Source: a virus
Taxonomy: Duplodnaviria > Heunggongvirae > Uroviricota > Caudoviricetes
Length of the DNA stretch: 47,797 bases
Virus record (IMG/VR): IMGVR_UViG_2571042438_000008
Direction: 5' to 3' (one strand)
Shown here: piece after piece, positions 1 through 47,797 of the stretch
How positions within the stretch are numbered: the first letter of the stretch is position 1
Layout of the letters: each line of letters opens with the position of its first letter
Program-made: the position numbers and the translations under genes
The notes under the pieces: generated by a model
What the model was told of the DNA's origin: nothing
Seen by the model: the letters and a program-made list of their open reading frames with translations, nothing else
Databases searched by the model: none

Positions 1-1
1 G

Positions 2-289
2 GTTGAAGATGTAGTAAATAGCTTGGGTGGAGAGGTAAACATAACAGAATGGTTTGAAACATCACCACCTGGCGAACCATATACAGCCTCAATTGTTGCT
101 TCGATTAACTCTTTTGATGGTGCTGTTCCTTCGAAAGAGATGTTGGAGGATACGTTAAGAAGTATCAAGAGTGCAAAGTCGGCAAGAACACTATTTACAT
201 TTTCGCAAGCAACCAATGTTTCAGGTGGTGTTGGTATTGTCGGTGCTTTCCAGCCTGTGTCTTATGTACGATTAATTGGTGAGTGCTAA
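2..289 (+). CDS. Tail/baseplate protein, P2 gpI-like, C-terminal part (same gene as 47254..47797 across the circular junction)
   Basis: The reading frame is continuous with the ORF that opens at ATG 47254. Bases 1-251 are identical to 47547-47797. The gene lies between the baseplate J-like gene and the tail fibre, as in P2/Mu-type tails. Confidence 0.7.
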   Translation, partial: VEDVVNSLGGEVNITEWFETSPPGEPYTASIVASINSFDGAVPSKEMLEDTLRSIKSAKSARTLFTFSQATNVSGGVGIVGAFQPVSYVRLIGEC

Positions 290-319
290 TTTGCGATTTG
301 TTAATCCAAGGAATTAAGC

Positions 320-3166
320 GTGAGTAAATTATTATTTACGATGACTGACGCCGGGCGTAAGGCGCTGGTTAATGCCAACAAGACTGGAACAAATAAAGTT
401 GAGATCGTTTCTGTTGGTTTAGGTAGTAGATATTATGCCACATCAACCACACAAACAAAAATAACAGATGAAATAAAGCGACTTACCACAATAGGAGGCA
501 AAGTCGTTTCTCCTGATACCATTCATGTAACTGCGAAGGATGATAGTAAAGATGAGTATGCTGTCCATACAATAGGTTTGTATACAAATAAAGGAACATT
601 GTTTGCTGTATACTCGCAAGAACAAGTAATAATAAATAAAGCATCTTCTACAATTGCTTTAATATCAAGTGATATAGCAATTAAAAATCTTGATACTAAA
701 AACATTACATTTGGTGATGTTGAGTTTATTAACCCTCCCGCAACCGAAACTGTTGTTGGAGTAGCAAGATTTGCTAATGAACAAGAAATTGATGCAGGTA
801 CAGATGATTCCCTGGCTGTTTCAGCAAAGCGGCTTAAGCAAGCTATTGTAAAACATGAGCAATCACGTAATCATCCTGATGCAACTTTAACATCAAAAGG
901 CATTGTTCAACTCAGTAATGCCACCAATAGCACGTCTGAAAAGCTCGCAGCGACGCCTAAGGCTGTTAAGGCTGCATATGACCTGGCTGACGGAAAATAT
1001 ACCGCCCAGAATGCCACCACGGCACAAAAAGGGATAGTTCAGCTCAGTAGTGCCACTAACAGTACGTCTGAAACGCAGGCGGCAACGCCAAAAGCGGTCA
1101 AGGCAGCAAATGACAACGCAAATTCACGTCTGGCGAAAAATCAGAACGGTGCAGATATCCAGGATAAATCAGCTTTTCTGGACAATGTTGGCGTTACCAG
1201 CCTGACGTTTATGAAAAACAATGGCGAAATGCCGCTTGATGCTGATCTGAATACGTTTGGTCCTGTTAAGGCTTATTCAGGTATCTGGTCTAAAGCAACA
1301 TCCACCAACGCAACACTGGAGAAAAATTTCCCGGAAGATAATGCTGTCGGTGTGCTTGAGGTTTTTGCTGCCGGCAATTTTGCAGGTACGCAACGCTTTA
1401 CCACGAGAGACGGCAATGTATACATGCGTAAACTCGCCAATAAGTGGAATGGCACTGATGGTCCGTGGGGCGTATGGCGTCACACTCAATCTGCTACCCG
1501 CCCTTTGAGTACGACTATAGACCTGAATACGCTTGGAGCCGCCGAGCATCTTGGTTTATGGCGTAACAGTAGCTCAGCTATAGCTTCATTTGCCCGCAAT
1601 TATCCGGAAGAAGGGAGCTATGCTCAGGGGATTCTCGAAGTTCTTGAAGGCGGCGGATATTCGCGAACACAGCGTTACACTACCAGTCGTGGAAATATGT
1701 ATGTACGCTGCCTTACCGCAAGCTGGGATGCATCAAATCCGCAGTGGGGACAGTGGCTAAGAATCGGCAGCCAGACTGCAAGCGGTTTCTTTGAAGGCGA
1801 TCTGAATAATCTGACCGATCCTGGTATTTACAGTGTTACAGGAAAGGCAACAAACGGTCCGATGCTGGACGCTGCTGGGGCGACATTGCTTGGGATACTG
1901 GAAGTAATCAGGCGTTTTGATGGTGTATCTGTCTGGCAGCGTTACACAACCACAGGAAAATCAGAAACCACACAGGGGCGCACTTTTGAGCGCGTCTACG
2001 CCGGGAGCACATGGACCGAATGGCGAGAAGTGTATAACTCCTTTTCGTTGCCCCTGAATCTGGGTATTGGCGGCGCAGTGGCAAAACTCACCAGCCTGGA
2101 CTGGCAGACCTACGACTTTGTGCCGGGCAGTCTGATAACCGTTCGGCTTGATAACATGACCAACATTCCCGACGGTATGGACTGGGGCGTCATTGATGGT
2201 AACCTGATAAACATCGCTGTTGGCCCAAGTGATGATACCGGTACGGGGCGCTCAATGAAGGTATGGCGCAGCACTGTAAGTAAAGCCAACTACCGCTTTT
2301 TTATGGTGCGCATTTCAGGAAATCCGGGAAGCCGCACGATCACAGCAAGACGAGTACCAATCATTGACGAAGCCCAGACATGGGGCGCGGAACAGACATT
2401 CAGCGGTGGTCTTTCAGGCGAACTATCCGGCAATGCTGCTACAGCAACAAAGCTGAAAACGGCAAGGACAATTAACGGCGTAAAATTTGACGGCTCGGCA
2501 AATATTGAAGCGTTTCCGCCAGGTGTTCCGCTGCCGTGGCCATCAGATACGCCACCTGCAGGTTATGCAATCATGCAGGGGCAGACGTTTGATAAGGCAG
2601 CATATCCGAAACTGGCTATTGCCTATCCTTCTGGTGTTATTCCAGATATGCGCGGCTGGACAATCAAGGGCAAACCCGCCAGTGGTCGGGCCGTATTGTC
2701 TCAGGAACAGGATGGCATTAAATCGCACACCCACAGTGCCAGCGCATCCAGTACGGATTTGGGTACGAAAACCACATCGTCGTTTGATTACGGTACTAAA
2801 TCAACGAATAACACAGGTGCACATACCCACAATGTATCTGGTACTGCAAATAGTGCTGGCGCACATACTCATACCGTTCCATTAAGGAGACCAAACAGTG
2901 GCGGTATGAATTTCGACTGGCTGGATGGTTCATCAAGTGGCACGGTGGTGGGGAATGGAACTGTGCCTTCTTCTGGCGCACATACCCACTCAGTATCAGG
3001 TACCGCTACAAGTGCTGGGGCACATGCACACACTGTTGGTATTGGCGCTCATACGCACTCTGTTAAGATTGGTTCACATGGACACACCATCACCGTTAAC
3101 GCTGCTGGTAACGCGGAAAACACCGTTAAAAACATCGCATTTAATTATATTGTGAGGCTTGCATAA
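320..3166 (+). CDS. Tail fibre protein (mosaic, side-tail-fibre type)
   Basis: 948 aa. Two copies of the conserved fibre repeat [24 protein letters not shown]. Three tandem ~85-aa knob-like repeats ([18 protein letters not shown] / [18 protein letters not shown] / [19 protein letters not shown]). The C-terminus carries GAHTHS/HxH repeats like T4 gp37, Mu S and lambda Stf-type fibres. It is followed by a Tfa gene. Confidence 0.9.
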
Positions 3167-3783
3167 TGGCATTCAGAATGAGTGAACAATCACGTACCGT
3201 AAAAATTTATAACCTGCTGGCCGGAACTAATGAGTTTATTGGTGAAGGTGACGCATATATTCCACCTCATACAGGGCTGCCAGCTAATTCTACAGATATC
3301 GCCCCACCGGAAATTCCTGCTGGCTTTGTGGCAGTTTTTAACAGTGAAAATGAATCGTGGAATATTGTTGAAGACCATCGTGGTAAAACGGTCTATGACG
3401 TGGCGTCGGGGGACGCATTGTTTATTTCTGAACTCGGACCGCTACCAGAGAATGTCACCTGGTTGTCGCCAGCAGGGGAGTATCAGAAGTGGGACGGCGT
3501 ATCCTGGGTGAATGATGAGGAAGCAGAAAAACTGTTTCGGATACGGGAAGCGGAAGAGAAAAAGGCAAGGTTGATCCAGGAAGCAACAGATAACATCGCA
3601 ATTCTGCAGGATGCAGTTAATCTTGAAATAGCAACAAACGAGGAAAATTCACAACTGGATTCCTGGAGAAAATACAGAGTATTAGTGAGTAGAATTGACA
3701 CCAGTACAGCTCCGGATATCGTATGGCCAGAGCTGATGAATCAGGGTTATGTTCGGGAGGACGAGCAGATAACTTCAGACTGA
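3166..3783 (+). CDS. tfa: Tail fibre assembly protein (Tfa / P2 G / Mu U family)
   Basis: The start overlaps the fibre stop (TAATG). The N-terminus ..[47 protein letters not shown].. is typical of the Tfa chaperone family. Confidence 0.85.
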
Positions 3784-4310
3784 AATTTAGTGATGAATGT
3801 TGAATCATCAGGAATATCATGCAATACCAATGCATGAGCACCTATTGTGACATTGTTTCCTATACGCACTTTGCCACCAAGAATGGTGGCATTACAACCA
3901 ATGGTCACATTATGCCCTATAACAATATCCATATCATTAAATTCCCCGCGAAGTCCAATAGTTACTCCGGGCTTAATTGAACAATTTTCACCGATTGTTA
4001 CTTTGTGACCGATAACAACACTGTTGAGATAAGAAATATCAAAGCCTTTCCCTATATTTACAGTTAAAGGGACTGTTACATTATATTTATCAAGAATGAA
4101 ACGTTCTATTTTTCCCGCAATCTTCCGACAGTATCCGCCTTTATCAAAAAGGTATTTGGCTATGCGCCACCAAAATAAATAACGAACCCTTCTATGTTTT
4201 ATTGCGCGAACAATTGCCTTTCGCCAGGAGAAAGGACGCTCGCTACCGATTACTTCATAGTGAATACAGTCTTTAAGTTCATTAATATTCATATCTTTAT
4301 TATTCAGCAT
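3747..4310 (-). CDS. Hexapeptide-repeat (LbH) O-acetyltransferase, WcaB/CysE-like; probable moron
   Basis: Repeated [LIV]-G-x4 hexapeptides ([49 protein letters not shown]). It is convergent with tfa and overlaps its 3-prime end by 37 bp. The region is visibly more AT-rich than its neighbours. Confidence 0.8.
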
Positions 4311-4725
4311 AAGATAATCATGTGACCAATTATTGTAATAATTTTAATGGTATGTTTCTACTGGCTATCCAGCGTGTCTGATATCCAGTAACAAATCGTC
4401 AACACGGGTGCAATCAAATGGTGAGTGTTAAGACTGACCACTTATTACCAGGTATGAGTGGCCAGCATTAAATCAGAACAGCCCTTTAACTGAACTGGCC
4501 GCGCTGTTAAGGGATGATGTCACCTTATCTTTGAAGCCGGACAGCATATTGCTGAACGATGAGTTTACCGCAGGTTTCTGGCTGGGAATCATTGACTGGA
4601 GTTAGGCCAGTAGTATGATGCTCGCAAAACGAGATCCAATTTAGATCCTTTTACTGGTGGATTATCGTTCGATCAGTGAGAGACTTCGTGCATGACCGAA
4701 AGTGTTGTGGTAGAGTTCTCTTAAA

Positions 4726-4740
4726 ACCACGTAACGTGGT
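4726..4740. promoter_or_regulatory. Perfect ACCAC-N5-GTGGT palindrome (operator-like) upstream of the repA control region
   Basis: The sequence is ACCACGTAACGTGGT. The same 5+5 palindrome occurs at the cI/cro intergenic region (14748, 14851) and downstream of cI (13997). Confidence 0.5.
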
Positions 4741-4782
4741 TATGATTGTGGGTGTCTGGTTGGAAAGTGACCAGATATGGAA

Positions 4783-4897
4783 ACAAAAAGCCCGCAGATA
4801 AATCTGCGGGCTTCTTGCGACATCCACGGAAAACCAACAACTAACCATGGGCGCCTCGACAACTCCCATTATACGTTGGTTTTCCGTGGACGCAAGA
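4783..4897 (-). ncRNA. Candidate CopA-like antisense RNA controlling repA
   Basis: Read on the minus strand there is a 22-bp interrupted stem (4814-4838 / 4875-4896) with a 36-nt loop. It is followed by the GC hairpin GCCCGCAGA-TTTA-TCTGCGGGC (4790-4811) and a U-run (complement of 4781-4789). A weak promoter-like TAGAGA-N17-TATGTT sits just upstream on the minus strand. The position immediately 5-prime of repA matches IncFII copA/copT. Confidence 0.55.
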
Positions 4898-4905
4898 GCG
4901 AACAT

Positions 4906-5754
4906 ATGGATAGACCAATGCCGTCTCTACGTTCAGCTTACGTTTGTAATTTGTCGCCGGAGTTCCAGCCTCCAAAGCACCATACGCACAAGCTGCCGCT
5001 GGTGTTATCTGATGCTTTACAGCGCATTAATGGGCGTGATCTTACGTGTGAGGTTGCGTTCTACGTTAATCAACCGTCAGAGCGGAAGCGCCGGATAAAC
5101 GAGCATCGTCGTCGGGCGATTAATGCTGTGATCGCTGCGATTTTGCACCATGTAAACATCATTTCTAAGCGGGTTCTGGCCAGTGCTGAGGCGTTGGCTG
5201 ATTTTTGCGGCCTGTCTACCGTATCCGAAGCTGGGAACAAGTCTATAACGCGCTGTACAAGGGCGTTGTCGCAACTGAAAGCGTTAGGTTTTATTGATTA
5301 TGAACGTCGCTGGGATCGGGTGAATAAACAGTATTGGCCAGCGAAAATAGAGATTCGTGATCAACTGCTGGAAACCGTTGGTATTACTGAACAAGCATGG
5401 AGACGTGCGGTTAGCCAGAAACTTAATTACTTCAATGCGAAGAATAGCGAACGGCTTAAAAAAGCGATAACGGAGGCTGATTATAAGCGTATTGTTATTC
5501 AGGAGCAGATGGAGAATGTATGGCATCAGAGGAAGACGGCCAGAGAGATAAAGGCAAAACAGAAAGCAGCGGAGAGAGCTGCGCGTCTTGTTCGGGAAAA
5601 GGGAGAGGCCGAACTTCGTCATCAAATCACTAGAGAGGTTAGCCAGGAATTTGCTGATGGCATGTATCCTGGAGCTGACCTTGCATATTTACGATCCCTC
5701 GTTGAGCAGCGTTATAACAGGTTAAGAAAGACCTGGAAATCACTCCAACATTAA
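4906..5754 (+). CDS. repA: Plasmid replication initiator, IncFII RepA family
   Basis: 282 aa from ATG 4906; the ORF is open from 4777 but that part is the hairpin region. The core RRAINAVIAAILHH..GNKSITRCTRALSQLKALGFIDYERRWD parallels the R1/R100 RepA1 core as I recall it (RRAIDALLQGLCFHY..GKLSITRATRALTFLSELGLITYQTEYD). A DnaA box and an AT-rich origin follow the gene. Confidence 0.85.
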   Translation: MDRPMPSLRSAYVCNLSPEFQPPKHHTHKLPLVLSDALQRINGRDLTCEVAFYVNQPSERKRRINEHRRRAINAVIAAILHHVNIISKRVLASAEALADFCGLSTVSEAGNKSITRCTRALSQLKALGFIDYERRWDRVNKQYWPAKIEIRDQLLETVGITEQAWRRAVSQKLNYFNAKNSERLKKAITEADYKRIVIQEQMENVWHQRKTAREIKAKQKAAERAARLVREKGEAELRHQITREVSQEFADGMYPGADLAYLRSLVEQRYNRLRKTWKSLQH

Positions 5755-5759
5755 CCCAC

Positions 5760-6030
5760 CTGAATGATGAATCCGGTTTTACCGGAGGATTATCTACGTC
5801 GCAATAAAATATCTGTTCAAAAAACAATCTAAATTAATTTTCTCTAAACCGGAACACAGCAAAAATATCGCCTTTACAGGCATCGGCTAATAAAGTTATC
5901 CACAGTTTTGATATGTATATGCAAATGGTTTTTTATAATAGATGCACTAAACAAATAAATGCAAAATCACTTTCTTTTATTAAGACTTTCTTTATTTAAC
6001 TTACGCAGGCTTTGCCTGTGAATATGTTCG
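5760..6030. other. Probable plasmid origin (oriR-like, AT-rich, downstream of repA)
   Basis: An AT-rich, ORF-free block directly after repA, as in IncFII replicons. It contains a consensus DnaA box. Confidence 0.6.
5896..5904 (+). promoter_or_regulatory. DnaA box, perfect consensus TTATCCACA
   Basis: An exact 9-mer inside the AT-rich region after repA. Confidence 0.7.
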
Positions 6031-6342
6031 CCCTTGCAGCGAGCTAAAGCTCGCGCCGGTTCGAGTCGCTACGCTCAAATATACCTCCTCCGGCACTTGC
6101 CGGAGGCATGGAGCAGCCTGATCATCCTTTTCGAAACGGCGCGTTTCGAACTATACAAAATCAATTTATATAAGGCCGAAATAAGGCCTACGGCCGGGCT
6201 TTGCAGGAGGAAGGGGCGAGCCTTATCAATAAACGTCGAGAAATACGCACACAGTAGCCATCAGAACGCGATAAAACGTAAGAAACATCATTTCCTATTA
6301 GACATAGAAAACTTGTCTTATACGCAATGTAGTAAATTTCTA

Positions 6343-6371
6343 TTGCCACATAGGAAAAGATTTCCTACCAT
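6343..6371 (+). promoter_or_regulatory. Promoter-like element TTGCCA-N17-TACCAT with spacer palindrome AGGAAA-AGA-TTTCCT
   Basis: It has the same architecture as the triplicated cassette promoters (TTTACA-N17-TATGGT with GGGAAA-AAA-TTTCC in the same spacer position). A perfect TATAAT also lies at 6378-6383. Confidence 0.45.
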
Positions 6372-6385
6372 CGTAGATATAATAA

Positions 6386-6685
6386 ATGGAGATGGTTATG
6401 GATAAAGATACTGTTTTAAAAATGTTGAATCCGGCTTGTTTAAAAAAAGCGGATGAATGGGAATCTCCTACATGTGGAGAAGTTCGGGCAGTCATTGGCC
6501 TCACCGGAATGAGTGGCTCGCAGTTGGCCAAAAAACTAGGCTTAAAAGATAGTCGCAATGTTCGCAACTGGCAGATGTTAAAGGAGTCCACATCCAGATC
6601 CAGCATTCCGTATGCAGCCTGGGCGCTGCTGTGTTACTTCGCTGGGTTAGGGTTAATCTTCATTGATAACAAAACAGATGTTTGA
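6386..6685 (+). CDS. Small HTH DNA-binding protein (XRE-like); start may be ATG 6398
   Basis: The HTH-like segment is GMSGSQLAKKLGLKDSRNVRNW. A GGAGA sits 6 nt before ATG 6398. The stop overlaps the next ORF. Confidence 0.7.
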   Translation: MEMVMDKDTVLKMLNPACLKKADEWESPTCGEVRAVIGLTGMSGSQLAKKLGLKDSRNVRNWQMLKESTSRSSIPYAAWALLCYFAGLGLIFIDNKTDV

Positions 6686-6708
6686 AACATGCAAATATGA
6701 GGTTTGTT

Positions 6709-6972
6709 ATGGAACTTGTACGCAAAACACGCAAAGAGTTCTTGGACCTGTATCGCATGGGAGCTTTCACTTGTGTTGTGGCTACCCAGGACGAAGTGAC
6801 AAAAAGCTGGCGGCTTTTTGCTCTCAATAAAAAAGGGATTGCCGTTTTCATTGAAAAAGCCCGTGGTGGTATCCGCGAATGGGCGGGATTGAATTATGTG
6901 GCTGATTTTTGCGCAGCTATGGGGATTCGTCGCTGGGAAGTCCATATGCCAGGAGTAAAGTCACAAAAATAG
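6709..6972 (+). CDS. Hypothetical protein (alternative starts 6682 TTG, 6697 ATG)
   Basis: GAGG lies 6 nt upstream of ATG 6709. The gene is co-oriented with, and abuts, the HTH gene. I recognise no family. Confidence 0.5.
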   Translation: MELVRKTRKEFLDLYRMGAFTCVVATQDEVTKSWRLFALNKKGIAVFIEKARGGIREWAGLNYVADFCAAMGIRRWEVHMPGVKSQK

Positions 6973-7000
6973 GGCTTTCGCGTCGAAAATGAGGCGAAAC

Positions 7001-7016
7001 TGAAAACGAGATTTCA
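7001..7016. promoter_or_regulatory. ARG-box-like palindrome TGAAA-ACGAGA-TTTCA (possible accessory site for Xer recombination)
   Basis: It resembles the ArgR half-site pattern TGAAT-N6-ATTCA. It lies about 110 bp on the XerC-arm side of the core site, as in cer-type sites. Confidence 0.3.
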
Positions 7017-7113
7017 TTAACAAATAAGCAACATAAAAAACGGTGGAAAACGCCCAGGAAAACATGATCTTTTGAGCGGATTTTTTAGATCCGACAATGA
7101 ACGGTGATCCGGT

Positions 7114-7141
7114 GGTGCCGATAACGTCCATTATGTTAAAT
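7114..7141 (+). other. dif/cer-like XerC/XerD recombination core site (multimer resolution)
   Basis: GGTGCCGATAA-CGTCCA-TTATGTTAAAT compared with E. coli dif GGTGCGCATAA-TGTATA-TTATGTTAAAT. The XerD arm matches 11/11, the XerC arm 9/11, and the spacer is 6 bp. Confidence 0.7.
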
Positions 7142-7154
7142 AGCCCCGTTTTTC

Positions 7155-7206
7155 TTGAAATTATAACCCACAGGTTATATAGTTAGTGATATAAACTACA
7201 GGTTAT
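7155..7206 (+). promoter_or_regulatory. Promoter TTGAAA-N17-TATAGT with two operator palindromes (ATAACC-CACA-GGTTAT, ATAAAC-TACA-GGTTAT)
   Basis: The -35 is at 7155-7160 and the -10 at 7178-7183. IR1 (7163-7178) sits in the spacer and IR2 (7191-7206) just downstream, immediately before the toxin-antitoxin pair. Confidence 0.6.
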
Positions 7207-7216
7207 AGGATTGAGC

Positions 7217-7564
7217 ATGTGGACGGTACTTTTTAGCCAGCGATTTGACGACTGGCTAAATGAGCAAGAAGACGCTCTTCAGGAAAAGGTTTTGGCTGAT
7301 TTGAAAAAGCTACAGGTTTACGGACCTGAGTTACCCAGGCCATATGCCGATACCGTAAAAGGTTCTCGGTACAAAAATATGAAAGAGCTTCGCGTTCAGT
7401 TTTCTGGCCGTCCGATAAGAGCCTTTTATGCGTTCGATCCGATTCGTCGGGCCATCGTTCTTTGTGCAGGAGACAAAAGTAACGATAAGCGGTTTTATAA
7501 AAAACTGGTGCGTATAGCTGAGGATGAGTTTGCAGCACATCTGAACACACTGGAGAGCAAGTAA
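7217..7564 (+). CDS. higB: Type II toxin, HigB-like / RelE-ParE superfamily (phage Gp49-type)
   Basis: 115 aa. The block ..YGPELPRPYADTVKGSRYKNMKELRVQFSGRPIRAFYAFDPIRRAIVLCAGDK.. is typical of the killer-protein family. The toxin-first order with an overlapping XRE antitoxin (ATGA-type junction) fits HigBA. Confidence 0.8.
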   Translation: MWTVLFSQRFDDWLNEQEDALQEKVLADLKKLQVYGPELPRPYADTVKGSRYKNMKELRVQFSGRPIRAFYAFDPIRRAIVLCAGDKSNDKRFYKKLVRIAEDEFAAHLNTLESK

Positions 7565-7863
7565 TGAGAACATTAGATGAGGTGATTGCCAGCCGTTCAC
7601 CTGAAAGCCAGGCGCGAATTAAAGAAATGGCAGATGAGATGATTCTTGAGGTCGGCTTGCAGATGATGCGTGAAGAACTCCAGTTATCACAAAAACAGGT
7701 TGCTGAGGCGATGGGTATAAGCCAGCCAGCAGTAACAAAGCTGGAGCAGCGCGGAAATGATTTAAAGCTGGCGACATTAAAGCGTTACGTTGAAGCTATG
7801 GGAGGCAAATTAAGCCTGGATGTTGAGCTTCCTACAGGAAAGCGAGTAGCGTTCCATGTCTAA
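7564..7863 (+). CDS. higA: Type II antitoxin, HigA-like XRE-family HTH
   Basis: The HTH is LSQKQVAEAMGISQPAVTKLEQ. The start overlaps the toxin stop. Confidence 0.8.
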   Translation: MRTLDEVIASRSPESQARIKEMADEMILEVGLQMMREELQLSQKQVAEAMGISQPAVTKLEQRGNDLKLATLKRYVEAMGGKLSLDVELPTGKRVAFHV

Positions 7864-7871
7864 CATAATGT

Positions 7872-7890
7872 AAGGCCCCATTGGGGCCTT
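7872..7890. terminator. GC hairpin between convergent genes (bidirectional terminator candidate)
   Basis: AAGGCCCC-ATT-GGGGCCTT between the stop at 7863 (+) and the stop at 7897 (-). Confidence 0.55.
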
Positions 7891-7896
7891 ACTTAT

Positions 7897-8181
7897 TTAC
7901 TTACCATTTTTGCGGTTTTTTTCGGACTTCATAAGCTGGCTAACGCGCCCAGGTGTGATATTTAACATGCGGCTTACTTCAGCTTGTGATCCTACTTCCT
8001 CTACTAGCGATGCAACATAGCGAGATTTTCCTGAGGAGGTTAATCCATTATATGTTGCTCGTGCGACTTTTCCCTGAGCTTCTCTCATATCAACTAATGC
8101 CTGAGCAACCTGCTCAAAACCTTTAATTGTTACTTCTGTTAATGCTCGAATAGCATCAATTTCAGATTTTGGTTTAGCCAT
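7897..8181 (-). CDS. Small DNA-binding protein with C-terminal HTH
   Basis: 94 aa with a GGAGGTG Shine-Dalgarno. The HTH-like segment is SQAEVSRMLNITPGRVSQLM. It is divergent from cassette copy 1. Confidence 0.65.
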   Translation of the reverse strand: MAKPKSEIDAIRALTEVTIKGFEQVAQALVDMREAQGKVARATYNGLTSSGKSRYVASLVEEVGSQAEVSRMLNITPGRVSQLMKSEKNRKNGK

Positions 8182-8228
8182 TTGGCACCTCCAATTGTTT
8201 AAAATGTGTTAATTGTAAAATTCAGCCG

Positions 8229-8247
8229 ATACCATGTTCAATGGTAT
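8229..8247. promoter_or_regulatory. Perfect palindrome ATACCAT-GTTCA-ATGGTAT overlapping a minus-strand promoter (TTGAAA-N18-TATACC)
   Basis: 7-bp arms with a 5-bp spacer. It overlaps the -10 and start region of the promoter for 7897..8181. The pattern is related to ACCAC-N5-GTGGT but with T/A at the inner position. Confidence 0.5.
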
Positions 8248-8339
8248 ACCATTGCTGAAATGTCTTTTTCAAGACCTTGCCAATAAGCTAAACAAAAATG
8301 TTTAATGTGCAGCCTAAAAAAGCACCAGTCACTATTATT

Positions 8340-8441
8340 TATATAATTATAGATTTATATAAAAAGTGCTTTACGGGTGGGAAAAAATTTCCTATGGTTA
8401 TACCCGAAACCGAGCGATACCCGCCCTGGTTAAACCGGAGA
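8340..8441 (+). repeat. Promoter-leader cassette, copy 1 of 3 (102 bp)
   Basis: One mismatch to 17297-17398. It consists of an AT box, -35 TTTACG (8370-8375), the spacer palindrome GGGAAAAAATTTCC, -10 TATGGT (8393-8398), and the leader ..TATACCCGAAACCGAGCGATACCCGCCCTGGTTAAACCGGAGA. Confidence 0.85.
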
Positions 8442-8448
8442 TAACCCG

Positions 8449-8829
8449 ATGAGCATGATTAAAATCCGCAAAAACGCTTTCCTTAAAATTCAAACTATCC
8501 TGGCTGGTTCTGTCGGCGTGATTTGCCGTTCTTCTTCAAGCCGCATCGATGACGGCTACGATGATGAGTATCGTGTGTCCTCGTGCGATGAGGCTTTAAC
8601 CTGGCTGAAGGAGAATCAGGAACGTGCCCAGGTATATCTGGAAACAGAGAACGGCAATCAGATGCTGCGTATTAGCGGTCGTTATGGATTTGAAACTACA
8701 TTCATGGCCTATTTTAATCAGGCTTACTTTGACAAGGAGCTGGCCTGGTACACTGACCGCATGAGCAAAAGCGAGCCAGCCCCGATTACACCGCCGAACA
8801 ATAAACCATTTTTATTCCTCGTTAAGTAA
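8449..8829 (+). CDS. Hypothetical protein (first gene behind cassette copy 1)
   Basis: 126-aa ORF starting 8 nt after the cassette GGAGA. I recognise no family. Confidence 0.6.
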   Translation: MSMIKIRKNAFLKIQTILAGSVGVICRSSSSRIDDGYDDEYRVSSCDEALTWLKENQERAQVYLETENGNQMLRISGRYGFETTFMAYFNQAYFDKELAWYTDRMSKSEPAPITPPNNKPFLFLVK

Positions 8830-8837
8830 ACACAATG

Positions 8838-8864
8838 CGCAAAGTGTCATTTTGACACTTTGCG
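8838..8864 (+). terminator. 11-bp perfect hairpin (possible terminator or RNA stabiliser)
   Basis: CGCAAAGTGTC-ATTTT-GACACTTTGCG directly after the 8829 stop. The U-tract is weak. Confidence 0.45.
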
Positions 8865-8892
8865 AGTGTTAATATTGTTCGAGGAGGATGCT

Positions 8893-9166
8893 ATGACGGG
8901 TTATGAATTGAAATTATGGCGTCGTGGGATGAATTGGACGCAGGAGCGAGCCGCTGAAGAGTTTGGGATATCGTTGGCTACATATAAGCGATATGAGAAG
9001 GGTGAGCCGCCGAGGGGGCATTGAGATGGCCATTCGCGTTCTGTCGTTTGACGATATGGTTAAGGATCTTTCACACCTTGATAAAGATGCGATTCTGTTA
9101 AGGCTGCAAACCCTTGTATGGGAAAAGGTTAAAGTGTCGTCAGAATTGGAACAAGGGATCAAATGA
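8893..9166 (+). pseudogene. XRE-family HTH gene interrupted by a frameshift at a G5 run (9014-9018)
   Basis: A GAGGAGGA Shine-Dalgarno precedes ATG 8893. Frame 1 reads MTGYELKLWRRGMNWTQERAAEEFGISLATYKRYEKGEPPRGH and stops at 9024. Removing one G gives ..EPPRGIEMAIRVLSFDDMVKDL.., which continues to 9166 (about 91 aa). Confidence 0.6.
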
Positions 9167-9215
9167 TCCTTTACGGATCGTTTTATGGTGGTGTAATGTA
9201 AGCGCCAGAAAGACA

Positions 9216-9239
9216 AAAACCGCCTTGCCGGGCGGTTTT
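9216..9239. terminator. Bidirectional rho-independent terminator
   Basis: AAAACCGCC-TTGCCG-GGCGGTTTT, with A/T runs on both sides. Confidence 0.7.
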
Positions 9240-9776
9240 CAGTCTGAAATTTAAATCTTGCTTGGTAGGCTGGATTTAAAAAGACACCTCTTGATTGGGG
9301 CGGCTTTCTTGCGTCTAAAGATAATCAAATCTTTTTGCGCCTGCAACCCCTTTTTTACTGGTGCCCATTTCAGACTCACGCTCGCGTCGTTGTCTTTGCC
9401 ACTTCGTTGGGTTCGGTGTTTTTGGGCGAAGTGGCGCGCGGGTATGCGTACAAGGGGAAAGTGTGCTGACGCAAGCCAGGAACAGCGATCTAAACTAAGT
9501 CGAGTCTGAGAAAGGCAGGAGTGCGACAACTCGCCTGTGCTCTATGAGCAGAAGAAGGTATATCAGACGACCAATGGCATGATTGTGGGCCACAGGGCGC
9601 ACACGGCGGCGAAGCATTGGAAACGATGTGGAGCTATCTGGTGGCATGAGTTCCGGTACTCGATCTCGAGCTTTTTTTGATGCTTTTGAGAAGGGGCCGG
9701 AACTCCGGTAAAGGGCACCCTGTATGGGGGGAGGGGGGGTTGTGTCTGAAGGGTGGCTATCGGTTATGGTGGAATT

Positions 9777-9965
9777 ATGATGCGTAGAAAAGCGAGTTTG
9801 CTGCAAGCTATTGGGTCCATTATTTCTTTGTTTCCGGCAGTTGATCATTTTCGTCATATGGCGACACGTTCGAGTATGGGCTTGGCGCGTGACGCTGACG
9901 CTATTCGAAAGGATTTTCAGAAAGTCTCTGGTGTTGATAAGAGAGAAAAGAGTAAGGGGCCGTAG
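9777..9965 (+). CDS. Small hypothetical protein (62 aa; ORF open from 9753)
   Basis: MMRRKASLLQAIGSIISLFPAVDHFRHMATRSSMGLARDADAIRKDFQKV.. is not low-complexity. GGTGGA lies upstream of ATG 9777. The ORF ends inside a GC hairpin. Confidence 0.35.
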   Translation: MMRRKASLLQAIGSIISLFPAVDHFRHMATRSSMGLARDADAIRKDFQKVSGVDKREKSKGP

Positions 9966-9971
9966 CCCCTT
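9954..9971 (-). terminator. GC hairpin after the antirepressor gene stop
   Basis: AAGGGGC-CGTA-GCCCCTT. On the minus strand it is followed by a pyrimidine/U-rich tract. Confidence 0.45.
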
Positions 9972-9975
9972 GTAG

Positions 9976-11175
9976 TTATGGTCTGCTTTTCTGTGCCAGC
10001 TTATCAGCACATGTTTTTATCAGATCCTGTAGTGTCCTGGCTGGCAGGTTTGCATCCAGTACGCTGAGTATGCTGTTGTGATCTGCTTGGTCGACTACTT
10101 TGCCTGTCGGTGGTAGTAGCTTGAGCTGAGGATTCAGGTTTTCGTCAAAGCTGATAAGTGCTCTGGCGTTTCTGAGCAGATCAAGAAGTAAGGCTGATAT
10201 CACATTTTCCTGAGTCATTGCTGGCAGACTTAGCGCCGCTTTGGTTTTCCCTGTTGCCTTGTCAAACTCCTTGATTAGTTCCTTCCTGTAGTTCGGTTCC
10301 GTTAATAGCCGATTATGCTCTGTTGCCGCGCGGATAATCGTTTTTTCCTGGTATAGTCGTTTAGCCAGATCACGCTCGTACTGTGTTTTTAACACGCTGC
10401 TGATAGCGTTAAAGGCTTCAATGTAGGCCAGCTTGATATCTTTCACGCCTGGACCGTCGATGCTCTCCATGAGCAAGGTAAATCCGTCTTTTGTCATGCG
10501 ATAGATTGTTATTTCGCGGTCGCTTCCTTCCAGCGGTCGTTGCTCTTTAAAGAAGTGACGCGCCGCAGCCGTGCGAGGAATGCGTAGCGCATCGATGGCC
10601 ATAACGATGGAATTGTTTGTGGTGCTGAATGCCTGGGCAACATCGGCTGAGGTTGTGAGTGGCTCGTTGTTGCACACTTTAATGTAAAACATCGGTTTGG
10701 CGTTGAGCGTATCGACAACCTCACGAGCATTGCTTGGCGAGACGGTTACGGTCGCGGCCGTTTGCGCGTTCCGGCTGAAATAGCAGTCTTCCAGCCGTTC
10801 GAACACATCCCACGCTTGGTTAGTTTCAAGCATTTTGGCGTGACGTGCAGCCCCGCGTTCTGTCCAGAGAATGAGGGAGCGGGCTTTCGGGGAAATTTGT
10901 AACCCTCTTAAAGATGGTTGCACATTTTGTGAGTTACTTAAAGTAACCCGCAAATTTTGTGAGTGACTTAAAGTCACTCGCAAAGTTTTTAACTCATCGC
11001 CAGCCACTTTGAAAAAATGCTTTCCTTCAATAAAGCGGTTTGCGTTACGTGAGTAATTTTTTTTGATGTTATCAACGTCTGTGCCGTATAGCTTTGCCAG
11101 TAGTTCAGTAGTGATAACGGGGATCTGGTTATGCAGGATAGGCTGTAGGGTGTTAACGGTCGGAAGCGTTTTCAT
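9976..11175 (-). CDS. ant: Antirepressor-like protein (N-terminal ORF6N/KilA-N-like domain + Rha-like domain)
   Basis: The N-terminus IPVITTELLAKLYGTDVDNIKKNYSRNANRFIEGKHFFKV...ILWTERGAARHAKMLETNQAWDVFERLEDCYF is ORF6N-type. The middle EPLTTSADVAQAF..IYRMTKDGFTLLMESIDGPGVKDIKLAYIEAFN is Rha-type. The start overlaps the upstream ORF stop (ATGA). Confidence 0.8.
   Translation of the reverse strand: MKTLPTVNTLQPILHNQIPVITTELLAKLYGTDVDNIKKNYSRNANRFIEGKHFFKVAGDELKTLRVTLSHSQNLRVTLSNSQNVQPSLRGLQISPKARSLILWTERGAARHAKMLETNQAWDVFERLEDCYFSRNAQTAATVTVSPSNAREVVDTLNAKPMFYIKVCNNEPLTTSADVAQAFSTTNNSIVMAIDALRIPRTAAARHFFKEQRPLEGSDREITIYRMTKDGFTLLMESIDGPGVKDIKLAYIEAFNAISSVLKTQYERDLAKRLYQEKTIIRAATEHNRLLTEPNYRKELIKEFDKATGKTKAALSLPAMTQENVISALLLDLLRNARALISFDENLNPQLKLLPPTGKVVDQADHNSILSVLDANLPARTLQDLIKTCADKLAQKSRP
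10921..10980. repeat. Two tandem 30-bp repeats inside ant, each holding a 5-bp-arm palindrome (GTTAC-TTAAA-GTAAC / GTGAC-TTAAA-GTCAC)
   Basis: 10921-10950 and 10951-10980 differ at 4 positions. Two of those differences are compensatory (T:A to G:C) and preserve the palindrome. Confidence 0.8.
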
Positions 11176-11399
11176 TTTGCACCTCCCATAACTACTTTGG
11201 TTACGAGGGAGATTTTTGCGTCAGAAACAGCGTTATCGTTGCTGGCGATGCGCATAGCTTCGCGCTCGATGATTTCAGTCAGGCGGAATTTATCGGCGTA
11301 TGAGGCTTTCTTGAGAAGGATCTTTACGAGGTTGACGTAATAGTCATGGGGTAGGTTTGTCATTGTGATATCTCCAGTATATGGAACTATCACCGCCAT
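11172..11399 (-). CDS. Small protein translationally coupled to ant (position equivalent to P1 icd); alternative start ATG 11363 with a GGAG Shine-Dalgarno
   Basis: 75-aa ORF (63 aa from 11363). Its stop overlaps the ant start codon. I make no family call. Confidence 0.55.
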   Translation of the reverse strand: MAVIVPYTGDITMTNLPHDYYVNLVKILLKKASYADKFRLTEIIEREAMRIASNDNAVSDAKISLVTKVVMGGAK

Positions 11400-11413
11400 T
11401 CGAGGCTAATCAA

Positions 11414-11497
11414 ATGGTGGTGAGCCGTACAGGGTTAGCCTTACCGGACACAATGACGAACCGGCGCGGATTTCTCCGCCCCTGTACGACCCACCAT
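11414..11497 (-). ncRNA. Candidate structured regulatory RNA (c4-like) in the ant operon leader
   Basis: An 84-nt three-way structure. The outer stem is ATGGTGG/CCACCAT (7 bp), the second stem GTACAGGG/CCCTGTAC (8 bp), and the inner hairpins are GCGGA-TTTC-TCCGC (11466-11479) and CCGG..CCGG (11444-11464). The loop segment AGGCUAA (minus-strand RNA) is complementary to UUAGCCU, which occurs in two flanking direct repeats GAUUAGCCUC (11402-11411 and 11567-11576). Confidence 0.35.
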
Positions 11498-11525
11498 AAT
11501 TTGGGCGTAACAGTGCTCTACGCAT

Positions 11526-11545
11526 AAAAAAACCGCTAACGCGGT
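11526..11545 (-). terminator. Rho-independent terminator (minus strand) inside the ant leader
   Basis: On the minus strand ACCGC-GTTA-GCGGT is followed by T7. Confidence 0.65.
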
Positions 11546-11658
11546 ATGCGCCATCGTGTTATTCAGGAGGCTAATCCCGGCCGTAGATTTTGCTACGGCT
11601 CGGAAAGTGTCCACCAATGGCGCATTTATGTCAATACGGCGGGATTTTAACAGAGACA

Positions 11659-11673
11659 ACCACATAGCGTGGG
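11659..11673. promoter_or_regulatory. Near-perfect operator-like palindrome ACCAC-ATAGC-GTGGG in the ant leader
   Basis: 9/10 match to the ACCAC-N5-GTGGT family. It lies beside a minus-strand TAAAAT -10-like hexamer. Confidence 0.4.
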
Positions 11674-11691
11674 TTTATTGGTAGGCAGAAA

Positions 11692-11807
11692 CAAAAAAAC
11701 CGCCCTATTGAGGACGGTTCTTTCGTGCTGATCGGATTCGCGGTCCTTTCAGCATTACGTTGTTGTATAAACAACCACGCAAGCACAAGCAGCAAGTTAA
11801 TTTTACC
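11692..11807 (-). ncRNA. Candidate ~115-nt sRNA (promoter TTGAAG-N16-TATTAC, internal hairpin, strong terminator)
   Basis: Minus-strand features: -35 at 11836-11841 and -10 at 11814-11819; 5-prime region ..ACUUGCUGCUUGUGCUUGCG..; hairpin GTTGTT-TATA-CAACAAC; terminator AACCGUCC-UCAAUA-GGGCGGUU plus U7 (11692-11719). Nucleotides 11779-11793 are the exact complement of plus-strand 12037-12051. Confidence 0.45.
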
Positions 11808-12116
11808 CAAAAGGTAATAATAGTCCACTATTATGCTTCAAAAAATTGTGGTTCTTGTTGTGCCTGCAAACTCACAGATTGTGGGTAGGTTACTGATTTT
11901 GTGAAAATAAACGAGTTTTTTCGTTTAATTTCTTTCCTATTACTAATCTTAAAATAATCGTAAAATACCTGTGGACCTTCCCGCCGATTCGCACCCGGGC
12001 ACCGACTTTAGGGGAGGATTCTCCGTTGCCGTACATGCAAGCACAAGCAGCCGTGCTTGCTCTCGCGTTGTTTTCGTCGGTGGGGATGCCGTGAAACGGC
12101 CTGTAAGGGCCATACA

Positions 12117-12239
12117 ATGAAAAAATACTGTATGTGTATTTTTATCGTTGTTACTGGGGCTTTGTTTACGCCACATGGGGAGGGTTGGAAGATTACTGAT
12201 AACGCTCTGAATGTGACGATAAACATTAGCAGCAAGTAG
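12117..12239 (+). CDS. Small hydrophobic peptide (40 aa), candidate type I toxin or small membrane/secreted protein
   Basis: MKKYCMCIFIVVTGALFTPHGEGWKITDNALNVTINISSK. A strong plus-strand terminator follows immediately. A TAAAAT -10-like hexamer at 11961-11966 would give a ~145-nt structured 5-prime UTR. The Shine-Dalgarno is weak. Confidence 0.4.
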   Translation: MKKYCMCIFIVVTGALFTPHGEGWKITDNALNVTINISSK

Positions 12240-12244
12240 CGATT

Positions 12245-12268
12245 AGGCCCCTTCGGGGGCCTTTTTTT
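12245..12268 (+). terminator. Rho-independent terminator (plus strand)
   Basis: AGGCCCC-TTCG-GGGGCCT followed by T7. Confidence 0.8.
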
Positions 12269-12278
12269 ATGGCTGAAT

Positions 12279-12428
12279 TTAAACGCTGGAGCGCATTAAG
12301 CCTTTCAGAACTGCTTCACGTACCCATTCTGGCCTGGTGGATAGCAGGGCAAATAAGCAGCCAGCTTGCAGCCGTTTGAGGTCGGTTAGACGAGTTTTCA
12401 GTAACCGTGTATATTGTTGCTCGGACAT
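12279..12428 (-). CDS. Small hypothetical protein (49 aa from ATG 12428)
   Basis: AAGGGGA Shine-Dalgarno 8 nt upstream. It is the last gene of the par operon direction. Confidence 0.4.
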   Translation of the reverse strand: MSEQQYTRLLKTRLTDLKRLQAGCLFALLSTRPEWVREAVLKGLMRSSV

Positions 12429-12490
12429 AACAAATTCCCCTTGTTGTGTCGCGACGGCCAACAGTTGGCGCTGGAGGCCGTCACCTTCTC

Positions 12491-12739
12491 TTACTTCTGG
12501 TTGTATTGAGCCTTGAGTAACTCAAAAGACTTTGTCAGCACTTCTTTCAATGACATATCCATTGAGCTGGCGAACGTTTTGTACTCGCGTTTAAATTCAG
12601 GGTCGACGTTAAACGCCATTTGTGCCCCACCTGATTTGGTTCTGGTTGGCGTTTCAGTCGGGTCGAAAACCTGCGGTTGTTCGATCGATGGCGGTACGCC
12701 TTTGCTGTTCTTCTTTGGTGGTTTTGATGGTGCGGCCAT
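12491..12739 (-). CDS. Small partition/centromere-binding protein, ParG/omega-like (disordered N-terminal tail + RHH-like C-terminus)
   Basis: 82 aa, directly downstream of parA. The C-terminus MAFNVDPEFKREYKTFASSMDMSLKEVLTKSFELLKAQ has a beta-alpha-alpha pattern. Its size and position fit type Ib par systems. Confidence 0.6.
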   Translation of the reverse strand: MAAPSKPPKKNSKGVPPSIEQPQVFDPTETPTRTKSGGAQMAFNVDPEFKREYKTFASSMDMSLKEVLTKSFELLKAQYNQK

Positions 12740-12751
12740 GTGTATCCCCTC

Positions 12752-12786
12752 TTATATAAATCTATAAAACTATAATTATATATTAT
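12752..12786. repeat. AT box (TTATATAAATCTATAAAACTATAATTATATATTAT) between parA and the parG-like gene
   Basis: Member of the dispersed AT-box family built from TATAATTATA and ATAAATCTATA words. Confidence 0.7.
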
Positions 12787-13451
12787 GCGGCAGTAGTCAG
12801 AGCCTCAAGCTGGTTGATAATCCCCTGAATAACGTCGTCTGCCTTTTTGCGTGGCGCAACGTATGAGCACTCAATGAGGCTTAAGCCCTTATCCTGAGCT
12901 TTGCTCAGAGCTGGCTTGTGGGGAATGTACTTATCGACAACAAAGTATGGCGTATTAGCCAGGTACTCTTGGGCTTCAATATAGTCAGCTTCGTTTTCAG
13001 CCGCGCCGGAAAACACCATGCAAATTTTCTTGATTGGTACACCCTTTTTAACGATGCCGTGAGCAGTGTTAACGGTGGTTTCCAGGTCATCGGTAGAGAA
13101 TCGGGTTGGCAAAATAACCATATCCAGAAATTCAGATAGCTTCGGTACTGATTCAGATGCGTAGGCACCGCCATCGACGATAACCAGGTCGTATACTTCT
13201 GATTCGATGATTTTCTGGACTTGTGATGGTGTGCCGCACGGCTGCGCCGCGATTGCTGGTTCGATATTGTTGGCCATTCTGCGTTGTACCCAACGCGTTA
13301 CCGTTCCGTTAAGCACATCCATATCGATCAGGCATACATTCCAGCCAGCCTTTGCATAAGCAACTGCTAAAGCACGGGCAATTGTTGATTTGGTTACGCC
13401 GCCTTTTCCGTTGAAAATACCTACAGAGATAGTCATTTGTCGAGGCTCCAT
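12783..13451 (-). CDS. parA: Partition ATPase ParA (type Ib, deviant Walker A)
   Basis: GKGGVTKST Walker A box. 222 aa with no N-terminal HTH extension. Confidence 0.9.
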   Translation of the reverse strand: MEPRQMTISVGIFNGKGGVTKSTIARALAVAYAKAGWNVCLIDMDVLNGTVTRWVQRRMANNIEPAIAAQPCGTPSQVQKIIESEVYDLVIVDGGAYASESVPKLSEFLDMVILPTRFSTDDLETTVNTAHGIVKKGVPIKKICMVFSGAAENEADYIEAQEYLANTPYFVVDKYIPHKPALSKAQDKGLSLIECSYVAPRKKADDVIQGIINQLEALTTAA

Positions 13452-13459
13452 GTGTTTGG

Positions 13460-13491
13460 TTATATAATTCTATAAATCTATATTTATAGAA
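13460..13491. repeat. AT box upstream of parA (TATATAATTCTATAAATCTATATTTATAGA)
   Basis: AT-box family member. Candidate centromere/operator. Confidence 0.7.
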
Positions 13492-13530
13492 CGAGGTAAG
13501 CATAACCAACTTTTTGGCTGATGAAAAGCG

Positions 13531-13565
13531 TTTTATATAATTATATAAATCTATAATCATATAAG
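13531..13565. repeat. AT box upstream of parA (TTTTATATAATTATATAAATCTATAATCATATAA)
   Basis: AT-box family member. Candidate centromere/operator. Confidence 0.7.
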
Positions 13566-13586
13566 CGGGCGTTAGCCCGCTTGCAG

Positions 13587-13961
13587 TCAGAGGTCAGCTA
13601 TCGTTGATATCAGTTGATTTGCTAGCTGTCGCTGTTTACGTGAGAGGGTTAGAGCAGCTTCTGAGCGGTCGCTAAGAGGGGGGGTTTCATCAAGAATCAT
13701 GAGGCATACAGAAATAATAGCCCTGTTATATGCCATCAATGGCTGGCACAGCTTCGATACCGCTGGCACATCGTATTGTAAGGCCGTTTTGAGGCAGACT
13801 TTTTGTTCTGATGCCAGATGAAGGATAGATTCTATCCAGTCGATATCTTTCTCATTATCAATGATTTGGCATAACATACACTCAATCGCTATGTTCAACG
13901 CTTGGATTTCGATTCCAGCAGTGATCAGAGTTTCGTTTTTATTGGCTGTATGTAATTCCAT
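13587..13961 (-). CDS. Hypothetical protein
   Basis: 124-aa ORF between cI and the par locus, with an AAGAGG Shine-Dalgarno. Confidence 0.6.
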   Translation of the reverse strand: MELHTANKNETLITAGIEIQALNIAIECMLCQIIDNEKDIDWIESILHLASEQKVCLKTALQYDVPAVSKLCQPLMAYNRAIISVCLMILDETPPLSDRSEAALTLSRKQRQLANQLISTIADL

Positions 13962-13996
13962 GCGTAGCCTCTTTTATACTTTTACATGTTGTCAAA

Positions 13997-14011
13997 ACCA
14001 CAAAATGTGGT
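13997..14011. promoter_or_regulatory. Perfect ACCAC-AAAAT-GTGGT palindrome
   Basis: Located between the cI stop and the next minus-strand gene, overlapping a TTGACA hexamer. Confidence 0.5.
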
Positions 14012-14053
14012 TTTTTTGAGCGTAGAAATGCACGGCTTTCGCCGTGCTGTGTA

Positions 14054-14710
14054 TCATAACCAGTTGACAACACTAACTACGCGGCCAAGAACTTTATAAC
14101 GCTTAAATTCCTCGTTATTCAGATGCTTAGTGTTCATTTCAGCATCCCTTTCGGTTGACAGCATAACAGCATTGTCACCCGGTATGACTCTACAGTGCCT
14201 CAAAACAACCAGGCCATTTCTGTCTTCAAGGGCATAGATCCCCTCATGAATCTCTGTATCGTCTGTATTAATCAGGACTTGGGAGCCTGGGGATATTGTT
14301 GGTGACATTAACTCATCGTTGCTCTGGAGAACTGACAGAGACGATGGGTTGATGTTCTTGCTTCGTAGAATCTCCTGTTCTATCGCCAGCACTGGCTTTT
14401 CTCCGGCGTGCGATGCTATGTCATTTTTTATAGCTACAAGCCCAGGAATAACAGGAGCGTTAGTATTCTGGGGTGGGAACGGGTTATCTGTTAAGCACGC
14501 GATATAAGGCGCTGATGCTTTCAGGGCGTGCGCGATTTTCTTGATGGCAGGTATAGATGGTTGTCTTAATCCGGCCTCATAGTTCTGCAAGGTGCTTAAG
14601 CCTATTCCAGTGACTTGCTGGAGATCTCCGGCAGTCATGCCGGATTGTTTCCGTAGAGTCTGAATGCGCAGACCTATTTCTTTCTTGATGTTCTCGTCGT
14701 TGCTTTTCAT
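14054..14710 (-). CDS. CI-like repressor (XRE HTH + S24 LexA-like C-terminal domain, catalytic dyad apparently substituted)
   Basis: The N-terminal HTH is MTAGDLQQVTGIGLSTLQNYEAG. The C-terminus aligns by eye to the S24 fold: DELMSPTISPGSQVLIN against GDSMEPTI.dGd.vlv, and GLVVLRHCRV against ..vvKRl... The gene is divergent from a Cro-like gene across an operator-rich region. Confidence 0.85.
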   Translation of the reverse strand: MKSNDENIKKEIGLRIQTLRKQSGMTAGDLQQVTGIGLSTLQNYEAGLRQPSIPAIKKIAHALKASAPYIACLTDNPFPPQNTNAPVIPGLVAIKNDIASHAGEKPVLAIEQEILRSKNINPSSLSVLQSNDELMSPTISPGSQVLINTDDTEIHEGIYALEDRNGLVVLRHCRVIPGDNAVMLSTERDAEMNTKHLNNEEFKRYKVLGRVVSVVNWL

Positions 14711-14747
14711 GTCTCATCAATCGTGAATGGTGGGTTATTTATACATT

Positions 14748-14762
14748 ACCACATTTAGTGGT
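14748..14762. promoter_or_regulatory. Operator: perfect ACCAC-ATTTA-GTGGT
   Basis: In the cI/cro divergent intergenic region. Confidence 0.6.
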
Positions 14763-14850
14763 TTTCACATGGTAAGACGAGAGGTGGACCACAAATAGAA
14801 GGTTATTTTTTGTTTCGCCCATTGAAAAACTCACGATATGTGGTTTTAAT

Positions 14851-14865
14851 ACCACGTATCGTGGT
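14851..14865. promoter_or_regulatory. Operator: perfect ACCAC-GTATC-GTGGT
   Basis: In the cI/cro intergenic region. Degenerate relatives lie at 14788-14804 (ACCAC-AAATA-GAAGGTT) and 14830-14844 (CTCAC-GATAT-GTGGT). Confidence 0.6.
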
Positions 14866-14884
14866 TTTAACTGGAGTTCGTTAA

Positions 14885-15379
14885 ATGACCTTTCAGGAGT
14901 GGGTTGACGAAAATGGAGGCCAAATTGGTGTTGCCAGAAAGTTTTGCTTTACGTCATCACTGATTGGTGCCTGGTATCGCTTCGAGAGATTCCCTCGTGC
15001 GGATAACCTGACGCTGCTGGTGGCGTATTCGGAAGGCCGGATTAACGTCCAGCAATGGGCGGCAGATTTTGCCGAACGTCAGCGCCAGCGTAGCGATGGC
15101 ACATCGGTTCGGCAGAACAAGATCAAAGGGAATCTCCCTGTTAACTGCTTATCAAGGCTGAAAGCGGTTTTCTCTGAGCTGGGGATGCCTGCGGAGCGTT
15201 GCAATCTACGCGGTCCGCGATTCATTGCTCGCTGGAAACACTCACACGTAACCGTTTCAGAGGTTCGTGATGCGATTACCGTGCTGGAGCTTAAGAATAA
15301 AGATTCCAGCGATATCGAGCTGATTCATAAGGAGATTAGCAACGCCCGGCGTTCAGCACTTGGGAGGCTTGAGGAATGA
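14885..15379 (+). CDS. Cro/YdaS-like HTH protein with C-terminal extension (first gene of rightward operon)
   Basis: Divergent from cI. The N-terminus QEWVDENGGQIGVARKFCFTSSLIGAWYRFERFP resembles the Cro/YdaS-type HTH. Confidence 0.55.
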   Translation: MTFQEWVDENGGQIGVARKFCFTSSLIGAWYRFERFPRADNLTLLVAYSEGRINVQQWAADFAERQRQRSDGTSVRQNKIKGNLPVNCLSRLKAVFSELGMPAERCNLRGPRFIARWKHSHVTVSEVRDAITVLELKNKDSSDIELIHKEISNARRSALGRLEE

Positions 15380-15891
15380 TGATTCTGGCCTTCTTTGGTG
15401 ATAATCACCAGATTCAATCGCAGGTGGTGCACTACCTTGATCAAACGATTAAAGGATTTGTTATCGATCATATTGATAACGATAGCAAACGTCTATCTGT
15501 AGAGCAGAAAATTGGAGGTGTGCAGCGACTGGTTGCCAGCCGTAACAGACGTGACACCGTAACAGTCGTTACGGGGATTACGGAGGTCATGGAGTACCAG
15601 ATGTTGCTGCATCGTGGAGCTGTTTTCTGCGTTCTTCCTGGTATTCTGCCAGCAATTCTTGCTCGTGGTTTTGTCCCTATTGATGAGTCGTTCTTATATG
15701 TAACCCCAAGCCGTTCCCTTCTGGATACGGAGGCGAAGCGTCGCATTTATATGATGCCGGACGAGGCATTTTCTGAATGTTACCGCCGTGAAATGAGGTT
15801 GGGTAAACGAGAAGTGTCTGTTGTTCGTGATGGCAGGTTTTTAAGAAGCCGCACGGTGAAAAGCACCAGAAATGACGGGGGCCATCAATGA
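15376..15891 (+). CDS. Hypothetical protein
   Basis: 171-aa ORF with start overlapping the upstream stop (ATGATGA). Confidence 0.6.
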   Translation: MMILAFFGDNHQIQSQVVHYLDQTIKGFVIDHIDNDSKRLSVEQKIGGVQRLVASRNRRDTVTVVTGITEVMEYQMLLHRGAVFCVLPGILPAILARGFVPIDESFLYVTPSRSLLDTEAKRRIYMMPDEAFSECYRREMRLGKREVSVVRDGRFLRSRTVKSTRNDGGHQ

Positions 15892-16121
15892 GTAGTTATG
15901 TTCGCGGTGCTGCGATGCATTGCCAGAATCCCCAATTCTGGCGCTTTCTGACCAGTAAAACAGGGAAGAACGTTTCAAACAGTTCTGAGGCCTCTGTGAT
16001 TCTGCGTGAGTTTTGCGGGATCTCATCCCGTAAAGAGCTGGCAAAGAACTACGCGGCCAGAAGCATGTATGTCCAGTTAATCAACGAGTTCAACCTCTTT
16101 ATCAATGGTAAGGGGCGCTGA
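15888..16121 (+). CDS. Hypothetical protein
   Basis: 77-aa ORF with overlapping start and stop on both sides. Confidence 0.55.
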   Translation: MSSYVRGAAMHCQNPQFWRFLTSKTGKNVSNSSEASVILREFCGISSRKELAKNYAARSMYVQLINEFNLFINGKGR

Positions 16122-16525
16122 TGAACGGACGTACACCAACGAAGAAAGAGAAACTTTATATACAAGCGGTGCTCACTCACGTGGGTTGCATAGCTTGCAT
16201 TATTGATGGCCGTGAAATTGAGAATCCAGAGCTGTGGACGGAGCTACATCACGATCCTGATTACGGCAGCGTTGATGAGAATTGCCACTTCCATAGCTTT
16301 GGGTTGTGCGCACCACATCATCGCGGTGTTGTGCCTGGTGGTGGGCGTGTGCCTCCGCATATTGCCGTTCGTCACCCTCCCCTGAGTAATTGTGCTCGCT
16401 TTGTTGAGCGTTATGGCACAGATGAATTTTTGTGTGCGCAGACGTGGGAGCTGTTGCCGCAGTCAGTTAAAGACGAAATTGGGTTTGATCTTAGTCTTGG
16501 TGAAGTACCAGGGGATACCAAATGA
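16121..16525 (+). CDS. HNH-type nuclease, P1 Ref-like (recombination enhancement) family
   Basis: The Cys/His pattern GCIACI..ELHHDP..FGLCAPHHRG is as I recall it for Ref-family proteins. The gene sits in an early operon. Confidence 0.5.
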   Translation: MNGRTPTKKEKLYIQAVLTHVGCIACIIDGREIENPELWTELHHDPDYGSVDENCHFHSFGLCAPHHRGVVPGGGRVPPHIAVRHPPLSNCARFVERYGTDEFLCAQTWELLPQSVKDEIGFDLSLGEVPGDTK

Positions 16526-16854
16526 GATATACCGGCTTTCGCAAACCAGCGACAAGGAAAAGCAAATACGGCAATAAAAAAACGGTTGTCGATGATATCG
16601 CTTTTGATAGCAAAAAAGAGGCTGATTACTACTGCGAACTGAAGCTACTGAGAAAAGCTGGCCGCGTTGTGACGTTTCTTATGCAGGTGCCTTTTCATCT
16701 GCCAGGTGGTGTCGTTTATAAACTTGATTTCATGGTGTTTTATGACGATGGGACGATTGATTGTGTCGACACTAAAGGTGTGCGAACAGACGTCTACATC
16801 ATGAAGAAAAAGCAGGTAGAGGCGCTTTATCCCGTCACGATACGGGAGATCTGA
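16522..16854 (+). CDS. DUF1064-family protein (putative PD-(D/E)XK-like endonuclease/resolvase)
   Basis: KYGNKKTVVDDIAFDSKKEADYYCELKLL..KLDFMVFYDDG..DTKG matches the DUF1064 signature. Confidence 0.75.
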   Translation: MRYTGFRKPATRKSKYGNKKTVVDDIAFDSKKEADYYCELKLLRKAGRVVTFLMQVPFHLPGGVVYKLDFMVFYDDGTIDCVDTKGVRTDVYIMKKKQVEALYPVTIREI

Positions 16855-16857
16855 ACA

Positions 16858-17235
16858 GTGAGACGCGATCTGGATAGCTTGTTTGAGCTATGGGCGCTGT
16901 GGGTGCGCAATGGCTGCAACGCCCGTAGCGGTTTCGCGTCGATGTTAGAAATGATGATGGTTACGCGCTGCCAGTTTACCGGAGGGGGCGGCGCACCAAA
17001 TGACTCACTGGAAACCAGTATAGAGGGAGCGGTGACGGCCCTCACGGTAGTTGATGAGACTGCGGCGCTGGTTGTCCGAATTGAATACGGGGCGTGGGAG
17101 ATTCGGGGCCTCGACATAAATGCACCGCATATTGATAAAGCCCACGCCCTTTCTCTTAGCCTCAGACAGTATCGCCGGAAGCTGGCAAAAGCCAGGGCGT
17201 ATGTTGTCGACTATTTGAAAAAGCGAAGAGAGTAA
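16858..17235 (+). CDS. Antitermination protein Q-like
   Basis: 125 aa. The LFELWALWVRNG.. N-terminus and the ..LSLSLRQYRRKLAKARAYVVDYL C-terminus resemble the Phage_antitermQ family. It is the last gene of the early operon and is directly followed by cassette copy 2. Confidence 0.5.
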   Translation: MRRDLDSLFELWALWVRNGCNARSGFASMLEMMMVTRCQFTGGGGAPNDSLETSIEGAVTALTVVDETAALVVRIEYGAWEIRGLDINAPHIDKAHALSLSLRQYRRKLAKARAYVVDYLKKRRE

Positions 17236-17296
17236 AAGTGTCATTTTGAGCTGTTTTGATGGTGTGTAGACATCGGGAACATCGAAAATCTATAAA

Positions 17297-17398
17297 TATA
17301 TAATTATAGATTTATATAAAAAGTGCTTTACAGGTGGGAAAAAATTTCCTATGGTTATACCCGAAACCGAGCGATACCCGCCCTGGTTAAACCGGAGA
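17297..17398 (+). repeat. Promoter-leader cassette, copy 2 of 3 (102 bp)
   Basis: -35 TTTACA at 17327-17332, -10 TATGGT at 17350-17355. Identity with copy 3 continues to the ATG (AATCTGATGA). An extra inverted AT word ATCTATAA lies upstream (17288-17295). Confidence 0.85.
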
Positions 17399-17404
17399 AA
17401 TCTG

Positions 17405-18472
17405 ATGAATAAACAAGTAATTATTTCTGACTGGATCAACAACCCTAACAGCCTGTTAAGCACTGATACTGGCTACCTATTACGCCATGTTAATGGTCGT
17501 ATGGTCAAAAGCGATGAGCACGAAACCTTTTTCTTTGTTGAAGACGATGGGCGTATCTATGAGGATGGTTACTCTTATGAAGCCCAAACTGGTTGTATCC
17601 CTGCGGAGCTGGTGGACGTAACAGAAGATCTGCGCAAAGCATGGCTTGAACAGCAGCAGCGCGGAGATGATTACGTAAACACCTATCAGGAACGCCAGAA
17701 CGCGCGTCTTGCCCGATATATTGCTCGTGCAGAAAAAGCCAGAAAAGAAGGTGCGGTAGCGCATAAGCGAGCGCATGACCTGTTGGATGTGATCCCGTTA
17801 GGCCAGCCGATTTTAGTTGACCATTATAGCGCGAAAGGCCATCGCCGCCGTTTGTCTAAAGCTGATGCGTTATTCAGAAAAGCGTTTGTTGAATGCGAAA
17901 GTAAAGCATCACACTACGAGAGCAAAGCCGCAGGTGTTGGTCGTAATGGAATTTCGTCTGATGATCCTGATGCGCTATTTAAGTTGCTTCGTAAGCTGCA
18001 AGGCTGCATGAAGTCACACGTCAAAATGAAGGCCGCAAATAAGGCCATTCGCAAATACAAAAAAGACCAAATACAGCAGCTTTCTGCATTAATCGATCTC
18101 AGGTTTACAGAAAGCGAAGCCAAAGAGTTACTGGCCGGAGATTTCTGTGGGCACATCGGATTCCCTTCATACGCACTGAGCAACAATAACGCCGAAATCA
18201 AACGACTACAGAGCCGTATTAAGGAGCTTGAATCGGTCAAGTCTGTAACAGGAGCACAGCGCGAAGAATACGACGGCTTTTCTATGGAGATAGATCCAGA
18301 GGATAACCGCATCCTGTTTTATTTCCCTGGCAAACCAGAGGCAAACATTCGTTCGCTGCTTAAATCACGCGCCTTTAAGTGGAGTCCAACCCGTAATGCA
18401 TGGGTTCGCAAGATTACTCCAAACGCCCTGGCTGATGCCCGATATCTAAAAGAATCGCTATTGAAAGCCTGA
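17405..18472 (+). CDS. DUF3560-family protein
   Basis: 355 aa from ATG 17405. The block GQPILVDHYSAKGHRRRLSKAD..ISSDDPDA..MKAANKAIRKY and the C-terminal FKWSPTRNAWVR fit DUF3560, a family common in plasmid leading regions. The upstream extension MVIPETERYPPWLNRRNL is just the cassette leader. Confidence 0.7.
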   Translation: MNKQVIISDWINNPNSLLSTDTGYLLRHVNGRMVKSDEHETFFFVEDDGRIYEDGYSYEAQTGCIPAELVDVTEDLRKAWLEQQQRGDDYVNTYQERQNARLARYIARAEKARKEGAVAHKRAHDLLDVIPLGQPILVDHYSAKGHRRRLSKADALFRKAFVECESKASHYESKAAGVGRNGISSDDPDALFKLLRKLQGCMKSHVKMKAANKAIRKYKKDQIQQLSALIDLRFTESEAKELLAGDFCGHIGFPSYALSNNNAEIKRLQSRIKELESVKSVTGAQREEYDGFSMEIDPEDNRILFYFPGKPEANIRSLLKSRAFKWSPTRNAWVRKITPNALADARYLKESLLKA

Positions 18473-18503
18473 CAGTAAGCCTACGGCGGGACGTCTCCCG
18501 CCG

Positions 18504-18536
18504 TATATAGAATTATATATTTATACAAATGTATAA
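18504..18536. repeat. AT box (TATATAGAATTATATATTTATACAAATGTATAA)
   Basis: AT-box family member at an operon boundary. It is preceded by the hairpin ACGGCGGGA-CGTC-TCCCGCCGT (18484-18505). Confidence 0.6.
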
Positions 18537-18549
18537 GGACGCCTCGACA

Positions 18550-18831
18550 ATGAAACGCAAAATTATTAACCCCCAAGATGTGATTAATTTCCTGACCGAT
18601 CACCCATGTTCAAAAGTGGACGTAATCGCGGAGCACATTGGTGTGTCGCAGAACTCTATGCGTTGCAGACTGAGAAGCATGGTTGCCGAAGGACAGATAA
18701 CAACCAGGAAAATAAATGGTTGCCTGTACTACTCCGCTAAACCGGAATTGCCATTTGGCATGAATCCTAACTCCATGTTGTTTAACACCTTATTAGCCAA
18801 AGTTAAGCCGTTGAGAGGGGCTGTGGCATGA
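18550..18831 (+). CDS. Winged-helix DNA-binding protein (alternative start 18529)
   Basis: INFLTDHPCSKVDVIAEHIGVSQNSMRCRLRSMVAEGQI is a MarR/wHTH-like pattern. Confidence 0.55.
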   Translation: MKRKIINPQDVINFLTDHPCSKVDVIAEHIGVSQNSMRCRLRSMVAEGQITTRKINGCLYYSAKPELPFGMNPNSMLFNTLLAKVKPLRGAVA

Positions 18832-19193
18832 GCATCAAAACCCATACCGGAATAATCATTACCAATGATGGTGAGAAAAGAGTGAAGTTGCGCGAAACGC
18901 CGACAACCTGGTGTGTTGGTCCGAAAGAAACATATCGCAAGGAAGATGGCCGTCGTTGTGGGGCACCACTTTCCCGCCGTCGCCTCCTTTTGAGCACGAT
19001 AAAACCTATCGGGCAGGTTGAGCAACCAACGACTCCGGTAACGAAGATTTCAGACAAGAGTCTGGCAAACCTGATCGCTGATGCGGACAAGGTGCTGGAG
19101 CGGAACACCCCCGTTGCAGATGAGGAATGGTGGCAGGATTTCCGAGCCGCAATGCTAGAGCTTCAGGAACGTCGTCGGGAGGAGTTGAAGTGA
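18828..19193 (+). CDS. Hypothetical protein
   Basis: 121-aa ORF with overlapping junctions. Confidence 0.55.
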   Translation: MSIKTHTGIIITNDGEKRVKLRETPTTWCVGPKETYRKEDGRRCGAPLSRRRLLLSTIKPIGQVEQPTTPVTKISDKSLANLIADADKVLERNTPVADEEWWQDFRAAMLELQERRREELK

Positions 19194-19381
19194 GCAAGAA
19201 AAATGCCGGATGGGTCAGGCCAATGAAGGCGAATAAACATCATTATTTTAATGAAGGTGAAGTAACCAGCATTTGCGGCCGTTGGATGTATTTTGGTGAT
19301 TACCGTGAGCCAGACACTTTTGAGAGTCCTGATGATTGCGTGTCTTGTCGCCGGAAATTGAACAAGGTGGCTTCTAAATGA
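19190..19381 (+). CDS. Small Cys-containing protein (GTG start)
   Basis: GTGA overlap with the upstream stop and a GGAGGAG Shine-Dalgarno. ICGRW..CVSC suggests a zinc-ribbon-like fold. Confidence 0.45.
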   Translation: MSKKNAGWVRPMKANKHHYFNEGEVTSICGRWMYFGDYREPDTFESPDDCVSCRRKLNKVASK

Positions 19382-19989
19382 AAGAACGTGGTGTTGTTTT
19401 TAATGACGATATGGTTAGGGCCATCCTCGAAGGAAGGAAGACGCAGACTCGCCGACCTGTAAAAAATGTCAGGGCCGATAACTGCCTGGTTATCCGTAAA
19501 CCGACAAAGAAACGCAATGGTGTCTATACCCACGTTATGGATGCACTGGAACATGGTTTATGCCCGTTCGGTAACGTTGGTGATCGCATATGGGTCCGTG
19601 AAACATTCAACGCTTTTTGGCTGGATAACGATGTCATTCAGGAAATCAAAGATGGTGTCTCTCTGGCTTCTGAACTGTGTGATTACAAGGCTGATTACTC
19701 AGATAGTAGCAAGCCAGCTGAGGGCTGGACCCCGTCGATTCACATGCCGCGCTGGGCTTCGCGTATTTTGCTGGAAATTACCGACGTGCGTGTGGAGCGG
19801 CTGCATGACATGAGCGAGGCAGATGCTAAAGCAGAAGGCGCATCTCCGGTGACGTACAAGATTACACCGCCGGAAGCTGTTTATCGCGTTGGCTTTGGTG
19901 ATATCTGGCGCGGTATTTACGGGCAAGAGAACTGGCTATCTAACCCGTGGGTATGGGTAATTGAGTTTAAGCGTATTAAGGAAGCATAA
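19378..19989 (+). CDS. ASCH/PUA-like domain phage protein
   Basis: FNDDMVRAILEGRKTQTRRP..GDRIWVRE..SIHMPRWASRILLEITDVRVERLHDMSEADAKAEG is a signature I recognise from ASCH-like phage proteins. Confidence 0.55.
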   Translation: MKERGVVFNDDMVRAILEGRKTQTRRPVKNVRADNCLVIRKPTKKRNGVYTHVMDALEHGLCPFGNVGDRIWVRETFNAFWLDNDVIQEIKDGVSLASELCDYKADYSDSSKPAEGWTPSIHMPRWASRILLEITDVRVERLHDMSEADAKAEGASPVTYKITPPEAVYRVGFGDIWRGIYGQENWLSNPWVWVIEFKRIKEA

Positions 19990-19991
19990 CT

Positions 19992-20336
19992 ATGAGCAAA
20001 TCACTTAACGCACGCTGCATCCGTCGCTGGACCGTCGAATTTAAAGGCCGCTGCGACTCAAAATATAGCCCGTATTGGCGTAAGCGCGACCTGCGGGGGT
20101 ACATCCGTGAGGTTGCACTGAACACCGCGGATTGCATGGTCGAGCGTATGGCCGAGGATAATGCGATGGTAGATTTTCAGGGGGCTAATCGAGGATGGTC
20201 GCCGGAGTTCTCAGCCTGGTACCACGAACGCCGTGAACAGTATCTCAAAGAGGCGCGCGACCATCTGAACGAAGACGCCACCAATGACGAGGTTGACGAG
20301 GAGATTCAGAACGAGCTGGAGGCCTGGAATGACTAA
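19992..20336 (+). CDS. Hypothetical protein
   Basis: 114-aa ORF. Confidence 0.55.
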   Translation: MSKSLNARCIRRWTVEFKGRCDSKYSPYWRKRDLRGYIREVALNTADCMVERMAEDNAMVDFQGANRGWSPEFSAWYHERREQYLKEARDHLNEDATNDEVDEEIQNELEAWND

Positions 20337-21045
20337 CAGCACAGCAATTAACTATCAGGCACTACGTGAGATAGCAAAACAGGCAACACAAGGCGAATGG
20401 GTCGCATTTATTTCGTCGGGTACTGGTACATATGCGGTGCATACACCCGGTGATAAACGATGTGAAGACGTTATCAAATGGACCGGCTTTGACGGACAGA
20501 AAAACGCAGAGAACAACGCTCGTTATATCGCAGCTTTCAACCCAGAAGTAGTGCAGGCGTTGCTGAATGAACGGGAAGCACAAAGCAAACGCATTGCTGA
20601 ACTGGAGGCCAGTCGTGCGGCGCTGGCGGCGGAGAATGCAGGGCTTAAGGCGATATGTGATGACCGTCGCAGGTTCATCATGAATGGGGTGCAGACGGGT
20701 TATATCAAGGTGCCAACAGCGGAAACAGCTCCAGACCTTGAGACAATTCGCATTGCTATATCACCACAAAAGCCCATTCCAGCCACCGATGCTTTCCTGG
20801 CTGAAATACGTGCGGAGGCACGCAACGAGGGGATTAACTACACCGCAAGCCGTCTTGCTGCTGCGTTCAATCACGGATTTATCAATAAGTCTTTGCGTGA
20901 AGTTTTCGACGTTACACGCATGATTTTGTCAGCGAAAGAAGAGTTGGCTAATGAACCGCACCCGATTGATGGCCTGTCCGGTGAATATGCGGAGAAATCT
21001 CTTGAGGAGTGGGCGGAACAGATTCGTAAAGGAGGCGACAAGTGA
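20329..21045 (+). CDS. Ead/Ea22-like family protein
   Basis: The N-terminus ..LREIAKQATQGEWVAF..YAVHTP.., the phrase ENNARYIAAFNPEVVQALLNE and a coiled coil fit the family. ATGA overlap with the upstream gene. Confidence 0.6.
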   Translation: MTNSTAINYQALREIAKQATQGEWVAFISSGTGTYAVHTPGDKRCEDVIKWTGFDGQKNAENNARYIAAFNPEVVQALLNEREAQSKRIAELEASRAALAAENAGLKAICDDRRRFIMNGVQTGYIKVPTAETAPDLETIRIAISPQKPIPATDAFLAEIRAEARNEGINYTASRLAAAFNHGFINKSLREVFDVTRMILSAKEELANEPHPIDGLSGEYAEKSLEEWAEQIRKGGDK

Positions 21046-21233
21046 GCAATTTAGCGAGGCTACGAGCAGTATTTAGATATTCAGAGCGGGTAATGAGGCA
21101 CATACAACCGAAAACATGGCAGAAATTGGATTCTGTGGGAGTTAAGTTGGAGAAGATTACTCAACTTAAGCAGTGGAATATCGGCGAATATTATGGAAGT
21201 CCTGGTCGGGATGTTCAGTTGGTAAAAAGTTGA
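21042..21233 (+). CDS. Hypothetical protein
   Basis: 63-aa ORF with a GTGA overlap. Confidence 0.4.
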   Translation: MSNLARLRAVFRYSERVMRHIQPKTWQKLDSVGVKLEKITQLKQWNIGEYYGSPGRDVQLVKS

Positions 21234-21378
21234 ACATTGCTTTTTTATTGATCGATTAACCACGATATGAAGGTTTTTTTATGGGGAAACCTTGTTTTAG
21301 GTGGTAACTGGGTGTAGTGTTTCATTTAACGTAGTAAAACTGCGTTAAGCGATTACCGCGTAATTTGTTGCTTTATGA

Positions 21379-21410
21379 AGCCCTGCCTTTTTCGGCGGGG
21401 CTTTTTTTTT
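21379..21410 (+). terminator. Strong rho-independent terminator immediately upstream of the lysis genes (tR-prime-like)
   Basis: AGCCCTGCC-TTTTTC-GGCGGGGCT followed by T9. Confidence 0.8.
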
Positions 21411-21423
21411 AACGAGGATTTCA

Positions 21424-21819
21424 ATGTCAGCAGAACCAATTTCCGGTACGGCCGTTGCTGCTGGTGGCCTGATGGGTGCCAGCGTTTTTGGTATTGCAAC
21501 TGGTATTGATTACGGCGTTGTATTCGGGGCATTTGCTGGCGCTGTTTTCTATGTTGCTACAGCGGTGAATATTAGCCGTCTCAAGCTGATTGGCTATTTC
21601 TTTACATCGTTCATTGTTGGAGTGATTGGAGCGCCGTTAGTTGGCTCATTTCTTGCTAAATGGACCAGCTACAACGATCGTCCTCTGGATGCGCTTGGTG
21701 CGGTTATTGTGGCTGCATTGACCATTAAAATCCTCACGTTCGTAAACAGCCAGGATCTCGGTAGCATCTTTGGAATGCTTTCCCGCTTACGTGGAGGGGG
21801 TTCAAATGGTAAGCAGTGA
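21424..21819 (+). CDS. Multi-pass membrane protein, holin/antiholin candidate
   Basis: 131 aa with Gly/Ala-rich predicted TM segments. It is the first gene of the lysis cassette. Confidence 0.45.
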   Translation: MSAEPISGTAVAAGGLMGASVFGIATGIDYGVVFGAFAGAVFYVATAVNISRLKLIGYFFTSFIVGVIGAPLVGSFLAKWTSYNDRPLDALGAVIVAALTIKILTFVNSQDLGSIFGMLSRLRGGGSNGKQ

Positions 21820-22102
21820 CCCGTCAGCACTGATTAATGCGGTGCTTTGCACAGTAATAGTAATGGCGCTGATGCTTTATCGACGGAAAGACTCCAGGCA
21901 TCGTCCATTTGTTTCCTTTCTGGCTTATATTTACGTCATTGTATACGCCAATGTTCCCTTCCGTTATGTGTTCGGTCTTTATCAAGAATCCCACTGGCTG
22001 GTGGTTATTGGAAATCTGATTATCTGCATCGTTGTTCTGTATTTCAGGGGCAATCTGGCGCGGATAGTTGACGCATTAGGGTTTAATCATGACCAAAGAT
22101 GA
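21806..22102 (+). CDS. Holin candidate (3 predicted TM segments)
   Basis: GGAGGGGG Shine-Dalgarno before ATG 21806. 98 aa. It sits immediately upstream of, and overlaps, the endolysin gene. Confidence 0.55.
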   Translation: MVSSDPSALINAVLCTVIVMALMLYRRKDSRHRPFVSFLAYIYVIVYANVPFRYVFGLYQESHWLVVIGNLIICIVVLYFRGNLARIVDALGFNHDQR

Positions 22103-22631
22103 GATTTTTAACAGCGTTCTTGGAAAAGAGGGCGGCTATGTGGATCACCCTGACGACAAGGGAGGCCCAACAAAGTGGGGCATTACTCAGAACACTGCCC
22201 GTGCTCATGGATACCGTGGCGATATGCGCGATTTAACCCGCGAACAGGCACTGGAAATCCTTGAGGCTGATTACTGGTACGGACCACGCTTTGATCAGGT
22301 GGCCGCATTATCCTCTGATATTGCCGCAGAGCTGTGTGATACCGGTGTGAATATGGGGCCAACAGTGGCGTCCAAAATGCTTCAACGCTGGCTGAATGTG
22401 TTCAATCTGCGTGGGAAGCTGTATCCCGATTTGGATGCAGATGGACGAATCGGTCCACGTACCATTAATGCGCTGCGTGCTTATCTTGGGAATCGGGGAA
22501 AAGACGGCGAACGGGTGATGCTGACGTCGCTGAACTGTACGCAGGGCGAACGCTATCTGGAGCTGGCGGAGAAGCGCGAGGCGAATGAGTCGTTTGTCTA
22601 CGGCTGGATGAAAGAGCGAGTGGTGGTATGA
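22089..22631 (+). CDS. Endolysin, glycoside hydrolase family 108 + C-terminal peptidoglycan-binding domain
   Basis: GKEGGYVDHPDDKGGPTKWGIT (GH108 signature) and ..DADGRIGPRTINAL.. (PG_binding_3-like). Confidence 0.85.
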   Translation: MTKDEIFNSVLGKEGGYVDHPDDKGGPTKWGITQNTARAHGYRGDMRDLTREQALEILEADYWYGPRFDQVAALSSDIAAELCDTGVNMGPTVASKMLQRWLNVFNLRGKLYPDLDADGRIGPRTINALRAYLGNRGKDGERVMLTSLNCTQGERYLELAEKREANESFVYGWMKERVVV

Positions 22632-22906
22632 CTGGTTTGAAGGCCGTTTTGTCATTTATTGGCACAATTATATTGGTTGCATTCGGCGCGTTTGGTTTTG
22701 GTCGTATGAAGGGGCGAGAAAAGGCCGAAGATGAAGCTGAAAAGCAGCGCATTAATGAGAATGCAGCCGCCGTAAAAGCCACTGCGGAGCGGCGTATAGA
22801 AGTGACAAAAGAGGTGGGGAATGTACATCAGAGTGTTAACCATATGGCTGATGACGATGTTGATCGCGAGCTGCGGGAGTCGTGGAAGCGTCCCGGTGGT
22901 GGTTGA
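22628..22906 (+). CDS. i-spanin (Rz-like)
   Basis: An N-terminal TM segment followed by a charged coiled coil. The o-spanin gene overlaps it. Confidence 0.7.
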   Translation: MTGLKAVLSFIGTIILVAFGAFGFGRMKGREKAEDEAEKQRINENAAAVKATAERRIEVTKEVGNVHQSVNHMADDDVDRELRESWKRPGGG

Positions 22907-23030
22907 TACCGCCTGTGATTGGGTAAAGCCCATCTACCTGACTGATCACGATATCGATGTTATGGACCGCCAGACAAAGAAAGATATTCTGGCTCATAAC
23001 AGGGCATGGGAAATCAACTGCCCCAAGTAA
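22821..23030 (+). CDS. o-spanin (Rz1-like lipoprotein), overlapping the i-spanin 3-prime end in another frame
   Basis: Signal sequence with lipobox LIASC. 69 aa. Confidence 0.7.
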   Translation: MYIRVLTIWLMTMLIASCGSRGSVPVVVDTACDWVKPIYLTDHDIDVMDRQTKKDILAHNRAWEINCPK

Positions 23031-23064
23031 TATATATTTCTATAATTATATAAATATATAGTTA
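23028..23064. repeat. AT box (TAATATATATTTCTATAATTATATAAATATATAGTTA)
   Basis: AT-box family member directly after the lysis cassette. Confidence 0.6.
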
Positions 23065-23199
23065 CAACATTCTATGCGCTTTTCTCATGGGCGCACGCAT
23101 CAACCATGTTTGTCTGATATGCCGCCGCGCCCAAAAATCCTGAATTTATTGGCTGGGATTTTCGTGCGCGGCGCCACACCAGACAAACAGATCAAATAT

Positions 23200-23275
23200 G
23201 GCCCCTTAGCTCAGTGGTTAGAGCAGGCGACTCATAATCGCACGGTCATCGGTTCAAATCCGGTAGGGGCCACCA
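23200..23275 (+). tRNA. tRNA with anticodon CAU, tRNA-Ile2 (ileX-like) rather than Met
   Basis: A 76-nt cloverleaf, GGCCCCTTAGCTCAGTGGTTAGAGCAGGCGACTCATAATCGC..GGTTCAAATCC..GGGGCCACCA, with the anticodon at 23233-23235 and an encoded CCA. The 5-prime half is identical to E. coli ileX as I recall it. The acceptor stem has C4-G69 and C5-G68. Confidence 0.9.
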
Positions 23276-23483
23276 ATTCACTCTCACACATAAAGATAAG
23301 CGCGGTGGAGTTACTTCCTTCGTGCTCATCTTTATGCGTGCCTGGTGCGCATTTCGGGCGAACGTGGGGCTAAGTTACAGGCAGGGCCTGTTATCCGCAA
23401 AGGGGTAAAAGCTGGAGCGGCACGGAACTGTAGCCGTGTTACCAAAACAGCGTTGTCGGGCGATATCCGGCACACAACAGGCA

Positions 23484-23515
23484 AGGGCATTAATCAGTCT
23501 GGTTAGTGCCCTTTT
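23484..23515 (+). terminator. Rho-independent terminator candidate
   Basis: AGGGCATTA / TAGTGCCCT form a 9-bp stem with an 11-nt loop, followed by TTTT. Confidence 0.5.
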
Positions 23516-23583
23516 CGTTGTGTCTGCTGTAGAGCTGGCCAGCGTTATGACTGCCGGAGATCAGCGCCGGAGGCACAACTAAC

Positions 23584-24171
23584 ATGGAGGCAATTGCATT
23601 GTTTAATCTGATTTATGCAGATCCCCCCTGGGAATACAAAGATAAGTGTAAGGATGGGAATCGTGGAGCTGGTTTTAAGTATCCAACGATGAAAGCTGAG
23701 GATATTGCTCGTATTCCTGTCTGGCAGCTTGCTAATCCTGAATCGTGTTTGTTGGCCATGTGGTGGGTTCCGACTCAGCCAGAAGAAGCGTTGCTGGTGG
23801 TGAAAGCATGGGGATTCAGGCTTATGACCATGAAGGGCTTCACATGGAACAAATGTGGTAGCCGACAACCAGATAAGCTGGTGATGGGGATGGGGCATAT
23901 GACTCGTGCAAACAGTGAAGATTGCTTGTTTGCGGTAAAAGGCAAATTGCCGACCCGCCTTGATGCGGGGATCATTCAGTCGTTTACATCGCCTCGTCTG
24001 GAGCATTCTCGGAAGCCTGATGTGGTTCGTGACAAGCTGGTAAGGCTGTTAGGTGATGTTCCTCGTATTGAGCTGTTTTCTCGCGGTGATTTACCTGATG
24101 GTTGGCATGGCTGGGGCAACCAGTGCAATGGAGGTATCCAGTTGCATGATGCTCTCTGGCAAGTGGCATAA
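23584..24171 (+). CDS. MT-A70 family DNA N6-adenine methyltransferase
   Basis: DPPW catalytic motif (IYADPPWEY). FKYPTMK and EHSRKPD are typical MT-A70 blocks. Confidence 0.85.
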   Translation: MEAIALFNLIYADPPWEYKDKCKDGNRGAGFKYPTMKAEDIARIPVWQLANPESCLLAMWWVPTQPEEALLVVKAWGFRLMTMKGFTWNKCGSRQPDKLVMGMGHMTRANSEDCLFAVKGKLPTRLDAGIIQSFTSPRLEHSRKPDVVRDKLVRLLGDVPRIELFSRGDLPDGWHGWGNQCNGGIQLHDALWQVA

Positions 24172-24174
24172 AAT

Positions 24175-24276
24175 TATATAATTATATATTTATATAAAAA
24201 GTGCTTTACAGGTGGGAAAAAATTTCCTATGGTTATACCCGAAACCGAGCGATACCCGCCCTGGTTAAACCGGAGA
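24175..24276 (+). repeat. Promoter-leader cassette, copy 3 of 3 (102 bp)
   Basis: One mismatch to copy 2. -35 TTTACA at 24205-24210 and -10 TATGGT at 24228-24233. Confidence 0.85.
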
Positions 24277-24282
24277 AATCTG

Positions 24283-24552
24283 ATGAAAGTACAAGACCGT
24301 GAAGTAGTAAAAAACCTCCTGCAATACCTGACCTCAAAAAACCTGACGGGCAGCGTTGAGTTCCGTGAAGCGTTAAAACATTTCAACGTCACTACGGTTT
24401 ATCGTTGGGAAAACAAACATTCTGAAAGACCGTATGTGGTGGATGTTTTTGCGCCTGATATTGAGTGCGGTTTTGAGCGTCATTCGTTCAAGGAGAAACA
24501 TTCTGCTGATTTTTTTTGTGAGGTTGTATGTGCGGCAGGAGATGATGAGTGA
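24283..24552 (+). CDS. Hypothetical protein (first gene behind cassette copy 3)
   Basis: 89 aa from ATG 24283 (GGAGA Shine-Dalgarno). The upstream extension in the ORF track is the cassette leader. Confidence 0.6.
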   Translation: MKVQDREVVKNLLQYLTSKNLTGSVEFREALKHFNVTTVYRWENKHSERPYVVDVFAPDIECGFERHSFKEKHSADFFCEVVCAAGDDE

Positions 24553-24749
24553 TGCGTATTTCCTTCAAACGTGCGACTGAGCAGCAACGCAAAGAGTTCC
24601 TGGCTGATGATGTTGCGGCCGTTTATGACCTCATGAAAGAGGTTGTGGAATCAGGGAACTACACGGCGGCAAAGATGCTTAAACTGCAATTCTTGCTGGG
24701 CGACCTGAAATACAAATCCGAAGTTGTCGCCGGACGACGCGAGCATTAA
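24549..24749 (+). CDS. Hypothetical protein
   Basis: 66-aa ORF with a GTGATG overlap. Confidence 0.5.
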   Translation: MMRISFKRATEQQRKEFLADDVAAVYDLMKEVVESGNYTAAKMLKLQFLLGDLKYKSEVVAGRREH

Positions 24750-24771
24750 ACCGTAACGATAACGAACAACG

Positions 24772-24798
24772 AGCCTCGGCAATTGCCGGGGCTTTTTT
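24772..24798 (+). terminator. Rho-independent terminator
   Basis: AGCCTCGGC-AATT-GCCGGGGCT followed by T6. Confidence 0.8.
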
Positions 24799-24823
24799 AC
24801 ATCCAGACAAAGGAGAACATGGG

Positions 24824-25123
24824 ATGCCTTCGACAAGCACCAAAAAAGAAATGGCGGTTAGTGATGTGCTTTACGCGCTTTCGACTATATGTGACGGAGC
24901 AATGATGAGGATGAAAGTCCTCCGTGAAGCATACGGAAAAAGTCACGATGAGGCAGCTAAAGAATGCCTGAATGAGATTGTGGACTTCATTGATAACCAT
25001 CGTTCAGTTATATCGCGTCAACCGACAGAGTCGTCCATCACGATTAGCGCACCGGTTATCAATATATCAGTAACTGCGGCGTGTAAATCAGCAGCGGAAG
25101 ATGATCGTGCTTATGCCGAGTGA
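24824..25123 (+). CDS. Hypothetical protein
   Basis: 99-aa ORF with an AAGGAGAA Shine-Dalgarno. Confidence 0.55.
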   Translation: MPSTSTKKEMAVSDVLYALSTICDGAMMRMKVLREAYGKSHDEAAKECLNEIVDFIDNHRSVISRQPTESSITISAPVINISVTAACKSAAEDDRAYAE

Positions 25124-25313
25124 TTTGTTCTGGTTTCCGCTTCCAATAAGAGATTTGTTGGTATTTCTGGCTGGCGCTTACGTCTGGAGAAAAGCGAAAG
25201 ACACCTCGTTATCTTTGAGGTTTGTCTTAGCTATATCGGTAGGAACCGCGCTGGGTACGGCGTATCTCTTGATATTACTGGAGGTATTCATTGAAAAATG
25301 GATAGTTTCATGA
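25101..25313 (+). CDS. Small membrane protein (2 predicted TM segments)
   Basis: 70 aa with hydrophobic segments LLVFLAGAYVW and AISVGTALGTAYLLILL. Confidence 0.45.
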   Translation: MIVLMPSDLFWFPLPIRDLLVFLAGAYVWRKAKDTSLSLRFVLAISVGTALGTAYLLILLEVFIEKWIVS

Positions 25314-25462
25314 ATGGTCTTGGCATTTTTCTGATGATTGTGGCCGTGTGTTTTTGTATCTCGCTGGTGGTTATTGCTGGTGTCCTGTGGCGCATCTTAG
25401 TGGCGCAGAGAGCTTTTCGGCTTAAGCGGGAGCAAATGCGCCTTGATTTCTATCGAAAGTAA
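25310..25462 (+). CDS. Small membrane peptide (50 aa, 1 TM segment); not in the supplied ORF track
   Basis: ATGA overlap with the previous gene. The sequence is MNGLGIFLMIVAVCFCISLVVIAGVLWRILVAQRAFRLKREQMRLDFYRK. A terminator follows. Confidence 0.4.
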   Translation: MNGLGIFLMIVAVCFCISLVVIAGVLWRILVAQRAFRLKREQMRLDFYRK

Positions 25463-25469
25463 CTCTTAC

Positions 25470-25499
25470 AGCCTCGCGGTGTCGCGGGGCTTTTATTTT
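25470..25499 (+). terminator. Rho-independent terminator
   Basis: AGCCTCGCG-GTGT-CGCGGGGCT followed by TTTTATTTT. Confidence 0.8.
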
Positions 25500-25591
25500 C
25501 AGGTGATGTTATGGAAAAGAAAGAAGATAAACCGATTGCCATTGGTGCAGAGTCTGTTCCGTTTAAGTTTGAATGATCCCAACTGGTAACA

Positions 25592-25921
25592 ATGCGTATC
25601 AGTGAAGAGTGGGGAGAAGTACAAGCCCGTGCTCAGTATGCAAATGGCGAAAACCAGTATTTGATTCACTATCAGGCGGCTGATGGTCGTGCTACCACAG
25701 AGTGGTTCGGTGAATCGATGTTGATTGCGATGGAAGATGATCGTTATCCAGGCTGCCCTGTTTTTGCCTGTGTTGATTTGCCAGAAGGCGCGGTACTTGA
25801 AGACGACAAAGAAGAATGCTCGTCTGATGGCGAACTTGTCATTACCGGAATCGTTGATGGTAAGCCGGAATACTCTCGTATTGAGGTAAATAACGGCCGC
25901 ATCCGTTTGATCCCTGCGTAA
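25592..25921 (+). CDS. Hypothetical protein
   Basis: 109-aa ORF. Confidence 0.5.
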   Translation: MRISEEWGEVQARAQYANGENQYLIHYQAADGRATTEWFGESMLIAMEDDRYPGCPVFACVDLPEGAVLEDDKEECSSDGELVITGIVDGKPEYSRIEVNNGRIRLIPA

Positions 25922-25974
25922 CGCATTACAGCAGCTCTTGTGCTTATCAGGGGCTGCGATAATGCGCAAACCAA

Positions 25975-26026
25975 AGCTGCCTCATTAACTCCAGCTCGCT
26001 GTGGAGTTAATGCTGGTGGCTTTTTT
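25975..26026 (+). terminator. Long compound hairpin + T6 (terminator)
   Basis: The inner stem is CATTAACTCCA / TGGAGTTAATG (11 bp). An outer wobble-containing stem surrounds it, followed by TTTTTT. Confidence 0.65.
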
Positions 26027-26155
26027 ATTACTGGAAGGTGGGCGACCGCCGTCAGTTGCGACCTGACGACAGTCATTCATACCCACAGGGTGCCGTGGAT
26101 ACAAACCGAGGCCCACTTGCTTGCACAAGCGAGGGGATTTTAGCGGATAAACGGC

Positions 26156-26779
26156 ATGACAAAACATCTTAATGTGGTTTCTTTACCACTTTCTGTGTTG
26201 ATTGGTTATGAAAAGAACGCTCGCACACACTCCGTGGAGCAGGTAGATCAGATTGTTGCCAGCATACAGGAGTACGGATGGACTAATCCGATCCTGATAG
26301 ACGAGAACAACGTTGTAATTGCTGGTCATGGTCGAATTGCTGCGGCCACTCAGTTGGGGATGGATGAGGTTCCCTGCATTGTTCTGGAAGGGCTAACGGA
26401 GAATCAGAAGAAGGCATATCGTCTGGCCGACAACCGTATTCCGCTGAATGCTGGTTGGGATGAAGAGTTGTTAAGCGCGGAGCTTGCAGATCTTGCGGCC
26501 GATGATTTTGCTCTGGACTCAATTGGTTTTACTCAGCGCGAACTGGATAACTTATTGAGTGCGGCGGTCTACGATGACACAGAGGGTATGGATATCCCAT
26601 TTGAGAAGGATGAGGCCAAATCAGGCGTAAAAGTTCAGTACCTGTCATTTGGAGGTCATAAAATCCCGGCAACGGATGAGGAAGCGGATCGTTTTGACTG
26701 CGCGGTGTCTCGTTATGTTGATGATAATGGCAGCTATATCGGATTTGTATCCGCATTGCTGGCTGGGGAGGTGTGCTGA
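26156..26779 (+). CDS. ParB/Srx-fold (ParB-like nuclease domain) protein, paralogue 1
   Basis: KNARTHSVEQVDQIVASIQEYGWTNPILIDENNVVIAGHGRIAAATQLGMDEVPCIVL..QKKAYRLADNRIPLNAGWDEELL. It is a full-length paralogue of 29446..30036. Confidence 0.8.
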   Translation: MTKHLNVVSLPLSVLIGYEKNARTHSVEQVDQIVASIQEYGWTNPILIDENNVVIAGHGRIAAATQLGMDEVPCIVLEGLTENQKKAYRLADNRIPLNAGWDEELLSAELADLAADDFALDSIGFTQRELDNLLSAAVYDDTEGMDIPFEKDEAKSGVKVQYLSFGGHKIPATDEEADRFDCAVSRYVDDNGSYIGFVSALLAGEVC

Positions 26780-28152
26780 TGCTTCACCTCAATTACGACA
26801 TAACGCACCTACGCGGCGCGGAATATAACCCGCGTTTTATCGGTGAGGATGATCTTGCGAGGCTGGCGGAAAGCGTCAGGGAGCTGGGGCTTGTGAAGCC
26901 ATTGATAGTGCGCGGCGATTTGCTGGTGGCGGGACACCAAAGGACGAAGGCGCTACGTAAGTTGGGAATAACGCGTGCTGCGGTGTATGTGTTGCCCTGT
27001 GAAACGACGGTATACGACGAAGTACGGTTTAACCAACTGCATAACGGAACGGATTTTGATAGCGGAGATGAGCGTTGCAGGGTGTCCGGTCTGGAAGATA
27101 AGCATGGTTTTGTTCAGGTATCGGCAAGCCAGATCTCAGGCAATATGCGCGCGAAAATGGCATATGTTCGAAAGAACATAGCGGAACTGGTTATCAAGTA
27201 TGGTCCGTGGGGTGGTTGTGTTGCTACTCAGTCTGGCGAGGTTATTCACTGTGCTCAGTATGCATTAGCAGCGAAGATGACGCGCACACCGCTAACGGTG
27301 TTTGTGATCCCTGATGTTGAGAAGGAAAAATACCAAAGTTATCTGAATAAAACTTATGGTGTATTTGAGTATTCTCATCTGGAGAAAACAACATACATCC
27401 AGACGTATGCGCAGCTTATGCGGTTGCGTAATGGTGGCAGCCTGAAATCAAACCTGTATGAGTCGTTGATCCTCCCGATCATTGCCAAGACGCCAAGAGG
27501 AATTGATTTTGGTTCGGGGCAGGGAGACTACGCGCGAATGCTCAGGGCAAAGGGATATAACCTGCATGATCTCGAGCTTTTCCGCCGTAAGGGCGCTGGA
27601 AACACTCTGGATAGGACCGCAACAAACCGGATGATTGATACGCTGGTGGACGACTTAAAAACGCGAGGGCGTTACGACTACGTGATTTGCGATAGCGTTT
27701 TGAACTCGGTCGATAGTGTCGAGGCTGAATGGTCCGTTCTGACGGTTCTGAAAGGCTTGTGTAAAGCTGGTGGGTCAATATTCTTTTCTGGCCGTAGCCG
27801 TGGAGAGCTGGAAACCGTCCTGAAACAAACACAAGCGGCGAGTTCCAAAAGCCGGCTTTATTTTATTGATCATAACGGTTTTACCGCGTTGTACCGGAAG
27901 GGGCACTGGTTTTACCAGAAGTTTCACTCTGATGATGAAGTGAAGCAGTTGTGTCGTGTACATGGTTTCAGGATTAAGCGGTCAATATTCAACTGTAAGA
28001 GCTGGTATTTGCACGTCATTAACGATGATTCCCTTAGTTGGGCGAGTCTGGAGAAAGCTGTTCGTTTTGAGTTTGAGTTGCCGTTGCCTGGTGGTTCAAC
28101 AATCGGACGATCTGATGATGTGCTGGCGGCTTTCCGGCCGTTGATTAAGTAG
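26779..28152 (+). CDS. Fusion protein: N-terminal ParB/Srx-like domain + C-terminal class I SAM-dependent methyltransferase
   Basis: N-terminus: YNPRFIGEDDLARLAESVRELGLVKPLIVRGDLLVAGHQRTKAL. C-terminus: IDFGSGQGDY (motif I), YDYVICDSVLNSV, GGSIFFSG. No DPPY/NPPY-type DNA-MTase motif is seen. TGATG overlap with the upstream gene (the ORF is open from GTG 26773). Confidence 0.7.
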   Translation: MLHLNYDITHLRGAEYNPRFIGEDDLARLAESVRELGLVKPLIVRGDLLVAGHQRTKALRKLGITRAAVYVLPCETTVYDEVRFNQLHNGTDFDSGDERCRVSGLEDKHGFVQVSASQISGNMRAKMAYVRKNIAELVIKYGPWGGCVATQSGEVIHCAQYALAAKMTRTPLTVFVIPDVEKEKYQSYLNKTYGVFEYSHLEKTTYIQTYAQLMRLRNGGSLKSNLYESLILPIIAKTPRGIDFGSGQGDYARMLRAKGYNLHDLELFRRKGAGNTLDRTATNRMIDTLVDDLKTRGRYDYVICDSVLNSVDSVEAEWSVLTVLKGLCKAGGSIFFSGRSRGELETVLKQTQAASSKSRLYFIDHNGFTALYRKGHWFYQKFHSDDEVKQLCRVHGFRIKRSIFNCKSWYLHVINDDSLSWASLEKAVRFEFELPLPGGSTIGRSDDVLAAFRPLIK

Positions 28153-28168
28153 TGTGTAGGAGGCGCTG

Positions 28169-28888
28169 GTGGCTGACAGAATTGAGATAAAGATGGATTT
28201 TTCTTCTCAGGATATTCAACGACAACTCCAGCGCCTTGAAGAACGCGAATTGCCGTTCGCAATGGCGCTTGCGGCAACCAGAACGGCAAAGGCTTCTCAG
28301 GCTGCGATTAAGAATGAAATTAATCGGGTATTTGACAGGCCCACGCCGTGGATTCAGAACTCTACTTACGTTTTGGCCGCAAAGAAGAGTGATCCTACAG
28401 CCATTGTGTATGCTCGTGAATGGGGAGGAACGCCAGCCCCTGTAACGTTGACTCCGCAAATCGAAGGTGGACAACGACAGTACAAACGCTCAGAAGGGGC
28501 GCTAAGGGCTGGTGGATATTTGCCTAACGGCTGGCAGCTTGCTCCTGGTCCCGGTGCAAAGCTGGACAAATACGGGAATATTTCGCGGGGGCAATTACAG
28601 CAGGTCTTATCTGGCCTAAGAGTTCAGCGAGATGCGCATCAAAATCGCCGTCAGGGCAAGCCTACGGAGTTTTTTGTTGTTCGACCTGGTACAAGTAACC
28701 CGCTTCAACCAGGCGTCTGGCAGCGCGTTGGGCGGCGTCCTACGTTGATCCTTACGTTTATCCAGCAACCTAACTATTCGCAGCGTCTTGATTGGCATGG
28801 CGTGGCGCTGCGTGCTGGTGAGGATGCGTTTGCTGATGAAGTCACAAAGGCTATTGATGACATTCTTTCTAAGACTTTCTCTCGTTAA
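28169..28888 (+). CDS. Hypothetical phage protein
   Basis: 239-aa ORF (GTG start, AGGAGG Shine-Dalgarno). No family recognised with confidence. Confidence 0.6.
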   Translation: MADRIEIKMDFSSQDIQRQLQRLEERELPFAMALAATRTAKASQAAIKNEINRVFDRPTPWIQNSTYVLAAKKSDPTAIVYAREWGGTPAPVTLTPQIEGGQRQYKRSEGALRAGGYLPNGWQLAPGPGAKLDKYGNISRGQLQQVLSGLRVQRDAHQNRRQGKPTEFFVVRPGTSNPLQPGVWQRVGRRPTLILTFIQQPNYSQRLDWHGVALRAGEDAFADEVTKAIDDILSKTFSR

Positions 28889-28939
28889 TCATCGTGTGGT
28901 TGATGGTGTTGTTATGCAGAGTGTATTCACTGTGTTCTG

Positions 28940-29445
28940 TAGCGTCGCTCGCTGGCTGTCTGTGGGTGGGCACGAGCATCGTTTCATCGTCCGGCAGAAT
29001 TGGGTCCTTCTGGCCAAAAGCGTTGGATGCGGGTCATTCGAACCCCGATGTTCGGCTAGCTAAACGTGAAAAAAGTTAGGTTAAAAGTTGCGGTAAAAGA
29101 AATTTACCCATCTCATTGAAAAATATTGGGAAAACGTGATTTTTTGCTGTGCTTGTGATGGTGAAAAGAAAGTAGAGAATTTTCTTTTAGATCATCAAGA
29201 TACGCGCAGATCTTTAACCAATGCAAGGCTGTTTTGATAAAAATCTTTATAAATCATGCAAATACATCCAATCTTTTAACCAAAACACCATCGGAAGATC
29301 CTTTTTACTTATAAAAACTTAATAAAACCAGATAATTATGCTGGTTTGTGTGATTTTTTATGAGTAAAAAGATCGTCATTTTTCTCTTTTAGTATCAATA
29401 AGTTAAACATTTTTCTTTAACCTGTTGTGTTATGGCGGTTAAAAA
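28940..29445. other. ORF-poor region upstream of the packaging genes: candidate cos/pac region
   Basis: A GC-rich ~120 bp is followed by ~380 bp of AT-rich DNA. The AT-rich part has four GATC sites (29190, 29210, 29296, 29371) and three CTTTAACC-like words (about 29212, 29272, 29415). Its position relative to the Nu1-like and GpA-like terminase genes matches lambda cos. Confidence 0.3.
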
Positions 29446-30036
29446 ATGGCTCTAAAAATCGAATATTTACCAGTCGGTAAGCTGCTCAGATATGCCAAAA
29501 ATTCACGGACTCATTCAGATGAGCAAGTTGAACAGTTGGTGAACAGTATCCGTGAGTTCGGTTTCACTAATCCTGTGCTGATCGATGAAAAGAATGAACT
29601 GATTGCGGGGCATGGGCGGCTTGCAGCAGCCGAAATTCTGGAAATGGATAAAGTTCCGGCGATTCGGTTGAGTAACCTTTCTGAAAAACAGAAGAAGGCG
29701 TACAGGATTGCAGATAACAAGCTGGCCTTAAATGCTGGCTGGGATATGCAGCTTCTGGCCGAAGAAGTCAAAGAGTTAATGGATGATGATTTTGATATTG
29801 ATCTGCTTGGGTTTAATGATGCAGAGCTTGACGAAATGTTAAGCGATGAACAGCCGCAGGAAGAAGACGATAATTCTTCCCCTGTTGTTCAAATTAAGTA
29901 CCTGGCTATTGATAAAGAACGTATTCCCGCGACGGATATGGAAATTGCATTGTTGCTGGATGTTTATCGTCAGTACCACGACGCGCATGAAACGCATGAG
30001 GGATTTGTTCAGTATCTTGCTAATGGTTGCAAGTAA
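29446..30036 (+). CDS. ParB/Srx-fold (ParB-like nuclease domain) protein, paralogue 2
   Basis: KNSRTHSDEQVEQLVNSIREFGFTNPVLIDEKNELIAGHGRLAAAEILEMDKVPAIRL..QKKAYRIADNKLALNAGWDMQLL. The stop overlaps the TerS start (TAATG). Confidence 0.8.
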   Translation: MALKIEYLPVGKLLRYAKNSRTHSDEQVEQLVNSIREFGFTNPVLIDEKNELIAGHGRLAAAEILEMDKVPAIRLSNLSEKQKKAYRIADNKLALNAGWDMQLLAEEVKELMDDDFDIDLLGFNDAELDEMLSDEQPQEEDDNSSPVVQIKYLAIDKERIPATDMEIALLLDVYRQYHDAHETHEGFVQYLANGCK

Positions 30037-30587
30037 TGGCCATCGTCAGTAAGTCAGAGTTTGCCCGCCGGAAAGGTATTTCTCCGGCAATGGTTACGAA
30101 GCTCTGTCGTTCCGGTCGCATTCCAGTGCTGAAAAGCGGCAAGCTGGATTTTGATAAAGCCAGTGCGGCTTATGAAGCGAGCCGACAGGTTGGTCGTGAG
30201 GTATCTGCTGAAAATGGAAAAAGAGGGCATGGGATATCTTCGGAACAACCAGAGTTACCCGCTGATGATGCCGGATTAGCTGGTGGTACTTCCGGTGTTG
30301 CGGTGCAATTCAACAAGGCTAAGACCGCAGAAAAAATTTATCAGGCAAAGCTGAAACGCCTTGAATTTGAAGAAAAGGAAGGCTCTCTCATCGCTAAAGA
30401 TGCGGTCAGGGATGATGCATTTCTGGCAGCTAATGAATTGCGTAGCCGCTTATTTAGTATTGCTCCAAGAGCAGCTCCCCGTTGTGAAGGCAAAACAGCC
30501 AGGGAGATCGAACGCATTATTGAAGACGAGATTAATTTTGCGCTTCAGGCGCTCCAGGAATCCCGATTTATTAAGCAGGAAGAATAA
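30036..30587 (+). CDS. Terminase small subunit (Nu1-like wHTH N-terminus)
   Basis: MAIVSKSEFARRKGISPAMVTKLCRSGRIPV resembles the Nu1-type N-terminal DNA-binding domain. The gene is immediately upstream of TerL. Confidence 0.7.
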   Translation: MAIVSKSEFARRKGISPAMVTKLCRSGRIPVLKSGKLDFDKASAAYEASRQVGREVSAENGKRGHGISSEQPELPADDAGLAGGTSGVAVQFNKAKTAEKIYQAKLKRLEFEEKEGSLIAKDAVRDDAFLAANELRSRLFSIAPRAAPRCEGKTAREIERIIEDEINFALQALQESRFIKQEE

Positions 30588-30592
30588 ACCTC

Positions 30593-32449
30593 ATGGGCGA
30601 AACAGTATGGAGCACCGCTTTTTTCCGTGCGCTTCGCCCTAAATCACGGCTAACTGTTTCCGAATGGGCTGATAAGTATCGTCATGTAGCGCCGGGAACG
30701 TCTCCAGAGCCAGGGCCGTGGCGTACAAGCCGAGTGCCATATTTGCGTGAACCAATGGATGTTATTGGTGACGCTGATACAGAAACAGTAGTGATGCAAT
30801 GTAGCTCGCAAATTGGTAAATCCGAATTACAGCTAAATGTTATGGGTTACTTTGCAGATCAGGAGCCATCTCCTCAGTTGATGATTTATCCAACGGTAGA
30901 GGCGGCTGAGGCTTTTTCAAAGGAGCGTATTGATCCGACGTTCAAATATTCCCCTGGTTTGAAACACAAGCTGCATGAAGGGAAAGAGGGGCGCGGTGCA
31001 GCCAAAAAGTCCAGCACGACTATACGTATGAAGCATTACGCTGGTGGATATATAGCACTTGTTGGTGCTAATTCCCCAGCAGGTCTTGCATCCAGGCCAA
31101 TTCGAATACTGTTAGCTGATGAGATTGATCGTTACGGTGTGACGCAGGAGGGCGACCCACTAAAACTAGGTATTCAGCGTACTACCAACTTTCATAATCG
31201 TAAGAAAGTTTTTGTTTCTACTCCTGTTTTGGAGGAAACGAGCAAAATCCACAAGTGGTTTAAGCTCTCCGATCAGCGTTACTACCATGTTCCTTGCCCA
31301 TGTTGTGGCACCATGCAGGTGATGAAATGGTCGCAAGTCAGATGGGATAAGAGCGATTCAGGTGAGGCGTTACCGGAAACGGCCAGATATGAGTGCTGTG
31401 AGTGCGGCGGGATTATGCGCGGATCTGGTAAACCAGACGTTGATTGGTTGGCGAAGGGGGTATGGATAGCTGAACATACTGGAGTTAAAGGTATTGTTGG
31501 TTTTCATATTAACAGTCTTTACTCCCCGTGGGTTGCATTGTCAGAGCTGGTTGAAGAATTTACGGAAGCAACCAGAAACCGCGATAAAAATGGATTAATG
31601 GAGTTTATTAACCTTAAGCTGGGTGAGCCATGGAAAGAGGATGCTAAAGACGATATCGATCCTGAATACTTGTTGCAACGCAGAATAAGGTTTGAAGAGT
31701 TTTTACCAGATGATGTTTTATTGTTAAGTGCTGGTGTTGACGTACAGGACACGTATTTAGTTTGTGAATTGGTCGGTTGGGGAAAAGGTAAGGAGTCATG
31801 GGGGATAGAATATAAAATATTCCCAGGTGATCCCGCACAAGATGTTGTCTGGAAACAACTTGATGAATACTTACTCCGTAGCTGGTCATTCCGTGACGGT
31901 CGAAAATTACAGATTTCTTCCGTTTGTATTGACTCTGGTGGGCATTTTACGACAGAGGTATATCGCTTTACTAAGCCGAGAGAATCAAGGCGAATATACT
32001 CTATCAGGGGGCGTGGTGGGGTAGGTTTACCGTTTATAGGAAAGCCAAGTAATAATAACCGTGTGGGTGCTATGTTGTTTAATTTGGGGGTTGATGATGG
32101 TAAAGGGACCATCATGGCAAGAATTAAACTACATGATCCTGGTCCTGGTTATATGCATTTCCCATTAGATTCTGACAGAGGATATGATACCGAATACTTT
32201 AAAGGATTATTATCAGAGAAGAAAATATTTGAATATAAAAATGGGCAGACAAAAGAAAAGTGGGTAAAAGTCTACGAGCGTAACGAGCCTCTTGATTGCC
32301 GTAACTATGCAACTGCCGCGATGGAAATTCTGAACCCTAATTTTAACTGGCTTGCCGAACAGGAAATGCGAGGTAATGTGTATGTGCAGAACTCGTCAGG
32401 TATACGTAGAAGACGCCGTAGAGTTATAAGTAAAGGCGTAACCATATAG
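30593..32449 (+). CDS. Terminase large subunit, lambda GpA family
   Basis: 618 aa. The N-terminal block LTVSEWADKYRHVAPGTSPEPGPWRTSRVPYLREPMD and a Walker-like SSQIGKSE fit GpA. It is followed by W, portal and protease genes in lambda order. Confidence 0.9.
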   Translation: MGETVWSTAFFRALRPKSRLTVSEWADKYRHVAPGTSPEPGPWRTSRVPYLREPMDVIGDADTETVVMQCSSQIGKSELQLNVMGYFADQEPSPQLMIYPTVEAAEAFSKERIDPTFKYSPGLKHKLHEGKEGRGAAKKSSTTIRMKHYAGGYIALVGANSPAGLASRPIRILLADEIDRYGVTQEGDPLKLGIQRTTNFHNRKKVFVSTPVLEETSKIHKWFKLSDQRYYHVPCPCCGTMQVMKWSQVRWDKSDSGEALPETARYECCECGGIMRGSGKPDVDWLAKGVWIAEHTGVKGIVGFHINSLYSPWVALSELVEEFTEATRNRDKNGLMEFINLKLGEPWKEDAKDDIDPEYLLQRRIRFEEFLPDDVLLLSAGVDVQDTYLVCELVGWGKGKESWGIEYKIFPGDPAQDVVWKQLDEYLLRSWSFRDGRKLQISSVCIDSGGHFTTEVYRFTKPRESRRIYSIRGRGGVGLPFIGKPSNNNRVGAMLFNLGVDDGKGTIMARIKLHDPGPGYMHFPLDSDRGYDTEYFKGLLSEKKIFEYKNGQTKEKWVKVYERNEPLDCRNYATAAMEILNPNFNWLAEQEMRGNVYVQNSSGIRRRRRRVISKGVTI

Positions 32450-32460
32450 AGGAAATATAA

Positions 32461-32700
32461 ATGAACAATGAAGCATTTTCTCTGACTGAAGCCAGAGAGA
32501 TGTTATCTGTCTGGCGGGAAGCATATCGCGCTATTGCTATTGGCGGTCAGTCATATAAATTTGGTACGCGGCAGTTAACTCGTGCGGATTTATCAGAAGT
32601 CAGAAAAGAGATGGATTACTGGCGTAATGAAGTAGAAAGATTATCAGCAGGTATACGCCGAGGCCCACGAATTAAACGAGTGGTGATAAGAGATTTATGA
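32461..32700 (+). CDS. Head-tail joining protein, lambda gpW-like
   Basis: 79 aa between TerL and the portal gene. ..YKFGTRQLTRADLSEVRKEMDYWRNEVERL. Confidence 0.7.
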   Translation: MNNEAFSLTEAREMLSVWREAYRAIAIGGQSYKFGTRQLTRADLSEVRKEMDYWRNEVERLSAGIRRGPRIKRVVIRDL

Positions 32701-34271
32701 ATATTCTTGATCGAGTTATTGCGCCGTTTTCACCTCAGAGGGCATTAAATCGAGCTTTGGCAAGAAAACGGTTAGAAGCACTTGAAGGTATTAATAACCT
32801 TGGATATTCACGTCATGGTGCAAGCACTCATAAAAAATCATTAAGGGGTTGGTTTAGTAAAGCTGGTTCTCCTGATGATGATATTGTTAAAAATATAGAT
32901 AAATTGCGTGAGCGTTCTCGTGATCTCTTCATGGGAAACCCGCTATCGGTTGGCGCAATAAAAACTATCAGGACAAACGTTGTTGGTTCCGGTTTAAAAC
33001 TAAATGCGAACATTGATGCCGATTTCTTGGGGATGACGCAGGAAGAAGCGCGAGCATGGGAAAAGCATGTTGAGCGTGAGTTTAGATTATGGGCTGATTC
33101 TCCAAATTGTGATGCATCAAGAATGTGTACTTTTGGACAATTGCAATCATTGGTCCAAATATCTGCGTTAACATCTGGCGATATATTTGCTGCGCTACCA
33201 GTTATTAAGCGTAAGGGTGTTATATATGATTTGTGCGTCTATTTAATTGAAGGTGATCGTGTTTGCAATCCAGAGGATCGTTTTATACCAAATCTTTACG
33301 GTGGCGTAGAGGTTGGTGAATTTAGCGAGCCTGTGGCGTACTGGGTTGCAAAACATCACCCAGCCGGGACTTCTGGTTTTGTAACCCGCAAGTGGGAACG
33401 TATTCCCGCATATGGGAGTAAAACAGGAAGAAGAAATATTCTGCATGTCATGCAGGATTTTGAAAGGCCTGGGCAACGCCGTGGCGTTCCTGTCCTTGCT
33501 CCTGTAATTGAAGCATTGAAGCAGTTAGGACGATACACCGATGCTGAATTGGTTGCTGCGGTTGTGTCAGGGATGTTTACTGTCTTTATTAAAACAGACG
33601 CTCCTGATGGGCCAGTCGGTGAATCGGGTATCCCTCAGTACGAGCAGATCGATAACCATGATGATAACACCCAAGAAATGGGGAATGGCTCCATAGTAAG
33701 TTTGGGTGAAGGTGAGTCGATAGATACAGCAAATCCCGGGCGACCAAATACGGCATTTGATGGTTTTGTTGTCGCCATATGCCGTCAAATTGGGGCTGCT
33801 TTAGAACTCCCTTACGAACTCTTGGTAAAGCATTTTACAGCAAGTTATAGCGCAAGCAGGGCCGCATTACTTGAAGCCTGGAAAATGTTCCGTATGCGAC
33901 GTGACTGGATGGTTCAGTCATTTTGCCAACCGATCTATGAGGAATGGTTGGCCGAAGCCGTTGCTAAAGGTCGTGTTATTGCCCCTGGTTTTTTTTATGG
34001 GCCTGAATATCGCGCTGCATGGAGTGGCGCTCAATGGTATGGCCCATCACAAGGCCAATTAGATCCCCTTAAAGAAGTCAAAGCTGCAAAACTGCGTGTT
34101 GAGGAAACATTCTCTACCCGTGAAAAAGAAGCGGCTGAAATGTCAGGTCTTAACTGGGAAGAAACCGCACAAATCTGTGGCAGAGAAGAGAATGCTCGCC
34201 GTGAGTTGGGGCTTATTACACCTCCTGTTTCTGAGGTAAATGAACAAAATATGGAGACTGATGATGCCTAA
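32697..34271 (+). CDS. Portal protein, lambda gpB family
   Basis: 524 aa, with position and size matching lambda-type portals. Confidence 0.85.
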   Translation: MNILDRVIAPFSPQRALNRALARKRLEALEGINNLGYSRHGASTHKKSLRGWFSKAGSPDDDIVKNIDKLRERSRDLFMGNPLSVGAIKTIRTNVVGSGLKLNANIDADFLGMTQEEARAWEKHVEREFRLWADSPNCDASRMCTFGQLQSLVQISALTSGDIFAALPVIKRKGVIYDLCVYLIEGDRVCNPEDRFIPNLYGGVEVGEFSEPVAYWVAKHHPAGTSGFVTRKWERIPAYGSKTGRRNILHVMQDFERPGQRRGVPVLAPVIEALKQLGRYTDAELVAAVVSGMFTVFIKTDAPDGPVGESGIPQYEQIDNHDDNTQEMGNGSIVSLGEGESIDTANPGRPNTAFDGFVVAICRQIGAALELPYELLVKHFTASYSASRAALLEAWKMFRMRRDWMVQSFCQPIYEEWLAEAVAKGRVIAPGFFYGPEYRAAWSGAQWYGPSQGQLDPLKEVKAAKLRVEETFSTREKEAAEMSGLNWEETAQICGREENARRELGLITPPVSEVNEQNMETDDA

Positions 34272-35328
34272 TTGGTGGGAAATAAAAAATAGCACGGGTG
34301 AAGATGACTCTCCGGCTGAACTTTTAATTTACGGGTATATTGGTGAATTTGATGAGGTTTCTTCTTCTGACATAGTTAATAAATTAAAGGATATTTCATC
34401 AAATACTATCAACGTAAAAATTAATAGTTATGGTGGTTCTGTTTTTACTGCTCAAGCTATTCTTTCATCATTAAAGCGTCATAAGGCGAATATTACGGTT
34501 TATATCGACGGGATTGCTGCATCGGCTGCAACTATTATTGCAATGGCGGGTGATAAAATTATTATCCCATCTAATGCTATGATGATGATCCATAATCCGT
34601 GGACATTTGCTGCTGGCGATGCGGATGAATTGCGTGATATTGCTGAGATGATGGATAAGATACGCAATAGTATTTTATCTGCATATAAGGAGAAAACAGG
34701 GCTTTCTGAGGATAAATTAATTGAACTAATGGATCAGGAAACATGGCTAAATGCAGAAGAGGCTGTAGAGCTTGGATTTGCTGACGAAGTTGAAAAACCA
34801 ATACGCTTATCCGCTTCTATAAAGGAAGGGATGCTTTCGCTTAATGGAATAACTTTTGAAGCATCAAGGTTTTCAAAATTACCTGATTCACTCGCAAAGT
34901 TGCCGCAAAATAAAAATGAGTTATCTACTGAATCAAATGAACAAAATGAGGACGATATTGTGACTCTTGATGAATTAAAAAATAAATATCCAGAATTATA
35001 CAATCAGGTTTTTAATGCTGGTAAAGACGAGGGCGTTAAATCAGAACGCGAGCGCATTGAAACAATCGAGAATAGCGTGATTCCTGGTCATGACGACCTG
35101 GTTAAGAATGCAAAATTCAAAACAGGAGTTTCTGCGGCTGAACTTGCTTTGGAAATTATGAATGCAGAGCGAGCGCGTAACAAAAACTTTCTTAATCAAC
35201 GGCAAGAAGACGCAAGTGAGGTGAATGATTCAGTTGATGTTAATCAACCAGAAAACAACGGCAACAAACAGGCTGAAGCAGTAAAAAATGTTATTGGGTC
35301 AGTATTTAAAAACCGCGATAAAAATTAA
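34261..35328 (+). CDS. Head maturation protease / scaffold (ClpP/S49-like, lambda gpC family)
   Basis: INSYGGSVFTAQAILSSLKRHKANITVYIDGIAASAATIIAMAGDKIIIPSNAMMMIHNPW. GGAGA Shine-Dalgarno before ATG 34261 (the ORF is open from 34240). Confidence 0.85.
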   Translation: MMPNWWEIKNSTGEDDSPAELLIYGYIGEFDEVSSSDIVNKLKDISSNTINVKINSYGGSVFTAQAILSSLKRHKANITVYIDGIAASAATIIAMAGDKIIIPSNAMMMIHNPWTFAAGDADELRDIAEMMDKIRNSILSAYKEKTGLSEDKLIELMDQETWLNAEEAVELGFADEVEKPIRLSASIKEGMLSLNGITFEASRFSKLPDSLAKLPQNKNELSTESNEQNEDDIVTLDELKNKYPELYNQVFNAGKDEGVKSERERIETIENSVIPGHDDLVKNAKFKTGVSAAELALEIMNAERARNKNFLNQRQEDASEVNDSVDVNQPENNGNKQAEAVKNVIGSVFKNRDKN

Positions 35329-35337
35329 GGTGAGTTT

Positions 35338-35721
35338 ATGCGAGAGTCTTTTTCATTTGAACCAGATAATCTGATTATTTCTGGTGGTATGCCAGCAATT
35401 CCAACAAGTATTAAACTTGCCAGCGGTAAAGTAAAACGGGGTGAGTTACTTGCTTTTGTCAGTATTGATCAGACAACAAATGTTGTCACTGTGGCGCCAA
35501 TAAATCTCTCTGGTGAAGGGGAGGCAAAAGAACCGTATTGTATCGCTCAACACAATATTGATGCGACTGATTCAGCGCAAGTTGGAACAGCATGGCTGAC
35601 CGGAATGTTCAATGCACATGCGGTTATCCTTCCTGAATCAGCAAAGATTGCCGATGTATATCTGGCTTGCCGGAAGGTTGGGATATTCCTTAATACCGCA
35701 CAACAAAATCCATCTGCATAA
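35338..35721 (+). CDS. Head decoration protein (lambda gpD-like)
   Basis: 127 aa, immediately upstream of the major capsid gene. Confidence 0.65.
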   Translation: MRESFSFEPDNLIISGGMPAIPTSIKLASGKVKRGELLAFVSIDQTTNVVTVAPINLSGEGEAKEPYCIAQHNIDATDSAQVGTAWLTGMFNAHAVILPESAKIADVYLACRKVGIFLNTAQQNPSA

Positions 35722-35741
35722 TATAAAGAGGTCGTATTTTT

Positions 35742-36785
35742 ATGCCGAATATTGATATTTTTGAACGACGTACAATGCTTGAGCCTGTTATTCAGAATTT
35801 CAAGGCTCGTCGTTTTCTTCTTCGTACCTTTTTTCCTGGTGTTCAGACCTTTAATACAAAGAAAGTTGATCTGGATTTTGTTCGCGGGGGCCGTACTATG
35901 GCTCCGTTTGTTGGTAAAGGTTTTGGCTCAAAAACCGTTGAGCGACGCGGCTTTGTAACGAGAACTCTGGAGCCACCACTTGTTGCACCTGATTTGGTAA
36001 CAACAGCCGAGCTGCTTTTAAACAGGCTTCCGGGTGAGAATATTTACAACGCAAAATCGCCAGAAGAACGAGCCGCCGAGCAATTAGGTAAAGATTTGCT
36101 TGAGCTTGATGAAATGGTTAACCGCCGTGAAGAATGGATGTGTGCACAAGTCTTGTTTACGGGGCAGGTTGATATTGTTGGTGAAGGAGTGGATGACACA
36201 GTTTATTTTTGGCCTGAAGAGGAAGGAGATAAACCATATCTTGAACTGACAGGTGATGATTTATGGAGTGCAGCAAAATCAGATCCGTTGGTCAATGTTC
36301 GCAACTGGAAACGTCGGGTATCACTAACTTCAGGTTTTACACCTCGTGTTGCCGTAATGGGCGCAAAAGTTGTTGATGCCTTCGTTAAAAATGAAGCAGT
36401 AACTAAATATCTTGATAATCGCCGAAAAGAGCTTGGGTATATTGAGCCTAAGGAGTTAGAAGAAGGCGTAACTCATTATGGCAATCTTGAAGGTGTCGAT
36501 TTTTATGGTTACGACGAACTTATTCGCAATGATAAAACAGGAAAACCAGAACCATTAGTACCGGAAGATAAGATCCTCTTTGGCTCTCCTGGTCGAGGAA
36601 CGATGCTGTATGGTGCTGTAGAGCTTGTAGATGACGCCGAAAAGACTCTAACGATTGTTGAGTCGCCACGAGTTCCAGACACCTGGGTAACTCGTAAGCC
36701 GGCTGGCCGTTATGTTGCCATGAAGTCATCTCCACTGCCTAATCCTGGTGTGGCTGATGCCTATCTGGTGGCTAAGGTGGTTTAA
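35742..36785 (+). CDS. Major capsid protein (lambda gpE family)
   Basis: 347 aa. N-terminal MPNIDIFERRTMLEPVIQNFKARRFLLRTFFP and position in the lambda gene order. Confidence 0.85.
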   Translation: MPNIDIFERRTMLEPVIQNFKARRFLLRTFFPGVQTFNTKKVDLDFVRGGRTMAPFVGKGFGSKTVERRGFVTRTLEPPLVAPDLVTTAELLLNRLPGENIYNAKSPEERAAEQLGKDLLELDEMVNRREEWMCAQVLFTGQVDIVGEGVDDTVYFWPEEEGDKPYLELTGDDLWSAAKSDPLVNVRNWKRRVSLTSGFTPRVAVMGAKVVDAFVKNEAVTKYLDNRRKELGYIEPKELEEGVTHYGNLEGVDFYGYDELIRNDKTGKPEPLVPEDKILFGSPGRGTMLYGAVELVDDAEKTLTIVESPRVPDTWVTRKPAGRYVAMKSSPLPNPGVADAYLVAKVV

Positions 36786-37178
36786 ATGGCCAGACTGATT
36801 AAAAACATTGATACGATAAGCCACGGCTCGCTAAAAGCGGGCCGTTTGCTTAATGGGCTAATGGATAACTCCAGAATTGCCGAACTGATTGCGTCAGGAC
36901 ATGCTATTGCCACCGAAGAGGATGGTGATTTGGCATCGGCTGGGGGCTATGATGCTGCTAAGTTAGCTTTTGAGCATGGATACGCATCTGCTGTTAATGA
37001 TGCTGTGGACGCAGGGTTGATTACGCGAACGGAGGCGGGTAGCTGTGTATTCGAGGTTGAGTTTGAGGATGATGGCGGCAATGAGGAAATGGTTGCTGAT
37101 GATTCATCTGAGTCTGTAGCTACTTCTGATACCAGTAATGCGAAAAAATCAACGCAAAAAAAAGGTAATAAGAAGTAA
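36786..37178 (+). CDS. Hypothetical head-associated protein (acidic, Lys-rich tail)
   Basis: 130-aa ORF with a TAAATG junction to the capsid gene. Confidence 0.55.
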   Translation: MARLIKNIDTISHGSLKAGRLLNGLMDNSRIAELIASGHAIATEEDGDLASAGGYDAAKLAFEHGYASAVNDAVDAGLITRTEAGSCVFEVEFEDDGGNEEMVADDSSESVATSDTSNAKKSTQKKGNKK

Positions 37179-37522
37179 TGAACTCCTTCAAAGAGGTTAT
37201 AGCGCAAGATATTTCTGCAATATTCCTCAATGAAAAAGAGTTTGCCGATACATATAACATAGACGGCAAGGATATCCTTGCCGTTATTGATACAGACCTT
37301 ATTCATGAGCGTAATAAACGCTCATATGCTGAGTTTGCAGAGGGAATAAATCAGGGGCAAATAATATTATTTGTTTCAAGAAAAGATTTTCCTGTTCTCC
37401 CTGTCAAAGACCAGTCAATGAAAATCAACGGTAAAAGTTATATTGTTGATGAAGTATCAGATAATGTTGGTGTATTGGAAATAACTCTCACTGTTAATAC
37501 TAACAGAGGAATGCCGATTTGA
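37178..37522 (+). CDS. Head-tail connector/adaptor candidate
   Basis: 114-aa ORF with an overlapping junction, positioned between the head and tail modules. Confidence 0.5.
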   Translation: MNSFKEVIAQDISAIFLNEKEFADTYNIDGKDILAVIDTDLIHERNKRSYAEFAEGINQGQIILFVSRKDFPVLPVKDQSMKINGKSYIVDEVSDNVGVLEITLTVNTNRGMPI

Positions 37523-38004
37523 TTAATCTTTTGATAGATGCAATAAAAAATCGGTTGGAACATGAGGTTTTCCATGATTTATTAGTGCAGGGGCCTCCTT
37601 ATGATGAAACAGACAGCGATATTAAATTGTTTGTTCCAACAATATTTAAAGGGTACTTGCCTCCTAAATCACAACCATCTCCAGATAAACCGCCAGAATT
37701 TCCTCATGTGATTATCAGACCCACGGAAGGAGGAATGCAGCCTGAAACGGATGAAGTTAAGGTTAAGTTTCTTCTAGGTGGTTTTTGTGAGGACCATACT
37801 GGGTATGAATGGGTAATGGCTCTTCTTGAAAGGATGATGTTTCATTTTCAGGAGAAGCCTTTACTTGAAGAGAAATTTCTCTTTCAGGGTGATATCAGAT
37901 GGCGAATGTTTGATGATCAACCATATCCATATTGGATAACGGAAGCAACTGGAACGTGGCTAGTATTAAAGCCTCAGAATATTCAGTCTCAGGAGTTTAT
38001 CTAA
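37519..38004 (+). CDS. Head-tail joining / tail completion candidate
   Basis: 161-aa ORF (TTG start) with an overlapping junction. Confidence 0.5.
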   Translation: MINLLIDAIKNRLEHEVFHDLLVQGPPYDETDSDIKLFVPTIFKGYLPPKSQPSPDKPPEFPHVIIRPTEGGMQPETDEVKVKFLLGGFCEDHTGYEWVMALLERMMFHFQEKPLLEEKFLFQGDIRWRMFDDQPYPYWITEATGTWLVLKPQNIQSQEFI

Positions 38005-38295
38005 ATGGCTAATAAGAAAAGTAGTAAAGAAGATATAGAAAAGAAGGAAGATGTTGCTCAAACATTTGTATATATAGGACCAACAATCCCTCAACTCTCA
38101 ATTTTGAAGCATAAACTATTTAAGAATGGCTTATCTCCAGAGTGTGAAAAATTAATATCACATATTCCTGGTGCAAAGTGTTTGTTTGTGGCAACCAGTG
38201 ATTTTGCAGATGCAGAAAAAAGACTTTCTGATAAAACCAGTGTCGAGTATGTAATGTACTCTAGAGTTTCTTCTTCTATCATGGAGATTAAATAA
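38005..38295 (+). CDS. Hypothetical virion-module protein
   Basis: 96-aa ORF directly upstream of the sheath gene. Confidence 0.5.
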   Translation: MANKKSSKEDIEKKEDVAQTFVYIGPTIPQLSILKHKLFKNGLSPECEKLISHIPGAKCLFVATSDFADAEKRLSDKTSVEYVMYSRVSSSIMEIK

Positions 38296-39758
38296 TGGGA
38301 TATCGCCACGGTATTTATATATCTGAGCTGGCTACATCTATAACTCCTCCAGTACAAGTTAGTGCTGGGTTGATTGTCGCATTTGGTACAGCTCCTGTTA
38401 ATCAGTTAGAAGATCCAGCCTCAGCGGTAAATAAACCTATCATTGCTTATACATACGCAGAGGCCGTATCTAAAATAGGATATAGCACAAACTTCGAGAA
38501 ATATACTTTAAGCGAAGTAATTAAAGTCGCATTTGGAATATATGGTGTTGCGCCAGTTGTATTTATCAATGTGCTTGATCCAGCAAAGCATAAGAAAGAC
38601 GTAACTGATGAGGTAGTAAAACTTTCTGGCGGGAAAGGTACGCTCTCTAACGATGGTGTCTTATATAAATCTGTTGTTGTGAAAAAAGCAGATGGTGATT
38701 CGGCAGGGTTAACGGTTGATACCGATTATGTGCTGGCGCTGGATGATAATGGCTATACGGTCATTACCGCTATTAGCGGAGGAAAAATTACCGAAAAAGA
38801 CGCTACTCTTAAGGTTAGTTATACACATCTTGATCCCGGTGCCGTAACTAAAAATGACATTATCGGTGGTGTGGATTCCAACACTAAAGCCAATACAGGG
38901 CTTGAGTTACTGTCTGATGTGTATCCCCGCTTCAAGTTGGTTCCTGGACAAGTGATTGCGCCTGGATTTAGTTCTGATAGTGAAGTTGGTCAGCTAATGG
39001 CGGCTAAAGCCGCGTTGATTAGTGAATTGTTCAAAGCAGAAGCCATAACTGATGCACCGACCGATAAATCTACTATCAGTGATTACTCGGCTGTTCCTGA
39101 ATGGAAACAGAACAATAATCACATGGCCGCTAACCAGACAGTGTGCTGGCCGATGGTGAAACTTGGTGACAATATTTACCATCACTCAACCCATTTAGCG
39201 GCCGCAACATGCTTGCTGGATAGTCAGTATGGCGATATTCCATCACGTTCTCCGTCAAATATAAAACTACAGATGGACGGTGCTGTACGTAAAGATGGCA
39301 GTGAAGTATGGCTTAACATTAGCCAGGCAAACTACTTAAATGGACAGGGGATTGTAACAAGCCTTAATTTTGATGGTTGGAAATCATGGGGAAACCGTAA
39401 TGCTATTTATCCAACATCTACAGACCCCAAAGACGCATTTCGTGTTTGCCGACGTATGTTTAACTGGGTGGGTAATACGTTAATTCTTTCGCATTGGTCA
39501 AAAATAGACAATCCTGCAAACCGTCGATTAATTGAATCGATTGTTACAAGTGCGAATATTTGGCTTAACGGCCTCACAGGTAATCAGGATATTGCAGGTG
39601 GTGTTGTTACCTTTGATCAGTCTGAAAACACGATTACGTCATTGATGGACGGGATTGTTAAATTCCATGTAAAAATGACACCATTCTCACCTGCCAGAGA
39701 TATAGAGTTCGTCATGGAATATAATCCTGATTATCTGCTGAACTTGTTTTCTGAATAA
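38295..39758 (+). CDS. Tail sheath protein
   Basis: 487 aa. N-terminal GYRHGIYISELATSITPPVQVSAGLIVAFGTAPVN is typical of contractile sheath proteins. The tube gene follows. Confidence 0.85.
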   Translation: MGYRHGIYISELATSITPPVQVSAGLIVAFGTAPVNQLEDPASAVNKPIIAYTYAEAVSKIGYSTNFEKYTLSEVIKVAFGIYGVAPVVFINVLDPAKHKKDVTDEVVKLSGGKGTLSNDGVLYKSVVVKKADGDSAGLTVDTDYVLALDDNGYTVITAISGGKITEKDATLKVSYTHLDPGAVTKNDIIGGVDSNTKANTGLELLSDVYPRFKLVPGQVIAPGFSSDSEVGQLMAAKAALISELFKAEAITDAPTDKSTISDYSAVPEWKQNNNHMAANQTVCWPMVKLGDNIYHHSTHLAAATCLLDSQYGDIPSRSPSNIKLQMDGAVRKDGSEVWLNISQANYLNGQGIVTSLNFDGWKSWGNRNAIYPTSTDPKDAFRVCRRMFNWVGNTLILSHWSKIDNPANRRLIESIVTSANIWLNGLTGNQDIAGGVVTFDQSENTITSLMDGIVKFHVKMTPFSPARDIEFVMEYNPDYLLNLFSE

Positions 39759-39774
39759 ATAATAGGAGGTTGCT

Positions 39775-40296
39775 TTGAGCAATCAAATTCCTGAGAGACT
39801 TATTAACTTTACAGTATACGGTGAGGGAAACCGTATTATCGGTGTTGCTGACGCAAAGCTGCCATCAATTGAGATGATGACAGAAACTGTTAGTGGTGCA
39901 GGTATCGCTGGAGAGCTTGATAGCGGAACGCTGGGGCATTTCAAACCAATGACTGTCTCTCTTAAATGGCGAACTCTGACCTCTGCTGGTACAAAATTAT
40001 TTCTATCCTCATCGCATCAGGTAGATTTTCGCGGTAGCCAGCAGGTTTATGATGCCGGAACAGGAAAATATAAAACGGTTCCTATTCGAGCTTCAATGAA
40101 GCTAAATCCTAAAAAACTGGATTTGGGTTCGCTACAGGTAGCAAAGGCCACTGATTCAGAAAATGAATTCGAAGTTCTCTATATCAAATTATTTATTGAT
40201 GGGAAAGAAGTCTTAGAAATTGATAAGTTGAACTTTATTTGTATCTTTGATGGCGAAGATATATTAAAAACTGTTCGTGATGATTTAGGTTTATAA
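39775..40296 (+). CDS. Tail tube protein (P2 FII family)
   Basis: LINFTVYGEGNRIIGVADAKLPSIEMMTETVSGAGIAGELDSG matches the FII-type signature. Confidence 0.8.
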   Translation: MSNQIPERLINFTVYGEGNRIIGVADAKLPSIEMMTETVSGAGIAGELDSGTLGHFKPMTVSLKWRTLTSAGTKLFLSSSHQVDFRGSQQVYDAGTGKYKTVPIRASMKLNPKKLDLGSLQVAKATDSENEFEVLYIKLFIDGKEVLEIDKLNFICIFDGEDILKTVRDDLGL

Positions 40297-40305
40297 GGTG
40301 AAAAA

Positions 40306-40587
40306 ATGGAAACCGTTAAATTAAGTAAAGAATATCGTTTTGAAGACTTTGAGCCAGTGACTGAACTCAACCTTGATTTAGACAACCTAAAAGGCAGTGA
40401 TATTTTAGAGGTATCGGACTTACTGCAATCTCAAGGGCATGTTTCAGTTCAAACATCACTTGATAATAAAGTCCATGCAGCCTTGGCTGCTCGCTGTATT
40501 GGTCGTCCAATAGAGTATCTGAATGGATTACCAGCGAAAGACTTTGTTAAAGTTTGTCAAAAGGTACAGAATTTTTTGCTCTCGTAG
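40306..40587 (+). CDS. Tail assembly chaperone (P2 gpE-like)
   Basis: 93 aa between the tube and tape-measure genes. The slippery heptamer lies near its 3-prime end. Confidence 0.75.
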   Translation: METVKLSKEYRFEDFEPVTELNLDLDNLKGSDILEVSDLLQSQGHVSVQTSLDNKVHAALAARCIGRPIEYLNGLPAKDFVKVCQKVQNFLLS

Positions 40588-40736
40588 GTTTTGATGAGCA
40601 AAAACCTATTGATAAGCAAATAATGAGGGCCGCGAGTTCTCTATCTCAATCATCTCAATCAACACCTATATCCTACTGGCTTTCGCTTCGGTTGAGGCGA
40701 ATCGTCGCATGGATTGACGTGTTTAATGAGGATTAA
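40306..40736 (+). CDS. Tail assembly chaperone, -1 frameshift product (gpE+E-prime-like)
   Basis: TTTTTTG at 40572-40578. The -1 frame is open from there (..FFALVGFDEQKPID..) to 40736, just before the tape-measure start. Confidence 0.7.
40572..40578 (+). other. Programmed -1 ribosomal frameshift slippery site TTTTTTG
   Basis: Same heptamer and same position as the P2 E/E+E-prime frameshift. Confidence 0.7.
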
Positions 40737-40741
40737 TACTA

Positions 40742-43534
40742 ATGGCCAGCAATAAGAACTTTAAGCTGGCTTTTGAAATTGGCGGCAAAGTTGCCGCCTC
40801 TCTCCCCAAAAGTTTTACTACAGCTAATCAGGCTGTTGCTAAATTAAATGCCGAGCTTGCTGGATTAACGAAAGAACATGGGGAAATTCAAAAGCTACAA
40901 TCTGTAAAAGTAAAGGTTGGACAGACTGCCCTCGAATATCATAAAGCTGCCGCTCGCGTTGAAGAGTTACAGAAGCAAATAAAAAACACGGCCAATCCAA
41001 CCAGAGCGATGCTTCGTGACTTTGAGAAGGCAAAAACACATTCATCGAATTTACGAGCATCACTACGTTCTCAGCGTGAAGAACTGGCCGCTTTAAAGTC
41101 TGCCTATCAGGGAGCTGATACATCTGCCAGAGCTTTGGCCTCAAGAGAGAAAGAGCTTAAAGCCAGCATTGATCGTAATCGTGAGGCTCAGGCCCGTAGC
41201 GTTGAGCAGGTTAACCGCTACAGAACGGCTTTGGCTTTAGCCAGAGCAAATGTTCAGCAAGTGAAAAAACAGCAGGAGGAACTTAACCGGGCATTAGAAA
41301 AACAACGTATTGATAAAATTAACAGCTATAAAAATGCGTTGGCTGAAGCACGGAAAAATGTTCTTGCAGTAAAACGTGCTCAGGAGGAGTTAAACCGCGC
41401 GTTGGAAAGGCAGCGTGAATTGAAGCGAGAGCATCTTGGTGAGGCAAAGAGTCAACTTGTAAGGTCAGGATTACAAACTGGTGCTGTAGCGGCTGGTGCA
41501 TTTGCTGCTGCTAACAATGCAGCAAATTTCAATCGTGAAAACAAAATGATTGGTCTTACGGCAGATATGAAGCCGGAAGAAGTTCAGGCGATGGGGCAGG
41601 CGATGCTTGTTACCGGAACGGCTACCAACCAGTTTGCATCTGATATTCAGGCCGCTCAGGGTTTTCTCGTCGCTGCTGGGCAGGATTATAAAGAGGCTCA
41701 GGCGAATCTACTAACTATTGGGCGAACAGCTACAGCTACTGGCTCTGATATCCTCGATGTCTCGAAAGCATCATTTACATTAAGTGACTCATTGAAGATT
41801 GATCCATCTCAAATGAAGTCTGCAATGGGGATTCTGGTTCAGGCAGGGAAAGAGGGGAACTTTGAATTTAAAGATATGGCCAAAAATCTTCCTGTGCTTG
41901 GTGCTCAGTTCCAGGCATTAAAAATGGGAGGTAAAGAAGCAGCCGCGACGATGGGTGCAGCTTTGCAGATAGCTCGCAAGGGGGCTGCAACTTCGGATGA
42001 GGCTGCTAATAATATGAACAACTTTTTGGCAAAAATACTTTCCCCTGAAACACTAAAAAAAGCAAAGAAAAATTTCGGTGTAGATTTATATAAAATTGTT
42101 ACAACAGCGCAGAAAAAAGGGAAGAATCCATTCGAAGCTGCAATGCATTCTGTCATGAAAATGACTAAGAACGGAGATCAGAAGTTACTTGGTGAACTAT
42201 TTGGCGATATGCAGGTTCAGAACTTTGTTCGTCCGATGATTCAAAACTGGAAGGAATACCAGAGAATCAAAGCAACATCTCTTGGAGCTGGAAGTGCTGT
42301 TATTGACCGCGATTTTGCCAACATAACGAAAGATAATGCGGAGCGATTGAAACAATTACGTATTCAGGCTAGCAATGCATCATTAAGTTTTGGTCAGGCC
42401 TTGCAACCTGCTTTGAATGCCGCGCTTAGTGTTTTGGTTCCGCTGATTACAAAAATTAGTGAATTTGTAGCTAACAACCCCAATTTTGTGTCTCAGATAG
42501 TGATGGCGGCAGGTGCGTTTCTAACCATGAAAAGTGTGGTTATAGCGTGTAGGGTAGCTATGCTGGCTTTATCTGTAGCGACAAAGCTAACACCCTTCGG
42601 GTGGATTCAGATGGCTATATCTGCGCTGGTTGCCGCAGGAATATTGCTCTATCAGAATTGGGATAAGATCAGAGATTATGCTGTCAGAGTTTGGCCTTCT
42701 GTTAAGGAATATACAGTTAAATCATTTGAGGCTATAAAAAACTTTATCTTAAACTTTGACCTCAATGGATGGATTATATCTATGTTTGGTAAAGCATGGG
42801 ATTATCTTTCCAACATAAACTGGAGTTCGGCAGGTGTAAGAATTTACAGTACATTAATTAGTGCTTTTAAATGGATGTCTCCGCTTCCGTTCTTAATTAA
42901 AGCATTTAAAATTACAACAAATTACCTTTCTGGCATTAACTGGAGCGAAACAGGAAAGAAAATCATAGATACACTGGTATCTGTTTTTATGCGTTTTTCA
43001 CCAGTTGGACTCTTTATAAGAGCATTCCAATCTGTAACGACTTATTTATCTGGAATAAACTGGAGTGAGTCAGGCGCAAAAATAATTGAGACGTTAATCA
43101 CTGGGATAAAATCAAAAGCAAATGCTTTAATTAATGAAGTGAAAGGCGTTTTTTCTTCTGTACGTGAGTATTTACCGTTCTCTGACGCGAAAAAAGGTCC
43201 ATTCTCACAGCTAACAAAGTCAGGTGGTGCAATAATGACTACTCTGGCATCAGGTGTTAGCAGGAATAACAGCTTACAGAATGCAATAGCAAGCAAGTTC
43301 GGGCAATCAAATTTATCACCTCACGGGATATCTGCCGCCGGGACTTCTGGACCTCGCCAGAACGTTAACGCTGTGACTGGTGGAATAACCTATTCACCTG
43401 TAATCAATCTTCCGGCTGGTTCACCAAAGGAAACTGAGGCGGCAGCTAAAAGAGCATTAGATGCGGGATATTCTGATTTTGAGAAGAAATTGAGTGCTCA
43501 TATGTTCCAACAACGGAGATTAAGTTTTGGATGA
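40742..43534 (+). CDS. Tail tape measure protein
   Basis: 930 aa with an N-terminal coiled coil, a central TM-like hydrophobic block and repeated WS..G motifs. It follows the chaperone pair. Confidence 0.9.
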   Translation: MASNKNFKLAFEIGGKVAASLPKSFTTANQAVAKLNAELAGLTKEHGEIQKLQSVKVKVGQTALEYHKAAARVEELQKQIKNTANPTRAMLRDFEKAKTHSSNLRASLRSQREELAALKSAYQGADTSARALASREKELKASIDRNREAQARSVEQVNRYRTALALARANVQQVKKQQEELNRALEKQRIDKINSYKNALAEARKNVLAVKRAQEELNRALERQRELKREHLGEAKSQLVRSGLQTGAVAAGAFAAANNAANFNRENKMIGLTADMKPEEVQAMGQAMLVTGTATNQFASDIQAAQGFLVAAGQDYKEAQANLLTIGRTATATGSDILDVSKASFTLSDSLKIDPSQMKSAMGILVQAGKEGNFEFKDMAKNLPVLGAQFQALKMGGKEAAATMGAALQIARKGAATSDEAANNMNNFLAKILSPETLKKAKKNFGVDLYKIVTTAQKKGKNPFEAAMHSVMKMTKNGDQKLLGELFGDMQVQNFVRPMIQNWKEYQRIKATSLGAGSAVIDRDFANITKDNAERLKQLRIQASNASLSFGQALQPALNAALSVLVPLITKISEFVANNPNFVSQIVMAAGAFLTMKSVVIACRVAMLALSVATKLTPFGWIQMAISALVAAGILLYQNWDKIRDYAVRVWPSVKEYTVKSFEAIKNFILNFDLNGWIISMFGKAWDYLSNINWSSAGVRIYSTLISAFKWMSPLPFLIKAFKITTNYLSGINWSETGKKIIDTLVSVFMRFSPVGLFIRAFQSVTTYLSGINWSESGAKIIETLITGIKSKANALINEVKGVFSSVREYLPFSDAKKGPFSQLTKSGGAIMTTLASGVSRNNSLQNAIASKFGQSNLSPHGISAAGTSGPRQNVNAVTGGITYSPVINLPAGSPKETEAAAKRALDAGYSDFEKKLSAHMFQQRRLSFG

Positions 43535-43745
43535 TTATAGAACGGTTCAAGGGGACTCATGGGATAGTATCGCTTTAAAGTTGTATGGTAATGAGTACCT
43601 GTCTTATCTTCTTATTGATGCTAATACTGAGCACCGCTTTACGGTGCTTTTTTCTGCGGGAATTATTCTTAAAGTTCCTGATGCTCCGGTTATGCCAATA
43701 TCAGTAAACAATTTTCCTCCGTGGAGACGCAATAGTGTTACGTAA
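43527..43745 (+). CDS. Tail protein X-like (LysM domain)
   Basis: YRTVQGDSWDSIALKLYGNEYLSYLLIDAN..ILKVP is a LysM pattern, as in P2 gpX. Confidence 0.7.
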   Translation: MDDYRTVQGDSWDSIALKLYGNEYLSYLLIDANTEHRFTVLFSAGIILKVPDAPVMPISVNNFPPWRRNSVT

Positions 43746-44736
43746 AACGCTTTTTGATGTTATATATCAGAATGTAAATATTACCGCTCATATGTCACCT
43801 GATGTTTTGTCAATGTCTTATACAGATAATGAAGATGGTCAGGTCGATGATATTTCTATTATATTAAAAAATGATGATGGGAAATGGTCTGGAGACTGGA
43901 CACCTAAAAAGGGTGATTTTATTGATTTGAGCTTTAAGCCTATAAATCAAATCGTCCTTGAGTGCGGGAAATTCCAGGTAGATGGCATAACTTGCTCTGG
44001 ACCACCTTCTGTGGTTGAGGTAACTGCTGTTTCTGTTCCTATTTCATCAGGCATTAGACGTGATTTAAAAAGTAATGCATGGGAAAAAACAACTCTTAAA
44101 GATATAGCAACTTCTATAGCTAAATTAGCTAACCTTGAACTGTTGTTTCTTATTGATGGTGATAGTAATCCATATTATGCACGTGAAGATCAAATGGAGG
44201 AAAGCGATTTAAAATTTCTCCATCGACTTTGCCAGGATGAAGGGTTGTCGTTAAAGGTCACTGATAGCCAATTAATAATATTTGCTCAAGAGATGTTTGA
44301 GCAAAAAGATCCTATCGCTACGCTTACGTTAGGTATTGATGAGATAATCAGATATAGCTTTAGCACACAATCTACAGATTTGTATAAAAGTTGCACGTGC
44401 AAATATCGCGTACCTAAAAAAAGAAAGTCGCTTTCGTATACTTGGGTAGATCCATCCGTAGAAGAAGGGTCGAATCTTAAGATAAGAAAACTGGTAGCTA
44501 ATTTAGATGAAGCAAAACGTAAGGCAAAGGCTGCTTTGCGGCTTAAAAATAGATATCAAAATACCGGATCTTTAGTATTGGTTGGAGACACCAGATTGGT
44601 AGCTGGTGTAACTATAAATCTGGAGGGATTCGGTTCATTTTCTGGAAAATATCTTATATCGAAAGCTGTGCATTCAATTGGGACTAGTGGTTATACCACC
44701 TCGATTGATGTCCGAAGAGTAATTAATGGGTATTAA
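43735..44736 (+). CDS. Baseplate hub / late control gpD-like protein
   Basis: 333 aa, positioned after X and before the spike. The size and position fit gpD/Mu gp44-type proteins. Confidence 0.65.
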   Translation: MLRKTLFDVIYQNVNITAHMSPDVLSMSYTDNEDGQVDDISIILKNDDGKWSGDWTPKKGDFIDLSFKPINQIVLECGKFQVDGITCSGPPSVVEVTAVSVPISSGIRRDLKSNAWEKTTLKDIATSIAKLANLELLFLIDGDSNPYYAREDQMEESDLKFLHRLCQDEGLSLKVTDSQLIIFAQEMFEQKDPIATLTLGIDEIIRYSFSTQSTDLYKSCTCKYRVPKKRKSLSYTWVDPSVEEGSNLKIRKLVANLDEAKRKAKAALRLKNRYQNTGSLVLVGDTRLVAGVTINLEGFGSFSGKYLISKAVHSIGTSGYTTSIDVRRVINGY

Positions 44737-44738
44737 TT

Positions 44739-45359
44739 ATGAATGATTTAGAAACATTATTACGTCAGACTATAAGAGTTGGCGTTGTTTCTGATATTGA
44801 TGATGGTGATGTTACAGCAAGAGTTACTTTCGATGATCAGGATAACGTCACTTCGGCAAAGTTATCAGTTATTGTGAAAAATACAGATAAGAATGCTGAT
44901 TACTGGATGCCAGATATTGGTGAGCAAGTTTTGTGTATCTTTCATCCCGCGGGGCCGCAACAAGGTTTTATTCTTGGTAGTTTTTATGATGAAACACAGA
45001 AGCCGCCATCTAATACTGTTAATAAACGCGTCATTAGATTTAATAACGGAACTCGTATTGAGATAGACAGAGAATCTAATTTACTCCTTGTTGATGCTGT
45101 CGGAGATGTAACCATTAAGGCTACAGGAACCGTAACTATTGATGCTCCAGAAACCATCATTACCGGAAATGCTACAGTTGAAGGATTACTAACCTTCAAA
45201 GGTGGAATGAAAGGATCTTCTGCTGGAGGTGTTGCAGCTACAATTTCTGGGAATGTTAAGGTTGTTGGTGGTGATATAGATGTTGATGGGATTAAATCTA
45301 AAGGCCACCATCACACAGCTCAGGGGGAATACGCTCCGACAACGGAGGCTCAGGCATGA
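44739..45359 (+). CDS. Baseplate central spike (P2 gpV-like)
   Basis: An OB-fold-like N-terminus (RVGVVSDIDDGDVTARVTFDD), a beta-helical repeat region and a C-terminal His-rich apex (KGHHHTAQG). Confidence 0.7.
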   Translation: MNDLETLLRQTIRVGVVSDIDDGDVTARVTFDDQDNVTSAKLSVIVKNTDKNADYWMPDIGEQVLCIFHPAGPQQGFILGSFYDETQKPPSNTVNKRVIRFNNGTRIEIDRESNLLLVDAVGDVTIKATGTVTIDAPETIITGNATVEGLLTFKGGMKGSSAGGVAATISGNVKVVGGDIDVDGIKSKGHHHTAQGEYAPTTEAQA

Positions 45360-45823
45360 TTGTGGGTATGCTTGGTACAATGCCTTTTGTTGCCTCATCA
45401 ATAGTGGTGAATACGTTCAACAATTTTAAAAGGACGTCAAAGCGTCGTGTAGCGCGCCATGATGTTATTGGGCTTAAACCTGTTCTGGAGGATATAGGTC
45501 CAGATCTGGATGAAGTTAGTTTTAATATGCGGTTGGATACAACACTTGGCATTGTTCCATTGGCTGCGCTTTCATTACTTAGGACAATGCAATCAATTCA
45601 GGAAGTAAATCCTGTTGTAATTGGTATTCAGTATTTTGGTAATTTTATAATTACAGATATAGAGGAATCATGGACTTATTTCGGTCCAACTGGGAATCCA
45701 CGAGTGATTATCGTCGGCATTAAATTACAGGAAGTCGGACAGACCTCTCTGAAAGAAGCATTAGTTGATATTGCTGGCAATATAGAGTCAAAAACTAGAA
45801 GTGCGTTAGGTAAATTATTATGA
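45356..45823 (+). CDS. Tail protein, P2 gpU-like
   Basis: ..RRVARHDVIGLKPVLEDIGPDLDEVSFNMRL..LLRTMQS..PVVIG..GNFIITDIEESWTYFGPTGNPRVIIVGIKLQEV follows the GpU family pattern as I recall it. Confidence 0.55.
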   Translation: MIVGMLGTMPFVASSIVVNTFNNFKRTSKRRVARHDVIGLKPVLEDIGPDLDEVSFNMRLDTTLGIVPLAALSLLRTMQSIQEVNPVVIGIQYFGNFIITDIEESWTYFGPTGNPRVIIVGIKLQEVGQTSLKEALVDIAGNIESKTRSALGKLL

Positions 45824-46140
45824 ATAATACGTTTACCATATCATCACCTTCTTACTCGATTGATTGGTCGCCCAAAACAGTTGTAGAAGAAGTTTTGCAA
45901 AATGTCTCTACTATTATTAATACTCAAATTGGCACTGTACCATATGCCAGAAAATTAGGAATTAATTCAAGTCTTGTTGATAGCCCTAGTCCAATTTTTA
46001 TTGCTACAGCAACACGAGAAATAATTCAAAAAATTAGTGAGTTTGAGCCTAGAGCGATTATCCATTCTGTTACTTTTGAAAGAACGGACGTTTCTGATGG
46101 TTTTATTAGGCCAAAACTTGTGATAGGAGTTAGAGAATGA
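45820..46140 (+). CDS. Baseplate wedge protein (GPW/gp25 family)
   Basis: 106 aa immediately upstream of the J-like gene. ..VLQNVSTIINTQIGTVPYARKLG.. is a gp25-like pattern. Confidence 0.75.
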   Translation: MNNTFTISSPSYSIDWSPKTVVEEVLQNVSTIINTQIGTVPYARKLGINSSLVDSPSPIFIATATREIIQKISEFEPRAIIHSVTFERTDVSDGFIRPKLVIGVRE

Positions 46141-47261
46141 CGTTGCCGCGTGGTGGTTTGCCAGATATTACTTTCGCAGATTCTAACCCGACTGATATAA
46201 CAACTCGTTCAATCAGGGCTTTTGAGAGTATAACAGGTGAAACATTAGCACCTGCTGATCCACGTAGATTATTCATCTTATCATTGTGTGAGATTATTAT
46301 ACAGCAAAGAAAAGCTATCGATTTTTCTGCAAAACAAAACCTTCTTACATATGGTGAAGGTGAATATCTCGACCATATAGGCTATCTGACGGATACGCCT
46401 AGGCTGGAAGCTCAATCTGCCTTGACTACATTTGAGTTTAATCTGTCAACAAAATTATCGGGGATATATACAATACCTGCTGGCACTCAAGTTTCAACTG
46501 GAAATGGTGTTATTTTCCAAACAGATATTTTGTTGGAAATACCTGCTGGGAAAACAGTTGGTACAGTCTCAGGATATGCTGTTATACCTGGTTTATCTGG
46601 GAATGGCTTTTTACCAGGGCAAATAAATGAGTTGGTGACTCCGTTGCCGTATGTTTCCAGCGTAAGGAATGTAACAACATCTAATTCTGGTGCTGATACG
46701 GAGTCAGATGATAATTATGCTGAAAGAATAAAACTGTCGCCGGAAAAACTGTCTACAGCAGGGCCGGAGGATTCTTATAAATATTGGACAAGAACAGCCA
46801 ATCAGAATATAAAAGATGTGAATGTATATACACCATCGCCCGGAATTGTAGAAATCCGTTCTTTGTTAGAGAACGGAGATATACCTTCTAATGAACTATT
46901 AGAGCAGATAAATAGCGTTCTCTCTGCAACTAATATTCGACCATTCACAGATAAAGTTCTTGTTAAGAAACCAGAGAGCATTGAATACGATATAATAATT
47001 AAATACTGGATTAACTCATCGGACAAAAACAGAACAACTTTAATTCAAAGTGAGGTTGAGAAAGCTATTGATGAGTATAAACAATGGCAACGTTCGGTTA
47101 TGGGAAGAGATATAAATCCAGATGAAATTATTCAACGTTTAAAAAATGCTGGGGCTAAAAGATTAGAAATATCAAGTCCTGTTTTTACTGTGATTGGAGA
47201 GACACAGGTCGCCAGAGAGAGAAATATAAATTGCCAGTATGCGGGGTTAGAGGATGGCTGA
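46137..47261 (+). CDS. Baseplate protein J-like
   Basis: 374 aa, with position and size matching P2 J / Mu gp47. Confidence 0.8.
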   Translation: MTLPRGGLPDITFADSNPTDITTRSIRAFESITGETLAPADPRRLFILSLCEIIIQQRKAIDFSAKQNLLTYGEGEYLDHIGYLTDTPRLEAQSALTTFEFNLSTKLSGIYTIPAGTQVSTGNGVIFQTDILLEIPAGKTVGTVSGYAVIPGLSGNGFLPGQINELVTPLPYVSSVRNVTTSNSGADTESDDNYAERIKLSPEKLSTAGPEDSYKYWTRTANQNIKDVNVYTPSPGIVEIRSLLENGDIPSNELLEQINSVLSATNIRPFTDKVLVKKPESIEYDIIIKYWINSSDKNRTTLIQSEVEKAIDEYKQWQRSVMGRDINPDEIIQRLKNAGAKRLEISSPVFTVIGETQVARERNINCQYAGLEDG

Positions 47262-47797
47262 TATCTTTAATGTTAGCTTGTTGGATGTTTTACCTCCTAA
47301 CTTAGCTAGCGATCCCAACGTGATAGCTATGTCGAAAGCTATTGATGATGAACTACAAGCAATTAACAATTTAATATATAAGACAGAAATATATAGCGTT
47401 GTTGATAACCTGGACTCAGTTGTTCTCGATCATTTAGCTTGGCAATGGAATGCTGATACATGGAGGGATAGTTGGCCTGTATTGTTAAAGCGTTCTGTTT
47501 TTAAATCAATAATACGAACAAAGCGAATAAAGGGTACAAGGGCAGCGGTTGAAGATGTAGTAAATAGCTTGGGTGGAGAGGTAAACATAACAGAATGGTT
47601 TGAAACATCACCACCTGGCGAACCATATACAGCCTCAATTGTTGCTTCGATTAACTCTTTTGATGGTGCTGTTCCTTCGAAAGAGATGTTGGAGGATACG
47701 TTAAGAAGTATCAAGAGTGCAAAGTCGGCAAGAACACTATTTACATTTTCGCAAGCAACCAATGTTTCAGGTGGTGTTGGTATTGTCGGTGCTTTCC
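47254..47797 (+). CDS. Tail protein, P2 gpI-like (N-terminal part; runs off the window end and continues at 2..289); not in the supplied ORF track
   Basis: ATG 47254 overlaps the J stop. It translates MADIFNVSLLDVLPPNLASDPNVIAMSKAIDDEL..LDHLAWQWNADTWRDSWP..KRIKGTRAAVEDVVNSLGG, which is a gpI-family pattern. No stop is reached before the window end. Confidence 0.75.
   Translation, partial: MADIFNVSLLDVLPPNLASDPNVIAMSKAIDDELQAINNLIYKTEIYSVVDNLDSVVLDHLAWQWNADTWRDSWPVLLKRSVFKSIIRTKRIKGTRAAVEDVVNSLGGEVNITEWFETSPPGEPYTASIVASINSFDGAVPSKEMLEDTLRSIKSAKSARTLFTFSQATNVSGGVGIVGAF
47547..47797. repeat. Terminal overlap: exact copy of bases 1-251 (circular assembly artefact or circular permutation)
   Basis: Read directly: both segments start GGTTGAAGATGTAGTAAATAGC and end ..GTCGGTGCTTTCC. 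Confidence 0.95.

Follow-up and report, generated by a model that had tools for sequence, protein, structure and literature searches.

Organization of the element

The window analyzed here is the whole of IMG/VR record IMGVR_UViG_2571042438_000008, a stretch of 47,797 nt assigned to the Caudoviricetes. Its first and last 251 bases are identical and its ends share no longer overlap, so it is circular; the closed circle of 47,546 bp agrees with the length given in a preliminary description of this DNA. The features found on the circle are listed in Table 1. The nearest record, NZ_CP048340.1, is plasmid p142_C from E. coli strain 142, a circular RefSeq entry of 47,545 bp; it is 99.97% identical across 7278-47546 and 97.9% identical across 1-7277. 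Close phage records are limited to the three deposited genomes of the Yersinia phages vB_YpM_39, vB_YpM_41, and vB_YpM_44 (host Y. pestis EV76), which match the window at about 98% identity, and two partial prophage records from E. coli.

Table 1 Features of the window (strand + or -; scores are those of the named family or program).
Feature	Position	Strand	Basis and remarks
Terminal duplication	1-251 = 47547-47797		Exact; assembly remnant of the circle
Tail fibre (320-3166) and tail-fibre assembly protein (3166-3783)	320-3783	+	PGAP names in p142_C; P2-like fibre matches; weak X29 homology
Hexapeptide-repeat acetyltransferase, cargo gene	3747-4310	-	Pfam Hexapep 1e-12
repA promoter candidate, TTGACT-16-TATGAT	4592-4619	+	Consensus scan 10/12; kept in Salmonella sister lineage
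Predicted CI-type operator ACCACGTAACGTGGT in repA leader	4726-4740		Palindrome; position kept in Salmonella plasmid
Candidate antisense (countertranscript) RNA, ~80 nt	4779-4861	-	Sequence; folds z = -8.2 and -5.8
23-bp stem-loop of repA mRNA leader	4813-4897	+	Fold z = -8.4; covers Shine-Dalgarno AAGAG 4893-4897
repA, replication initiator, IncFII/IncL-M RepA superfamily	4906-5754	+	PF02387 E=1.2e-43; ORF open from 4777
Candidate origin	5896-6010		DnaA box TTATCCACA (5896-5904), then AT-rich stretch with repeated (G/T/A)ATGCA motifs
dif/psi-like XerC-XerD site GGTGCCGATAA-CGTCCA-TTATGTTAAAT	7114-7141	+	2 mismatches to dif, 0 expected
HigB-like toxin (7211-7564) and HTH antitoxin (7564-7863)	7211-7863	+	Pfam Gp49 (PF05973) 2.4e-23; HTH_3 4e-10
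113-bp promoter/5'UTR cassette, copy 1	8339-8452	+	Ends at ATG of 126-aa gene (8449-8829)
Antirepressor operon	9976-11599	-	isrK-like RNA 11599-11526, C4 antisense RNA 11501-11413, 75-aa ORF 11399-11172, antirepressor 11175-9976
ryfA-family RNA, candidate type I toxin (ryfA/TimP-like) module	11971-12267	+	Rfam RF00126 141.8 bits
Partition operon: ParA (12783-13451) and 82-aa partner (12491-12739)	12491-13451	-	Pfam CbiA, ParA, MipZ
AT-rich repeats upstream of parA, candidate centromere or operator	13460-13564, also 12752-12780		13 motif copies, 0 expected
Predicted CI-type operator between cI and orf124-parA operon	13997-14011		Kept in Salmonella and K. aerogenes
CI-like repressor	14054-14710	-	HTH_3 N-terminal domain 4.5e-11; degenerate S24-like C-terminal domain
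O_R-like region	14748-14865		Operators 14748-14762, 14829-14844 (imperfect), 14851-14865
Early operon	14885-21233	+	Family-specific 164- and 171-aa proteins, Ref nuclease, DUF1064, DUF3560, MarR-like, ASCH-like, Ead/Ea22
113-bp cassette, copy 2	17292-17409	+	Inside early operon
Lysis cassette: two holin-family genes, GH108 endolysin, Rz-like spanin	21424-22906	+	PGAP names; PHROG spanin 1.3e-31
tRNA, anticodon CAT	23200-23275	+	Met by ARAGORN, Ile2 by PGAP
Pre-late region	23584-28888	+	MT-A70 methyltransferase, small ORFs, two ParB_N-domain proteins (one fused to methyltransferase), 239-aa 'minor tail' PHROG protein
113-bp cassette, copy 3	24171-24287	+	Inside pre-late region
Non-coding region before packaging genes, probable cos/packaging site	28889-29445		Inferred
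Virion module	29446-47797	+	PGAP names; 22 genes colinear with Vibrio phage X29, 27-66% aa identity

The virion module and its relation to phage X29

The packaging and head genes encode a ParB-like nuclease, TerS, TerL of the lambda gpA type, a head-tail adaptor, portal, ClpP-type protease, gpD-like decoration protein, and gpE-like capsid. They are followed by genes for the sheath, tube, chaperones, tape measure, and gpX/D/V/W/J/I baseplate, and gpI runs over the circle junction to position 289. The closest characterized virion module is that of Vibrio phages X29, phi 2, and Rostov 7, with TerL 63-65% identical. Packaging, head, tail, and baseplate genes are colinear with those of X29, and the same ParB-like nuclease gene adjoins the genome end. 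The PGAP names, the 22 X29 homologues, and the holins, endolysin, and spanin bear out the preliminary claim of a full virion with a lysis cassette. The region before the packaging genes is a probable cos/packaging site, as judged from the ends of related records: the first 128 nt of a Yersinia phage record align to 29044-29171, and the linear X29 record begins 139 nt upstream of the homologous gene.

The remaining genes of X29 are different. X29 has two integrase-family proteins, an O-like initiator, a DnaC-like loader, SSB, Dam, and exonucleases, and has neither RepA nor ParA. This non-virion set has no homologue in the window, and tblastn with the O-like, DnaC-like, SSB, and integrase proteins gave no match there. 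It is likely that the element descends from an integrative phage of the X29 type in which a plasmid backbone replaced the modules for integration and replication.

The copy in the window could be partly impaired, given that PGAP flags four accessory genes of p142_C as pseudogenes: MT-A70 and a small HTH gene (both frameshifted), the ORF6N part of the antirepressor ('partial'), and one hypothetical gene; an internal stop in one ORF is among the flags. Some relatives are also truncated, with records of 31-39 kb, or bear IS insertions. A defective or domesticated plasmid prophage that is maintained without forming infectious particles is nevertheless unlikely. The virion, packaging, and lysis genes are all intact and 99-100% identical to those of relatives, the antirepressor of the window is one continuous ORF of 399 aa, and genomes about 98% identical were deposited as isolated phages. 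The flagged genes are accessory, and their frameshifts may be assembly errors.

The plasmid backbone

RepA is a protein of 282 aa. The conserved start of its gene is ATG 4906; the Salmonella homologue starts at the equivalent position and has no upstream ATG. The protein scores 150 bits against Pfam IncFII_repA PF02387 (cut-off 22.9) and 231 bits against NCBIfam NF040977 RepA_IncFII_LM (cut-off 70). A strict IncFII replicon of the R1/R100 kind was rejected, with 77 bits against the TIGR03474 equivalog and its cut-off of 446.9. Identity to canonical IncFII RepA is about 27-41% in partial alignments covering only 29-67% of the length, and the nearest RepA beyond the family is 37% identical. CopA antisense RNA gave no Rfam match, whether the gathering score or a limit of E = 10 was applied, and no other Rfam replication-control RNA family matched in the window. 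The stretch from the promoter to repA contains no ORF the size of copB. The PLSDB/MOB-suite entry is 'non-mobilizable' and without a replicon type.

The repA leader is strongly structured. The candidate antisense RNA would start from a minus-strand promoter (TTGCGT at 4895-4890, spacing 16, TATAAT at 4873-4868) and end at a terminator formed by the hairpin 4815-4786 and a following U run; this promoter and the loop are invariant in Salmonella. The E. coli and Salmonella versions of the stem on the mRNA side differ by two compensatory pair changes, and in the predicted fold it sequesters the repA Shine-Dalgarno sequence. Downstream of repA, the DnaA box is perfect and is the sole copy in the window. 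The origin block is conserved in Salmonella, whereas the 140 bp preceding it are not.

ParA is a small Walker-type protein of 221 aa without an HTH domain. The CbiA, ParA, and MipZ matches span residues 9-190, and NCBIfam ParA_partition was matched at 4.6e-22, which is below its cut-off. The predicted model of the 82-aa partner has a disordered N-terminal stretch of 40 aa followed by two helices (pLDDT 77-90). This partner is restricted to the family and has no sequence or fold match in the PDB, including ParG or any RHH protein.

The XerCD site consists of an 11-bp XerC arm, a 6-bp spacer, and an 11-bp XerD arm. The XerD arm is identical to dif at 11 of 11 positions, and the XerC arm differs at two. 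Both arms are identical in Salmonella, with one change in the spacer. In the HigBA module the toxin gene comes first and is named 'RelE/ParE family toxin' by PGAP. The ryfA-family RNA contains a hydrophobic ORF of 40 aa (12118-12240) and is a candidate type I toxin module.

Most of the backbone is as the preliminary description had read it. This applies to the single perfect DnaA box, the parA gene with an adjoining small gene, the dif/cer-like XerCD site, the higBA-like module with a PF05973 toxin upstream of an HTH_3 antitoxin, and the antisense hairpins at repA, where the structure is strong (z = -8.2 to -8.4) and the antisense RNA is a candidate. Its 'IncFII-type' repA holds at the superfamily level of NF040977; as strict IncFII it fails, by TIGR03474 and by the lack of CopA. 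The HMM searches whose failure it had named as refuting its reading matched PF02387, NF040977, and Pfam ParA, but TIGR03474 and ParA_partition stayed below cut-off.

The immunity region and proposed control of repA

The C-terminal domain of the CI-like repressor scores 18.4 bits against Pfam Peptidase_S24, below the cut-off of 23.3, and appears to lack the catalytic residues for self-cleavage. The CI-type operator palindrome ACCAC-N5-GTGGT has five perfect copies in the window against 0.01 expected. Four of the five lie in regulatory DNA, one of them in the repA leader. The 175-bp intergenic region holds three palindromes, and the O_R-like operators surround an early promoter (TTGAAA-17-TTTAAT).

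Because the repA leader also contains the palindrome, and the diverged Salmonella lineage retains it at that place (10 of 10 arm bases kept, 3 of 5 spacer bases different), the data suggest that the phage repressor controls replication, by analogy with N15. The evidence that suggests this CI-repA link is a single operator copy, conserved among lineages whose CI DNA-binding domain is the same.

The antirepressor operon is on one strand, with the C4 RNA upstream of the 75-aa ORF and the ORF6N+Rha gene, which is the P1/P7-type immI layout. C4 scores 70.8 bits against Rfam RF01695 (gathering score 45), and isrK, at 68 bits, is also a gathering match. The antirepressor has Pfam ORF6N (4.5e-20) and Phage_pRha (4.6e-12) domains. 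Judged by these RNA and protein families, a C4/isrK RNA-antirepressor module resembling those of P1 and Gifsy forms the second layer of immunity and takes the place of Cro/Q. A switch of CI, Cro, and Q-like proteins had been proposed for this region. Its CI part stands, as an HTH_3 repressor with divergent operators, but the other two have no homologue: no Cro was detected in the family scans, the first rightward gene being a 164-aa ORFan, and no scanned ORF matched a Q antiterminator family.

Lytic DNA synthesis in the phage-plasmid might be independent of RepA derepression, either through unrecognized early proteins (164-aa, 171-aa, DUF3560) or by recombination-dependent replication with Ref and DUF1064, the repA-leader operator then merely fine-tuning plasmid copy number or being non-functional. 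We regard this as possible but doubtful. The first early genes are ORFans confined to the family (15 clusters among 5.8 billion proteins) and could support another route, Ref nuclease and DUF1064 are both present, and the one operator at repA lies about 110 nt downstream of the predicted promoter. However, the early-operon proteins without assigned function are at most 203 aa except DUF3560, and the confident structural model of DUF3560 does not show the fold of a primase, a helicase, or an initiator. Pfam, PHROG, and NCBIfam scans gave no match to helicase, primase, O, P, DnaC, or RepL families, in line with the preliminary statement that helicase, primase, and O/P genes are lacking. The fixed arms and free spacer of the leader operator in Salmonella also speak against this alternative, and N15 and phiKO2 are a worked precedent for repressor control of repA (PMC4997575).

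Distribution and plasmid location

The repA-ori segment was present in 71 of 5,426 complete E. coli genomes, about 1.3% of finished genomes, with strain ATCC 25922 among the carriers. All 82 places were on plasmids and none on chromosomes; these plasmids are about 47-52 kb, with a few truncated or enlarged. The virion module was present in 72 complete E. coli genomes, with 96 of 97 places on plasmids and one partial copy on a chromosome record. In E. coli, chromosomes yielded no diverged relatives. Public data hold about 60 PLSDB records and the three phage records. The family occurs in Escherichia and has sister lineages in Salmonella (74.5% nt identity), Klebsiella, Enterobacter, Citrobacter, and Yokenella.

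Neither the PGAP annotation of p142_C nor Pfam, PHROG, and NCBIfam scans of the window revealed an integrase, recombinase, or transposase, and the element has no att-like feature. The preliminary description had said the same of integrase, recombinase, and att. As to recombinase, this is correct for the copy in the window, but many of its relatives, among them the plasmid of ATCC 25922 and the Yersinia phages, carry a Hin-type invertase ('hin' or 'recombinase family protein') beside repA. There the position of the acetyltransferase is taken by an invertible fibre segment with the Hin invertase, whose role is tail-fibre switching.

The single chromosomal place among the 97 virion-module matches would fit an ordinary integrative prophage whose integrase lies elsewhere, the window being a mis-assembled contig or the excised circle. 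This is highly improbable. Besides the lack of an integrase and att-like feature, a full replication, partition, dimer-resolution, and addiction set is present; the 82 plasmid places come from independent finished assemblies of many laboratories; and Salmonella plasmids show the same architecture.

The element carries virion, packaging, and lysis genes together with plasmid replication and partition genes, and it is extrachromosomal without an integration module. As a whole, its gene content and location are best explained, with good probability, by a phage-plasmid: the complete genome of a temperate myovirus that persists in its host as a low-copy circular plasmid. The core of the preliminary reading, an integrase-free circular myovirus kept by a RepA, ParA, XerCD-site, and toxin-antitoxin backbone, is thereby upheld.

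Comparison with known systems

The current typing scheme has 10 curated phage-plasmid types (P1_1, P1_2, N15, SSU5_pHCM2, pMT1, pKpn, pSLy3, pCAV, AB_1, and cp32), and its type table of gene repertoire, size range, and morphology contains nothing like the element (PMC12977533). This supports the earlier statement that it is not of P1, N15, or SSU5 type. The suggested novelty is correct to the extent that the element lies outside the known types, but the family had been deposited before, and its member pDETEC34 is already named 'phage-plasmid' in a supplementary table (PMC10100714). The family is coherent, often sequenced, and so far uncharacterized.

The CB repressors of N15 and phiKO2 bind three O_R operators as well as operators at the repA promoter, and they lower copy number (PMC4997575). 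Both phages resemble the element as temperate phages kept as plasmids by a single repA replicon, with an antirepressor as the second immunity layer and a repressor without self-cleavage residues, which the CI-like repressor of the element also appears to lack; in sequence they are unrelated to it. N15 is a siphovirus, is linear, and encodes a protelomerase and a large RepA of the primase-helicase kind, whereas the element is a circular myovirus whose RepA belongs to the IncFII superfamily and which has a leader of the antisense-RNA type and a XerCD site.

P1 and P7 share with the element the circular plasmid prophage, contractile tail, Ref nuclease, and C4 antisense RNA upstream of an antirepressor operon (RF01695), and with many of its relatives the tail-fibre invertase. 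The P1 genome, at 94 kb, encodes an iteron-type RepA, ParA/ParB-parS, and Phd-Doc; P1 resolves dimers by Cre-lox, has a lytic replicon of its own (repL), and packages DNA by the headful mechanism. In contrast, the genome of the element is half as large and encodes an IncFII-family RepA, a small ParA paired with the 82-aa partner, and HigBA; it has a site for host XerCD, and its terminase and head are of the lambda type. Its close nucleotide matches include no P1-like record.

The IncFII plasmids R1, R100, and NR1 share the RepA family (PF02387/NF040977), an origin that has a DnaA box and follows repA at a distance of about 140 bp, and a structured leader in which a candidate short RNA is convergent. 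The element differs in failing TIGR03474 and in having no CopA match, no copB, and no MOB-suite replicon type. Where CopB control acts in IncFII, the element has the predicted phage repressor operator. The dif-like site resembles ColE1 cer, pSC101 psi, and chromosomal dif in its 11-bp arms around a 6-bp spacer and in a XerD arm equal to that of dif, and it departs from dif in two positions of the XerC arm. Partition is similar to type Ib (TP228 ParF/ParG), with a ParA of about 220 aa lacking an N-terminal DNA-binding domain, a very small partner with a predicted disordered tail and two C-terminal helices, and AT-rich repeats upstream. The partner differs in having no detectable sequence or fold match to ParG or any RHH protein and in being confined to the family.

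Proposed life cycle

In the lysogenic state, RepA would fire the origin together with host DnaA. Its synthesis would be limited by the antisense RNA of about 80 nt, by the stem-loop hiding the ribosome binding site, and by the CI-like repressor at the leader operator. Copies would be segregated by ParA and the 82-aa partner, dimers would be resolved by host XerCD at the dif-like site, and cells losing the element would be killed by HigBA and possibly also by the ryfA/TimP-like module. CI would shut off the early operon at the three O_R-like operators.

Because CI appears to lack self-cleavage residues, induction probably proceeds via the ORF6N-Rha antirepressor, itself held down by the C4/isrK-type RNAs. 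Concatemers would be cut at a cos site upstream of the terminase genes. The loss of CI would derepress the early genes and repA together, and the same replicon that maintains the plasmid would then amplify the genome for lytic growth.

Identity of the element

The window closes into a 47,546-bp circle (G+C 44.6%), since its first 251 bases are identical to its last 251 and no longer overlap exists. This exact terminal repeat agrees with the circularity claimed in the preliminary description, and the nearest record, plasmid p142_C from E. coli strain 142 (RefSeq), is circular as well. p142_C is 99.97% identical to the window at 7278-47546 and 97.9% identical at 1-7277, the lower-identity stretch being the tail-fibre to dif region. 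Because the lower identity is confined to this stretch, the window is read as closely related to p142_C through recombination and not as p142_C itself. Four accessory genes of p142_C (1616-1889, 3494-3898, 16307-16893 and 18233-18643 in that record) were flagged by PGAP as frameshifted, partial or internally stopped; compared with these flagged genes, the antirepressor of the window is uninterrupted and forms a single 399-aa ORF.

The virion genes are colinear with those of Vibrio phage X29, with 22 genes at 27-66% amino-acid identity. The ParB_N/Srx-domain proteins beside the packaging genes are distinct from partition ParB, and in X29 the same nuclease-like gene adjoins the genome end. The repA-ori segment was found in 71 of 5,426 complete E. 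coli genomes, and all 82 of its places are on plasmids, with 0 chromosomal matches. The virion module was found in 72 complete E. coli genomes, one more than the replicon, and 96 of its 97 places are plasmid-borne; the single place on a chromosome record is one of the matches with the least coverage. A search of E. coli at lower stringency turned up no diverged relatives on chromosomes. The core reading of a phage-plasmid, with full virion and lysis genes on a plasmid backbone, is correct. The element adds a new, uncharacterised member to the phage-plasmids, a class already known, and does not constitute a new kind of element.

Features of the phage-plasmid and their positions in the window
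Feature	Position	Strand	Description
Packaging/head/tail module	29446 across the junction to 3783		PGAP annotation of p142_C and own scans
Head part of module			ParB-like nuclease, TerS, lambda gpA-type TerL, adaptor, portal, ClpP-type protease, gpD-like decoration, gpE-like capsid (PGAP)
Tail part of module			Sheath, tube, chaperones, tape measure, P2-type baseplate X/D/V/W/J/I, fibre, fibre chaperone (PGAP)
Hexapeptide acetyltransferase	3747-4310	-	Stands in for the invertible tail-fibre segment and Hin-type invertase of many relatives
repA promoter candidate	Upstream of 4726-4740		TTGACT-16-TATGAT; upstream of the CI-type operator
Perfect CI-type palindromes	4726-4740 (repA leader)		Others: O_R-like region (two), between cI and the orf124-parA operon (one), tail gene (one)
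DnaA box	5896-5904		Perfect; single copy in the window, ~140 bp past the repA stop
dif-like XerCD site	7114-7141		GGTGCCGATAA-CGTCCA-TTATGTTAAAT; XerD arm equals that of dif
HigB/Gp49 toxin and HTH antitoxin	7211-7863		
113-bp cassette, three copies	8339-8452, 17292-17409, 24171-24287		
AT-rich motif	8342, 12752-12780, 13460-13561, 17288-17319, 18508, 23030-23066, 24174-24197		
C4 antisense RNA and isrK-type RNA	11413-11599	-	In tandem; Rfam
ryfA-family RNA	11971-12267	+	Rfam, 141.8 bits
40-aa hydrophobic ORF	12118-12240		Within the ryfA-family RNA; begins MKKYCMCIFIVVTGALF
ParA (~220 aa) and 82-aa partner	12491-13451	-	AT-rich repeats upstream
CI-like protein	14054-14710	-	Clear HTH, sub-threshold S24-like domain
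Early operon	14885-21233		Family-specific 164- and 171-aa proteins, Ref nuclease, DUF1064, DUF3560, MarR-like, ASCH-like, Ead/Ea22
tRNA, anticodon CAT	23200-23275	+	Met per ARAGORN, Ile per PGAP
ParB_N/Srx-domain proteins (three)	26156-28152, 29446-30036		One methyltransferase fusion; adjoin packaging genes
Lysis cassette			Two holin-family genes, GH108 endolysin, Rz-like spanin

Integration and replication genes

No integrase, recombinase or transposase was found in the PGAP annotation or in our own scans. Similarly, the two integrase-family proteins of X29, its O-like initiator, its DnaC-like loader and its SSB gave no tblastn match in the window. The statement that the element has no recombinase applies to the window copy; in many relatives a tail-fibre invertase is present. 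The swap between the acetyltransferase and the Hin invertase is host-range or surface-modification cargo variation. The acetyltransferase ORF was also considered as an invertase, and this was ruled out by its product. Invertase-bearing counterpart loci are located at 21532-23828 and 25037-27328 in two records of relatives (L002 and L005, respectively).

Of the window ORFs of at least 150 aa, all but the antisense ones and a single 171-aa ORF without a family match have been assigned. Among the early-operon proteins above 203 aa, DUF3560 alone is without an assigned function. Its C-terminal half is matched by a PHROG labelled 'primase', and its homologues are DUF3560 proteins of plasmids and ICEs. 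Within the reach of the scans and of tblastn with X29 proteins, the earlier observation that helicase, primase and O/P-type genes are missing stands.

The replicon

The repA gene had been called IncFII-type, which is valid at the superfamily level. RepA is hit by the Pfam model IncFII_repA at E = 1.2e-43 and by NCBIfam RepA_IncFII_LM at 231 bits (cut-off 70), and scores below the strict incFII equivalog (77 bits vs 447). A tblastn search of PLSDB gave 62 plasmids whose RepA is at least 80% identical, and the best hit after these is 37% identical; MOB-suite replicon typing assigned no type. These results together indicate a distant branch of the superfamily, outside the IncFII incompatibility group, so that strict IncFII is a distant relative. 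A RepA scan of GTDB species-representative genomes gave no match.

The annotated repA ORF is 325 aa long and begins at 4777. The likely start is 4906, because the Salmonella homologue is without the upstream ATG and is annotated from the position equivalent to 4906. The DnaA box noted earlier is present as one perfect copy. The AT-rich block with repeated ATGCA motifs on its 3' side is kept in Salmonella; the sequence directly before the block is not.

The repA leader contains a 23-bp stem-loop (z = -8.4) that is predicted to bury the repA Shine-Dalgarno and in which two of the changes between E. coli and Salmonella are compensatory. A conserved minus-strand promoter, TTGCGT-16-TATAAT, lies in the loop; this promoter and, on the same strand, a hairpin with a U run after it delimit a candidate countertranscript of ~80 nt. 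No match to CopA or any other Rfam replication-control RNA was found, even at E up to 10. The antisense hairpins proposed in the preliminary description are borne out as a structured leader with a candidate minus-strand promoter and terminator.

Two GATC sites, in a conserved GATCC-N6-GATCC at 4634-4649, lie directly downstream of the repA promoter, with an equivalent in L005. A short conserved leader ORF of 9-10 codons (4693-4725) ends directly before the CI-type operator.

A CI-type palindrome in the repA leader

Perfect copies of ACCAC-N5-GTGGT occur five times in the window, vs 0.01 expected. The tail-gene copy is probably due to chance, since the Yersinia phage does not retain it. The copy in the repA leader has the promoter candidate on one side and the leader hairpins on the other. 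In the Salmonella Weltevreden plasmid NZ_LN890526, whose repA region is 74.5% identical, the palindrome is found at the same position, with 10/10 arm bases kept and 3/5 spacer bases changed. Similarly, the visible sites in K. aerogenes have the same arms and different spacers. The Salmonella and K. aerogenes lineages retain the CI DNA-binding domain of the window lineage along with its half-sites. Fixed arms with a free spacer are, at the level of these alignments, the pattern left by a protein-binding palindrome.

The most likely working model is that replication would be limited by both the candidate antisense RNA and the phage repressor, so that repA and the early genes would be freed together once the repressor is lost. 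In N15/phiKO2, CB was shown experimentally to bind operators at the repA promoter and to lower copy number (PMC4997575). The logic proposed here is the same, with the repressor-replicon link of the window being read from sequence. We suggest tentatively, and with less than even confidence, that the family may be a distinct, widespread phage-plasmid type in which a single small IncFII-superfamily replicon serves both lifestyles, the CI operator in the repA leader wires this replicon directly to the phage switch, and a plasmid backbone took the place of the integrase and O/DnaC modules of an X29-like myovirus. On this reading, repressor loss would turn the partitioned low-copy plasmid into a runaway packaging template.

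Lysogeny switch and antirepressor

The switch had been described as CI/Cro/Q-like. The CI part is upheld by the HTH protein and by the ACCAC-N5-GTGGT palindromes in the 175-bp intergenic region between cI and the early operon; the Cro and Q parts are not, with no homologue of either found in the scans. The position of the catalytic-serine motif of CI reads DELM in all three lineages. Compared with LexA/CI motifs, the CI-like protein is presumably non-self-cleaving.

On the minus strand, the C4 and isrK-type RNAs immediately precede a 75-aa ORF and the gene of an ORF6N+Rha antirepressor. This order of RNAs and antirepressor is the arrangement of P1/P7 immI and Gifsy-1. Further upstream of the RNAs, a one-mismatch CI-type palindrome is located at 11659-11673; it was not found at the homologous Salmonella position. 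SOS control was considered and rejected: the sole LexA-box pattern sits in a structural gene, at chance level, and none precedes the antirepressor operon.

Maintenance functions and repeated regulatory sequences

The dif/cer-like XerCD site and the higBA-like module were both recovered. The two arms of the dif-like site are identical in Salmonella, and the HigB/Gp49 toxin gene is followed by that of the HTH antitoxin. In the ATCC 25922 record NZ_CP032086.1, a 94,204-bp plasmid, the element is present twice, and other assemblies are 48,488 bp. Either a dimer or an artefact of assembly would account for the doubling, which is relevant to the XerCD site.

The 82-aa partner of ParA is restricted to the family. 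Its structural model has a disordered tail followed by two helices, which would fit a ParG-like fold; neither phmmer against the PDB nor Foldseek gave a match to support an RHH protein. The ryfA-family RNA and its ORF may be a TimP/TimR-like type I toxin module adjoining the partition genes.

The 113-bp cassette is made up of an AT-rich motif, a promoter-like TTTACA-17-TATGGT whose spacer holds the palindrome GGAAAAAATTTCC, a 5'UTR that is identical between copies and a Shine-Dalgarno. The three copies run up to the ATGs of three different genes, which encode a 126-aa protein, DUF3560 and an 89-aa protein. Within E. coli the copies are almost the same, as they are within Salmonella, but the two lineages have different versions, a sign of concerted evolution. 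At up to 3 mismatches, the AT-rich motif TATAATTATAGATTTATATAA has 13 copies vs 0 expected, every one just 5' of a gene start, including those of parA and its partner. The motif may serve as a centromere or as a global operator bound by the ParA partner or by some other regulator. The cassette, which has the motif in common with the par operon, may constitute a second circuit of global regulation.

Distribution, prior records and significance

The hosts include ATCC 25922 ('Seattle 1946'), ECONIH1, ST131 isolates, E. albertii, E. fergusonii and K. aerogenes (one plasmid). Syntenic sister lineages are found as Salmonella plasmids of 44-49 kb, as contigs of 46-48 kb in K. aerogenes, Enterobacter cloacae and Citrobacter species, and as a 28-kb contig in Yokenella. 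Three deposited genomes of Yersinia phages (vB_YpM_39/41/44), propagated on Y. pestis EV76, are ~98% identical to the window. These deposits are the one line of evidence, an indirect one, that the family forms infectious myovirus particles. No paper on the three phages was found.

The family is absent from the ten curated phage-plasmid types of a current typing tool (PMC12977533), in agreement with the earlier view that the element is not of the P1, N15 or SSU5 type. Membership of pSLy3 was considered and rejected, that group being SSU5-related. A supplementary table gives one family member, pDETEC34 (CP116126), the label 'phage-plasmid' and no description (PMC10100714). Partial copies, vB_EcoM-613R2 and 473R2, were deposited as PHASTER-predicted prophages, and their plasmid-prophage nature was missed in the depositing preprint. 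No paper describing the family was found in a literature search covering part of the relevant sources.

Phage-plasmids spread genes, including resistance genes, through infection and plasmid inheritance. The interest of this family rests on its prevalence (~1.3% of finished E. coli genomes and several more enterobacterial genera), on its presence in ATCC 25922, a strain used universally for quality control, and on a repressor-replicon link that is concrete and open to test. The family is usually annotated as a cryptic, untypable plasmid, and its recognition would better the annotation of both plasmids and prophages. The element would offer a clean case in which an integrative phage lineage and a plasmid backbone exchanged modules, and it would give a small, tractable model of a phage repressor governing a plasmid replicon.

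Follow-up and report, generated by a model that had tools for sequence, protein, structure and literature searches.

The window, that is the whole stretch of 47,797 nucleotides of DNA analysed here, is a circular phage-plasmid of the myovirus type of ~48 kb in which RepA is the sole recognisable replication initiator, and its relatives are circular records. Nothing else recognisable as an initiator or a helicase turned up in the early region that follows the switch (15.4-21.8 kb) or among the part of the small ORFs at 6.4-9 kb that was screened. The element is carried by ~60 complete plasmids of E. coli, Salmonella and Klebsiella, one of them, NZ_CP009073.1 with a control region 98% identical, in the QC strain ATCC 25922, as well as by infectious Yersinia phages; the Serratia relative carries TEM-1. 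A literature search by accession, by Yersinia phage names and by topic yielded no paper on replication control in this phage-plasmid family. The features of the replicon and of the immunity region are given in Table 1.

Table 1. Features of the repA control region, the origin and the immunity switch (window coordinates)
Feature	Position	Strand	Basis or remark
P1, TTGACT-16-TATGAT, proposed basal repA promoter	4592-4619	+	promoter scan, 10/12 matches; predicted start near 4626
GATC (Dam) site cluster	4633-4674		just downstream of P1; read from sequence
P2, extended -10 TGgTAGAGT	4708-4716	+	conservation, by eye; putative start near 4723
Operator-like palindrome AACCACGTAACGTGGTT	4725-4741 (17 bp)		~+2 to +17 of P2; core ACCAC-N5-GTGGT 4726-4740
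Rho-independent terminator of countertranscript	4781-4811	-	hairpin 4790-4811, U-run 4789-4781
Proposed countertranscript, ~80 nt	4783-4861	-	5' tail GUCGAGGCG, stem-loop I, terminator stem-loop, U-run; predicted 5' end
Long interrupted hairpin, invariant apical loop GCCUCGACAACUCC	4814-4896	+	proposed repA-leader target structure
Proposed countertranscript promoter	4868-4895	-	-35 TTGCGT 4895-4890, 16-nt spacer, -10 TATAAT 4873-4868
repA	4918-5754	+	conserved start 4918; PF02387 E=7e-44, NF040977 231.8 bits
oriR-like region	5860-6066		DnaA box, ATGCAAA-type repeats, A+T-rich block, conserved GC hairpin block 6000-6066
Further operator ACCACAAAATGTGGT	13997-14011		between cI end and 124-aa gene 13587-13961
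cI-like repressor	14054-14710	-	HTH_3 domain and degenerate S24-like C-terminal domain
Switch operators ACCACATTTAGTGGT, CTCACGATATGTGGT, ACCACGTATCGTGGT	14748-14762, 14829-14843, 14851-14865		motif scan
cro-position gene, 164 aa	14885-15379	+	phrog_7452; no Pfam match; alternative candidate binder

RepA matched the Pfam family IncFII_repA PF02387 (E=7.2e-44; 22.9-bit cut-off) and the NCBIfam model RepA_IncFII_LM NF040977 (231.8 bits for a cut-off of 70), which places it in the IncFII superfamily and bears out the earlier description of an IncFII-like replicon. It scored 78 bits with the incFII_RepA equivalog model TIGR03474, below the cut-off of 446.9, and aligned with annotated IncFII RepA proteins at 27-41% identity over partial alignments only. 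A search of the genome contig collection with RepA returned no related loci. Among the hallmarks of the classical IncFII replicons R1 and R100, the TIGR03474 equivalog, CopA, copB and the tap leader peptide are all absent while an oriR is present. The replicon is a member of the IncFII/IncL-M superfamily without copB. The absence of a copB-like gene, as stated in the earlier note, was upheld: no ORF in the interval from 4311 to repA is conserved, and L008, L009, L013 and L204 do not preserve the small ones present there.

The repA ORF is indeed open from 4777 through 5754 on the plus strand, with ATG codons at 4906 and 4918, as read previously. The start codon proposed at 4906 had to be abandoned in favour of the conserved ATG 4918: the former is in frame in the window's lineage only, in L008 and L009 the first ATG lies in another frame than repA, and RepA homologues with 58-85% identity are mostly 277 aa long. 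The N-terminal extension from 4777 carried by the RefSeq RepA was also rejected, its frame being broken by indels in relatives and the homologues having 277 aa. As to a leader peptide ahead of repA, which had been left open, no conserved tap/repY-like ORF was found in the three frames over 4740-4925 of the window and its relatives; the candidates at 4742-4801, at 4847-5098 and in frame from 4777 are missing or broken in relatives.

Downstream of the gene, the perfect DnaA box reported in the AT-rich block after repA was recovered as TTATCCACA at 5896-5904, 142 nt past the repA stop, in a block of 76-80% A+T. Its position is conserved at 133-156 nt past the stop in all phage-plasmid lineages examined (with one mismatch in L008), and the adjoining blocks have 70-82% A+T across lineages. 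The plain plasmid L203 has a DnaA box with one mismatch at the corresponding place, and none was found there in the plain plasmid L014. Blocks of origin sequence are kept even in relatives with 30% RepA identity. The origin is R1-like, with a DnaA box and an A+T-rich block immediately downstream of repA.

Upstream, two conserved promoters appear to drive repA, namely P1, which the earlier note had missed, and P2. A P1-like hexamer pair of similar strength is found at the same place in L008, in the Serratia element and in the Citrobacter-type elements, and L009 retains only its -10. The GATC cluster, whose first two sites sit in the direct repeat AGATCC-N5-AGATCC, is found at the corresponding place in every phage-plasmid lineage, as well as in L014 and L203 among the plain-plasmid relatives. 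P2 was recognised by eye from conservation: TGnTAGAGT, of which the window has only 2 copies, is kept in 4/4 phage-plasmid lineages despite diverged flanks. It has no convincing -35 and was consequently not flagged by the promoter scan.

The palindrome follows directly on P2, its centre lying 17 nt after TGnTAGAGT in 4/4 phage-plasmid lineages. Its core, ACCACGTAACGTGGT at 4726-4740, had been described as the same perfect palindrome that is found twice between cI and cro. This was confirmed at 14748 and 14851 for the half-sites only, since the exact sites have the 5+5 half-sites in common and differ in their central 5 nt. Five exact copies of ACCAC-N5-GTGGT are present in 47.8 kb (~0.05 expected), at 4726, 14748, 14851, 13997 (just downstream of cI) and 44001, the last lying inside a tail gene with no obvious role. 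With at most 1 mismatch allowed, 7 copies were counted for 0.81 +/- 0.91 in shuffles, and 0/100 shuffles reached 7. When the 15-mer CGCCTCGACAACTCC was scanned over genome contigs, chance matches only were obtained; over viral contigs, the scan gave chance matches and lineages already known (tblastn check).

The other sites of this family gather at the immunity switch. The cI-like protein matched Pfam HTH_3 (E=4.5e-11) and, under the 23.3-bit cut-off, Peptidase_S24 (E=0.0018, 18.4 bits). The aligned motif of its S24 region reads DELM or DDLL in four lineages (by eye), which suggests that the catalytic Ser of a GDSM-like motif is absent from the repressor. The intergenic region between cI and the cro-side gene, 14711-14884, holds the exact sites at 14748 and 14851. 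Read by eye, the switch operators overlap the leftward promoter of cI as well as a rightward one, TTGAAA-17-TTTAAT. L008, L013 and L204 have the same arrangement, in which a group of related palindromes lies where the repressor gene and the cro-side gene diverge. The window also has a C4-type antisense RNA and ant immI module, and no LexA box was found near the operon of the antirepressor (9976-11175).

Based on its position and its co-variation with the immunity region, it is very probable that the palindrome serves the phage immunity system as an operator on a repA promoter. Of the earlier proposal to this effect, the operator itself was strengthened by the fixed spacing from P2 and by the co-variation, while the CopA-like RNA model was not supported and the start codon was corrected. 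L008 (RepA 85% identical) and L009 (81%) retain both half-sites unchanged but have other spacers. Across more distant lineages, the half-sites at repA track those of the respective immunity regions, i.e. ACCAC/GTGGT in the window, ACTAC/GTAG in the Citrobacter relative and CGAAATGTGGTTTT in the Serratia relative. In the Citrobacter contig L204 (RepA 60%, cI 27% identical), the site at repA is ACTACAAAACGTAGC; no ACCAC-N5-GTGGT occurs in its 20.8 kb, and its TTGTAGT words are all (6/6) at the repA site or in the cI/cro region. The repressor helix-turn-helix varies in parallel in the four-lineage alignment, GIGLSTLQNYEAG versus GIPRST(L/I)QNYEAG, and these differences sit exactly at the positions from which specificity would be expected. 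As the Citrobacter-type control region has no match in PLSDB or in the phage collection, the co-variation data come from one NCBI contig reaching the immunity region (L204) and four Logan/JGI contigs that end short of it.

An unbiased word test was also applied, whereby the longest word common to the 36 nt after the -10 and the rest of each locus was sought. In 4/4 lineages this word falls in the immunity region, with expected counts of 0.003-0.6: an 11-mer at 14860 in the window (tied with an unrelated 11-mer at 9579 and 45356), a 14-mer at 10845 in L008, a 14-mer at 33580 in the Serratia relative and a 12-mer at 19559 in L204. The equivalents of the site downstream of cI, at 10838 in L008 and 33580 in Serratia, are where the repA-proximal site of each of these lineages finds its best match.

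These data bear on two other ways of reading the palindrome. It could be a 5' stem-loop of the P2 transcript, acting as a stabiliser or as structure, or a product of chance, in which case its likeness to the switch operators would be coincidental. Any palindrome folds as a hairpin at the predicted P2 transcript 5' end, the symmetric changes from ACCAC/GTGGT to ACTAC/GTAGC are also expected of a stem, and the leader of the plain plasmid L014 carries ACCAC-N8-GTGGT, so that similar words are possible without a phage repressor. A stem, however, predicts neither that the longest shared word lies in the immunity region, with different words in four lineages, nor the confinement of the L204 words to just two places, nor the 14-nt match of the Serratia site to its immunity region despite a poor, imperfect palindrome; and chance is at variance with the number of exact copies in the window. 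We therefore hold this reading to be very unlikely. Binding of the site by RepA (autoregulation) or by another plasmid-maintenance protein, instead of the immunity proteins, has in its favour that rep promoter autoregulation is common in other replicon families and that the site lies next to RepA and is inherited with it. Nevertheless, the motif is absent (at most 1 mismatch) from the origin region 5755-6100, where RepA must bind, and the remaining copies are concentrated at the cI/cro switch and go with the type of the repressor helix-turn-helix, not with RepA identity. To our knowledge, IncFII-type RepA is not known to autoregulate (R1), which also counts against RepA as the binder; of all the readings considered here this is the least credible, with hardly any weight left to it.

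For an immunity-system operator, the protein occupying 4725-4741 would, by membership of the site in the cI/cro-switch family, be the prophage repressor or possibly the cro-side protein. Co-variation with the sites is shared by CI and the cro-side protein and does not single out either of them as the binder. In the phage collection, cI homologues were found only in this phage-plasmid family and in Vibrio phages at 26-30% identity, for which reason the motif could not be tied to CI apart from the cro-side gene. The inseparability of the two proteins leaves room for a genuine operator with another logic, in which the cro-side protein shuts plasmid-mode replication in lytic growth, or CI uses the site for looping or immunity-region cooperativity rather than for copy-number control. 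The dispersal of operators at 13997, 11659 and 4726 is reminiscent of regulons with many sites, like the one governed by P1 C1, and the observation that PY54 Cro does not bind repA sites indicates that members of such families differ (PMC4488713). On the other hand, an operator at +2 to +17 of a promoter is in the classical position for repression, and if repA were shut in lytic growth no replicon that can be recognised would remain, since no other recognisable initiator was found. Such alternative logic is thus improbable, though less so than a palindrome acting as an RNA stem. For repression at P2, it follows from the location of P1 upstream of the operator that repression of repA cannot be complete.

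A second set of features lies between the operator and repA. Folding of the minus strand from 4778 to 4905 reproduced the long stem-loop (4814-4896) and the terminator hairpin (4790-4811) with a minus-strand U-run that the earlier note had drawn; the GC hairpin is followed by UUUUUGUUU, and the fold energy is -69.5 kcal/mol versus -35.2 +/- 3.3 for shuffles (z = -10.4). The U-run is present on the minus strand only. The terminator hairpin shows one compensatory A-U to G-C change in L009, and in the Serratia and Citrobacter types a hairpin of different sequence has the same role. The arms of the long hairpin are entirely different in sequence between lineages with pairing retained. The E. coli/Salmonella set shows 3 compensatory pairs, and the apical 5-bp stem changes from AUGGG/CCCAU to AUCGG/CCGAU.

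In the earlier note these elements were assigned to a CopA-like RNA. On such a model, the RNA would start at or beyond 4897, contain the long stem-loop within ~115 nt and act by loop-loop kissing beside the repA ribosome-binding site. The very stable folding of the minus strand into that shape and the strand-symmetric conservation of the hairpin are compatible with a long antisense RNA of this kind. Against it, the Rfam CopA model RF00042 gave no match in 4500-6100, neither at the gathering score nor at E<=10, and no promoter-like hexamer pair on the minus strand was seen by eye or found by scan downstream of the stem in the window or in L008. Furthermore, TATAAT with TTGCnT 16-18 nt upstream is kept inside the hairpin in all lineages, and the resulting promoter-terminator distance (87 nt) resembles that of the evident antisense promoter of plain plasmids (77 nt in L014). 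The ~115-nt RNA is consequently regarded as rather doubtful. No other known antisense RNA family was matched, and the only hits were sub-threshold chance ones (Thr_leader, CsrC terminator).

Because the only conserved minus-strand promoter sits inside the long hairpin, the countertranscript is probably a shorter RNA of ~80 nt, running from 4861 to 4783 without the long stem-loop. With a 5' end near 4861, the long hairpin would belong to the repA mRNA leader instead of the minus-strand RNA. Equivalents of this promoter are TTGCAT-18-TATAAT in the Citrobacter type and TTGCTT-17-TATTAT in Serratia, and the plain plasmids L014 and L203 have TTGCTT/TTGAAA-16-TATAAT at a similar distance from the terminator. 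The -35 of the window matches the consensus at just 3/6 positions, which explains why the promoter scan did not flag it. The same fold of tail, stem-loop I and terminator is obtained for the ~80-nt RNA in 6 sequences from 4 lineages. A pseudoknot partner for the invariant loop was also sought near the repA start, where the only candidate, GGAGUU at 4959-4964, is not kept in L008 and was rejected. When the antisense target was blocked in silico, the predicted accessibility of the 4918 start region fell from 0.52 to 0.26, with the same trend in L008, L009, L201 and L202; in the Serratia lineage, the refolding prediction was without effect (0.19 vs 0.19).

Taken together, the explanation that we favour, and consider likely, is one in which repA has two promoters, an immunity-repressor operator on P2 and an additional layer of control by the ~80-nt countertranscript. 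In the plasmid-prophage state, the repressor would shut P2 and perhaps impede read-through from P1, which is the role of CopB at the R1 promoter PrepA. Upon inactivation of the repressor, P2 would open and RepA synthesis would rise, helping the same replicon to serve lytic amplification. The second layer would be post-transcriptional, the countertranscript running from the promoter in the long hairpin to the minus-strand terminator and its 5' tail being the complement of the leader hairpin's invariant apical loop; pairing of the two is predicted in silico to free the 3' arm of the hairpin, which could then fold onto the ribosome-binding region of start 4918. In this model, the features of the sequence are observed, as are their enrichment, conservation and co-variation; the identity of the binding protein, the direction and size of its effect, the RNA ends and the refolding mechanism are what we infer.

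A broader proposition, which we judge evenly balanced between true and false, is that a family of circular enterobacterial phage-plasmids, devoid of the cis-encoded transcriptional repressor that fills the CopB role in R1 and in the plain-plasmid relatives, has come to control its proximal repA promoter through the master repressor of the prophage, independently of N15. A single RepA replicon under antisense control would thereby provide for stable low-copy maintenance, with P1 on and P2 repressed, as well as for lytic amplification, with P2 derepressed, the operator having co-evolved with immunity specificity in at least three heteroimmune lineages. How low-copy maintenance is reconciled with lytic amplification is known in mechanism for very few phage-plasmids, essentially P1 and N15. 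If confirmed, the present model would mean that the gain of a single operator can bring replicon control modules under a phage switch, and it would explain the absence of a copB-like gene in these elements. A further prediction is that replication control has to evolve in step with immunity type, with implications for incompatibility, for superinfection and for how stable phage-plasmids that carry resistance are.

Compared with R1 and R100, the replicon has in common a RepA of PF02387, a DnaA-box origin ~140 nt downstream of repA and a putative leader-encoded countertranscript, and its upstream promoter and repressible proximal promoter recall PcopB and PrepA of R1. It differs in having no copB, the proposed repressor being supplied from 9 kb away by the phage switch, in lacking a tap-like peptide and a match to Rfam CopA, and in the distance of its RepA from the equivalog model (78 bits vs 446.9). 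Its countertranscript also probably starts in the leader hairpin and recognises its target via a 5' tail, not by loop-loop kissing.

The plain plasmids L203, which is conjugative (RepA 63% identity), and L014, K. pneumoniae p09A18011_A_KPC (37%), have the RepA family and the GATC cluster in common with the phage-plasmids, and likewise an antisense gene whose promoter has TATAAT and whose terminator is a hairpin, together with the downstream origin block, which in L203 includes a near-consensus DnaA box as in the phage-plasmids. Directly upstream of repA, L203 has two HTH_3 genes and L014 a gene for a 79-aa protein, both of which the phage-plasmids lack. The plain plasmids have a CopA-like loop of the UUGGCG type and no operator 17 nt after the -10, where the phage-plasmids have a phage-type operator.

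The C1 regulon of phage P1 offers a parallel in which one prophage repressor acts on scattered operators, including one at a replication function (Op53 at the lytic replicon repL). In phage P1, C1 controls this separate lytic replicon and the plasmid replicon (repA and iterons) is independent of C1. In the window, by contrast, it is the plasmid replicon that bears the putative operator, and nothing recognisable as a second replicon was seen.

The N15 replicon differs in that its RepA is of an unrelated, multifunctional primase/helicase type on a linear replicon with telomeres, whereas the window has a circular IncFII/IncL-M theta replicon with a separate oriR, a putative countertranscript and two promoters, and one operator for the two of N15. 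Control of N15 repA includes an RNA layer too. The closest likeness is nevertheless to N15 and phiKO2, in which prophage repressor operators lie at the repA promoter and immunity is tied to copy number: in N15, the OL sites to which the CB repressor binds overlap the promoter of repA, and CB regulates copy number, binding being shown there and presumed here (PMC4488713). Consequently, a prophage repressor at repA is a known principle, as in N15 CB, and its version on a circular replicon of the IncFII superfamily, as read from the sequences compared here, appears to be new.

The window represents essentially the entire phage-plasmid (47.8 kb). Its repA region is 99-100% identical to that of about 60 non-mobilizable plasmids of 46-52 kb from E. 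coli, Salmonella and Klebsiella, one of them hosted by E. coli ATCC 25922. Three Yersinia pestis myophages (vB_YpM_39, 41 and 44) match the region at 99% identity; therefore, this phage-plasmid family forms virions. Tail, head and lysis genes are accompanied by a cI-like repressor, a cro-position gene, ParA, a HigB-like toxin module and an immI module. The ryfA RNA family was matched full-length at 11971-12267 (+; 141.8 bits, E=1.7e-36), with the immI module on one side and the partition genes on the other, and a tRNA-Met gene (anticodon CAT) lies at 23200-23275. Similarity to the Yersinia-phage and E. coli relatives begins at 4564, the left edge of the replicon module. Positions 4468-4563 hold a 96-bp remnant resembling P88/P2-like tail-fibre genes, and a hexapeptide acetyltransferase (3747-4310) is found upstream of the replicon in place of the hin/pin DNA invertase that the Yersinia phages, like many of the E. 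coli relatives, have there.

Features of the replicon, the switch and the immI module
Feature	Position	Strand	Remark
Palindrome	4726-4740		ACCACGTAACGTGGT; 17 bp when extended to 4725-4741
DnaA box	5896-5904		TTATCCACA; A+T-rich block
immI-like module	9976-11673	minus	P1/P7 style
ORF6N/pRha antirepressor	9976-11175		immI module
75-aa ORF	11172-11399		immI module
C4 antisense RNA	11413-11501		immI module; 70.8 bits
isrK-like RNA	11526-11599		immI module; 68 bits
cI-like repressor	14054-14710	minus	HTH_3 and degenerate S24-like domain
cro-position gene	14885-15379		164 aa

An earlier note, made from the sequence alone, had described the palindrome upstream of repA and its two occurrences in the cI/cro intergenic region, and a motif count confirmed both. 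Exact copies of ACCAC-N5-GTGGT start at 4726, 13997, 14748, 14851 and 44001, and two more with one mismatch at 11659 and 26185, giving 7 sites where 0.81 are expected, a number reached in none of 100 shuffles. Two exact copies are contained in the 174-bp cI/cro-side intergenic region and a third is found a short way downstream of cI. The latter (13997-14011) overlaps the likely -35 of a 124-aa gene (13587-13961, phrog_7632) upstream of ParA (12783-13451), and A/T-rich repeats at 13452-13590 are centromere-like in appearance; the partition region may be within reach of the repressor regulon. The operator-like ACCACATAGCGTGGG at 11659-11673 precedes a TTGACA -35 in the immI region by about 25 nt, and the antirepressor operon may also be under the switch repressor. 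The fifth exact copy (44001-44015) is inside a tail/late gene (43735-44736) and devoid of the A/T flanks that the other sites have; by chance the window should hold about 0.05 exact copies, which leaves this one unexplained.

Comparison with relatives connects the repA site to the immunity region. In two close phage-plasmids, L008 (RepA 85%, cI 65% identical with a near-identical helix-turn-helix domain) and L009 (RepA 81%), the site in front of repA keeps its half-sites while the central spacers (GTAAC, GTTGT, GATGT) differ, the pattern expected from a dimeric DNA-binding protein. The same gene order is found in Serratia marcescens plasmid p2 (L013; RepA 30%, cI about 33% identical) and in a Citrobacter freundii contig (L204; RepA 60%, cI 27%). 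In all four lineages a TGnTAGAGT extended -10 precedes the site, the centre of which falls exactly 17 nt after it, with varying intervening bases. The Citrobacter site is ACTACAAAACGTAGC, and TTGTAGT half-sites recur in its cI/cro region; all six TTGTAGT words of that 20.8-kb locus are at the repA site or in the cI/cro region, and no ACCAC-N5-GTGGT is present there. As an unbiased test, the 36 nt that follow the -10 were compared with the remainder of each locus for the longest exact word in common. The immunity region has a longest shared word in four of four lineages (chance expectation 0.003-0.6): TTAAAACCACG at 14860 in the window, tied by an unrelated 11-mer at 9579 and 45356, TTTAAAACCACGTT at 10845 in L008, CGAAATGTGGTTTT at 33580 in Serratia and TTGACTACAAAA at 19559 in Citrobacter. 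In alignments, the repressor recognition region reads GIGLSTLQNYEAG in ACCAC lineages versus GIPRST(L/I)QNYEAG in ACTAC-using ones. Consequently, the proposal of a phage operator near repA is largely supported by the preserved half-sites and the co-variation with the immunity region, and 4725-4741 is very probably a member of the operator family found at the cI/cro-side switch.

RepA itself is disfavoured as the binder because the motif is missing from the origin region, and the analysis cannot separate CI from the cro-side protein as the predicted binder. The cI-like protein aligns DELM with the catalytic GDSM of LexA/lambda CI (DDLL in the Serratia and Citrobacter relatives) and its S24 match is under the cut-off; the repressor may therefore lack self-cleavage, in which case induction would run via the antirepressor. 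No LexA box was found near immI, the sole CTGT-N8-ACAG of the window being at 37491.

The promoter scan also corrected the layout in front of repA: the earlier note had put a phage-operator palindrome where CopB would act and missed an upstream promoter, P1 (4592-4619; TTGACT-16-TATGAT, 10/12 matches, strong). L008 and the Serratia and Citrobacter lineages have a P1-like promoter of similar strength at this position; L009 keeps the -10 only. Directly after P1 lies a cluster of GATC (Dam) sites (4633-4674), two of them in the direct repeat AGATCC-N5-AGATCC. The cluster also occurs in L013 and the L201-L207 relatives, and persists in plain plasmids with 37-63% RepA identity (L014, K. pneumoniae p09A18011_A_KPC; L203, conjugative), which suggests that repA transcription could be linked to methylation or SeqA. 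The conserved extended -10 at 4708-4716 (P2) has a predicted start near 4723, so that the operator would span roughly +2 to +17, a classical position for repression; the rightward switch promoter is arranged alike, TTGAAA-17-TTTAAT being directly followed by ACCACGTATCGTGGT.

An upstream and a proximal repressible promoter are likewise present in R1, where the repressor comes from copB, whereas here it is proposed to come from the phage switch 9 kb away. As the earlier note had stated, copB is absent, with no conserved ORF between 4311 and repA. Immediately upstream of repA, L203 (RepA 63%) carries two HTH_3 genes and L014 (RepA 37%) a 79-aa gene, and the operator 17 nt after the -10 is missing from both, which supports the idea of the phage switch substituting for copB. 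The repA leader of L014, a plasmid without phage repressor, contains ACCAC-N8-GTGGT (9886-9903), which could be a chance match, a hairpin in the RNA or a binding site of the plasmid's own small regulator.

Between P2 and repA, the minus strand (4778-4905) folds into a long interrupted hairpin and a GC hairpin followed by UUUUUGUUU (-69.5 kcal/mol, z = -10.4), as the earlier note had read it. The terminator is maintained in L009 by a compensatory change (A-U to G-C), and the long stem by three compensatory pairs in the E. coli/Salmonella set; across lineages the arm sequences are entirely different but pairing is kept, the apical loop GCCUCGACAACUCC is invariant and its closing stem co-varies (AUGGG/CCCAU with AUCGG/CCGAU). 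The hairpins are thus conserved and real, and a countertranscript is likely since the U-run is solely on the terminator's minus strand. The Rfam CopA model gave no match even at E<=10. A longer RNA carrying the long stem-loop, as first described, would accommodate both hairpins; it is nevertheless less likely because no minus-strand promoter was found beyond the stem, whereas the hairpin itself contains a perfect TATAAT (4873-4868), preceded at 16 nt by TTGCGT. That putative promoter is conserved (TTGCAT-18-TATAAT in the Citrobacter type, TTGCTT-17-TATTAT in Serratia), and a counterpart, also with TATAAT, is present in the plain plasmids at a similar terminator distance (77 nt in L014, 87 nt in the window). 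A countertranscript of roughly 80 nt (about 4861 to 4783) is therefore preferred with modest confidence; in every lineage its predicted shape is a 5' tail, stem-loop I and the terminator. With this short RNA, the long hairpin would be a repA leader structure, the freed 3' arm of which could fold across the conserved start-codon region once the antisense target is blocked. In the window, the predicted unpaired probability of the start region drops from 0.52 to 0.26, with a like trend in L008, L009, L201 and L202 and no effect in Serratia, so that such refolding is weakly supported.

RepA itself matches Pfam IncFII_repA (E=7e-44) and NCBIfam RepA_IncFII_LM (231.8 bits, cut-off 70); the classical incFII_RepA equivalog gives 78 bits, far under its cut-off of 446.9, and ordinary IncFII RepA proteins are no more than 27-41% identical, in partial alignments. 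The IncFII-like repA frame, open from 4777 to 5754, thus agrees with the first reading. Of its two ATGs, 4906 had been provisionally taken as the start; most homologues 58-85% identical are 277 aa long and begin at the equivalent of 4918, and in L008 and L009 the stem-adjacent ATG is not in the repA frame, making 4918 the conserved start. RefSeq WP_001704997.1 (325-326 aa) begins at 4777 and spans the terminator and hairpin, a frame broken by indels in relatives, which indicates that this start is over-extended. No conserved leader-peptide candidate was found for repA between the window and its relatives. In Citrobacter-type relatives (9516-10004 in L201 and L204; also L205 and L207) the control region is separated from repA by an ORF of 158-162 aa, weakly similar to IncFII_repA and sharing an ATGA overlap with the repA start; this ORF could represent a coupled leader gene, a split initiator or a partial duplication. 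The DnaA box, also noticed earlier, lies 133-156 nt 3' of the repA stop in each of the phage-plasmid lineages examined, L008 having one mismatch, and is accompanied by ATGCAAA-type repeats and a GC hairpin block; L203 has it at the same position with one mismatch and L014 has none there. No other replication initiator or helicase was recognised among the proteins screened (the early region that follows the switch, 15.4-21.8 kb, and some small ORFs of 6.4-9 kb), the only other candidate being a DUF3560 protein weakly labelled 'primase' by PHROG. RepA is plausibly used in lytic replication as well, which would give derepression of P2 an evident purpose.

Taken together, all features described in the earlier note were confirmed in the sequence, and the reading of the palindrome as an operator of the phage switch is largely supported by sequence comparison, with the RNA model, start codon and promoter layout corrected, and the case is neat and testable for specialists. 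The literature searched contained nothing on replication control in this phage-plasmid family. In phage P1, C1 governs a separate lytic replicon. In the linear phage-plasmid N15, the CB repressor binds two OL operators that overlap the promoter of repA, and it regulates copy number, and in PY54 Cro shows no binding at the repA sites (PMC4488713). The principle of a repressor acting on repA is thus already established in N15, whereas the version proposed here would be new in form: a circular IncFII/IncL-M-superfamily replicon with antisense control instead of a linear one, copB absent, only one operator, placed on the proximal extended -10 promoter that follows a second promoter, and an operator whose co-evolution with the immunity type is evident across lineages.

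Follow-up and report, generated by a model that had tools for sequence, protein, structure and literature searches.

Four promoters of this phage genome carry the same palindrome between their -35 and -10 hexamers, which raises the question of the protein that reads it. Three of these promoters belong to direct repeats of about 115 bp, here called cassettes, in which an AT-rich stretch, a promoter and a leader of about 50 nt precede the start codons of three different genes; the fourth, unrelated in appearance, precedes a small HTH gene. Two candidate regulators had been put forward in the first-pass annotation, namely the HTH protein itself, which would be autoregulated and control the three cassettes, and a Q-like protein encoded next to one of them. 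The window, that is, the whole stretch of 47,797 nucleotides that was analysed, has been compared with its relatives and with a number of plasmids, and, on the evidence of these sequence comparisons, the palindrome most likely serves as operator for a KorC repressor of the plasmid type, whose gene lies immediately behind the fourth promoter.

The element and its relatives

Over the region compared, the window is approximately 99% identical to the Yersinia phages vB_YpM_39, vB_YpM_41 and vB_YpM_44, and the cassette is found three times in each of about 65 plasmid records (47-51 kb), of which 61 come from Escherichia; the records include one in E. coli ATCC 25922. An IncFII RepA, a ParA-like protein, a CI-like repressor and a HigB/HigA pair are encoded together with a holin, a lysozyme, a terminase and myovirus structural genes, a combination that identifies the element as a phage-plasmid. 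This family of about 48 kb is not mentioned among the curated phage-plasmid groups in the passages of Pfeifer et al. consulted. The 'pseudolysogenic' phage vB_YpM_HQ103 was set aside, as the paper on it describes an unrelated 32-kb P2-like phage. The HigB (Gp49/DUF891) and HigA (HTH_3) genes occupy 7155-7863 and possess their own promoter, TTGAAA-17-TATAGT, with the repeat ACAGGTTATA present twice; a tRNA-Met gene (23200-23275) separates the lysis genes from the MT-A70 methylase gene. The features on which the following sections are based are collected in Table 1.

Table 1. Positions, strand and character of the features of the window discussed in the text.
Feature	Position	Strand	Remarks
IncFII RepA gene	4777..5754		
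Promoter of the korC-like gene	6343..6371	+	TTGCCA - 17 bp - TACCAT; found by consensus scan
Predicted operator, perfect 17-bp palindrome	6351..6367	.	covers part of the spacer and 2 nt at the start of the -10
korC-like gene of the predicted repressor, 95 aa	6398..6685	+	ORF opens at 6386; homology to KorC
87-aa ORF (PHROG 4595)	6709..6972	+	PHROG match 1.8e-47
Cassette 1	8334..8448	+	AT-rich dyads; TTTACG (8370-8375)-17-TATGGT (8393-8398); predicted operator 8378-8394; conserved leader
Cassette-1 gene, 126 aa, PHROG 8090	8449..8829	+	bidirectional terminator 8838-8864 behind it
CI-like HTH / weak S24 peptidase repressor	14054..14710		
Q-like gene, 125 aa	16858..17235	+	follows the RecA-dependent nuclease and DUF1064 genes; cassette 2 comes directly downstream
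Cassette 2	17289..17404	+	promoter 17327-17355; predicted operator 17335-17351; leader
Cassette-2 unit	17405..21404	+	DUF3560 protein 17405..18472, MarR-like protein, accessory genes; strong terminator 21377-21404
Cassette 3	24167..24282	+	promoter 24205-24233; predicted operator 24213-24229; leader
Cassette-3 unit	24283..24794	+	small genes 24283..24552 and 24549..24749, then terminator 24771-24794

One palindrome in a fixed register at four promoters

The motif GGAAANNNTTTCC has four exact matches in the window, at 6353, 8380, 17337 and 24215, against a dinucleotide-preserving expectation of 0.10, and at least four matches were obtained in none of 100 shuffles; its 14-base version TRGGAAANNNTTTCCTA is found at the same four places only and did not occur in any of 100 shuffles. 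The earlier proposal that GGAAA-N3-TTTCC is common to the four promoters is thus borne out, with the qualification that three of the four sites lie inside the direct repeats, so that the palindrome has two independent occurrences and not four. Its full extent is 17 bp with 7-bp arms, T(A/G)GGAAA-N3-TTTCCTA. The site in the promoter of the korC-like gene is a perfect palindrome, TAGGAAA-AGA-TTTCCTA; the cassette sites read TGGGAAA-AAA-TTTCCTA, with six of the seven left-arm positions matched and a G where the korC site has an A.

A consensus scan recovers TTGCCA-17-TACCAT for the fourth promoter and TTTACA-17-TATGGT for those of cassettes 2 and 3, the -35 hexamer previously given for all cassettes being correct for these two only, since cassette 1 reads TTTACG. 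At all four promoters the 13-bp palindrome takes up the 13 bp of the 17-bp spacer nearest the -10, as had been noted, and its register relative to the hexamers is identical, the final TA of the 17-bp form being the first two bases of the -10. When the fourth promoter is aligned with the cassettes, similarity is confined to the -35/operator/-10 block.

A KorC homologue encoded behind the fourth promoter

The small HTH gene had been placed at 6386..6685; its start is probably the ATG at 6398, which gives a protein of 95 aa, because this codon is preceded by the Shine-Dalgarno sequence GGAG at 6388-6391, PHROG 8351 aligns from residue 5 of the protein, and the Yersinia phage record annotates 95 aa. 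Searched with tblastn against plasmids, the protein matches 3926 records, in which, below the near-identical ones, come genes annotated as korC or KorC in IncP and other plasmids, with 30-51% identity. In a BLASTP comparison it is 51% identical over 80 aa to KorC of the IncP-1 plasmid pAKD15 (E 3e-23), and an alignment of six KorC proteins contains 20 invariant columns. No Pfam or NCBIfam model fires for the protein, and its family membership rests on the pairwise and tblastn homology. An AF2 model (pLDDT 84) has as its top Foldseek match the HTH domain of AcrIF24 (33% identity, TM 0.67, probability 1.0), followed by Aca1 bound to palindromic DNA and then by restriction-modification controller proteins (C-proteins) and HigA2; a phmmer search of the PDB sequences also gives AcrIF24, at 1.5e-5. 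The AcrIF24 HTH domain, Aca1, the controller proteins and HigA2 are dimeric HTH proteins that bind palindromes in promoters. By homology and modelled fold, then, the 95-aa protein is a KorC homologue with a predicted fold like that of Aca-type repressors.

The 87-aa ORF that follows is possibly co-transcribed with the korC-like gene and had been regarded as its partner. It is absent after korC in three related lineages (L130, L131 and L257/L258), where the next module directly follows korC; it is therefore not an obligate partner, and would appear to be lineage-specific cargo instead. Neither Pfam nor NCBIfam gave a family for this ORF or for the cassette genes. On the other side of the korC promoter, a non-coding stretch of about 590 bp (5755-6340) lies between the IncFII-type RepA gene and the promoter, and is the probable origin. 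In RA3, KorC-controlled transcription has reportedly been proposed to activate oriV.

The same operator design in KorC plasmids

In the plasmid stretches examined, TAGG-N9-CCTA is restricted to the klcA, kle and orf02 promoters. The IncP-1 plasmid pAKD15 has two sites, TAGGACATTTTGCCCTA and TAGGGCATTTTGCCCTA, placed some 70 nt ahead of the start codons of klcA and kleA (0.03 expected in 10 kb). Two copies of TAGGACAAAATGTCCTA stand before the klcA-like and kle-like genes of the IncP plasmid pGDZJ002-1 (KorC 41% identical; 0.04 expected), and three sites, TAGGCCATTTTGGCCTA, TAGGCCGATTTGGCCTA and TAGGCCAAAATGGCCTA, before orf02 and klcA in the RA3-like IncU module of pGN26-KPC (KorC about 30-35% identical; 0.04 expected). 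An IncP-1-like metagenomic contig (L254, KorC 52% identical) has a single site before klcA, TAGGGCATTATGCCCTA, directly after the KorA operator GTTTAGCTAAAC. These plasmid operators were identified by their uniqueness and position together with the RK2 OC, which we take to be TAGGGCATAATGCCCTA and with which the palindromes found here agree.

The plasmid palindromes are TAGGGCA-N3-TGCCCTA in IncP-1, TAGGACA-N3-TGTCCTA in pGDZJ002-1 and TAGGCCA-N3-TGGCCTA in the IncU-like module, and in every replicon the last TA opens the -10 (TAATAT, TATAAT or TATACT), as it does in the window. The outer TAGG/CCTA is thus common to all, and the three inner bases go with the clade, being GCA or ACA in IncP, CCA in IncU and AAA in the window. 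The recognition helix reads K-D-S-R-N-V-R-N-W-Q in the window clade versus (D/S/T)-R-T-(I/V/F)-R-R-W in IncP and IncU, and the residues that differ may be those that read the operator core.

The likeness extends beyond the operator. Promoter and leader can be aligned from the -35 to the ATG among IncP-1, pGDZJ002-1, the IncU-like module and the window with its relatives, the stretches in common being AAAGTGCTT(T/G)ACAGG, the operator and ...GGT(T/C)AA..ACCGGAGAA..C.GATG; judged by this alignment, the cassettes are homologues of the IncP-1 and IncU klcA, kleA and orf02 promoter-leaders. The genes that the cassettes drive are unrelated to those behind the plasmid kil promoters, and homologues of KorA, KorB, Kle, Klc and orf02 were not found in the window, which suggests that the module that moved consisted of the repressor and the promoter-operator-leader.

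Conservation of the predicted operator among relatives

In relatives whose KorC is 69-72% identical to that of the window, neither the korC promoter nor the cassettes show any change in the arms of the palindrome, the variation lying in the central 3 bp and the flanks. Two IMG/VR contigs (KorC 72% and 71%) have the korC promoters TTGCAA-GT-TAGGAAATATTTTCCTA-CCAT and TTGCAA-TG-TAGGAAAATATTTCCTA-CCAT, and their cassettes carry a perfect TAGGAAAATATTTCCTA followed by a diverged leader; an Enterobacter relative (KorC 69%) has TTGCAA-TT-TAGGAAAATATTTCCTA-CCATCG before korC, and a K. aerogenes relative has a perfect site before the DUF3560 gene and another after the MT-A70 gene. When about 200 nt upstream of korC are aligned for four lineages, the sole invariant block is TTGC(C/A)A-NN-TAGGAAA-NNN-TTTCCTACCATCG. 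The central triplet is AGA, AAA, ATA or TAT, and such fixed arms around a variable centre are the pattern that would be expected for a dimer contacting the arms. The arms never vary within the phage-plasmid clade, so that covariation of operator and protein is visible only between families. The multi-promoter arrangement, with one site directly upstream of korC, comprises four sites in the window and is kept in the relatives.

A scan of genome contigs with TAGGAAANNNTTTCCTA returned 120 loci from unrelated taxa, none with a KorC-like or Q-like gene, and these are therefore taken as chance matches at this database size; a scan of viral contigs with the 15-mer AAAGTGCTTKACAGG gave mostly chance matches, the useful relatives being L014-L064, L122, L015 and L049. 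Natural variants of the cassette exist in L014 (IMG/VR 3300018477_000024) and several other IMG/VR loci, some with the -10 TAAGGT and not TATGGT, and one IMG/VR variant has a broken right arm, GGGAAAAAAATTCCTA.

Several further elements surround the cassettes. All three have, immediately before the -35, the AT-rich dyads TATAATTATA and TTTATATAAA (8343-8368, 17300-17325 and 24178-24203), which could be an UP element or a second operator; the TTTA-NN-TAAA of the cassettes occupies the place held in the IncP-1 klc and kle promoters by the KorA operator. Divergent from cassette 1, on the - strand, is the gene of a 94-aa HTH protein (PHROG 15590, 7897-8181) that resembles KorA over 17 HTH residues only (E 0.015). 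Between the Q-like gene and cassette 2 there is a tandem 9-bp repeat, CATCGGGAA / CATCGAAAA (17271-17288), which has no counterpart at that place in the K. aerogenes relative L259. A structured leader RNA was also considered and dropped, as the consensus prediction amounted to a 4-bp helix only, with no compensatory changes. The MT-A70 methylase gene precedes the two small genes of the cassette-3 unit.

The Q-like protein and the late-gene terminators

The Q-like protein has no match in Pfam or among the PDB sequences and a weak full-length match to NCBIfam PA0613_fam, for which the literature searched gives no function. Its model (pLDDT 77) has Q21 structures as its top Foldseek matches, which are weak (E 0.28-0.9, TM 0.44-0.54). 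Strong intrinsic terminators are present on the + strand at 21377-21404, 23483-23513, 24771-24794 and 25470-25491; the first abuts the ribosome-binding site of the holin gene (ATG at 21424), and those at 24771-24794 and 25470-25491 abut the ribosome-binding sites of later genes. Strong terminators set against ribosome-binding sites imply that expression of the lysis and structural genes depends on processive antitermination. The Q-like protein is more probably the antiterminator for the terminators preceding the late genes than a binder of the palindrome, a role made plausible by its lambdoid Q position and by the placing of these terminators.

A candidate circuit for KorC in the phage-plasmid

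We infer binding, repression and the timing of expression from the observed sites and their geometry, the homology of protein and promoters, and the match between KorC clade and operator core. It is probable that a KorC-family HTH protein represses the four palindrome promoters, its own and those of the three cassettes, and that a kil-kor module has moved to a phage-plasmid; the circuit is read as such a module because the cassettes are related to the klcA, kleA and orf02 promoters of IncP-1 and IncU. The original suggestion of an autoregulated HTH protein acting on four promoters gains weight from the homology to KorC, from the same operator design and register in KorC plasmids and from the conserved block in the korC promoter. 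A KorC-like dimer would bind the 17-bp palindrome; since this site takes up the spacer of four sigma-70 promoters and reaches into their -10, the bound repressor would occlude RNA polymerase. The operator in the promoter of korC would provide negative autoregulation and a homeostatic level of repressor, and the three cassette operators would control three terminator-ended units, 8449..8829 (terminator at 8838), 17405 to about 21263 (terminator at 21377), and 24283..24749 (terminator at 24771). By analogy with the zygotic induction of klcA, which exceeds 100-fold on entry into a new cell (PMC7314908), entry of the DNA into a KorC-free cell would be expected to give a burst of cassette expression, to be shut off as KorC accumulates. 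The literature searched contains no paper linking KorC to phage-plasmids.

Alternative explanations

Among the alternatives, the least probable is that the fourth site arose by chance or is a relic of common descent with no regulatory role. That the independent occurrences number only two, three of the sites being copies of one repeat, works in its favour, but by chance 0.10 matches to the 10-base pattern and about 0 to the 14-base one would be expected, all sites stand in the same register to the -35 and -10, the fourth promoter and the cassettes have no common sequence beyond the shared block, and this block is invariant in lineages with wholly diverged flanks. It is also very unlikely that the palindrome serves another regulator, whether a host factor or one of the HTH proteins encoded nearby, of which there are several: the HigA-like protein (7564..7863), the 94-aa HTH protein (7897..8181) and the CI-like protein (14054..14710). 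The operator core shifts with the KorC clade across replicons that have enterobacterial hosts in common, which speaks against a host factor; at the HigBA promoter the repeat is a different one, and the intergenic region of the CI-like gene itself is without such a site. Moreover, the site is kept upstream of korC in L257 despite different neighbouring genes.

The KorC-like protein might also bind the palindrome and act as an activator, or remodel the spacer in the manner of MerR. A site in the spacer, where MerR-type activators bind, and the imperfect -10 hexamers (TATGGT, TACCAT) would suit such a role, which nevertheless is very improbable, given spacers of the optimal 17 bp as against the 19-20 bp typical of MerR targets, the fact that the characterised KorC proteins are all repressors (PMC7414963, PMC7314908, PMC12365149), and closest structures that are Aca-type autorepressors. 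Still less probable is that the palindrome is a QBE from which the Q-like protein, once bound, would be loaded onto RNA polymerase at all four promoters in the manner of lambda Q at PR'. The lambdoid position of the Q-like gene directly upstream of cassette 2, the Q21 structures among the matches of its model and the terminators at the holin and later genes, which call for antitermination somewhere, are in keeping with such a role. Nevertheless, operators and promoter-leaders of this design are also found in the IncP and IncU plasmid stretches examined, which showed no Q gene; the match to Q21 is a weak one; and in the K. aerogenes relative L259 a 146-aa gene separates the Q-like gene from the cassette, so that this second candidate of the first-pass annotation is not supported as the binder. 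The site of Q21 consists of two 8-bp subsites in direct repeat and adjoins a sigma-dependent pause element (10.1101/651190), whereas the element of the window is a palindrome, and no -10-like pause element (TAnnnT) is conserved in the leader, which has TATACC in the window and GACAAC or AGTAAC in the relatives. In addition, the fourth promoter drives a repressor gene that has no terminator to overcome. A reading that keeps KorC at the palindrome and adds to its role, tentative and rather doubtful, is that KorC acts as a second key of the lysis-lysogeny switch, with cassettes 2 and 3 equivalent to PR' and a Q21-like antiterminator taking transcription from them past the terminators at 21377, 23483, 24771 and 25470 into the lysis and structural genes; these late genes would in that case be expressed only once CI is lost, so that Q is made, and KorC repression is relieved as well. 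In a variant of this reading the cassettes would be anti-defence or establishment loci, expressed in a burst on entry under an Aca-like KorC.

Implications

With KorC as the predicted repressor, one known mechanism covers three identical promoter cassettes and a fourth promoter that looks unrelated to them, and it supplies a specific candidate repressor and a 17-bp operator that can readily be tested. The KorC promoter-leader-operator module is portable, being found in IncP, in IncU and in a phage-plasmid family, each with its own core and matching recognition-helix residues, and these families offer a natural set for studying the evolution of HTH specificity. A plasmid global repressor would thereby be placed on units inside the rightward lytic gene stream of a phage that is common in E. 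coli.

Comparison with known systems

The systems of lambda Q and Q21 with a QBE at PR' have in common with the window a site in the late promoter region, a gene in Q position upstream and terminators before late genes; the window differs in that its site is palindromic, that it has no conserved sigma-dependent pause element, and that the design also exists in plasmids in which no Q was seen. Aca1, Aca2 and the AcrIF24 HTH domain, the closest solved folds, are dimeric HTH proteins acting on palindromes in a strong promoter, and Aca proteins damp the early burst of expression after DNA entry. They control, however, a single acr operon, and no anti-CRISPR gene was identified in the window; the likeness noted here is one of fold and sequence.

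Parallels are also provided by the KorC plasmids. In the IncL plasmid pOXA-48, where korC is essential for maintenance, the promoter of the korC operon has a single predicted KorC site, set between its -35 and its -10, and autoregulation has been proposed (PMC12365149); no further operators have been reported there (PMC12365149), whereas the window has three additional target promoters. KorC of the IncU plasmid RA3, compared here through the pGN26-KPC module, is the main global regulator of RA3 (PMC7414963, PMC9455977) and acts on several promoters, through an operator in the same register as that of the window and with a homologous leader. The two proteins are about 30-35% identical, and korC of the window has an operator in its own promoter, in contrast to that of RA3, which is reported to be expressed constitutively from a weak promoter (PMC7414963).

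In the IncP-1 system (RK2/RP4, pAKD15), KorC of RP4 represses klcA, kleA and kleC and belongs to the global repressors that are autogenously regulated (PMC12365149, PMC10871194, PMC7314908). IncP-1 and the window have in common a small HTH repressor (51% identity), a 17-bp TAGG-xxx-N3-xxx-CCTA palindrome whose last TA starts the -10, several near-identical promoter-leader cassettes, a repressor gene under its own operator, and a homologous leader up to ...ACCGGAGAA..C.GATG. They differ in the operator core, AAA/TTT in the window and GCA/TGC in IncP-1, and in the recognition helix, where the window has N58 and N61 in place of T and R; in the position of korC, which has its own short promoter in the window and stands at the end of the klcA-klcB-korC operon in IncP-1; and in the cargo and replicon, the window being a myovirus phage-plasmid whose cassettes drive phage-plasmid accessory genes and which has no KorA, KorB, Klc or Kle homologues. 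Taken together, these comparisons suggest a circuit of a known kind, that of KorC and kil-kor, in which the operator specificity, with its AAA core, and the phage-plasmid setting would be new.

Follow-up and report, generated by a model that had tools for sequence, protein, structure and literature searches.

The window (the whole 47.8 kb stretch of DNA analysed here) is a circular phage-plasmid from a family with genomes of about 48 kb. The Yersinia phages vB_YpM_39/41/44 were 99 % identical to it over the stretch tested, and it was matched at 99 % by 72 E. coli plasmids of 46–52 kb, including the plasmid of ATCC 25922 (48.5 kb) and pECO-b75. In PLSDB, 62 plasmids from Escherichia, Salmonella and Klebsiella matched the window. 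Its gene content includes P2-like tail genes, an S24-type CI repressor, ParA, an intact IncFII-family RepA (4777–5754) and a P1-type immI region with a C4 RNA and an ORF6N/Rha antirepressor (ant). Searching the whole window with Rfam at gathering thresholds returned C4, isrK, ryfA and one tRNA, none of them inside positions 9241–9776. An earlier note, made from the sequence alone, had described these positions as GC-rich and without a credible protein, and had suggested that they are decayed coding sequence, a replication or recombination site, or a large structured RNA. From the stop codon (9164–9166) of a small HTH gene to position 9777, where a small ORF (9777–9965) begins, all records are free of annotation. 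The GC content of 9241–9776 is indeed raised, at 51.5 % versus 44.6 % for the whole window. The ORFs inside the region are mechanical and overlap one another, none being longer than 92 aa, and a 171-aa ORF on the − strand extends from it into the next gene.

Relatives of the region were collected from plasmids, IMG/VR and metagenomes, giving a family set of 21 distinct variants that share 84–100 % identity. The region was found to be real, but the unit that is conserved runs from approximately 9165 to approximately 9753 and takes in the hairpin at 9216–9239, which the earlier note had left outside. Conservation stops sharply at about 9753, 547 nt from the predicted start of the long RNA described below. 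Downstream of this point at least five unrelated sequences are found, depending on the lineage; the small ORF of the window is one of them and is missing in several lineages. The element shares 90 % identity with its counterpart on a Salmonella Weltevreden plasmid, more than do the neighbouring HTH gene (77 %), 126-aa gene (74 %), higB (80 %) and higA (80 %), which indicates that the element is under purifying selection. Two natural variants have internal deletions, of 50 nt and 22 nt. A distant-mode blastn search of phages, plasmids and E. coli genomes recovered only members of this phage-plasmid family, none of them below 84 % identity. An exact-pattern scan returned the family and two chance matches among viral contigs, the diverged variants L037, L043 and L051 among metagenome contigs, and only nine chance matches among genome contigs, so no species-representative genome has the element.

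The changes that separate the variants point to a structured RNA on the + strand. An RNAalifold consensus for the family contained 156 pairs, with 99.5 % of cells paired. A covariation analysis of the family found changes on both sides at 7 pairs, compared with 0–2 in slid controls and 2.3 ± 1.2 in shuffles, and a covariation score of 0.054 compared with 0.009–0.019; structure prediction and pair counting used the same alignments, which flatters the consensus structures relative to the slid controls. One-sided changes were mostly interconversions amongst G-U, G-C and A-U, which keep pairing on the + strand only. When the same alignment was folded both ways, further canonical and non-canonical pair types numbered 39 versus 34 on the + strand and 15 versus 40 on the − strand. 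Folding energies of single sequences did not stand out (+ strand, z = −2.2; − strand, z = −3.1), and it is the comparison between sequences that makes the case for a structured RNA. The clearest hairpins were those at 9398–9435, with four pairs altered on both sides and three on one, and the GAAA-capped hairpin at 9614–9629, with both-side changes at two pairs within the family. In the metagenomic variant L043, the first of these has been deleted together with its flanks (9395–9444).

The sequence features listed in the earlier note were present where it had placed them, apart from one palindrome. AGTCTGAAAT (9241–9250) and ATTTCAGACT (9367–9376) are complementary at 10 of 10 positions. About 0.2 inverted repeats of 10 nt are expected by chance within 650 nt, and the single case is not far from chance; the helix is backed by changes that keep the pairing, from U-A to U-G at one pair and amongst U-A, U-G and A-U at another. 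TTTAAATC (9250–9257) pairs with GATTTAAA (9273–9280), and CTCGATCTCGAG (9659–9670) and the G6AG7 tract are as described. The palindrome CCGGAACTCCGG exists but lies at 9697–9708, one base to the right of the 9696–9707 given for it. The TTGATT/AATCAA stem was not borne out, as relatives have TTAAAT or TCAATT on one side while AATCAA stays fixed on the other.

A weak full-length match to the Rfam RNAI family (RF00106), together with the look of the flanks, led to the ColE1-type origins. In a permissive scan, this model matched 9286–9213 on the − strand with 18.1 bits (E=1.1), short of its gathering threshold of 47 bits, and at E≤10 it gave zero matches in the relatives L004, L037 and L043. No other Rfam family reached its gathering threshold in the region, and at E≤10 only chance-level matches were seen. 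A reference set was made up of pMB1 (100 % identical to NC_009716) and eight diverse natural ColE1-type origins. Global alignment of 9165–9760 with the nine origins gave scores of 104–150, compared with 36–42 ± 8–10 for shuffles (z = 6.9–14.4, 200 dinucleotide shuffles), and the reverse-complement control scored 25–45, within the shuffle range. All 596-nt segments of the window, from either strand, were scored against three references, and the element ranked first of 1,890, with 113–150 against a background of 30 ± 10 and a maximum of 77. Identity is about 65 % over approximately 518 columns, and the alignment is collinear from promoter to origin. It matches GATC..GATC and GTAAT in the promoter, the AAAAACCGCC hairpin, GGCGC.GCGG...GGGG..GTGC, GCGCAC..GG.GC, the GGAAACG loop, TTTTT.TGATGCT, GGGG.CGGA and GG.AAA.

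Profile searches were consistent with this alignment. With an nhmmer profile of the nine origins, the best match in the whole window was 9165–9239 (E=0.0033), on the putative RNAII promoter and first hairpin, and a weak second match fell at 9672–9708, in a collinear position. In the reciprocal search, a profile of the family matched ColE1 origins at both ends, 5′ and 3′, with corresponding coordinates. When five family variants were aligned jointly with the nine ColE1 origins, 66 common pairs emerged, with 96 % of cells paired. Both-side changes were found at 27 of the 66 pairs, mostly as clean splits between the families, against 2–7 in slid controls, and the joint covariation score was 0.429 against 0.05–0.11, the consensus again having been predicted from the alignment on which pairs were counted. 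A blastn search at 65–70 % sensitivity linked the element to no ColE1 plasmid, and the relationship is therefore a distant one. The GC content of the element (51.5–51.9 %) matches the range reported for conserved regions of enterobacterial ColE1 plasmids, 51.7–59.4 % (PMC5864857). Taken as a comparison of sequences and predicted folds, these results show that the element is homologous to ColE1-type origins in both respects. Its parts are listed in Table 1.

Table 1. Predicted parts of the ColE1-like element and their positions in the window
Feature	Position	Strand	Details
Putative RNAII promoter	9165–9199	+	Inverted repeat GATCC-N5-GGATC at 9165–9179, with two Dam GATC sites
RNAII promoter hexamers	−35-like TTTACG 9170–9175; −10-like TAATGT 9194–9199, alternatively TGTAAT 9192–9197	+	18-nt spacer
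RNAII-like preprimer	9207–9753	+	Start predicted at ~9207 by ColE1-like spacing; 505–547 nt
Predicted RNA-to-DNA switch	AAA 9710–9712 (ColE1 alignment) or just past G6AG7, ~9750	+	
Hairpin AAAACCGCC-TTGCCG-GGCGGTTTT	9216–9239	both	Putative RNAII stem-loop 1 (+); putative antisense terminator and third stem-loop (−)
RNAI-like antisense RNA	9209–9311 (from ~9311 to ~9210)	−	~100 nt; antisense to nt 3–~105 of RNAII
Putative RNAI promoter	9318–9346	−	TTGCAG 9346–9341, 17-nt spacer, TATCTT 9323–9318
Hairpin GCCACTTCG...CGAAGTGGC	9398–9435	+	Strongest covariation within the family
GGGGAAAGTGTGC block	9454–9466	+	Corresponds to GGGGGGTTCGTGC, the upstream G-rich loop in ColE1
Hairpin GCAUUG-GAAA-CGAUGU	9614–9629	+	Counterpart of ColE1 CCAGG-GGGAAACG-CCUGG
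Origin-proximal 3′ hairpin GAGUUCCGG / CCGGAACUC	9648–9708	+	Inner stem CUCGAG..UUUUGAG; GGGG at 9693–9696
G6AG7 tract	9726–9739	+	In a ~40-nt 3′ extension, past the point where the ColE1 alignment stops
GTCTGA / TCAGAC, five copies	9242 (+), 9370 (−), 9504 (+), 9563 (−), 9744 (+)		Orientation strictly alternating

The putative RNAII promoter aligns with the ColE1 RNAII promoter over GGATC..TTGAGATCC...GTAATCT. Its hexamers and both GATC sites are invariant in the 21 variants, and variation is confined to positions 9185–9188 of the spacer. The hexamers of the putative RNAI promoter are likewise invariant, and the only two substitutions in this stretch (columns 171 and 178 of alignment A4) are both in the spacer; the match to consensus is weak, at 7 of 12 positions. 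This promoter is placed about 105 nt into RNAII, in agreement with ColE1, where the distance is about 110 nt. A simple scan of 8800–10100 for the sigma-70 consensus called neither promoter. In our reading, TAATCT of ColE1 itself is an equally weak sigma-70 match.

The hairpin at 9216–9239, named a bidirectional terminator in the earlier note, exists but belongs inside the feature, where it would serve the long RNA as stem-loop 1 and the antisense RNA as its terminator. A terminator scan called a − strand terminator at 9241–9214 followed by TTTTTGTCTTT; read on this strand, the hairpin is followed by UUUUUGUCUUU and makes a good intrinsic terminator. It aligns with the first hairpin of ColE1. 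In folding predictions for four sequence variants, the antisense RNA formed three stem-loops in a row (z = −3.0 to −4.0). The middle stem-loop (9258–9272) is the most variable part of the element, and it is in the middle antisense loop that ColE1-type plasmids diversify their copy-control specificity.

Further downstream, the GGGGAAAGTGTGC block sits in the longest invariant stretch of the family and aligns with the G-run of pMB1 and of L016. A GUGUGC/GCGCAC pairing is present in both families, with two double changes. The hairpin at 9614–9629 has both-side changes at four pairs across the families, and its GGAAACG loop is invariant in all 14 sequences from the two. The 3′ hairpin, a 9/9 inverted repeat that is the counterpart of GGGUUUCGCC...GGGGGGCGGAGCC in ColE1, includes a helix that is 100 % paired in both families, again with double changes. 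The two GGGG runs (9454–9457 and 9693–9696) and AAA at 9710–9712 align with the ColE1 G-runs and GGAAAAA; the latter, the ColE1 switch, corresponds to GGTAAAG, with the AAA about 505 nt from the predicted start. The 3′ extension consists of GGGCACCC, G6AG7 and TTGTGTCTGAAGG. All 21 variants have the G6AG7 tract, with only slight changes in run length, and we propose that this G-run, adjoining the predicted start of DNA synthesis, may stabilise an R-loop. The terminator scan found none that would close the long + strand RNA at its 3′ end, which fits a primer transcript, as this needs no terminator.

The GTCTGA motif is concentrated in the element, with 5 of the 22 copies in the window falling within 510 nt, where about 0.2 are expected. 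The five copies (alpha to epsilon, in order) could pair either as alpha-beta and gamma-delta or as beta-gamma and delta-epsilon. The alpha copy is inside the antisense target and the epsilon copy abuts the G-tract, and variant L051 lacks exactly the gamma copy. In folding predictions, alpha-beta forms in the first 180 nt, and once gamma has been added the minimum free energy structure prefers beta-gamma whether the antisense target is masked or not. Equilibrium folding does not discriminate the two pairing states. The copies may constitute a switch that relays antisense binding to the origin in a ColE1-like manner.

Given the collinear homology, the common helices, the predicted antisense RNA, the purifying selection and the sharp boundary, the segment from about 9165 to about 9753 is probably a divergent member of the ColE1 class of Rep-less, RNA-primed replication origins. 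Two of the options in the earlier note, a large structured RNA and a replication site, would then both be right and would describe one thing, an RNAII-type preprimer of a ColE1-type origin. By analogy with ColE1, the element would be transcribed, form an R-loop, prime DNA synthesis and act as an origin. The promoter at 9165–9199 would drive a long, highly folded RNAII-like transcript of the + strand from about 9207. The G-rich 3′ part of this transcript, including GGGG at 9693–9696 and the G6AG7 tract, would remain hybridised to the C-rich template strand. The hybrid would be cut by host RNase H and the cut RNA extended by DNA polymerase I, with the switch to DNA at AAA 9710–9712 or at about 9750. 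The RNAI-like antisense RNA of about 100 nt would pair with the 5′ end of the nascent preprimer, redirecting its folding and limiting initiation.

The best-surviving alternative, which we consider unlikely, is that the element came from a small ColE1-type plasmid that co-integrated long ago, and survives only as a relic. In that case the origin would no longer fire, replication would be driven wholly by RepA, and the RNAs, if made, would be idle or co-opted for other regulation. The intact IncFII-type repA in all family members seen is as this predicts: each member recovered in a search from repA to the element has it, no natural derivative that keeps the element without repA was found in that search, and the element was never seen sustaining a replicon alone. 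The promoters, weak relative to consensus, and the internal deletions in two variants also sit well with a relic. A dead origin should decay, yet the element has diverged less than the genes on either side of it, its helices have been kept through compensatory and wobble-compatible changes, and the promoter hexamers and GATC sites do not vary. No other ColE1 plasmid genes (mob, rop, cer) adjoin it.

Less probable still is a structured non-coding RNA that has nothing to do with replication and resembles ColE1 by convergence. It might be a long 5′ leader ahead of the ORF at 9777, or a phage RNA that acts in trans and is controlled by an antisense RNA of its own. The structure of the + strand RNA is well supported, regulatory RNAs (C4, isrK-like and ryfA-like) cluster nearby and, in the lineage of the window, a small ORF lies directly downstream. 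Against this stand the similarity to nine ColE1-type origins, which is collinear over the whole length, has the same spacing and is far beyond chance, the helices common to both families, and an RNA that has no 3′ terminator. The 5′ UTR of the small ORF, one of the options in the earlier note, is unlikely, as in at least five lineages that ORF has been swapped for unrelated sequence while the element is intact to about 9753. The 3′ UTR of ant, another option, is wrong; ant is on the − strand and has its own terminator (9954–9971), and the substitution patterns favour an RNA of the + strand.

A decayed protein gene or a set of overlooked small genes, as the mechanical ORFs of 42–92 aa in several frames might suggest, can be set aside, since none of the eight ORFs tested had a Pfam match at E≤0.1, relatives have indels of 1 nt and deletions of 22 and 50 nt that no reading frame could tolerate, substitutions follow base pairing rather than codon position, and neither PGAP nor the phage depositors called a gene in the region; here the earlier note was right to see no credible protein.

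If the element is a ColE1-type origin, it may function in plasmid maintenance or in lytic growth. A PHROGs comparison of the early lytic operon showed no recognisable initiator or helicase, which leaves room for a role as vegetative origin without establishing it. A possible but doubtful extension of the ColE1-type reading is that the element is the vegetative (lytic) origin of the phage. The genome would be amplified after induction from an RNA primer that host DNA polymerase I and RNase H process. This primer would be gated by the antisense RNA, with G6AG7 locking the R-loop in the manner of the human mitochondrial CSB II and the five GTCTGA/TCAGAC copies relaying antisense binding from 5′ to 3′, and the IncFII RepA would be used only for low-copy lysogeny. 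Control of the RNAII promoter by the phage repressor was also considered and has no support, as comparison with the cI-cro intergenic region revealed no shared operator, only two 8-mers common to both.

A ColE1-type origin would explain half a kilobase without genes in a compact phage, and would extend one of the best-understood replication systems by a lineage that branches deeply. The element has diverged from ColE1 beyond the reach of blastn, of the Rfam RNAI model and apparently of the replicon typing in PLSDB, and such an origin has gone unflagged even in a reference strain, E. coli ATCC 25922. A second origin under RNA control bears on copy number and on incompatibility with laboratory ColE1 vectors, as well as on how the phage-plasmid passes from being maintained at low copy to being amplified. 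For cloning, the divergent RNAI/RNAII pair could provide a naturally orthogonal origin.

Origins of the ColE1/pMB1/p15A type support theta replication that depends on DNA polymerase I and RNase H and needs no Rep protein, with an RNAII preprimer of about 550 nt. The element has the same parts in the same order and spacing: two GATC sites flanking the putative RNAII promoter, a GTAAT −10-like element, a first hairpin that would also be the antisense terminator, a predicted three-stem-loop antisense RNA whose start lies about 105 nt in and whose length is about 100 nt, a G-run loop (GGGG..GTGC) in the interior, the GGAAACG-loop hairpin, a T-rich 3′ hairpin and a G-run then an A-run at 505–547 nt. 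The promoter repeat is GATCC-N5-GGATC in the element and the mirror arrangement, GGATC-N7-GATCC with GTAATCT, in the ColE1 set compared. The region of the second antisense stem-loop is shorter and realigned, and the 3′ extension of about 40 nt with G6AG7 is absent from the ColE1 set. Unlike ColE1, the element has no rop, mob or cer beside it. The Rop/Rom accessory protein is optional in the ColE1 family. A Rop-like role for the small ORF was considered and is unsupported, as its product had no Pfam or PDB sequence match and a single-sequence model, one long helix with pLDDT 70, was uninformative.

The setting differs as well: ColE1 is a small multicopy plasmid, whereas the element is housed in a temperate phage-plasmid of 48 kb that also has an IncFII-type RepA replicon. 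For two family plasmids inspected, PLSDB/MOB-suite gave no ColRNAI replicon. Literature searches turned up no phage-plasmid with a ColE1-type origin and nothing on vB_YpM_39; where phage records gave ColE1-like matches, these look like contamination by vectors or small plasmids and not like genuine phages. Among 1,035 ColE1 replicons, 64 exceed 25 kb, and ColE1 co-integrates in large plasmids are known (PMC8683028); five family accessions searched for are absent from the text-form supplements of that census. Such co-integrates resemble the element in having a ColE1-type origin alongside a Rep-dependent replicon on a large molecule. They are recognisable, recently acquired modules, often with rop or mob genes, whereas the element forms its own deep lineage and is fixed across the phage-plasmid family in Escherichia, Salmonella and Klebsiella.

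Phage P1 has dual replicons, oriR/RepA for the plasmid state and oriL/RepL for lytic growth. The phage-plasmid described here is P1-like in being a plasmid prophage with an immI region (C4 RNA, ant), a RepA replicon and a second, transcription-activated candidate origin, and it is unlike P1 in that the second origin encodes no protein and would be of the RNA-primed ColE1 type. The CSB II element of human mitochondria is G6AG8 and forms a primer R-loop. It belongs to an unrelated system, and G-quadruplex-dependent termination is without support in the element; the G6AG7 tract resembles it, being nearly identical in sequence, on the non-template strand and adjoining the presumed transition from RNA to DNA. 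The kind to which the element would belong is a known one, while its deep-branching sequence subfamily and its phage-plasmid setting are new.

The hexamer GTCTGA or its complement TCAGAC occurs five times inside 510 nt of the element, the proposed divergent ColE1-type origin, compared with 22 times across the whole window. These copies allow mutually exclusive pairings, predicted to run from the antisense target, the 5' part of the element opposite the RNAI-like RNA, to the end carrying the G-tract. Two metagenomic variants of the element had lost parts of it through clean internal deletions. In one (L043) the segment equivalent to window positions 9395-9444 was missing, and with it the covarying hairpin, while in the other (L051) the third GTCTGA copy was lost along with the equivalent of 9498-9519. 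Both variants may reflect naturally occurring differences in copy control, or they may be inactive copies.

To the right of the element, from position 9753 onward, the sequence differed completely between lineages when the window was compared with L009, L036, L037, L013, L004 and L043. The neighbour was a small ORF, the ant terminator directly abutting the element, or other sequences, depending on the lineage. Because the adjoining sequence is so different, the right end of the element looks, from these alignments, like a recombination junction. On the other side, the helix-turn-helix gene directly upstream (8893-9166) is frameshifted in the window. A run of G residues near 9011-9015 is one base longer in the window (CCGAGGGGGCATT) than in the 48.5-kb ATCC 25922 plasmid of the same phage-plasmid family (CCGA-GGGTCATT), and the extra base breaks the reading frame of a 90-aa protein that would otherwise be intact, leaving ORFs at 8860-9024 and 8963-9166. 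Either a genuine mutation or a sequencing error in the homopolymer could account for it.

Small RNA matches in the window and copies of the repeated hexamer in the element
Feature	Position	Strand	Remarks
ryfA RNA, full-length match	11971-12267	+	141.8 bits, E=1.7e-36
C4 antisense RNA, P1-type	11413-11501	-	70.8 bits
isrK-like Hfq-binding RNA	11526-11599	-	68 bits
GTCTGA/TCAGAC copies	9242, 9370, 9504, 9563, 9744		strictly alternating orientation

The C4 and isrK-like RNAs lie upstream of an ORF6N/Rha antirepressor, and together the three make up a P1-like immI module, which co-occurs in this phage with an S24 CI-type main repressor (14054-14710). The ryfA match adjoins the immI region. The cI-cro intergenic region (14700-14890) contains repeated motifs, GTGGTTTT(A/C)A, one of which forms part of a near-palindrome, GTGGTTTTAATACCAC (at 14840), and the motifs are probably operators for the repressor. 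In the early rightward operon (14885-20336), comparison with PHROGs revealed no recognisable replication initiator or helicase. The only matches were to a Ref-like nuclease, a resolvase-like protein with DUF1064 and a protein with DUF3560; for the last of these, a further match was to a PHROG family that carries the annotation primase (E=3e-36).

The first RNAII hairpin of three ColE1-type plasmids (L020, L021 and L023; positions ~197-221) was identical to the window hairpin at 9215-9239 in 24 of 25 positions but was found in the opposite orientation. The loop reads CAGCAA on the RNAII strand of the plasmids and TTGCCG on that of the window, such that the stem is common to both while the loop is inverted.

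Follow-up and report, generated by a model that had tools for sequence, protein, structure and literature searches.

An old dyad-symmetric DNA element within the coding sequence of ORF6N-domain antirepressor-like genes

Introduction

Why should repeats inside a protein-coding gene remain palindromic while their letters change? The question is raised by an antirepressor-like gene in a Caudoviricetes sequence of 47,797 nucleotides (IMG/VR record IMGVR_UViG_2571042438_000008), the whole of which was analysed and is referred to here as the window. The initial annotation, made from the letters alone, described two tandem 30-bp repeats in this gene in which paired changes had preserved an inverted repeat, and suggested that a second function was overlaid on the coding sequence: a protein-binding site, an RNA hairpin modulating translation, or a cis site such as pac or an origin. 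The locus is of wider interest as prophages, those of Shiga-toxin (Stx) phages and Salmonella Gifsy-1 among them, very often carry ORF6N-type antirepressors. Literature searches for palindromes, hairpins or inverted repeats described earlier in antirepressor or ORF6N genes found none.

Results

Gene, domain and operon

The gene product matches phrog_8244 over its full length and several anti-repressor PHROGs over its N-terminal domain; from these PHROGs and from its Gifsy-1 homologue AnrP it is predicted to act as an antirepressor. AnrP is known to induce prophage (PMC4825925). The Pfam match to ORF6N (PF10543), a family annotated as DNA-binding, on which the predicted DNA binding of the domain is based, spans profile positions 3 to 86 of 86 and contains 20 extra residues that correspond to two added repeat units. 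The protein retrieved no match in a PDB sequence search, and Foldseek returned only weak matches to winged-helix-like Ski/Dachshund domains (E about 1). An AlphaFold2 model (mean pLDDT 79) places a helix at residues 60 to 71, followed by residues 73 to 91 with pLDDT below 50; palindrome units B and C (Table 1) fall within the sole low-confidence stretch of the model besides residues 1 to 3. The palindromes lie within a hypervariable cassette, of which Gifsy-1 anrP and Yersinia phage vB_YpM_39 have practically one and the same allele.

Upstream, the operon has the P1-type arrangement of c4/isrK, small ORF and ant, with translational coupling predicted from the ATGA overlap; an identical AUGA coupling joins orf45 to anrP in Gifsy-1 (PMC4825925). 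The a1/b1 target model RF03163, below its gathering score in the window, passes it in VT2-Sakai and Gifsy-1.

Table 1. Coordinates of the repeat array, its host gene and the neighbouring features in the window.
Feature	Coordinates	Strand	Description
Tandem 30-bp repeat	10920-10989	.	Tandem Repeats Finder: period 30, 2.3 copies, 87% matches, score 89
Palindrome unit A	10957..10983	-	Sense TTGCGAGTGACT-TTA-AGTCACTCACAA; aa 65-73 LRVTLSHSQ; centre 10970
Palindrome unit B	10927..10953	-	Sense TTGCGGGTTACT-TTA-AGTAACTCACAA; aa 75-83 LRVTLSNSQ; centre 10940
Palindrome unit C	10897..10923	-	Sense GTGCAACCATCT-TTA-AGAGGGTTACAA; aa 85-93 VQPSLRGLQ; centre 10910
Antirepressor-like gene	9976..11175	-	399 aa; ORF6N + Phage_pRha + C-terminal region of unknown family
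ORF6N domain segment	10831..11142	-	aa 12-115; Pfam PF10543, E 4.5e-20, 72.2 bits (cut-off 27.8)
Hypervariable cassette	10876..11094	-	aa ~28-100; palindromes inside; scrambled between phages otherwise about 98% identical
Small upstream ORF	11172..11399	-	75 aa, icd/orf45-like; stop overlaps ant start (ATGA)
C4-type antisense RNA	11413..11501	-	Rfam RF01695, 70.8 bits (gathering score 45)
isrK-type RNA	11526-11599	-	Rfam RF01394, 68 bits (gathering score 50)
a1/b1 target region	11560-11612	-	RF03163, 36.7 bits (below gathering score 46.7); overlaps isrK-type RNA

Three palindromic units in frame

The two 30-bp sequences quoted in the initial annotation agree letter for letter with the window (10921-10950 and 10951-10980), and Tandem Repeats Finder also detects the array. 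The double change from T:A to G:C is likewise real, and a third of the four differences between the copies (C at 10948, T at 10978) also falls at a paired position. Each repeat consists of a 27-nt palindrome and one AAT codon. At their core are 19-nt palindromes that pair at 8 of 9 (10931-10949) and 9 of 9 (10961-10979) positions. When GAGTKACTTAAAGTMACTC was sought in the window with up to 3 mismatches allowed, nothing but these two palindromes matched, giving 4 strand-hits where 0.07 were expected, a number reached in 0 of 100 shuffles. What had been read as two copies drifting locally proved to be three palindromes, each a 27-nt unit of 12-bp arms around one centre codon, with centres exactly 30 bp apart and pairing that reaches 12-13 pairs per arm; the repeats stand as described, and the palindrome is a family-wide property of ORF6N genes.

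Unit A, centred on base 2 of the Leu69 codon, forms 11 of 12 Watson-Crick pairs at k=2 to 13 (k numbering the pairs), the exception being C:A at k=10, and as a DNA hairpin folds at -7.4 kcal/mol on the sense strand (z -5.2) and -9.7 kcal/mol on the antisense strand (z -7.9). Unit B has 10 of 12 pairs, including a compensated pair at k=5 that is G:C in unit A and T:A here, and unit C has 9 of 12. The central CTTTAAG and the outer TTGC..GCAA are common to all three. Stem length varies, from 14 pairs in vB_YpM_41 to 17, counting G:U, on the antisense strand of the window. Copy number also differs among homologues, in which one to three LRV-type units precede an LQPSLRGLQ unit, the counterpart of unit C, with which the arrays of Stx-phage ant genes likewise end. 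Compared with the window, CP-1639 lacks one unit, and an additional one is present in some E. coli prophages. It was right to read LRVTLSHSQN and LRVTLSNSQN as duplicated in frame inside the ORF6N domain: the array in the window is an in-frame duplication of units, and in the structural model the additional copies lengthen a predicted disordered loop.

Constraint on nucleotides

A homologue search for this ORF6N subtype retrieved 3078 proteins at E <= 1e-5. When synonymous codons were resampled with the protein held fixed, a mean of 3.2 genes (maximum 7) had at least 10 of 12 pairs, against 81 of 106 distinct genes observed; shuffling of codon order gave 1.8. In an independent Firmicutes-type set, at least 9 of 12 pairs were found at the site in 31 of 43 genes against 2.9 (maximum 9) after resampling, and 2.7% of the other 11-codon windows of the same genes reached 9 of 12. 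Since resampling with a fixed protein removes the palindrome, the constraint acts on nucleotides.

Covariation among 86 distinct units points the same way. All 12 pairs vary on both sides, paired cells amount to 88% (58% when shuffled), and the covariation score is 0.711 against 0.217 for shuffled units (0 of 500 shuffles) and 0.07-0.15 for slid registers, with pairing coming to an end at k=14-15. Synonymous third codon positions follow their partners, for instance at k=13 (CAC..GTG, AAC..GTT, GAC..GTC) and at k=7 (GTN..NAC and CTN..NAG). The pattern thus recurs among aligned homologues with covariation at 12 of 12 pairs, which, together with resampling in two sets, bears out the suggestion that the palindrome is kept beyond the needs of the protein and that something is overlaid on the coding sequence. 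Selection on pairing would not be uniform, however, since about 40% of lineages have a mismatch at k=10, though it is synonymously repairable.

As the arms are complementary, codons at equal distances on the two sides of the centre are reverse complements of each other, so that one half of the encoded peptide determines the other. Read through the genetic code, this complementarity forces residue pairs such as V-H/N/Y/D, L-K/E/Q and P-G. The converse reading, an ordinary in-frame peptide repeat whose palindrome arises by chance or as a by-product of an amino-acid motif, draws on the slight rise that amino acids alone produce (resampled genes score 7.0 at the site and 6.4 in other windows). Its probability is practically negligible: the signal vanishes on synonymous resampling in both of the independent gene sets, synonymous sites covary with partner residues, and the element occurs in two reading-frame registers. 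From gene comparisons of this kind, resampling and covariation already refute it.

Distribution among ORF6N genes

Phages of Enterobacterales, Acinetobacter, Desulfovibrionaceae and Firmicutes, TP901-1 (ORF6) among them, have the palindrome at the homologous codon of their ORF6N genes. Arms of unrelated sequence occupy the same position in phages of E. coli, Yersinia and Salmonella, in Acinetobacter and Desulfovibrionaceae, in Azospirillum phage Cd, and in TP901-1 ORF6, Lactobacillus PLE2, Bacillus McSteamy and Clostridium phiCD211. In roughly 70-75% of sampled lineages (Proteobacteria and Firmicutes), the palindrome, with arms of about 12 bp, has been kept at a single codon position, where the helix after the conserved GKHFF motif ends. 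In Gifsy-1, the gene for the ORF6N homologue AnrP has the palindrome in decayed form. Among Firmicutes lineages, the centre occupies codon position 2 in 13 cases and position 1 in 10, and these two registers indicate that the element is no by-product of codon symmetry. Where the ORF6N domain is internal, starting 300-420 nt into the ORF, the palindrome still has 10-12 of 12 pairs. This, and its presence in lambdoid, myovirus and Firmicutes phages, argues against a role tied to one operon or genome position. These comparisons establish the 27-nt dyad-symmetric element as an evidently old nucleotide-level feature of ORF6N-domain genes.

DNA dyad and RNA hairpin

In lineage-thinned hairpins, G:T mismatches (47; about 5% of pairs) were not significantly more frequent than A:C (37; p = 0.33), and the tolerance of G:U and avoidance of A:C expected of a selected structured RNA were absent on both strands. 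The symmetry often passes through the centre, as in CTTTAAG, CAAATTG and AAAATTT. A search of both strands for intrinsic terminators called none at 10897-10983. Adenines dominate the sense-strand flanks, antisense T runs are short or set back from the stem, and an antisense T run after the stem is limited to the E. coli-type LK(N/T)L context rather than family-wide. Searches of the units against Rfam 15 gave sub-threshold, chance-level snoRNA and miRNA hits only (E about 1-6), and no Rfam family reached its gathering score on the units of homologous loci. The balance of G:T and A:C, together with the absence of an Rfam match and of a terminator, fits a DNA-level dyad better than an RNA hairpin.

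Other candidate roles

Several of the roles first proposed for the palindrome fell away. Neither the sequence nor its context gives any sign of pac or of an origin, and an internal start of the ant2 type was not seen, a Shine-Dalgarno-like AAGAGGG in unit C being followed by no usable start codon. Lambda-type origin iterons were rejected because the gene is ORF6N plus pRha with anti-repressor families and has no AT-rich block after the units. A partition centromere was set aside, the better candidates being AT-rich 8-bp repeats flanking a small ParA and its 82-aa partner; the palindrome also occurs in integrated lambdoid prophages. Serine-invertase crossover sites (hix/gix/cix) are 26 bp long with 12-bp half-sites and a 2-bp core, whereas the units have an odd centre of 1 or 3 nt; we know of no resemblance of the units to the hix consensus, and no invertase is annotated nearby in the fetched Stx-phage, Gifsy-1 and Firmicutes-phage loci.

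Among described elements, the microRNA-size RNA 24B_1 of Stx phage phi24B and its d_ant target belong with another ant gene, one that follows the lysis genes, and the IsrJ sRNA is located 3' of Gifsy-1 anrP, away from the palindrome. A satellite integration target was dismissed since ORF6N is only a domain label in the paper on helper-embedded satellites. HK022 Roi is no direct precedent, as the Roi-type gene beside Stx ant is pRha plus KilAC and lacks ORF6N. Coupling between the putative recognition helix and the arm sequence was also set aside, the identical helix (aa 32-47) being paired, on inspection, with different arms.

Discussion

The best explanation, which we hold tentatively and at somewhat less than even probability, is a selected, hairpin- or cruciform-capable DNA element that acts in cis on the antirepressor gene. 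The arms would stay complementary through selection on how the DNA, and not the mRNA, pairs within a strand or on its dyad symmetry; the DNA might form a hairpin when single-stranded, or a cruciform with an AT-rich centre, and the joint changes in both arms would probably arise by template switching from arm to arm. With arms of 12 bp, it is uncertain that a cruciform would extrude in vivo. The protein tolerates the element, units B and C lying in a loop of low model confidence. We speculate that the element serves as a structure-dependent cis site for the antirepressor gene. The candidate reader would be the predicted DNA-binding ORF6N domain, in a form of autogenous control, and site and reader might then be locked in one recombination unit; as the element always travels with the domain, ORF6N is the only reader that would explain this. 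Arms differ between near-identical proteins, and three arm sets occur within one gene; any protein reader must consequently be structure-specific or read only the constant centre and outer bases. The fuller proposal, that the hairpin- or cruciform-capable dyad is part of the ORF6N module and represents a previously undescribed class of intragenic DNA element read structure-specifically, most plausibly by ORF6N itself, we regard as unlikely. If it were true, domain shuffling of phage Bro/Ant-type regulators could not part the cis site from its trans factor, and DNA structure would dictate amino acids in part of a conserved domain.

The main rival of a selected element is a self-perpetuating, functionless quasi-palindrome in a permissive segment, kept by template switching, with the peptide merely following; this we consider possible, if rather unlikely. 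Because template switching copies arm from arm, the resulting joint change resembles compensatory evolution. The units are quasi-palindromes in the usual sense of imperfect inverted repeats with a short spacer (12-bp arms, 1-3 nt spacer, 9-12 of 12 pairs). Such sequences are mutational hotspots in E. coli via template switching, which can create and maintain perfect hairpins and homogenize inverted-repeat arms in coding genes (PMC8794818, PMC8604942, PMC7202029). Strict Watson-Crick complementarity without strand or wobble bias is also what purely mutational arm-to-arm copying predicts, and the freely variable arms with no conserved reader-like motif, the varying copy number and stem length, the extra units in a modelled disordered loop, and the presence of the palindrome in every genomic and domain context, as for a property intrinsic to the DNA segment, all agree with it. 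Against it stand the persistence at one codon position in most lineages across two phyla, the residue pairs imposed on part of a conserved-domain helix, the sharp boundary at k=13-14, and the recurrence of the k=10 mismatch beside well-kept inner pairs, which efficient correction should remove. In addition, measured rates of quasi-palindrome correction in E. coli are of the same order as the point-mutation rate summed over the 24 bases of the arms, which would leave neutral maintenance marginal. As regards one-step or two-step compensation, close neighbours differ by 13 single-step toggles between pair and mismatch and by 1 compensated pair, with intermediates present, a comparison with few informative pairs and little power.

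A role as RNA, with hairpins in the ant mRNA or an antisense transcript causing polymerase or ribosome pausing or Rho-dependent termination, or serving as nuclease sites or stabilizers, seems improbable. Both strands fold (sense -30.6 kcal/mol, z -4.3; antisense -41.2 kcal/mol, z -6.8), the sense-strand flanks are A-rich on both sides, and the gene belongs to an isrK/c4-controlled operon, predicted to be translationally coupled, in which premature termination matters; Rho-dependent termination might occur when the upstream small ORF is untranslated, as under P1-type c4 control. On either strand, however, G:U is not enriched over A:C, loops are 3 nt, and the innermost pair, which is impossible in a hairpin, is often complementary; there is no U-tract, terminator call or Rfam family, and the element occurs in Firmicutes phages and internal-domain genes, outside the Rfam-detected isrK/C4 module of proteobacterial loci. 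The missing wobble bias, together with the lack of a terminator or Rfam family on the repeats, also weakens the initially proposed RNA hairpin modulating translation. Less probable still is recognition of the units, as three operator-like sites 30 bp (about three helical turns) apart, by a dimeric protein that binds DNA sequence-specifically, for instance the prophage repressor. Perfect dyad symmetry through the centre, the regular spacing and the constant CTTTAAG centre and TTGC..GCAA outer bases of the three units would suit such a site, but sequence-specific recognition leaves the complementary variable arm middles unexplained, the 47.8-kb window holds no further copy, and the same putative recognition helix is found with different arms. 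Moreover, the window shares a CI-like repressor of 99.8% identity with three Yersinia phages in which the palindromes differ or are decayed; the site sequence does not track the repressor, which excludes a sequence-specific CI operator and, with it, the prophage-repressor form of the protein-binding site first suggested.

The palindrome would be either an unrecognized cis element controlling genes that trigger prophage induction, or an unusually clear example from nature of a palindrome that has lasted very long in coding sequence by arm-to-arm copying, and both outcomes are informative. From lactococcal to enterobacterial phages, the palindrome fixes which residues pair across nine codons, a caution for protein-family analysis, in which residue covariation here reflects DNA complementarity and not protein contacts.

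Comparison with known systems

In lambda-type origins, short dyad-symmetric iterons lie in frame inside the O gene and encode a flexible, variable stretch; they are bound sequence-specifically by O, are only partly symmetric, adjoin an AT-rich unwinding region and mark the replication origin. As there, site and specificity part would be inherited as one recombination unit, with alleles that differ between related phages. In contrast to the iterons, the element described here lies in an antirepressor gene, has 12-bp, fully complementary, freely covarying arms, and shows no sign of an origin. A palindromic site inside the coding sequence of a gene for a DNA-binding protein (only putatively so for ORF6N) is shared with two further systems: parS within spo0J/parB, a sequence-conserved cis site inside the gene of its binding protein, and Roi of HK022, which reportedly binds within the roi gene. 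Roi belongs to the same Bro/Ant/Rha domain-shuffling network, the Roi-type gene being pRha plus KilAC. Unlike the present element, parS does not covary, and Roi is without ORF6N.

Hairpins attributed to template switching resemble the units in their short spacer, co-changing arms, strict Watson-Crick pairing and the reshaping of coding sequence by homogenization (PMC8794818, PMC8604942, PMC7202029); the published cases are lineage-specific or laboratory hotspots, whereas here one codon position is occupied across phyla in one domain family. P1/P7 immI and the Gifsy-1 isrK-orf45-anrP operon share with the window the succession of C4/isrK RNA, ATGA-coupled small ORF and antirepressor, and the regulation described for such operons acts upstream of the antirepressor start (PMC4825925). 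The intragenic palindrome, by contrast, lies outside the published immI/isrK mechanism and is found also in Firmicutes-phage and internal-domain ORF6N genes, beyond the loci in which a module of this kind was detected.

Palindromic units of the ant-like gene

The two 30-bp sequences described in the initial annotation are present at 10921-10950 and 10951-10980, within a period-30 array at 10920-10989 (2.3 copies, 87% matches, score 89; Tandem Repeats Finder). Both palindromes reported there are real, but the units number three rather than two, each of 27 nt with 12-13 pairs flanking one centre codon (see table; pairing is scored over the 12 pairs at distances k=2 to 13 from the centre). Their centres, at 10970, 10940 and 10910, are spaced by exactly 30 bp, and each is the middle base of a TTA leucine codon. 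A consensus of the two originally noted palindromes, allowing up to three mismatches, gave four strand-hits in the 47.8-kb window versus 0.07 expected, a number reached in 0 of 100 shuffles, and these two palindromes account for all of the hits. On the sense strand, the repeat copies differ by CGA/CGG and GTG/GTT, which are synonymous, by CAC/AAC (His/Asn), and by TTG/GTG at the unit boundary. As GTG/GTT and CAC/AAC are compensated, a silent change in a Val codon goes together with a change of the residue that lies four codons from it. Single-strand folding of the units is predicted for DNA and RNA on both strands (z-scores -2.5 to -7.9).

Coordinates of the palindromic units and of the genes, domains and RNAs around them
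Feature	Position	Strand	Details
Unit A	10957-10983	minus (sense-strand sequence)	TTGCGAGTGACT-TTA-AGTCACTCACAA; 11/12 pairs
Unit B	10927-10953	minus (sense-strand sequence)	TTGCGGGTTACT-TTA-AGTAACTCACAA; 10/12 pairs
Unit C	10897-10923	minus (sense-strand sequence)	GTGCAACCATCT-TTA-AGAGGGTTACAA; 9/12 pairs
ant-like gene	9976-11175	minus	399 aa
ORF6N domain	aa 12-115 of ant product		Pfam match
Phage_pRha domain	aa 174-258 of ant product		Pfam match, after ORF6N
75-aa ORF	11172-11399	minus	stop in ATGA overlaps ant start
C4 antisense RNA	11413-11501	minus	upstream of ant; Rfam, 70.8 bits
isrK RNA	11526-11599	minus	upstream of ant; Rfam, 68 bits
CI-like repressor	14054-14710		

The LRVTLSHSQN/LRVTLSNSQN duplication is encoded within the Pfam ORF6N match, as had been noted. 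An AlphaFold2 model of the product (mean pLDDT 79) places unit A (aa 65-73) in the latter half of helix 60-71, and units B and C in segment 73-91, the sole low-confidence segment besides residues 1-3. A fold search with the model returned weak winged-helix-like matches alone, and the PDB contained no sequence relative.

Just upstream of the units, at ~11010-11030 on the minus strand, the GKHFFKV codons form a second, shorter palindrome (CACTTT-TTC-AAAGTG in Stx-phage copies, for example), in which the H codon is the reverse complement of the V codon and the F codon that of the K codon. This palindrome is weaker than the units, changes with Y/I substitutions, and may be due to chance. A late-region ORF contains a 24-bp tandem repeat at 45108-45155 (2 copies, 79% matches).

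Conservation across the ORF6N family

Relatives of the N-terminal domain were sampled in Proteobacteria from viral contigs and one genome per species, giving 160 loci and 130 unique coding sequences. Of the 130, 126 carry at least one palindrome in the stretch bounded by the motifs GKH(F/Y)F and LWTERGAARHAKM, centred on codon position 2, with arms that are unrelated across lineages (for example, CACAGAGTGACT-AAT-AGTCACTCTGTG, CACTTGGCCTCT-CAA-AGAGGCCAAGTG, GACAGACTGACA-AAT-AGTCAGTCTGTC and TTGCGACTTACT-TTA-AGTAAGTCACAA). Because each codon on one side of the centre is the reverse complement of the codon equally far away on the other, the symmetry leaves a footprint of imposed residue pairs in the protein: outermost L..Q or H/N/D..V; next R/Q..S/L; in the middle V with H/N/Y/D, L with K/E/Q, P with G, I with D and M with H; and last T with S or S with R.

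At least 10/12 pairs are reached by 81 of 106 distinct variable regions, at least 11/12 by 29 and 12/12 by five, compared with means of 3.2 (maximum 7), 0.29 and 0.02, respectively, after synonymous-codon resampling with the protein fixed; codon-order shuffling left a mean of 1.8 genes at 10/12 or better. Among 86 aligned units, every one of the 12 pairs shows changes in both arms, with a covariation score of 0.711 versus 0.217 when shuffled (0/500 shuffles) and 0.07-0.15 in slid registers. Paired cells amount to 88% versus 58% shuffled, although preselection of these units for at least 9/12 pairs inflates the former, and the resampling of the 106 regions is the unbiased control for pairing. 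Pairing ends at k=14-15, a mismatch recurs at k=10 though repairable by synonymous change, and the sense strand is A-rich on both flanks.

A tblastn search across phage genomes reached TP901-1 ORF6, Lactobacillus PLE2, Paenibacillus, Brevibacillus, Bacillus, Brochothrix and Clostridium phages, and Azospirillum phage Cd. TP901-1 ORF6 is the protein behind the name ORF6N. In most of these genes the best palindrome of the first 420 nt sits at the homologous codon, as in TP901-1 (AACAACATCCAA-AAT-TTGGATGTAGTC), PLE2 (GACCAAGTCAAA-GAT-TTTGACCTGGTG), McSteamy (CGCGACCTGAAT-AAT-ATTCAGCTCGTG), phiCD211 (GTTGCTTAT-GAG-ATAAGCGAC) and Azospirillum Cd (a 10-bp stem). After the addition of 80 further loci, at least 9/12 pairs occur at the site in 31 of 43 distinct genes versus 2.9 (maximum 9) after synonymous resampling, and only 2.7% of the other 11-codon windows of these genes reach 9/12. 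In this Firmicutes-type set, 13 lineages have the centre on codon position 2 and 10 have it on position 1; the nucleic-acid element thus holds its place although the reading frame is offset by a base. In a few genes the palindrome has been lost or has decayed (Brochothrix, Abouo, Gifsy-1/vB_YpM_39).

The proposal that the palindrome was kept while its sequence drifted is thus borne out by covariation in the 86 aligned units and by synonymous resampling in two gene sets, and the palindrome recurs in homologues from both. It is a nucleotide-level dyad that belongs to the ORF6N coding module as a deep and mobile trait, and the tandem repeat in the window is an in-frame amplification of it.

Close relatives and the immunity region

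The window is a ~48-kb temperate myovirus near Yersinia phages vB_YpM_39, _41 and _44, with a gene content that includes a P2-type tail fibre and a putative invertase. Outside aa ~28-100, where a cassette is scrambled, the vB_YpM_41 and _39 proteins are nearly identical to that of the window, and both lack the two added units. At the homologous place vB_YpM_41 has a perfect palindrome, TTGAAAATCTCT-TTA-AGAGATTTTCAA (encoding LKISLRDFQ), with the same CTTTAAG core and different arms, and vB_YpM_39 a decayed one. VT2-Sakai shares the three-unit array, its first unit (GGGTAGCT-TTA-AACTACTC) having two more pairs changed on both sides, and the CP-1639 array is one unit shorter. Two E. coli-type ORF6N genes carry a hybrid unit, TTGCGAGTGACT-TTA-AGTAACTCACAA, with the inner 5' arm of unit A, the inner 3' arm of unit B and a resulting G/A mismatch; unequal crossover between neighbouring 30-bp repeats could be its source.

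The operon layout matches those of P1 immI and Gifsy-1 isrK-orf45-anrP. Upstream of ant in the window, Rfam also gives an a1/b1 target match below its threshold. At 2956-3154 of locus L003 and 1248-1446 of locus L172, isrK, C4 and a1/b1 matches, all above gathering score, precede the VT2-Sakai nin-region ant and Gifsy-1 anrP, respectively. Lambdoid Stx phages, Gifsy-1 and the window myovirus therefore share a module of isrK/c4, a small ORF and an ORF6N antirepressor. Gifsy-1 AnrP is a prophage inducer by experiment (PMC4825925), and this homology, with the operon layout, makes antirepressor a reasonable putative label for the 9976-11175 product.

Three discrete blocks of the C4/isrK region (11400-11700, minus strand; 4380-4700 in the vB_YpM_41 and _39 loci) differ between the window and these two Yersinia phages, whereas the flanks and the small icd-like ORF hardly differ. 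The blocks resemble specificity loops that vary by allele, both in the antisense RNA and in its targets, as in P1/P7 immI heteroimmunity. With the ORF6N cassette, they indicate that three near-identical phages diverge specifically in immI determinants despite 99.8% CI identity.

A terminator-like hairpin (AAGGGGCTACGGCCCCTT plus T-rich tail) is called on both strands at 9954-9984. The minus-strand call lies just beyond the ant stop, the plus-strand call overlaps the last ant codons, and the hairpin could plausibly end the operon as a bidirectional terminator. An 82-aa gene without a Pfam match (12491-12739) follows that of a small ParA-type ATPase (12783-13451, minus strand), and AT-rich 8-bp tandem repeats flank the pair (TATAAAAC, 12755-12775; TATAAATC, 13463-13482; TTATATAA, 13533-13564). 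The 12491-13564 region resembles a type Ib partition cassette together with its centromere or operator, suggesting that the prophage may persist as a plasmid. Similar repeats occur at 17286-17320 (AAATATAT), 23031-23064 (TATATAAT) and 24168-24197 (ATATAATT). An Rfam ryfA match (134.6 bits) lies in vB_YpM_41 at 5605-5903 of its locus, ~1.5 kb from ant, a place that by offset would correspond to ~12.6-12.9 kb of the window. Judged by similarity to the annotated relatives, the ORF pair 7211-7564/7564-7863 probably corresponds to a HigB2-type toxin and partner, and the 187-aa ORF beside the tail-fibre genes (3747-4310, minus strand) to a Hin-type DNA invertase.

What maintains the palindrome

An RNA-level element, such as the translation-modulating hairpin pair envisaged in the initial annotation, is improbable. 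In lineage-thinned hairpins, G:T mismatches show no excess over A:C (35 vs 23 in Proteobacteria, 12 vs 14 in the Firmicutes set; pooled 47 vs 37, p = 0.33), G:T making up only ~5% of pairs; no Rfam family matched the palindromes in the window or homologous loci, and none was called as a terminator. The palindrome is present across differing operons and phage types, and retains 10-12/12 pairs where ORF6N starts 300-420 nt into a longer ORF. Balanced mismatches, strict Watson-Crick complementarity and context-independence point to a constraint on DNA rather than mRNA. The symmetry also runs through the AT-rich centre (typically CTTTAAG, CAAATTG or AAAATTT), including an innermost pair that no hairpin could form. 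A sequence-specific operator is highly improbable. The prophage repressor does not read the palindromes in this way, as the window and three Yersinia phages have differing palindromes but CI proteins of 99.8% identity.

Template switching creates and maintains hairpins and reshapes coding sequences (PMC8794818, PMC8604942, PMC7202029), and could have homogenised the arms of a self-perpetuating quasi-palindrome. We consider this rather unlikely given the deep, position-faithful conservation, the sharp outer boundary of pairing and the cost of residue pairs imposed on part of a conserved domain, which modestly favour selection. Tentatively, and somewhat short of an even chance, the palindrome may be a hairpin- or cruciform-capable cis element under selection. 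We propose that the reader of such an element would be the ORF6N protein, since no other would account for its permanent tie to the domain; as the arm middle varies even within one gene, it would have to be structure-specific.

Comparison with known systems

A full-text search, which covered few subscription journals, found no prior description of a palindrome, hairpin, stem-loop or inverted repeat in ORF6N or antirepressor genes. The lambda ori iterons sit in gene O and parS in parB, and Roi of HK022 reportedly binds inside roi. These arrangements, like template-switch-maintained hairpins, come near to the ORF6N dyad but differ from it in defining respects.
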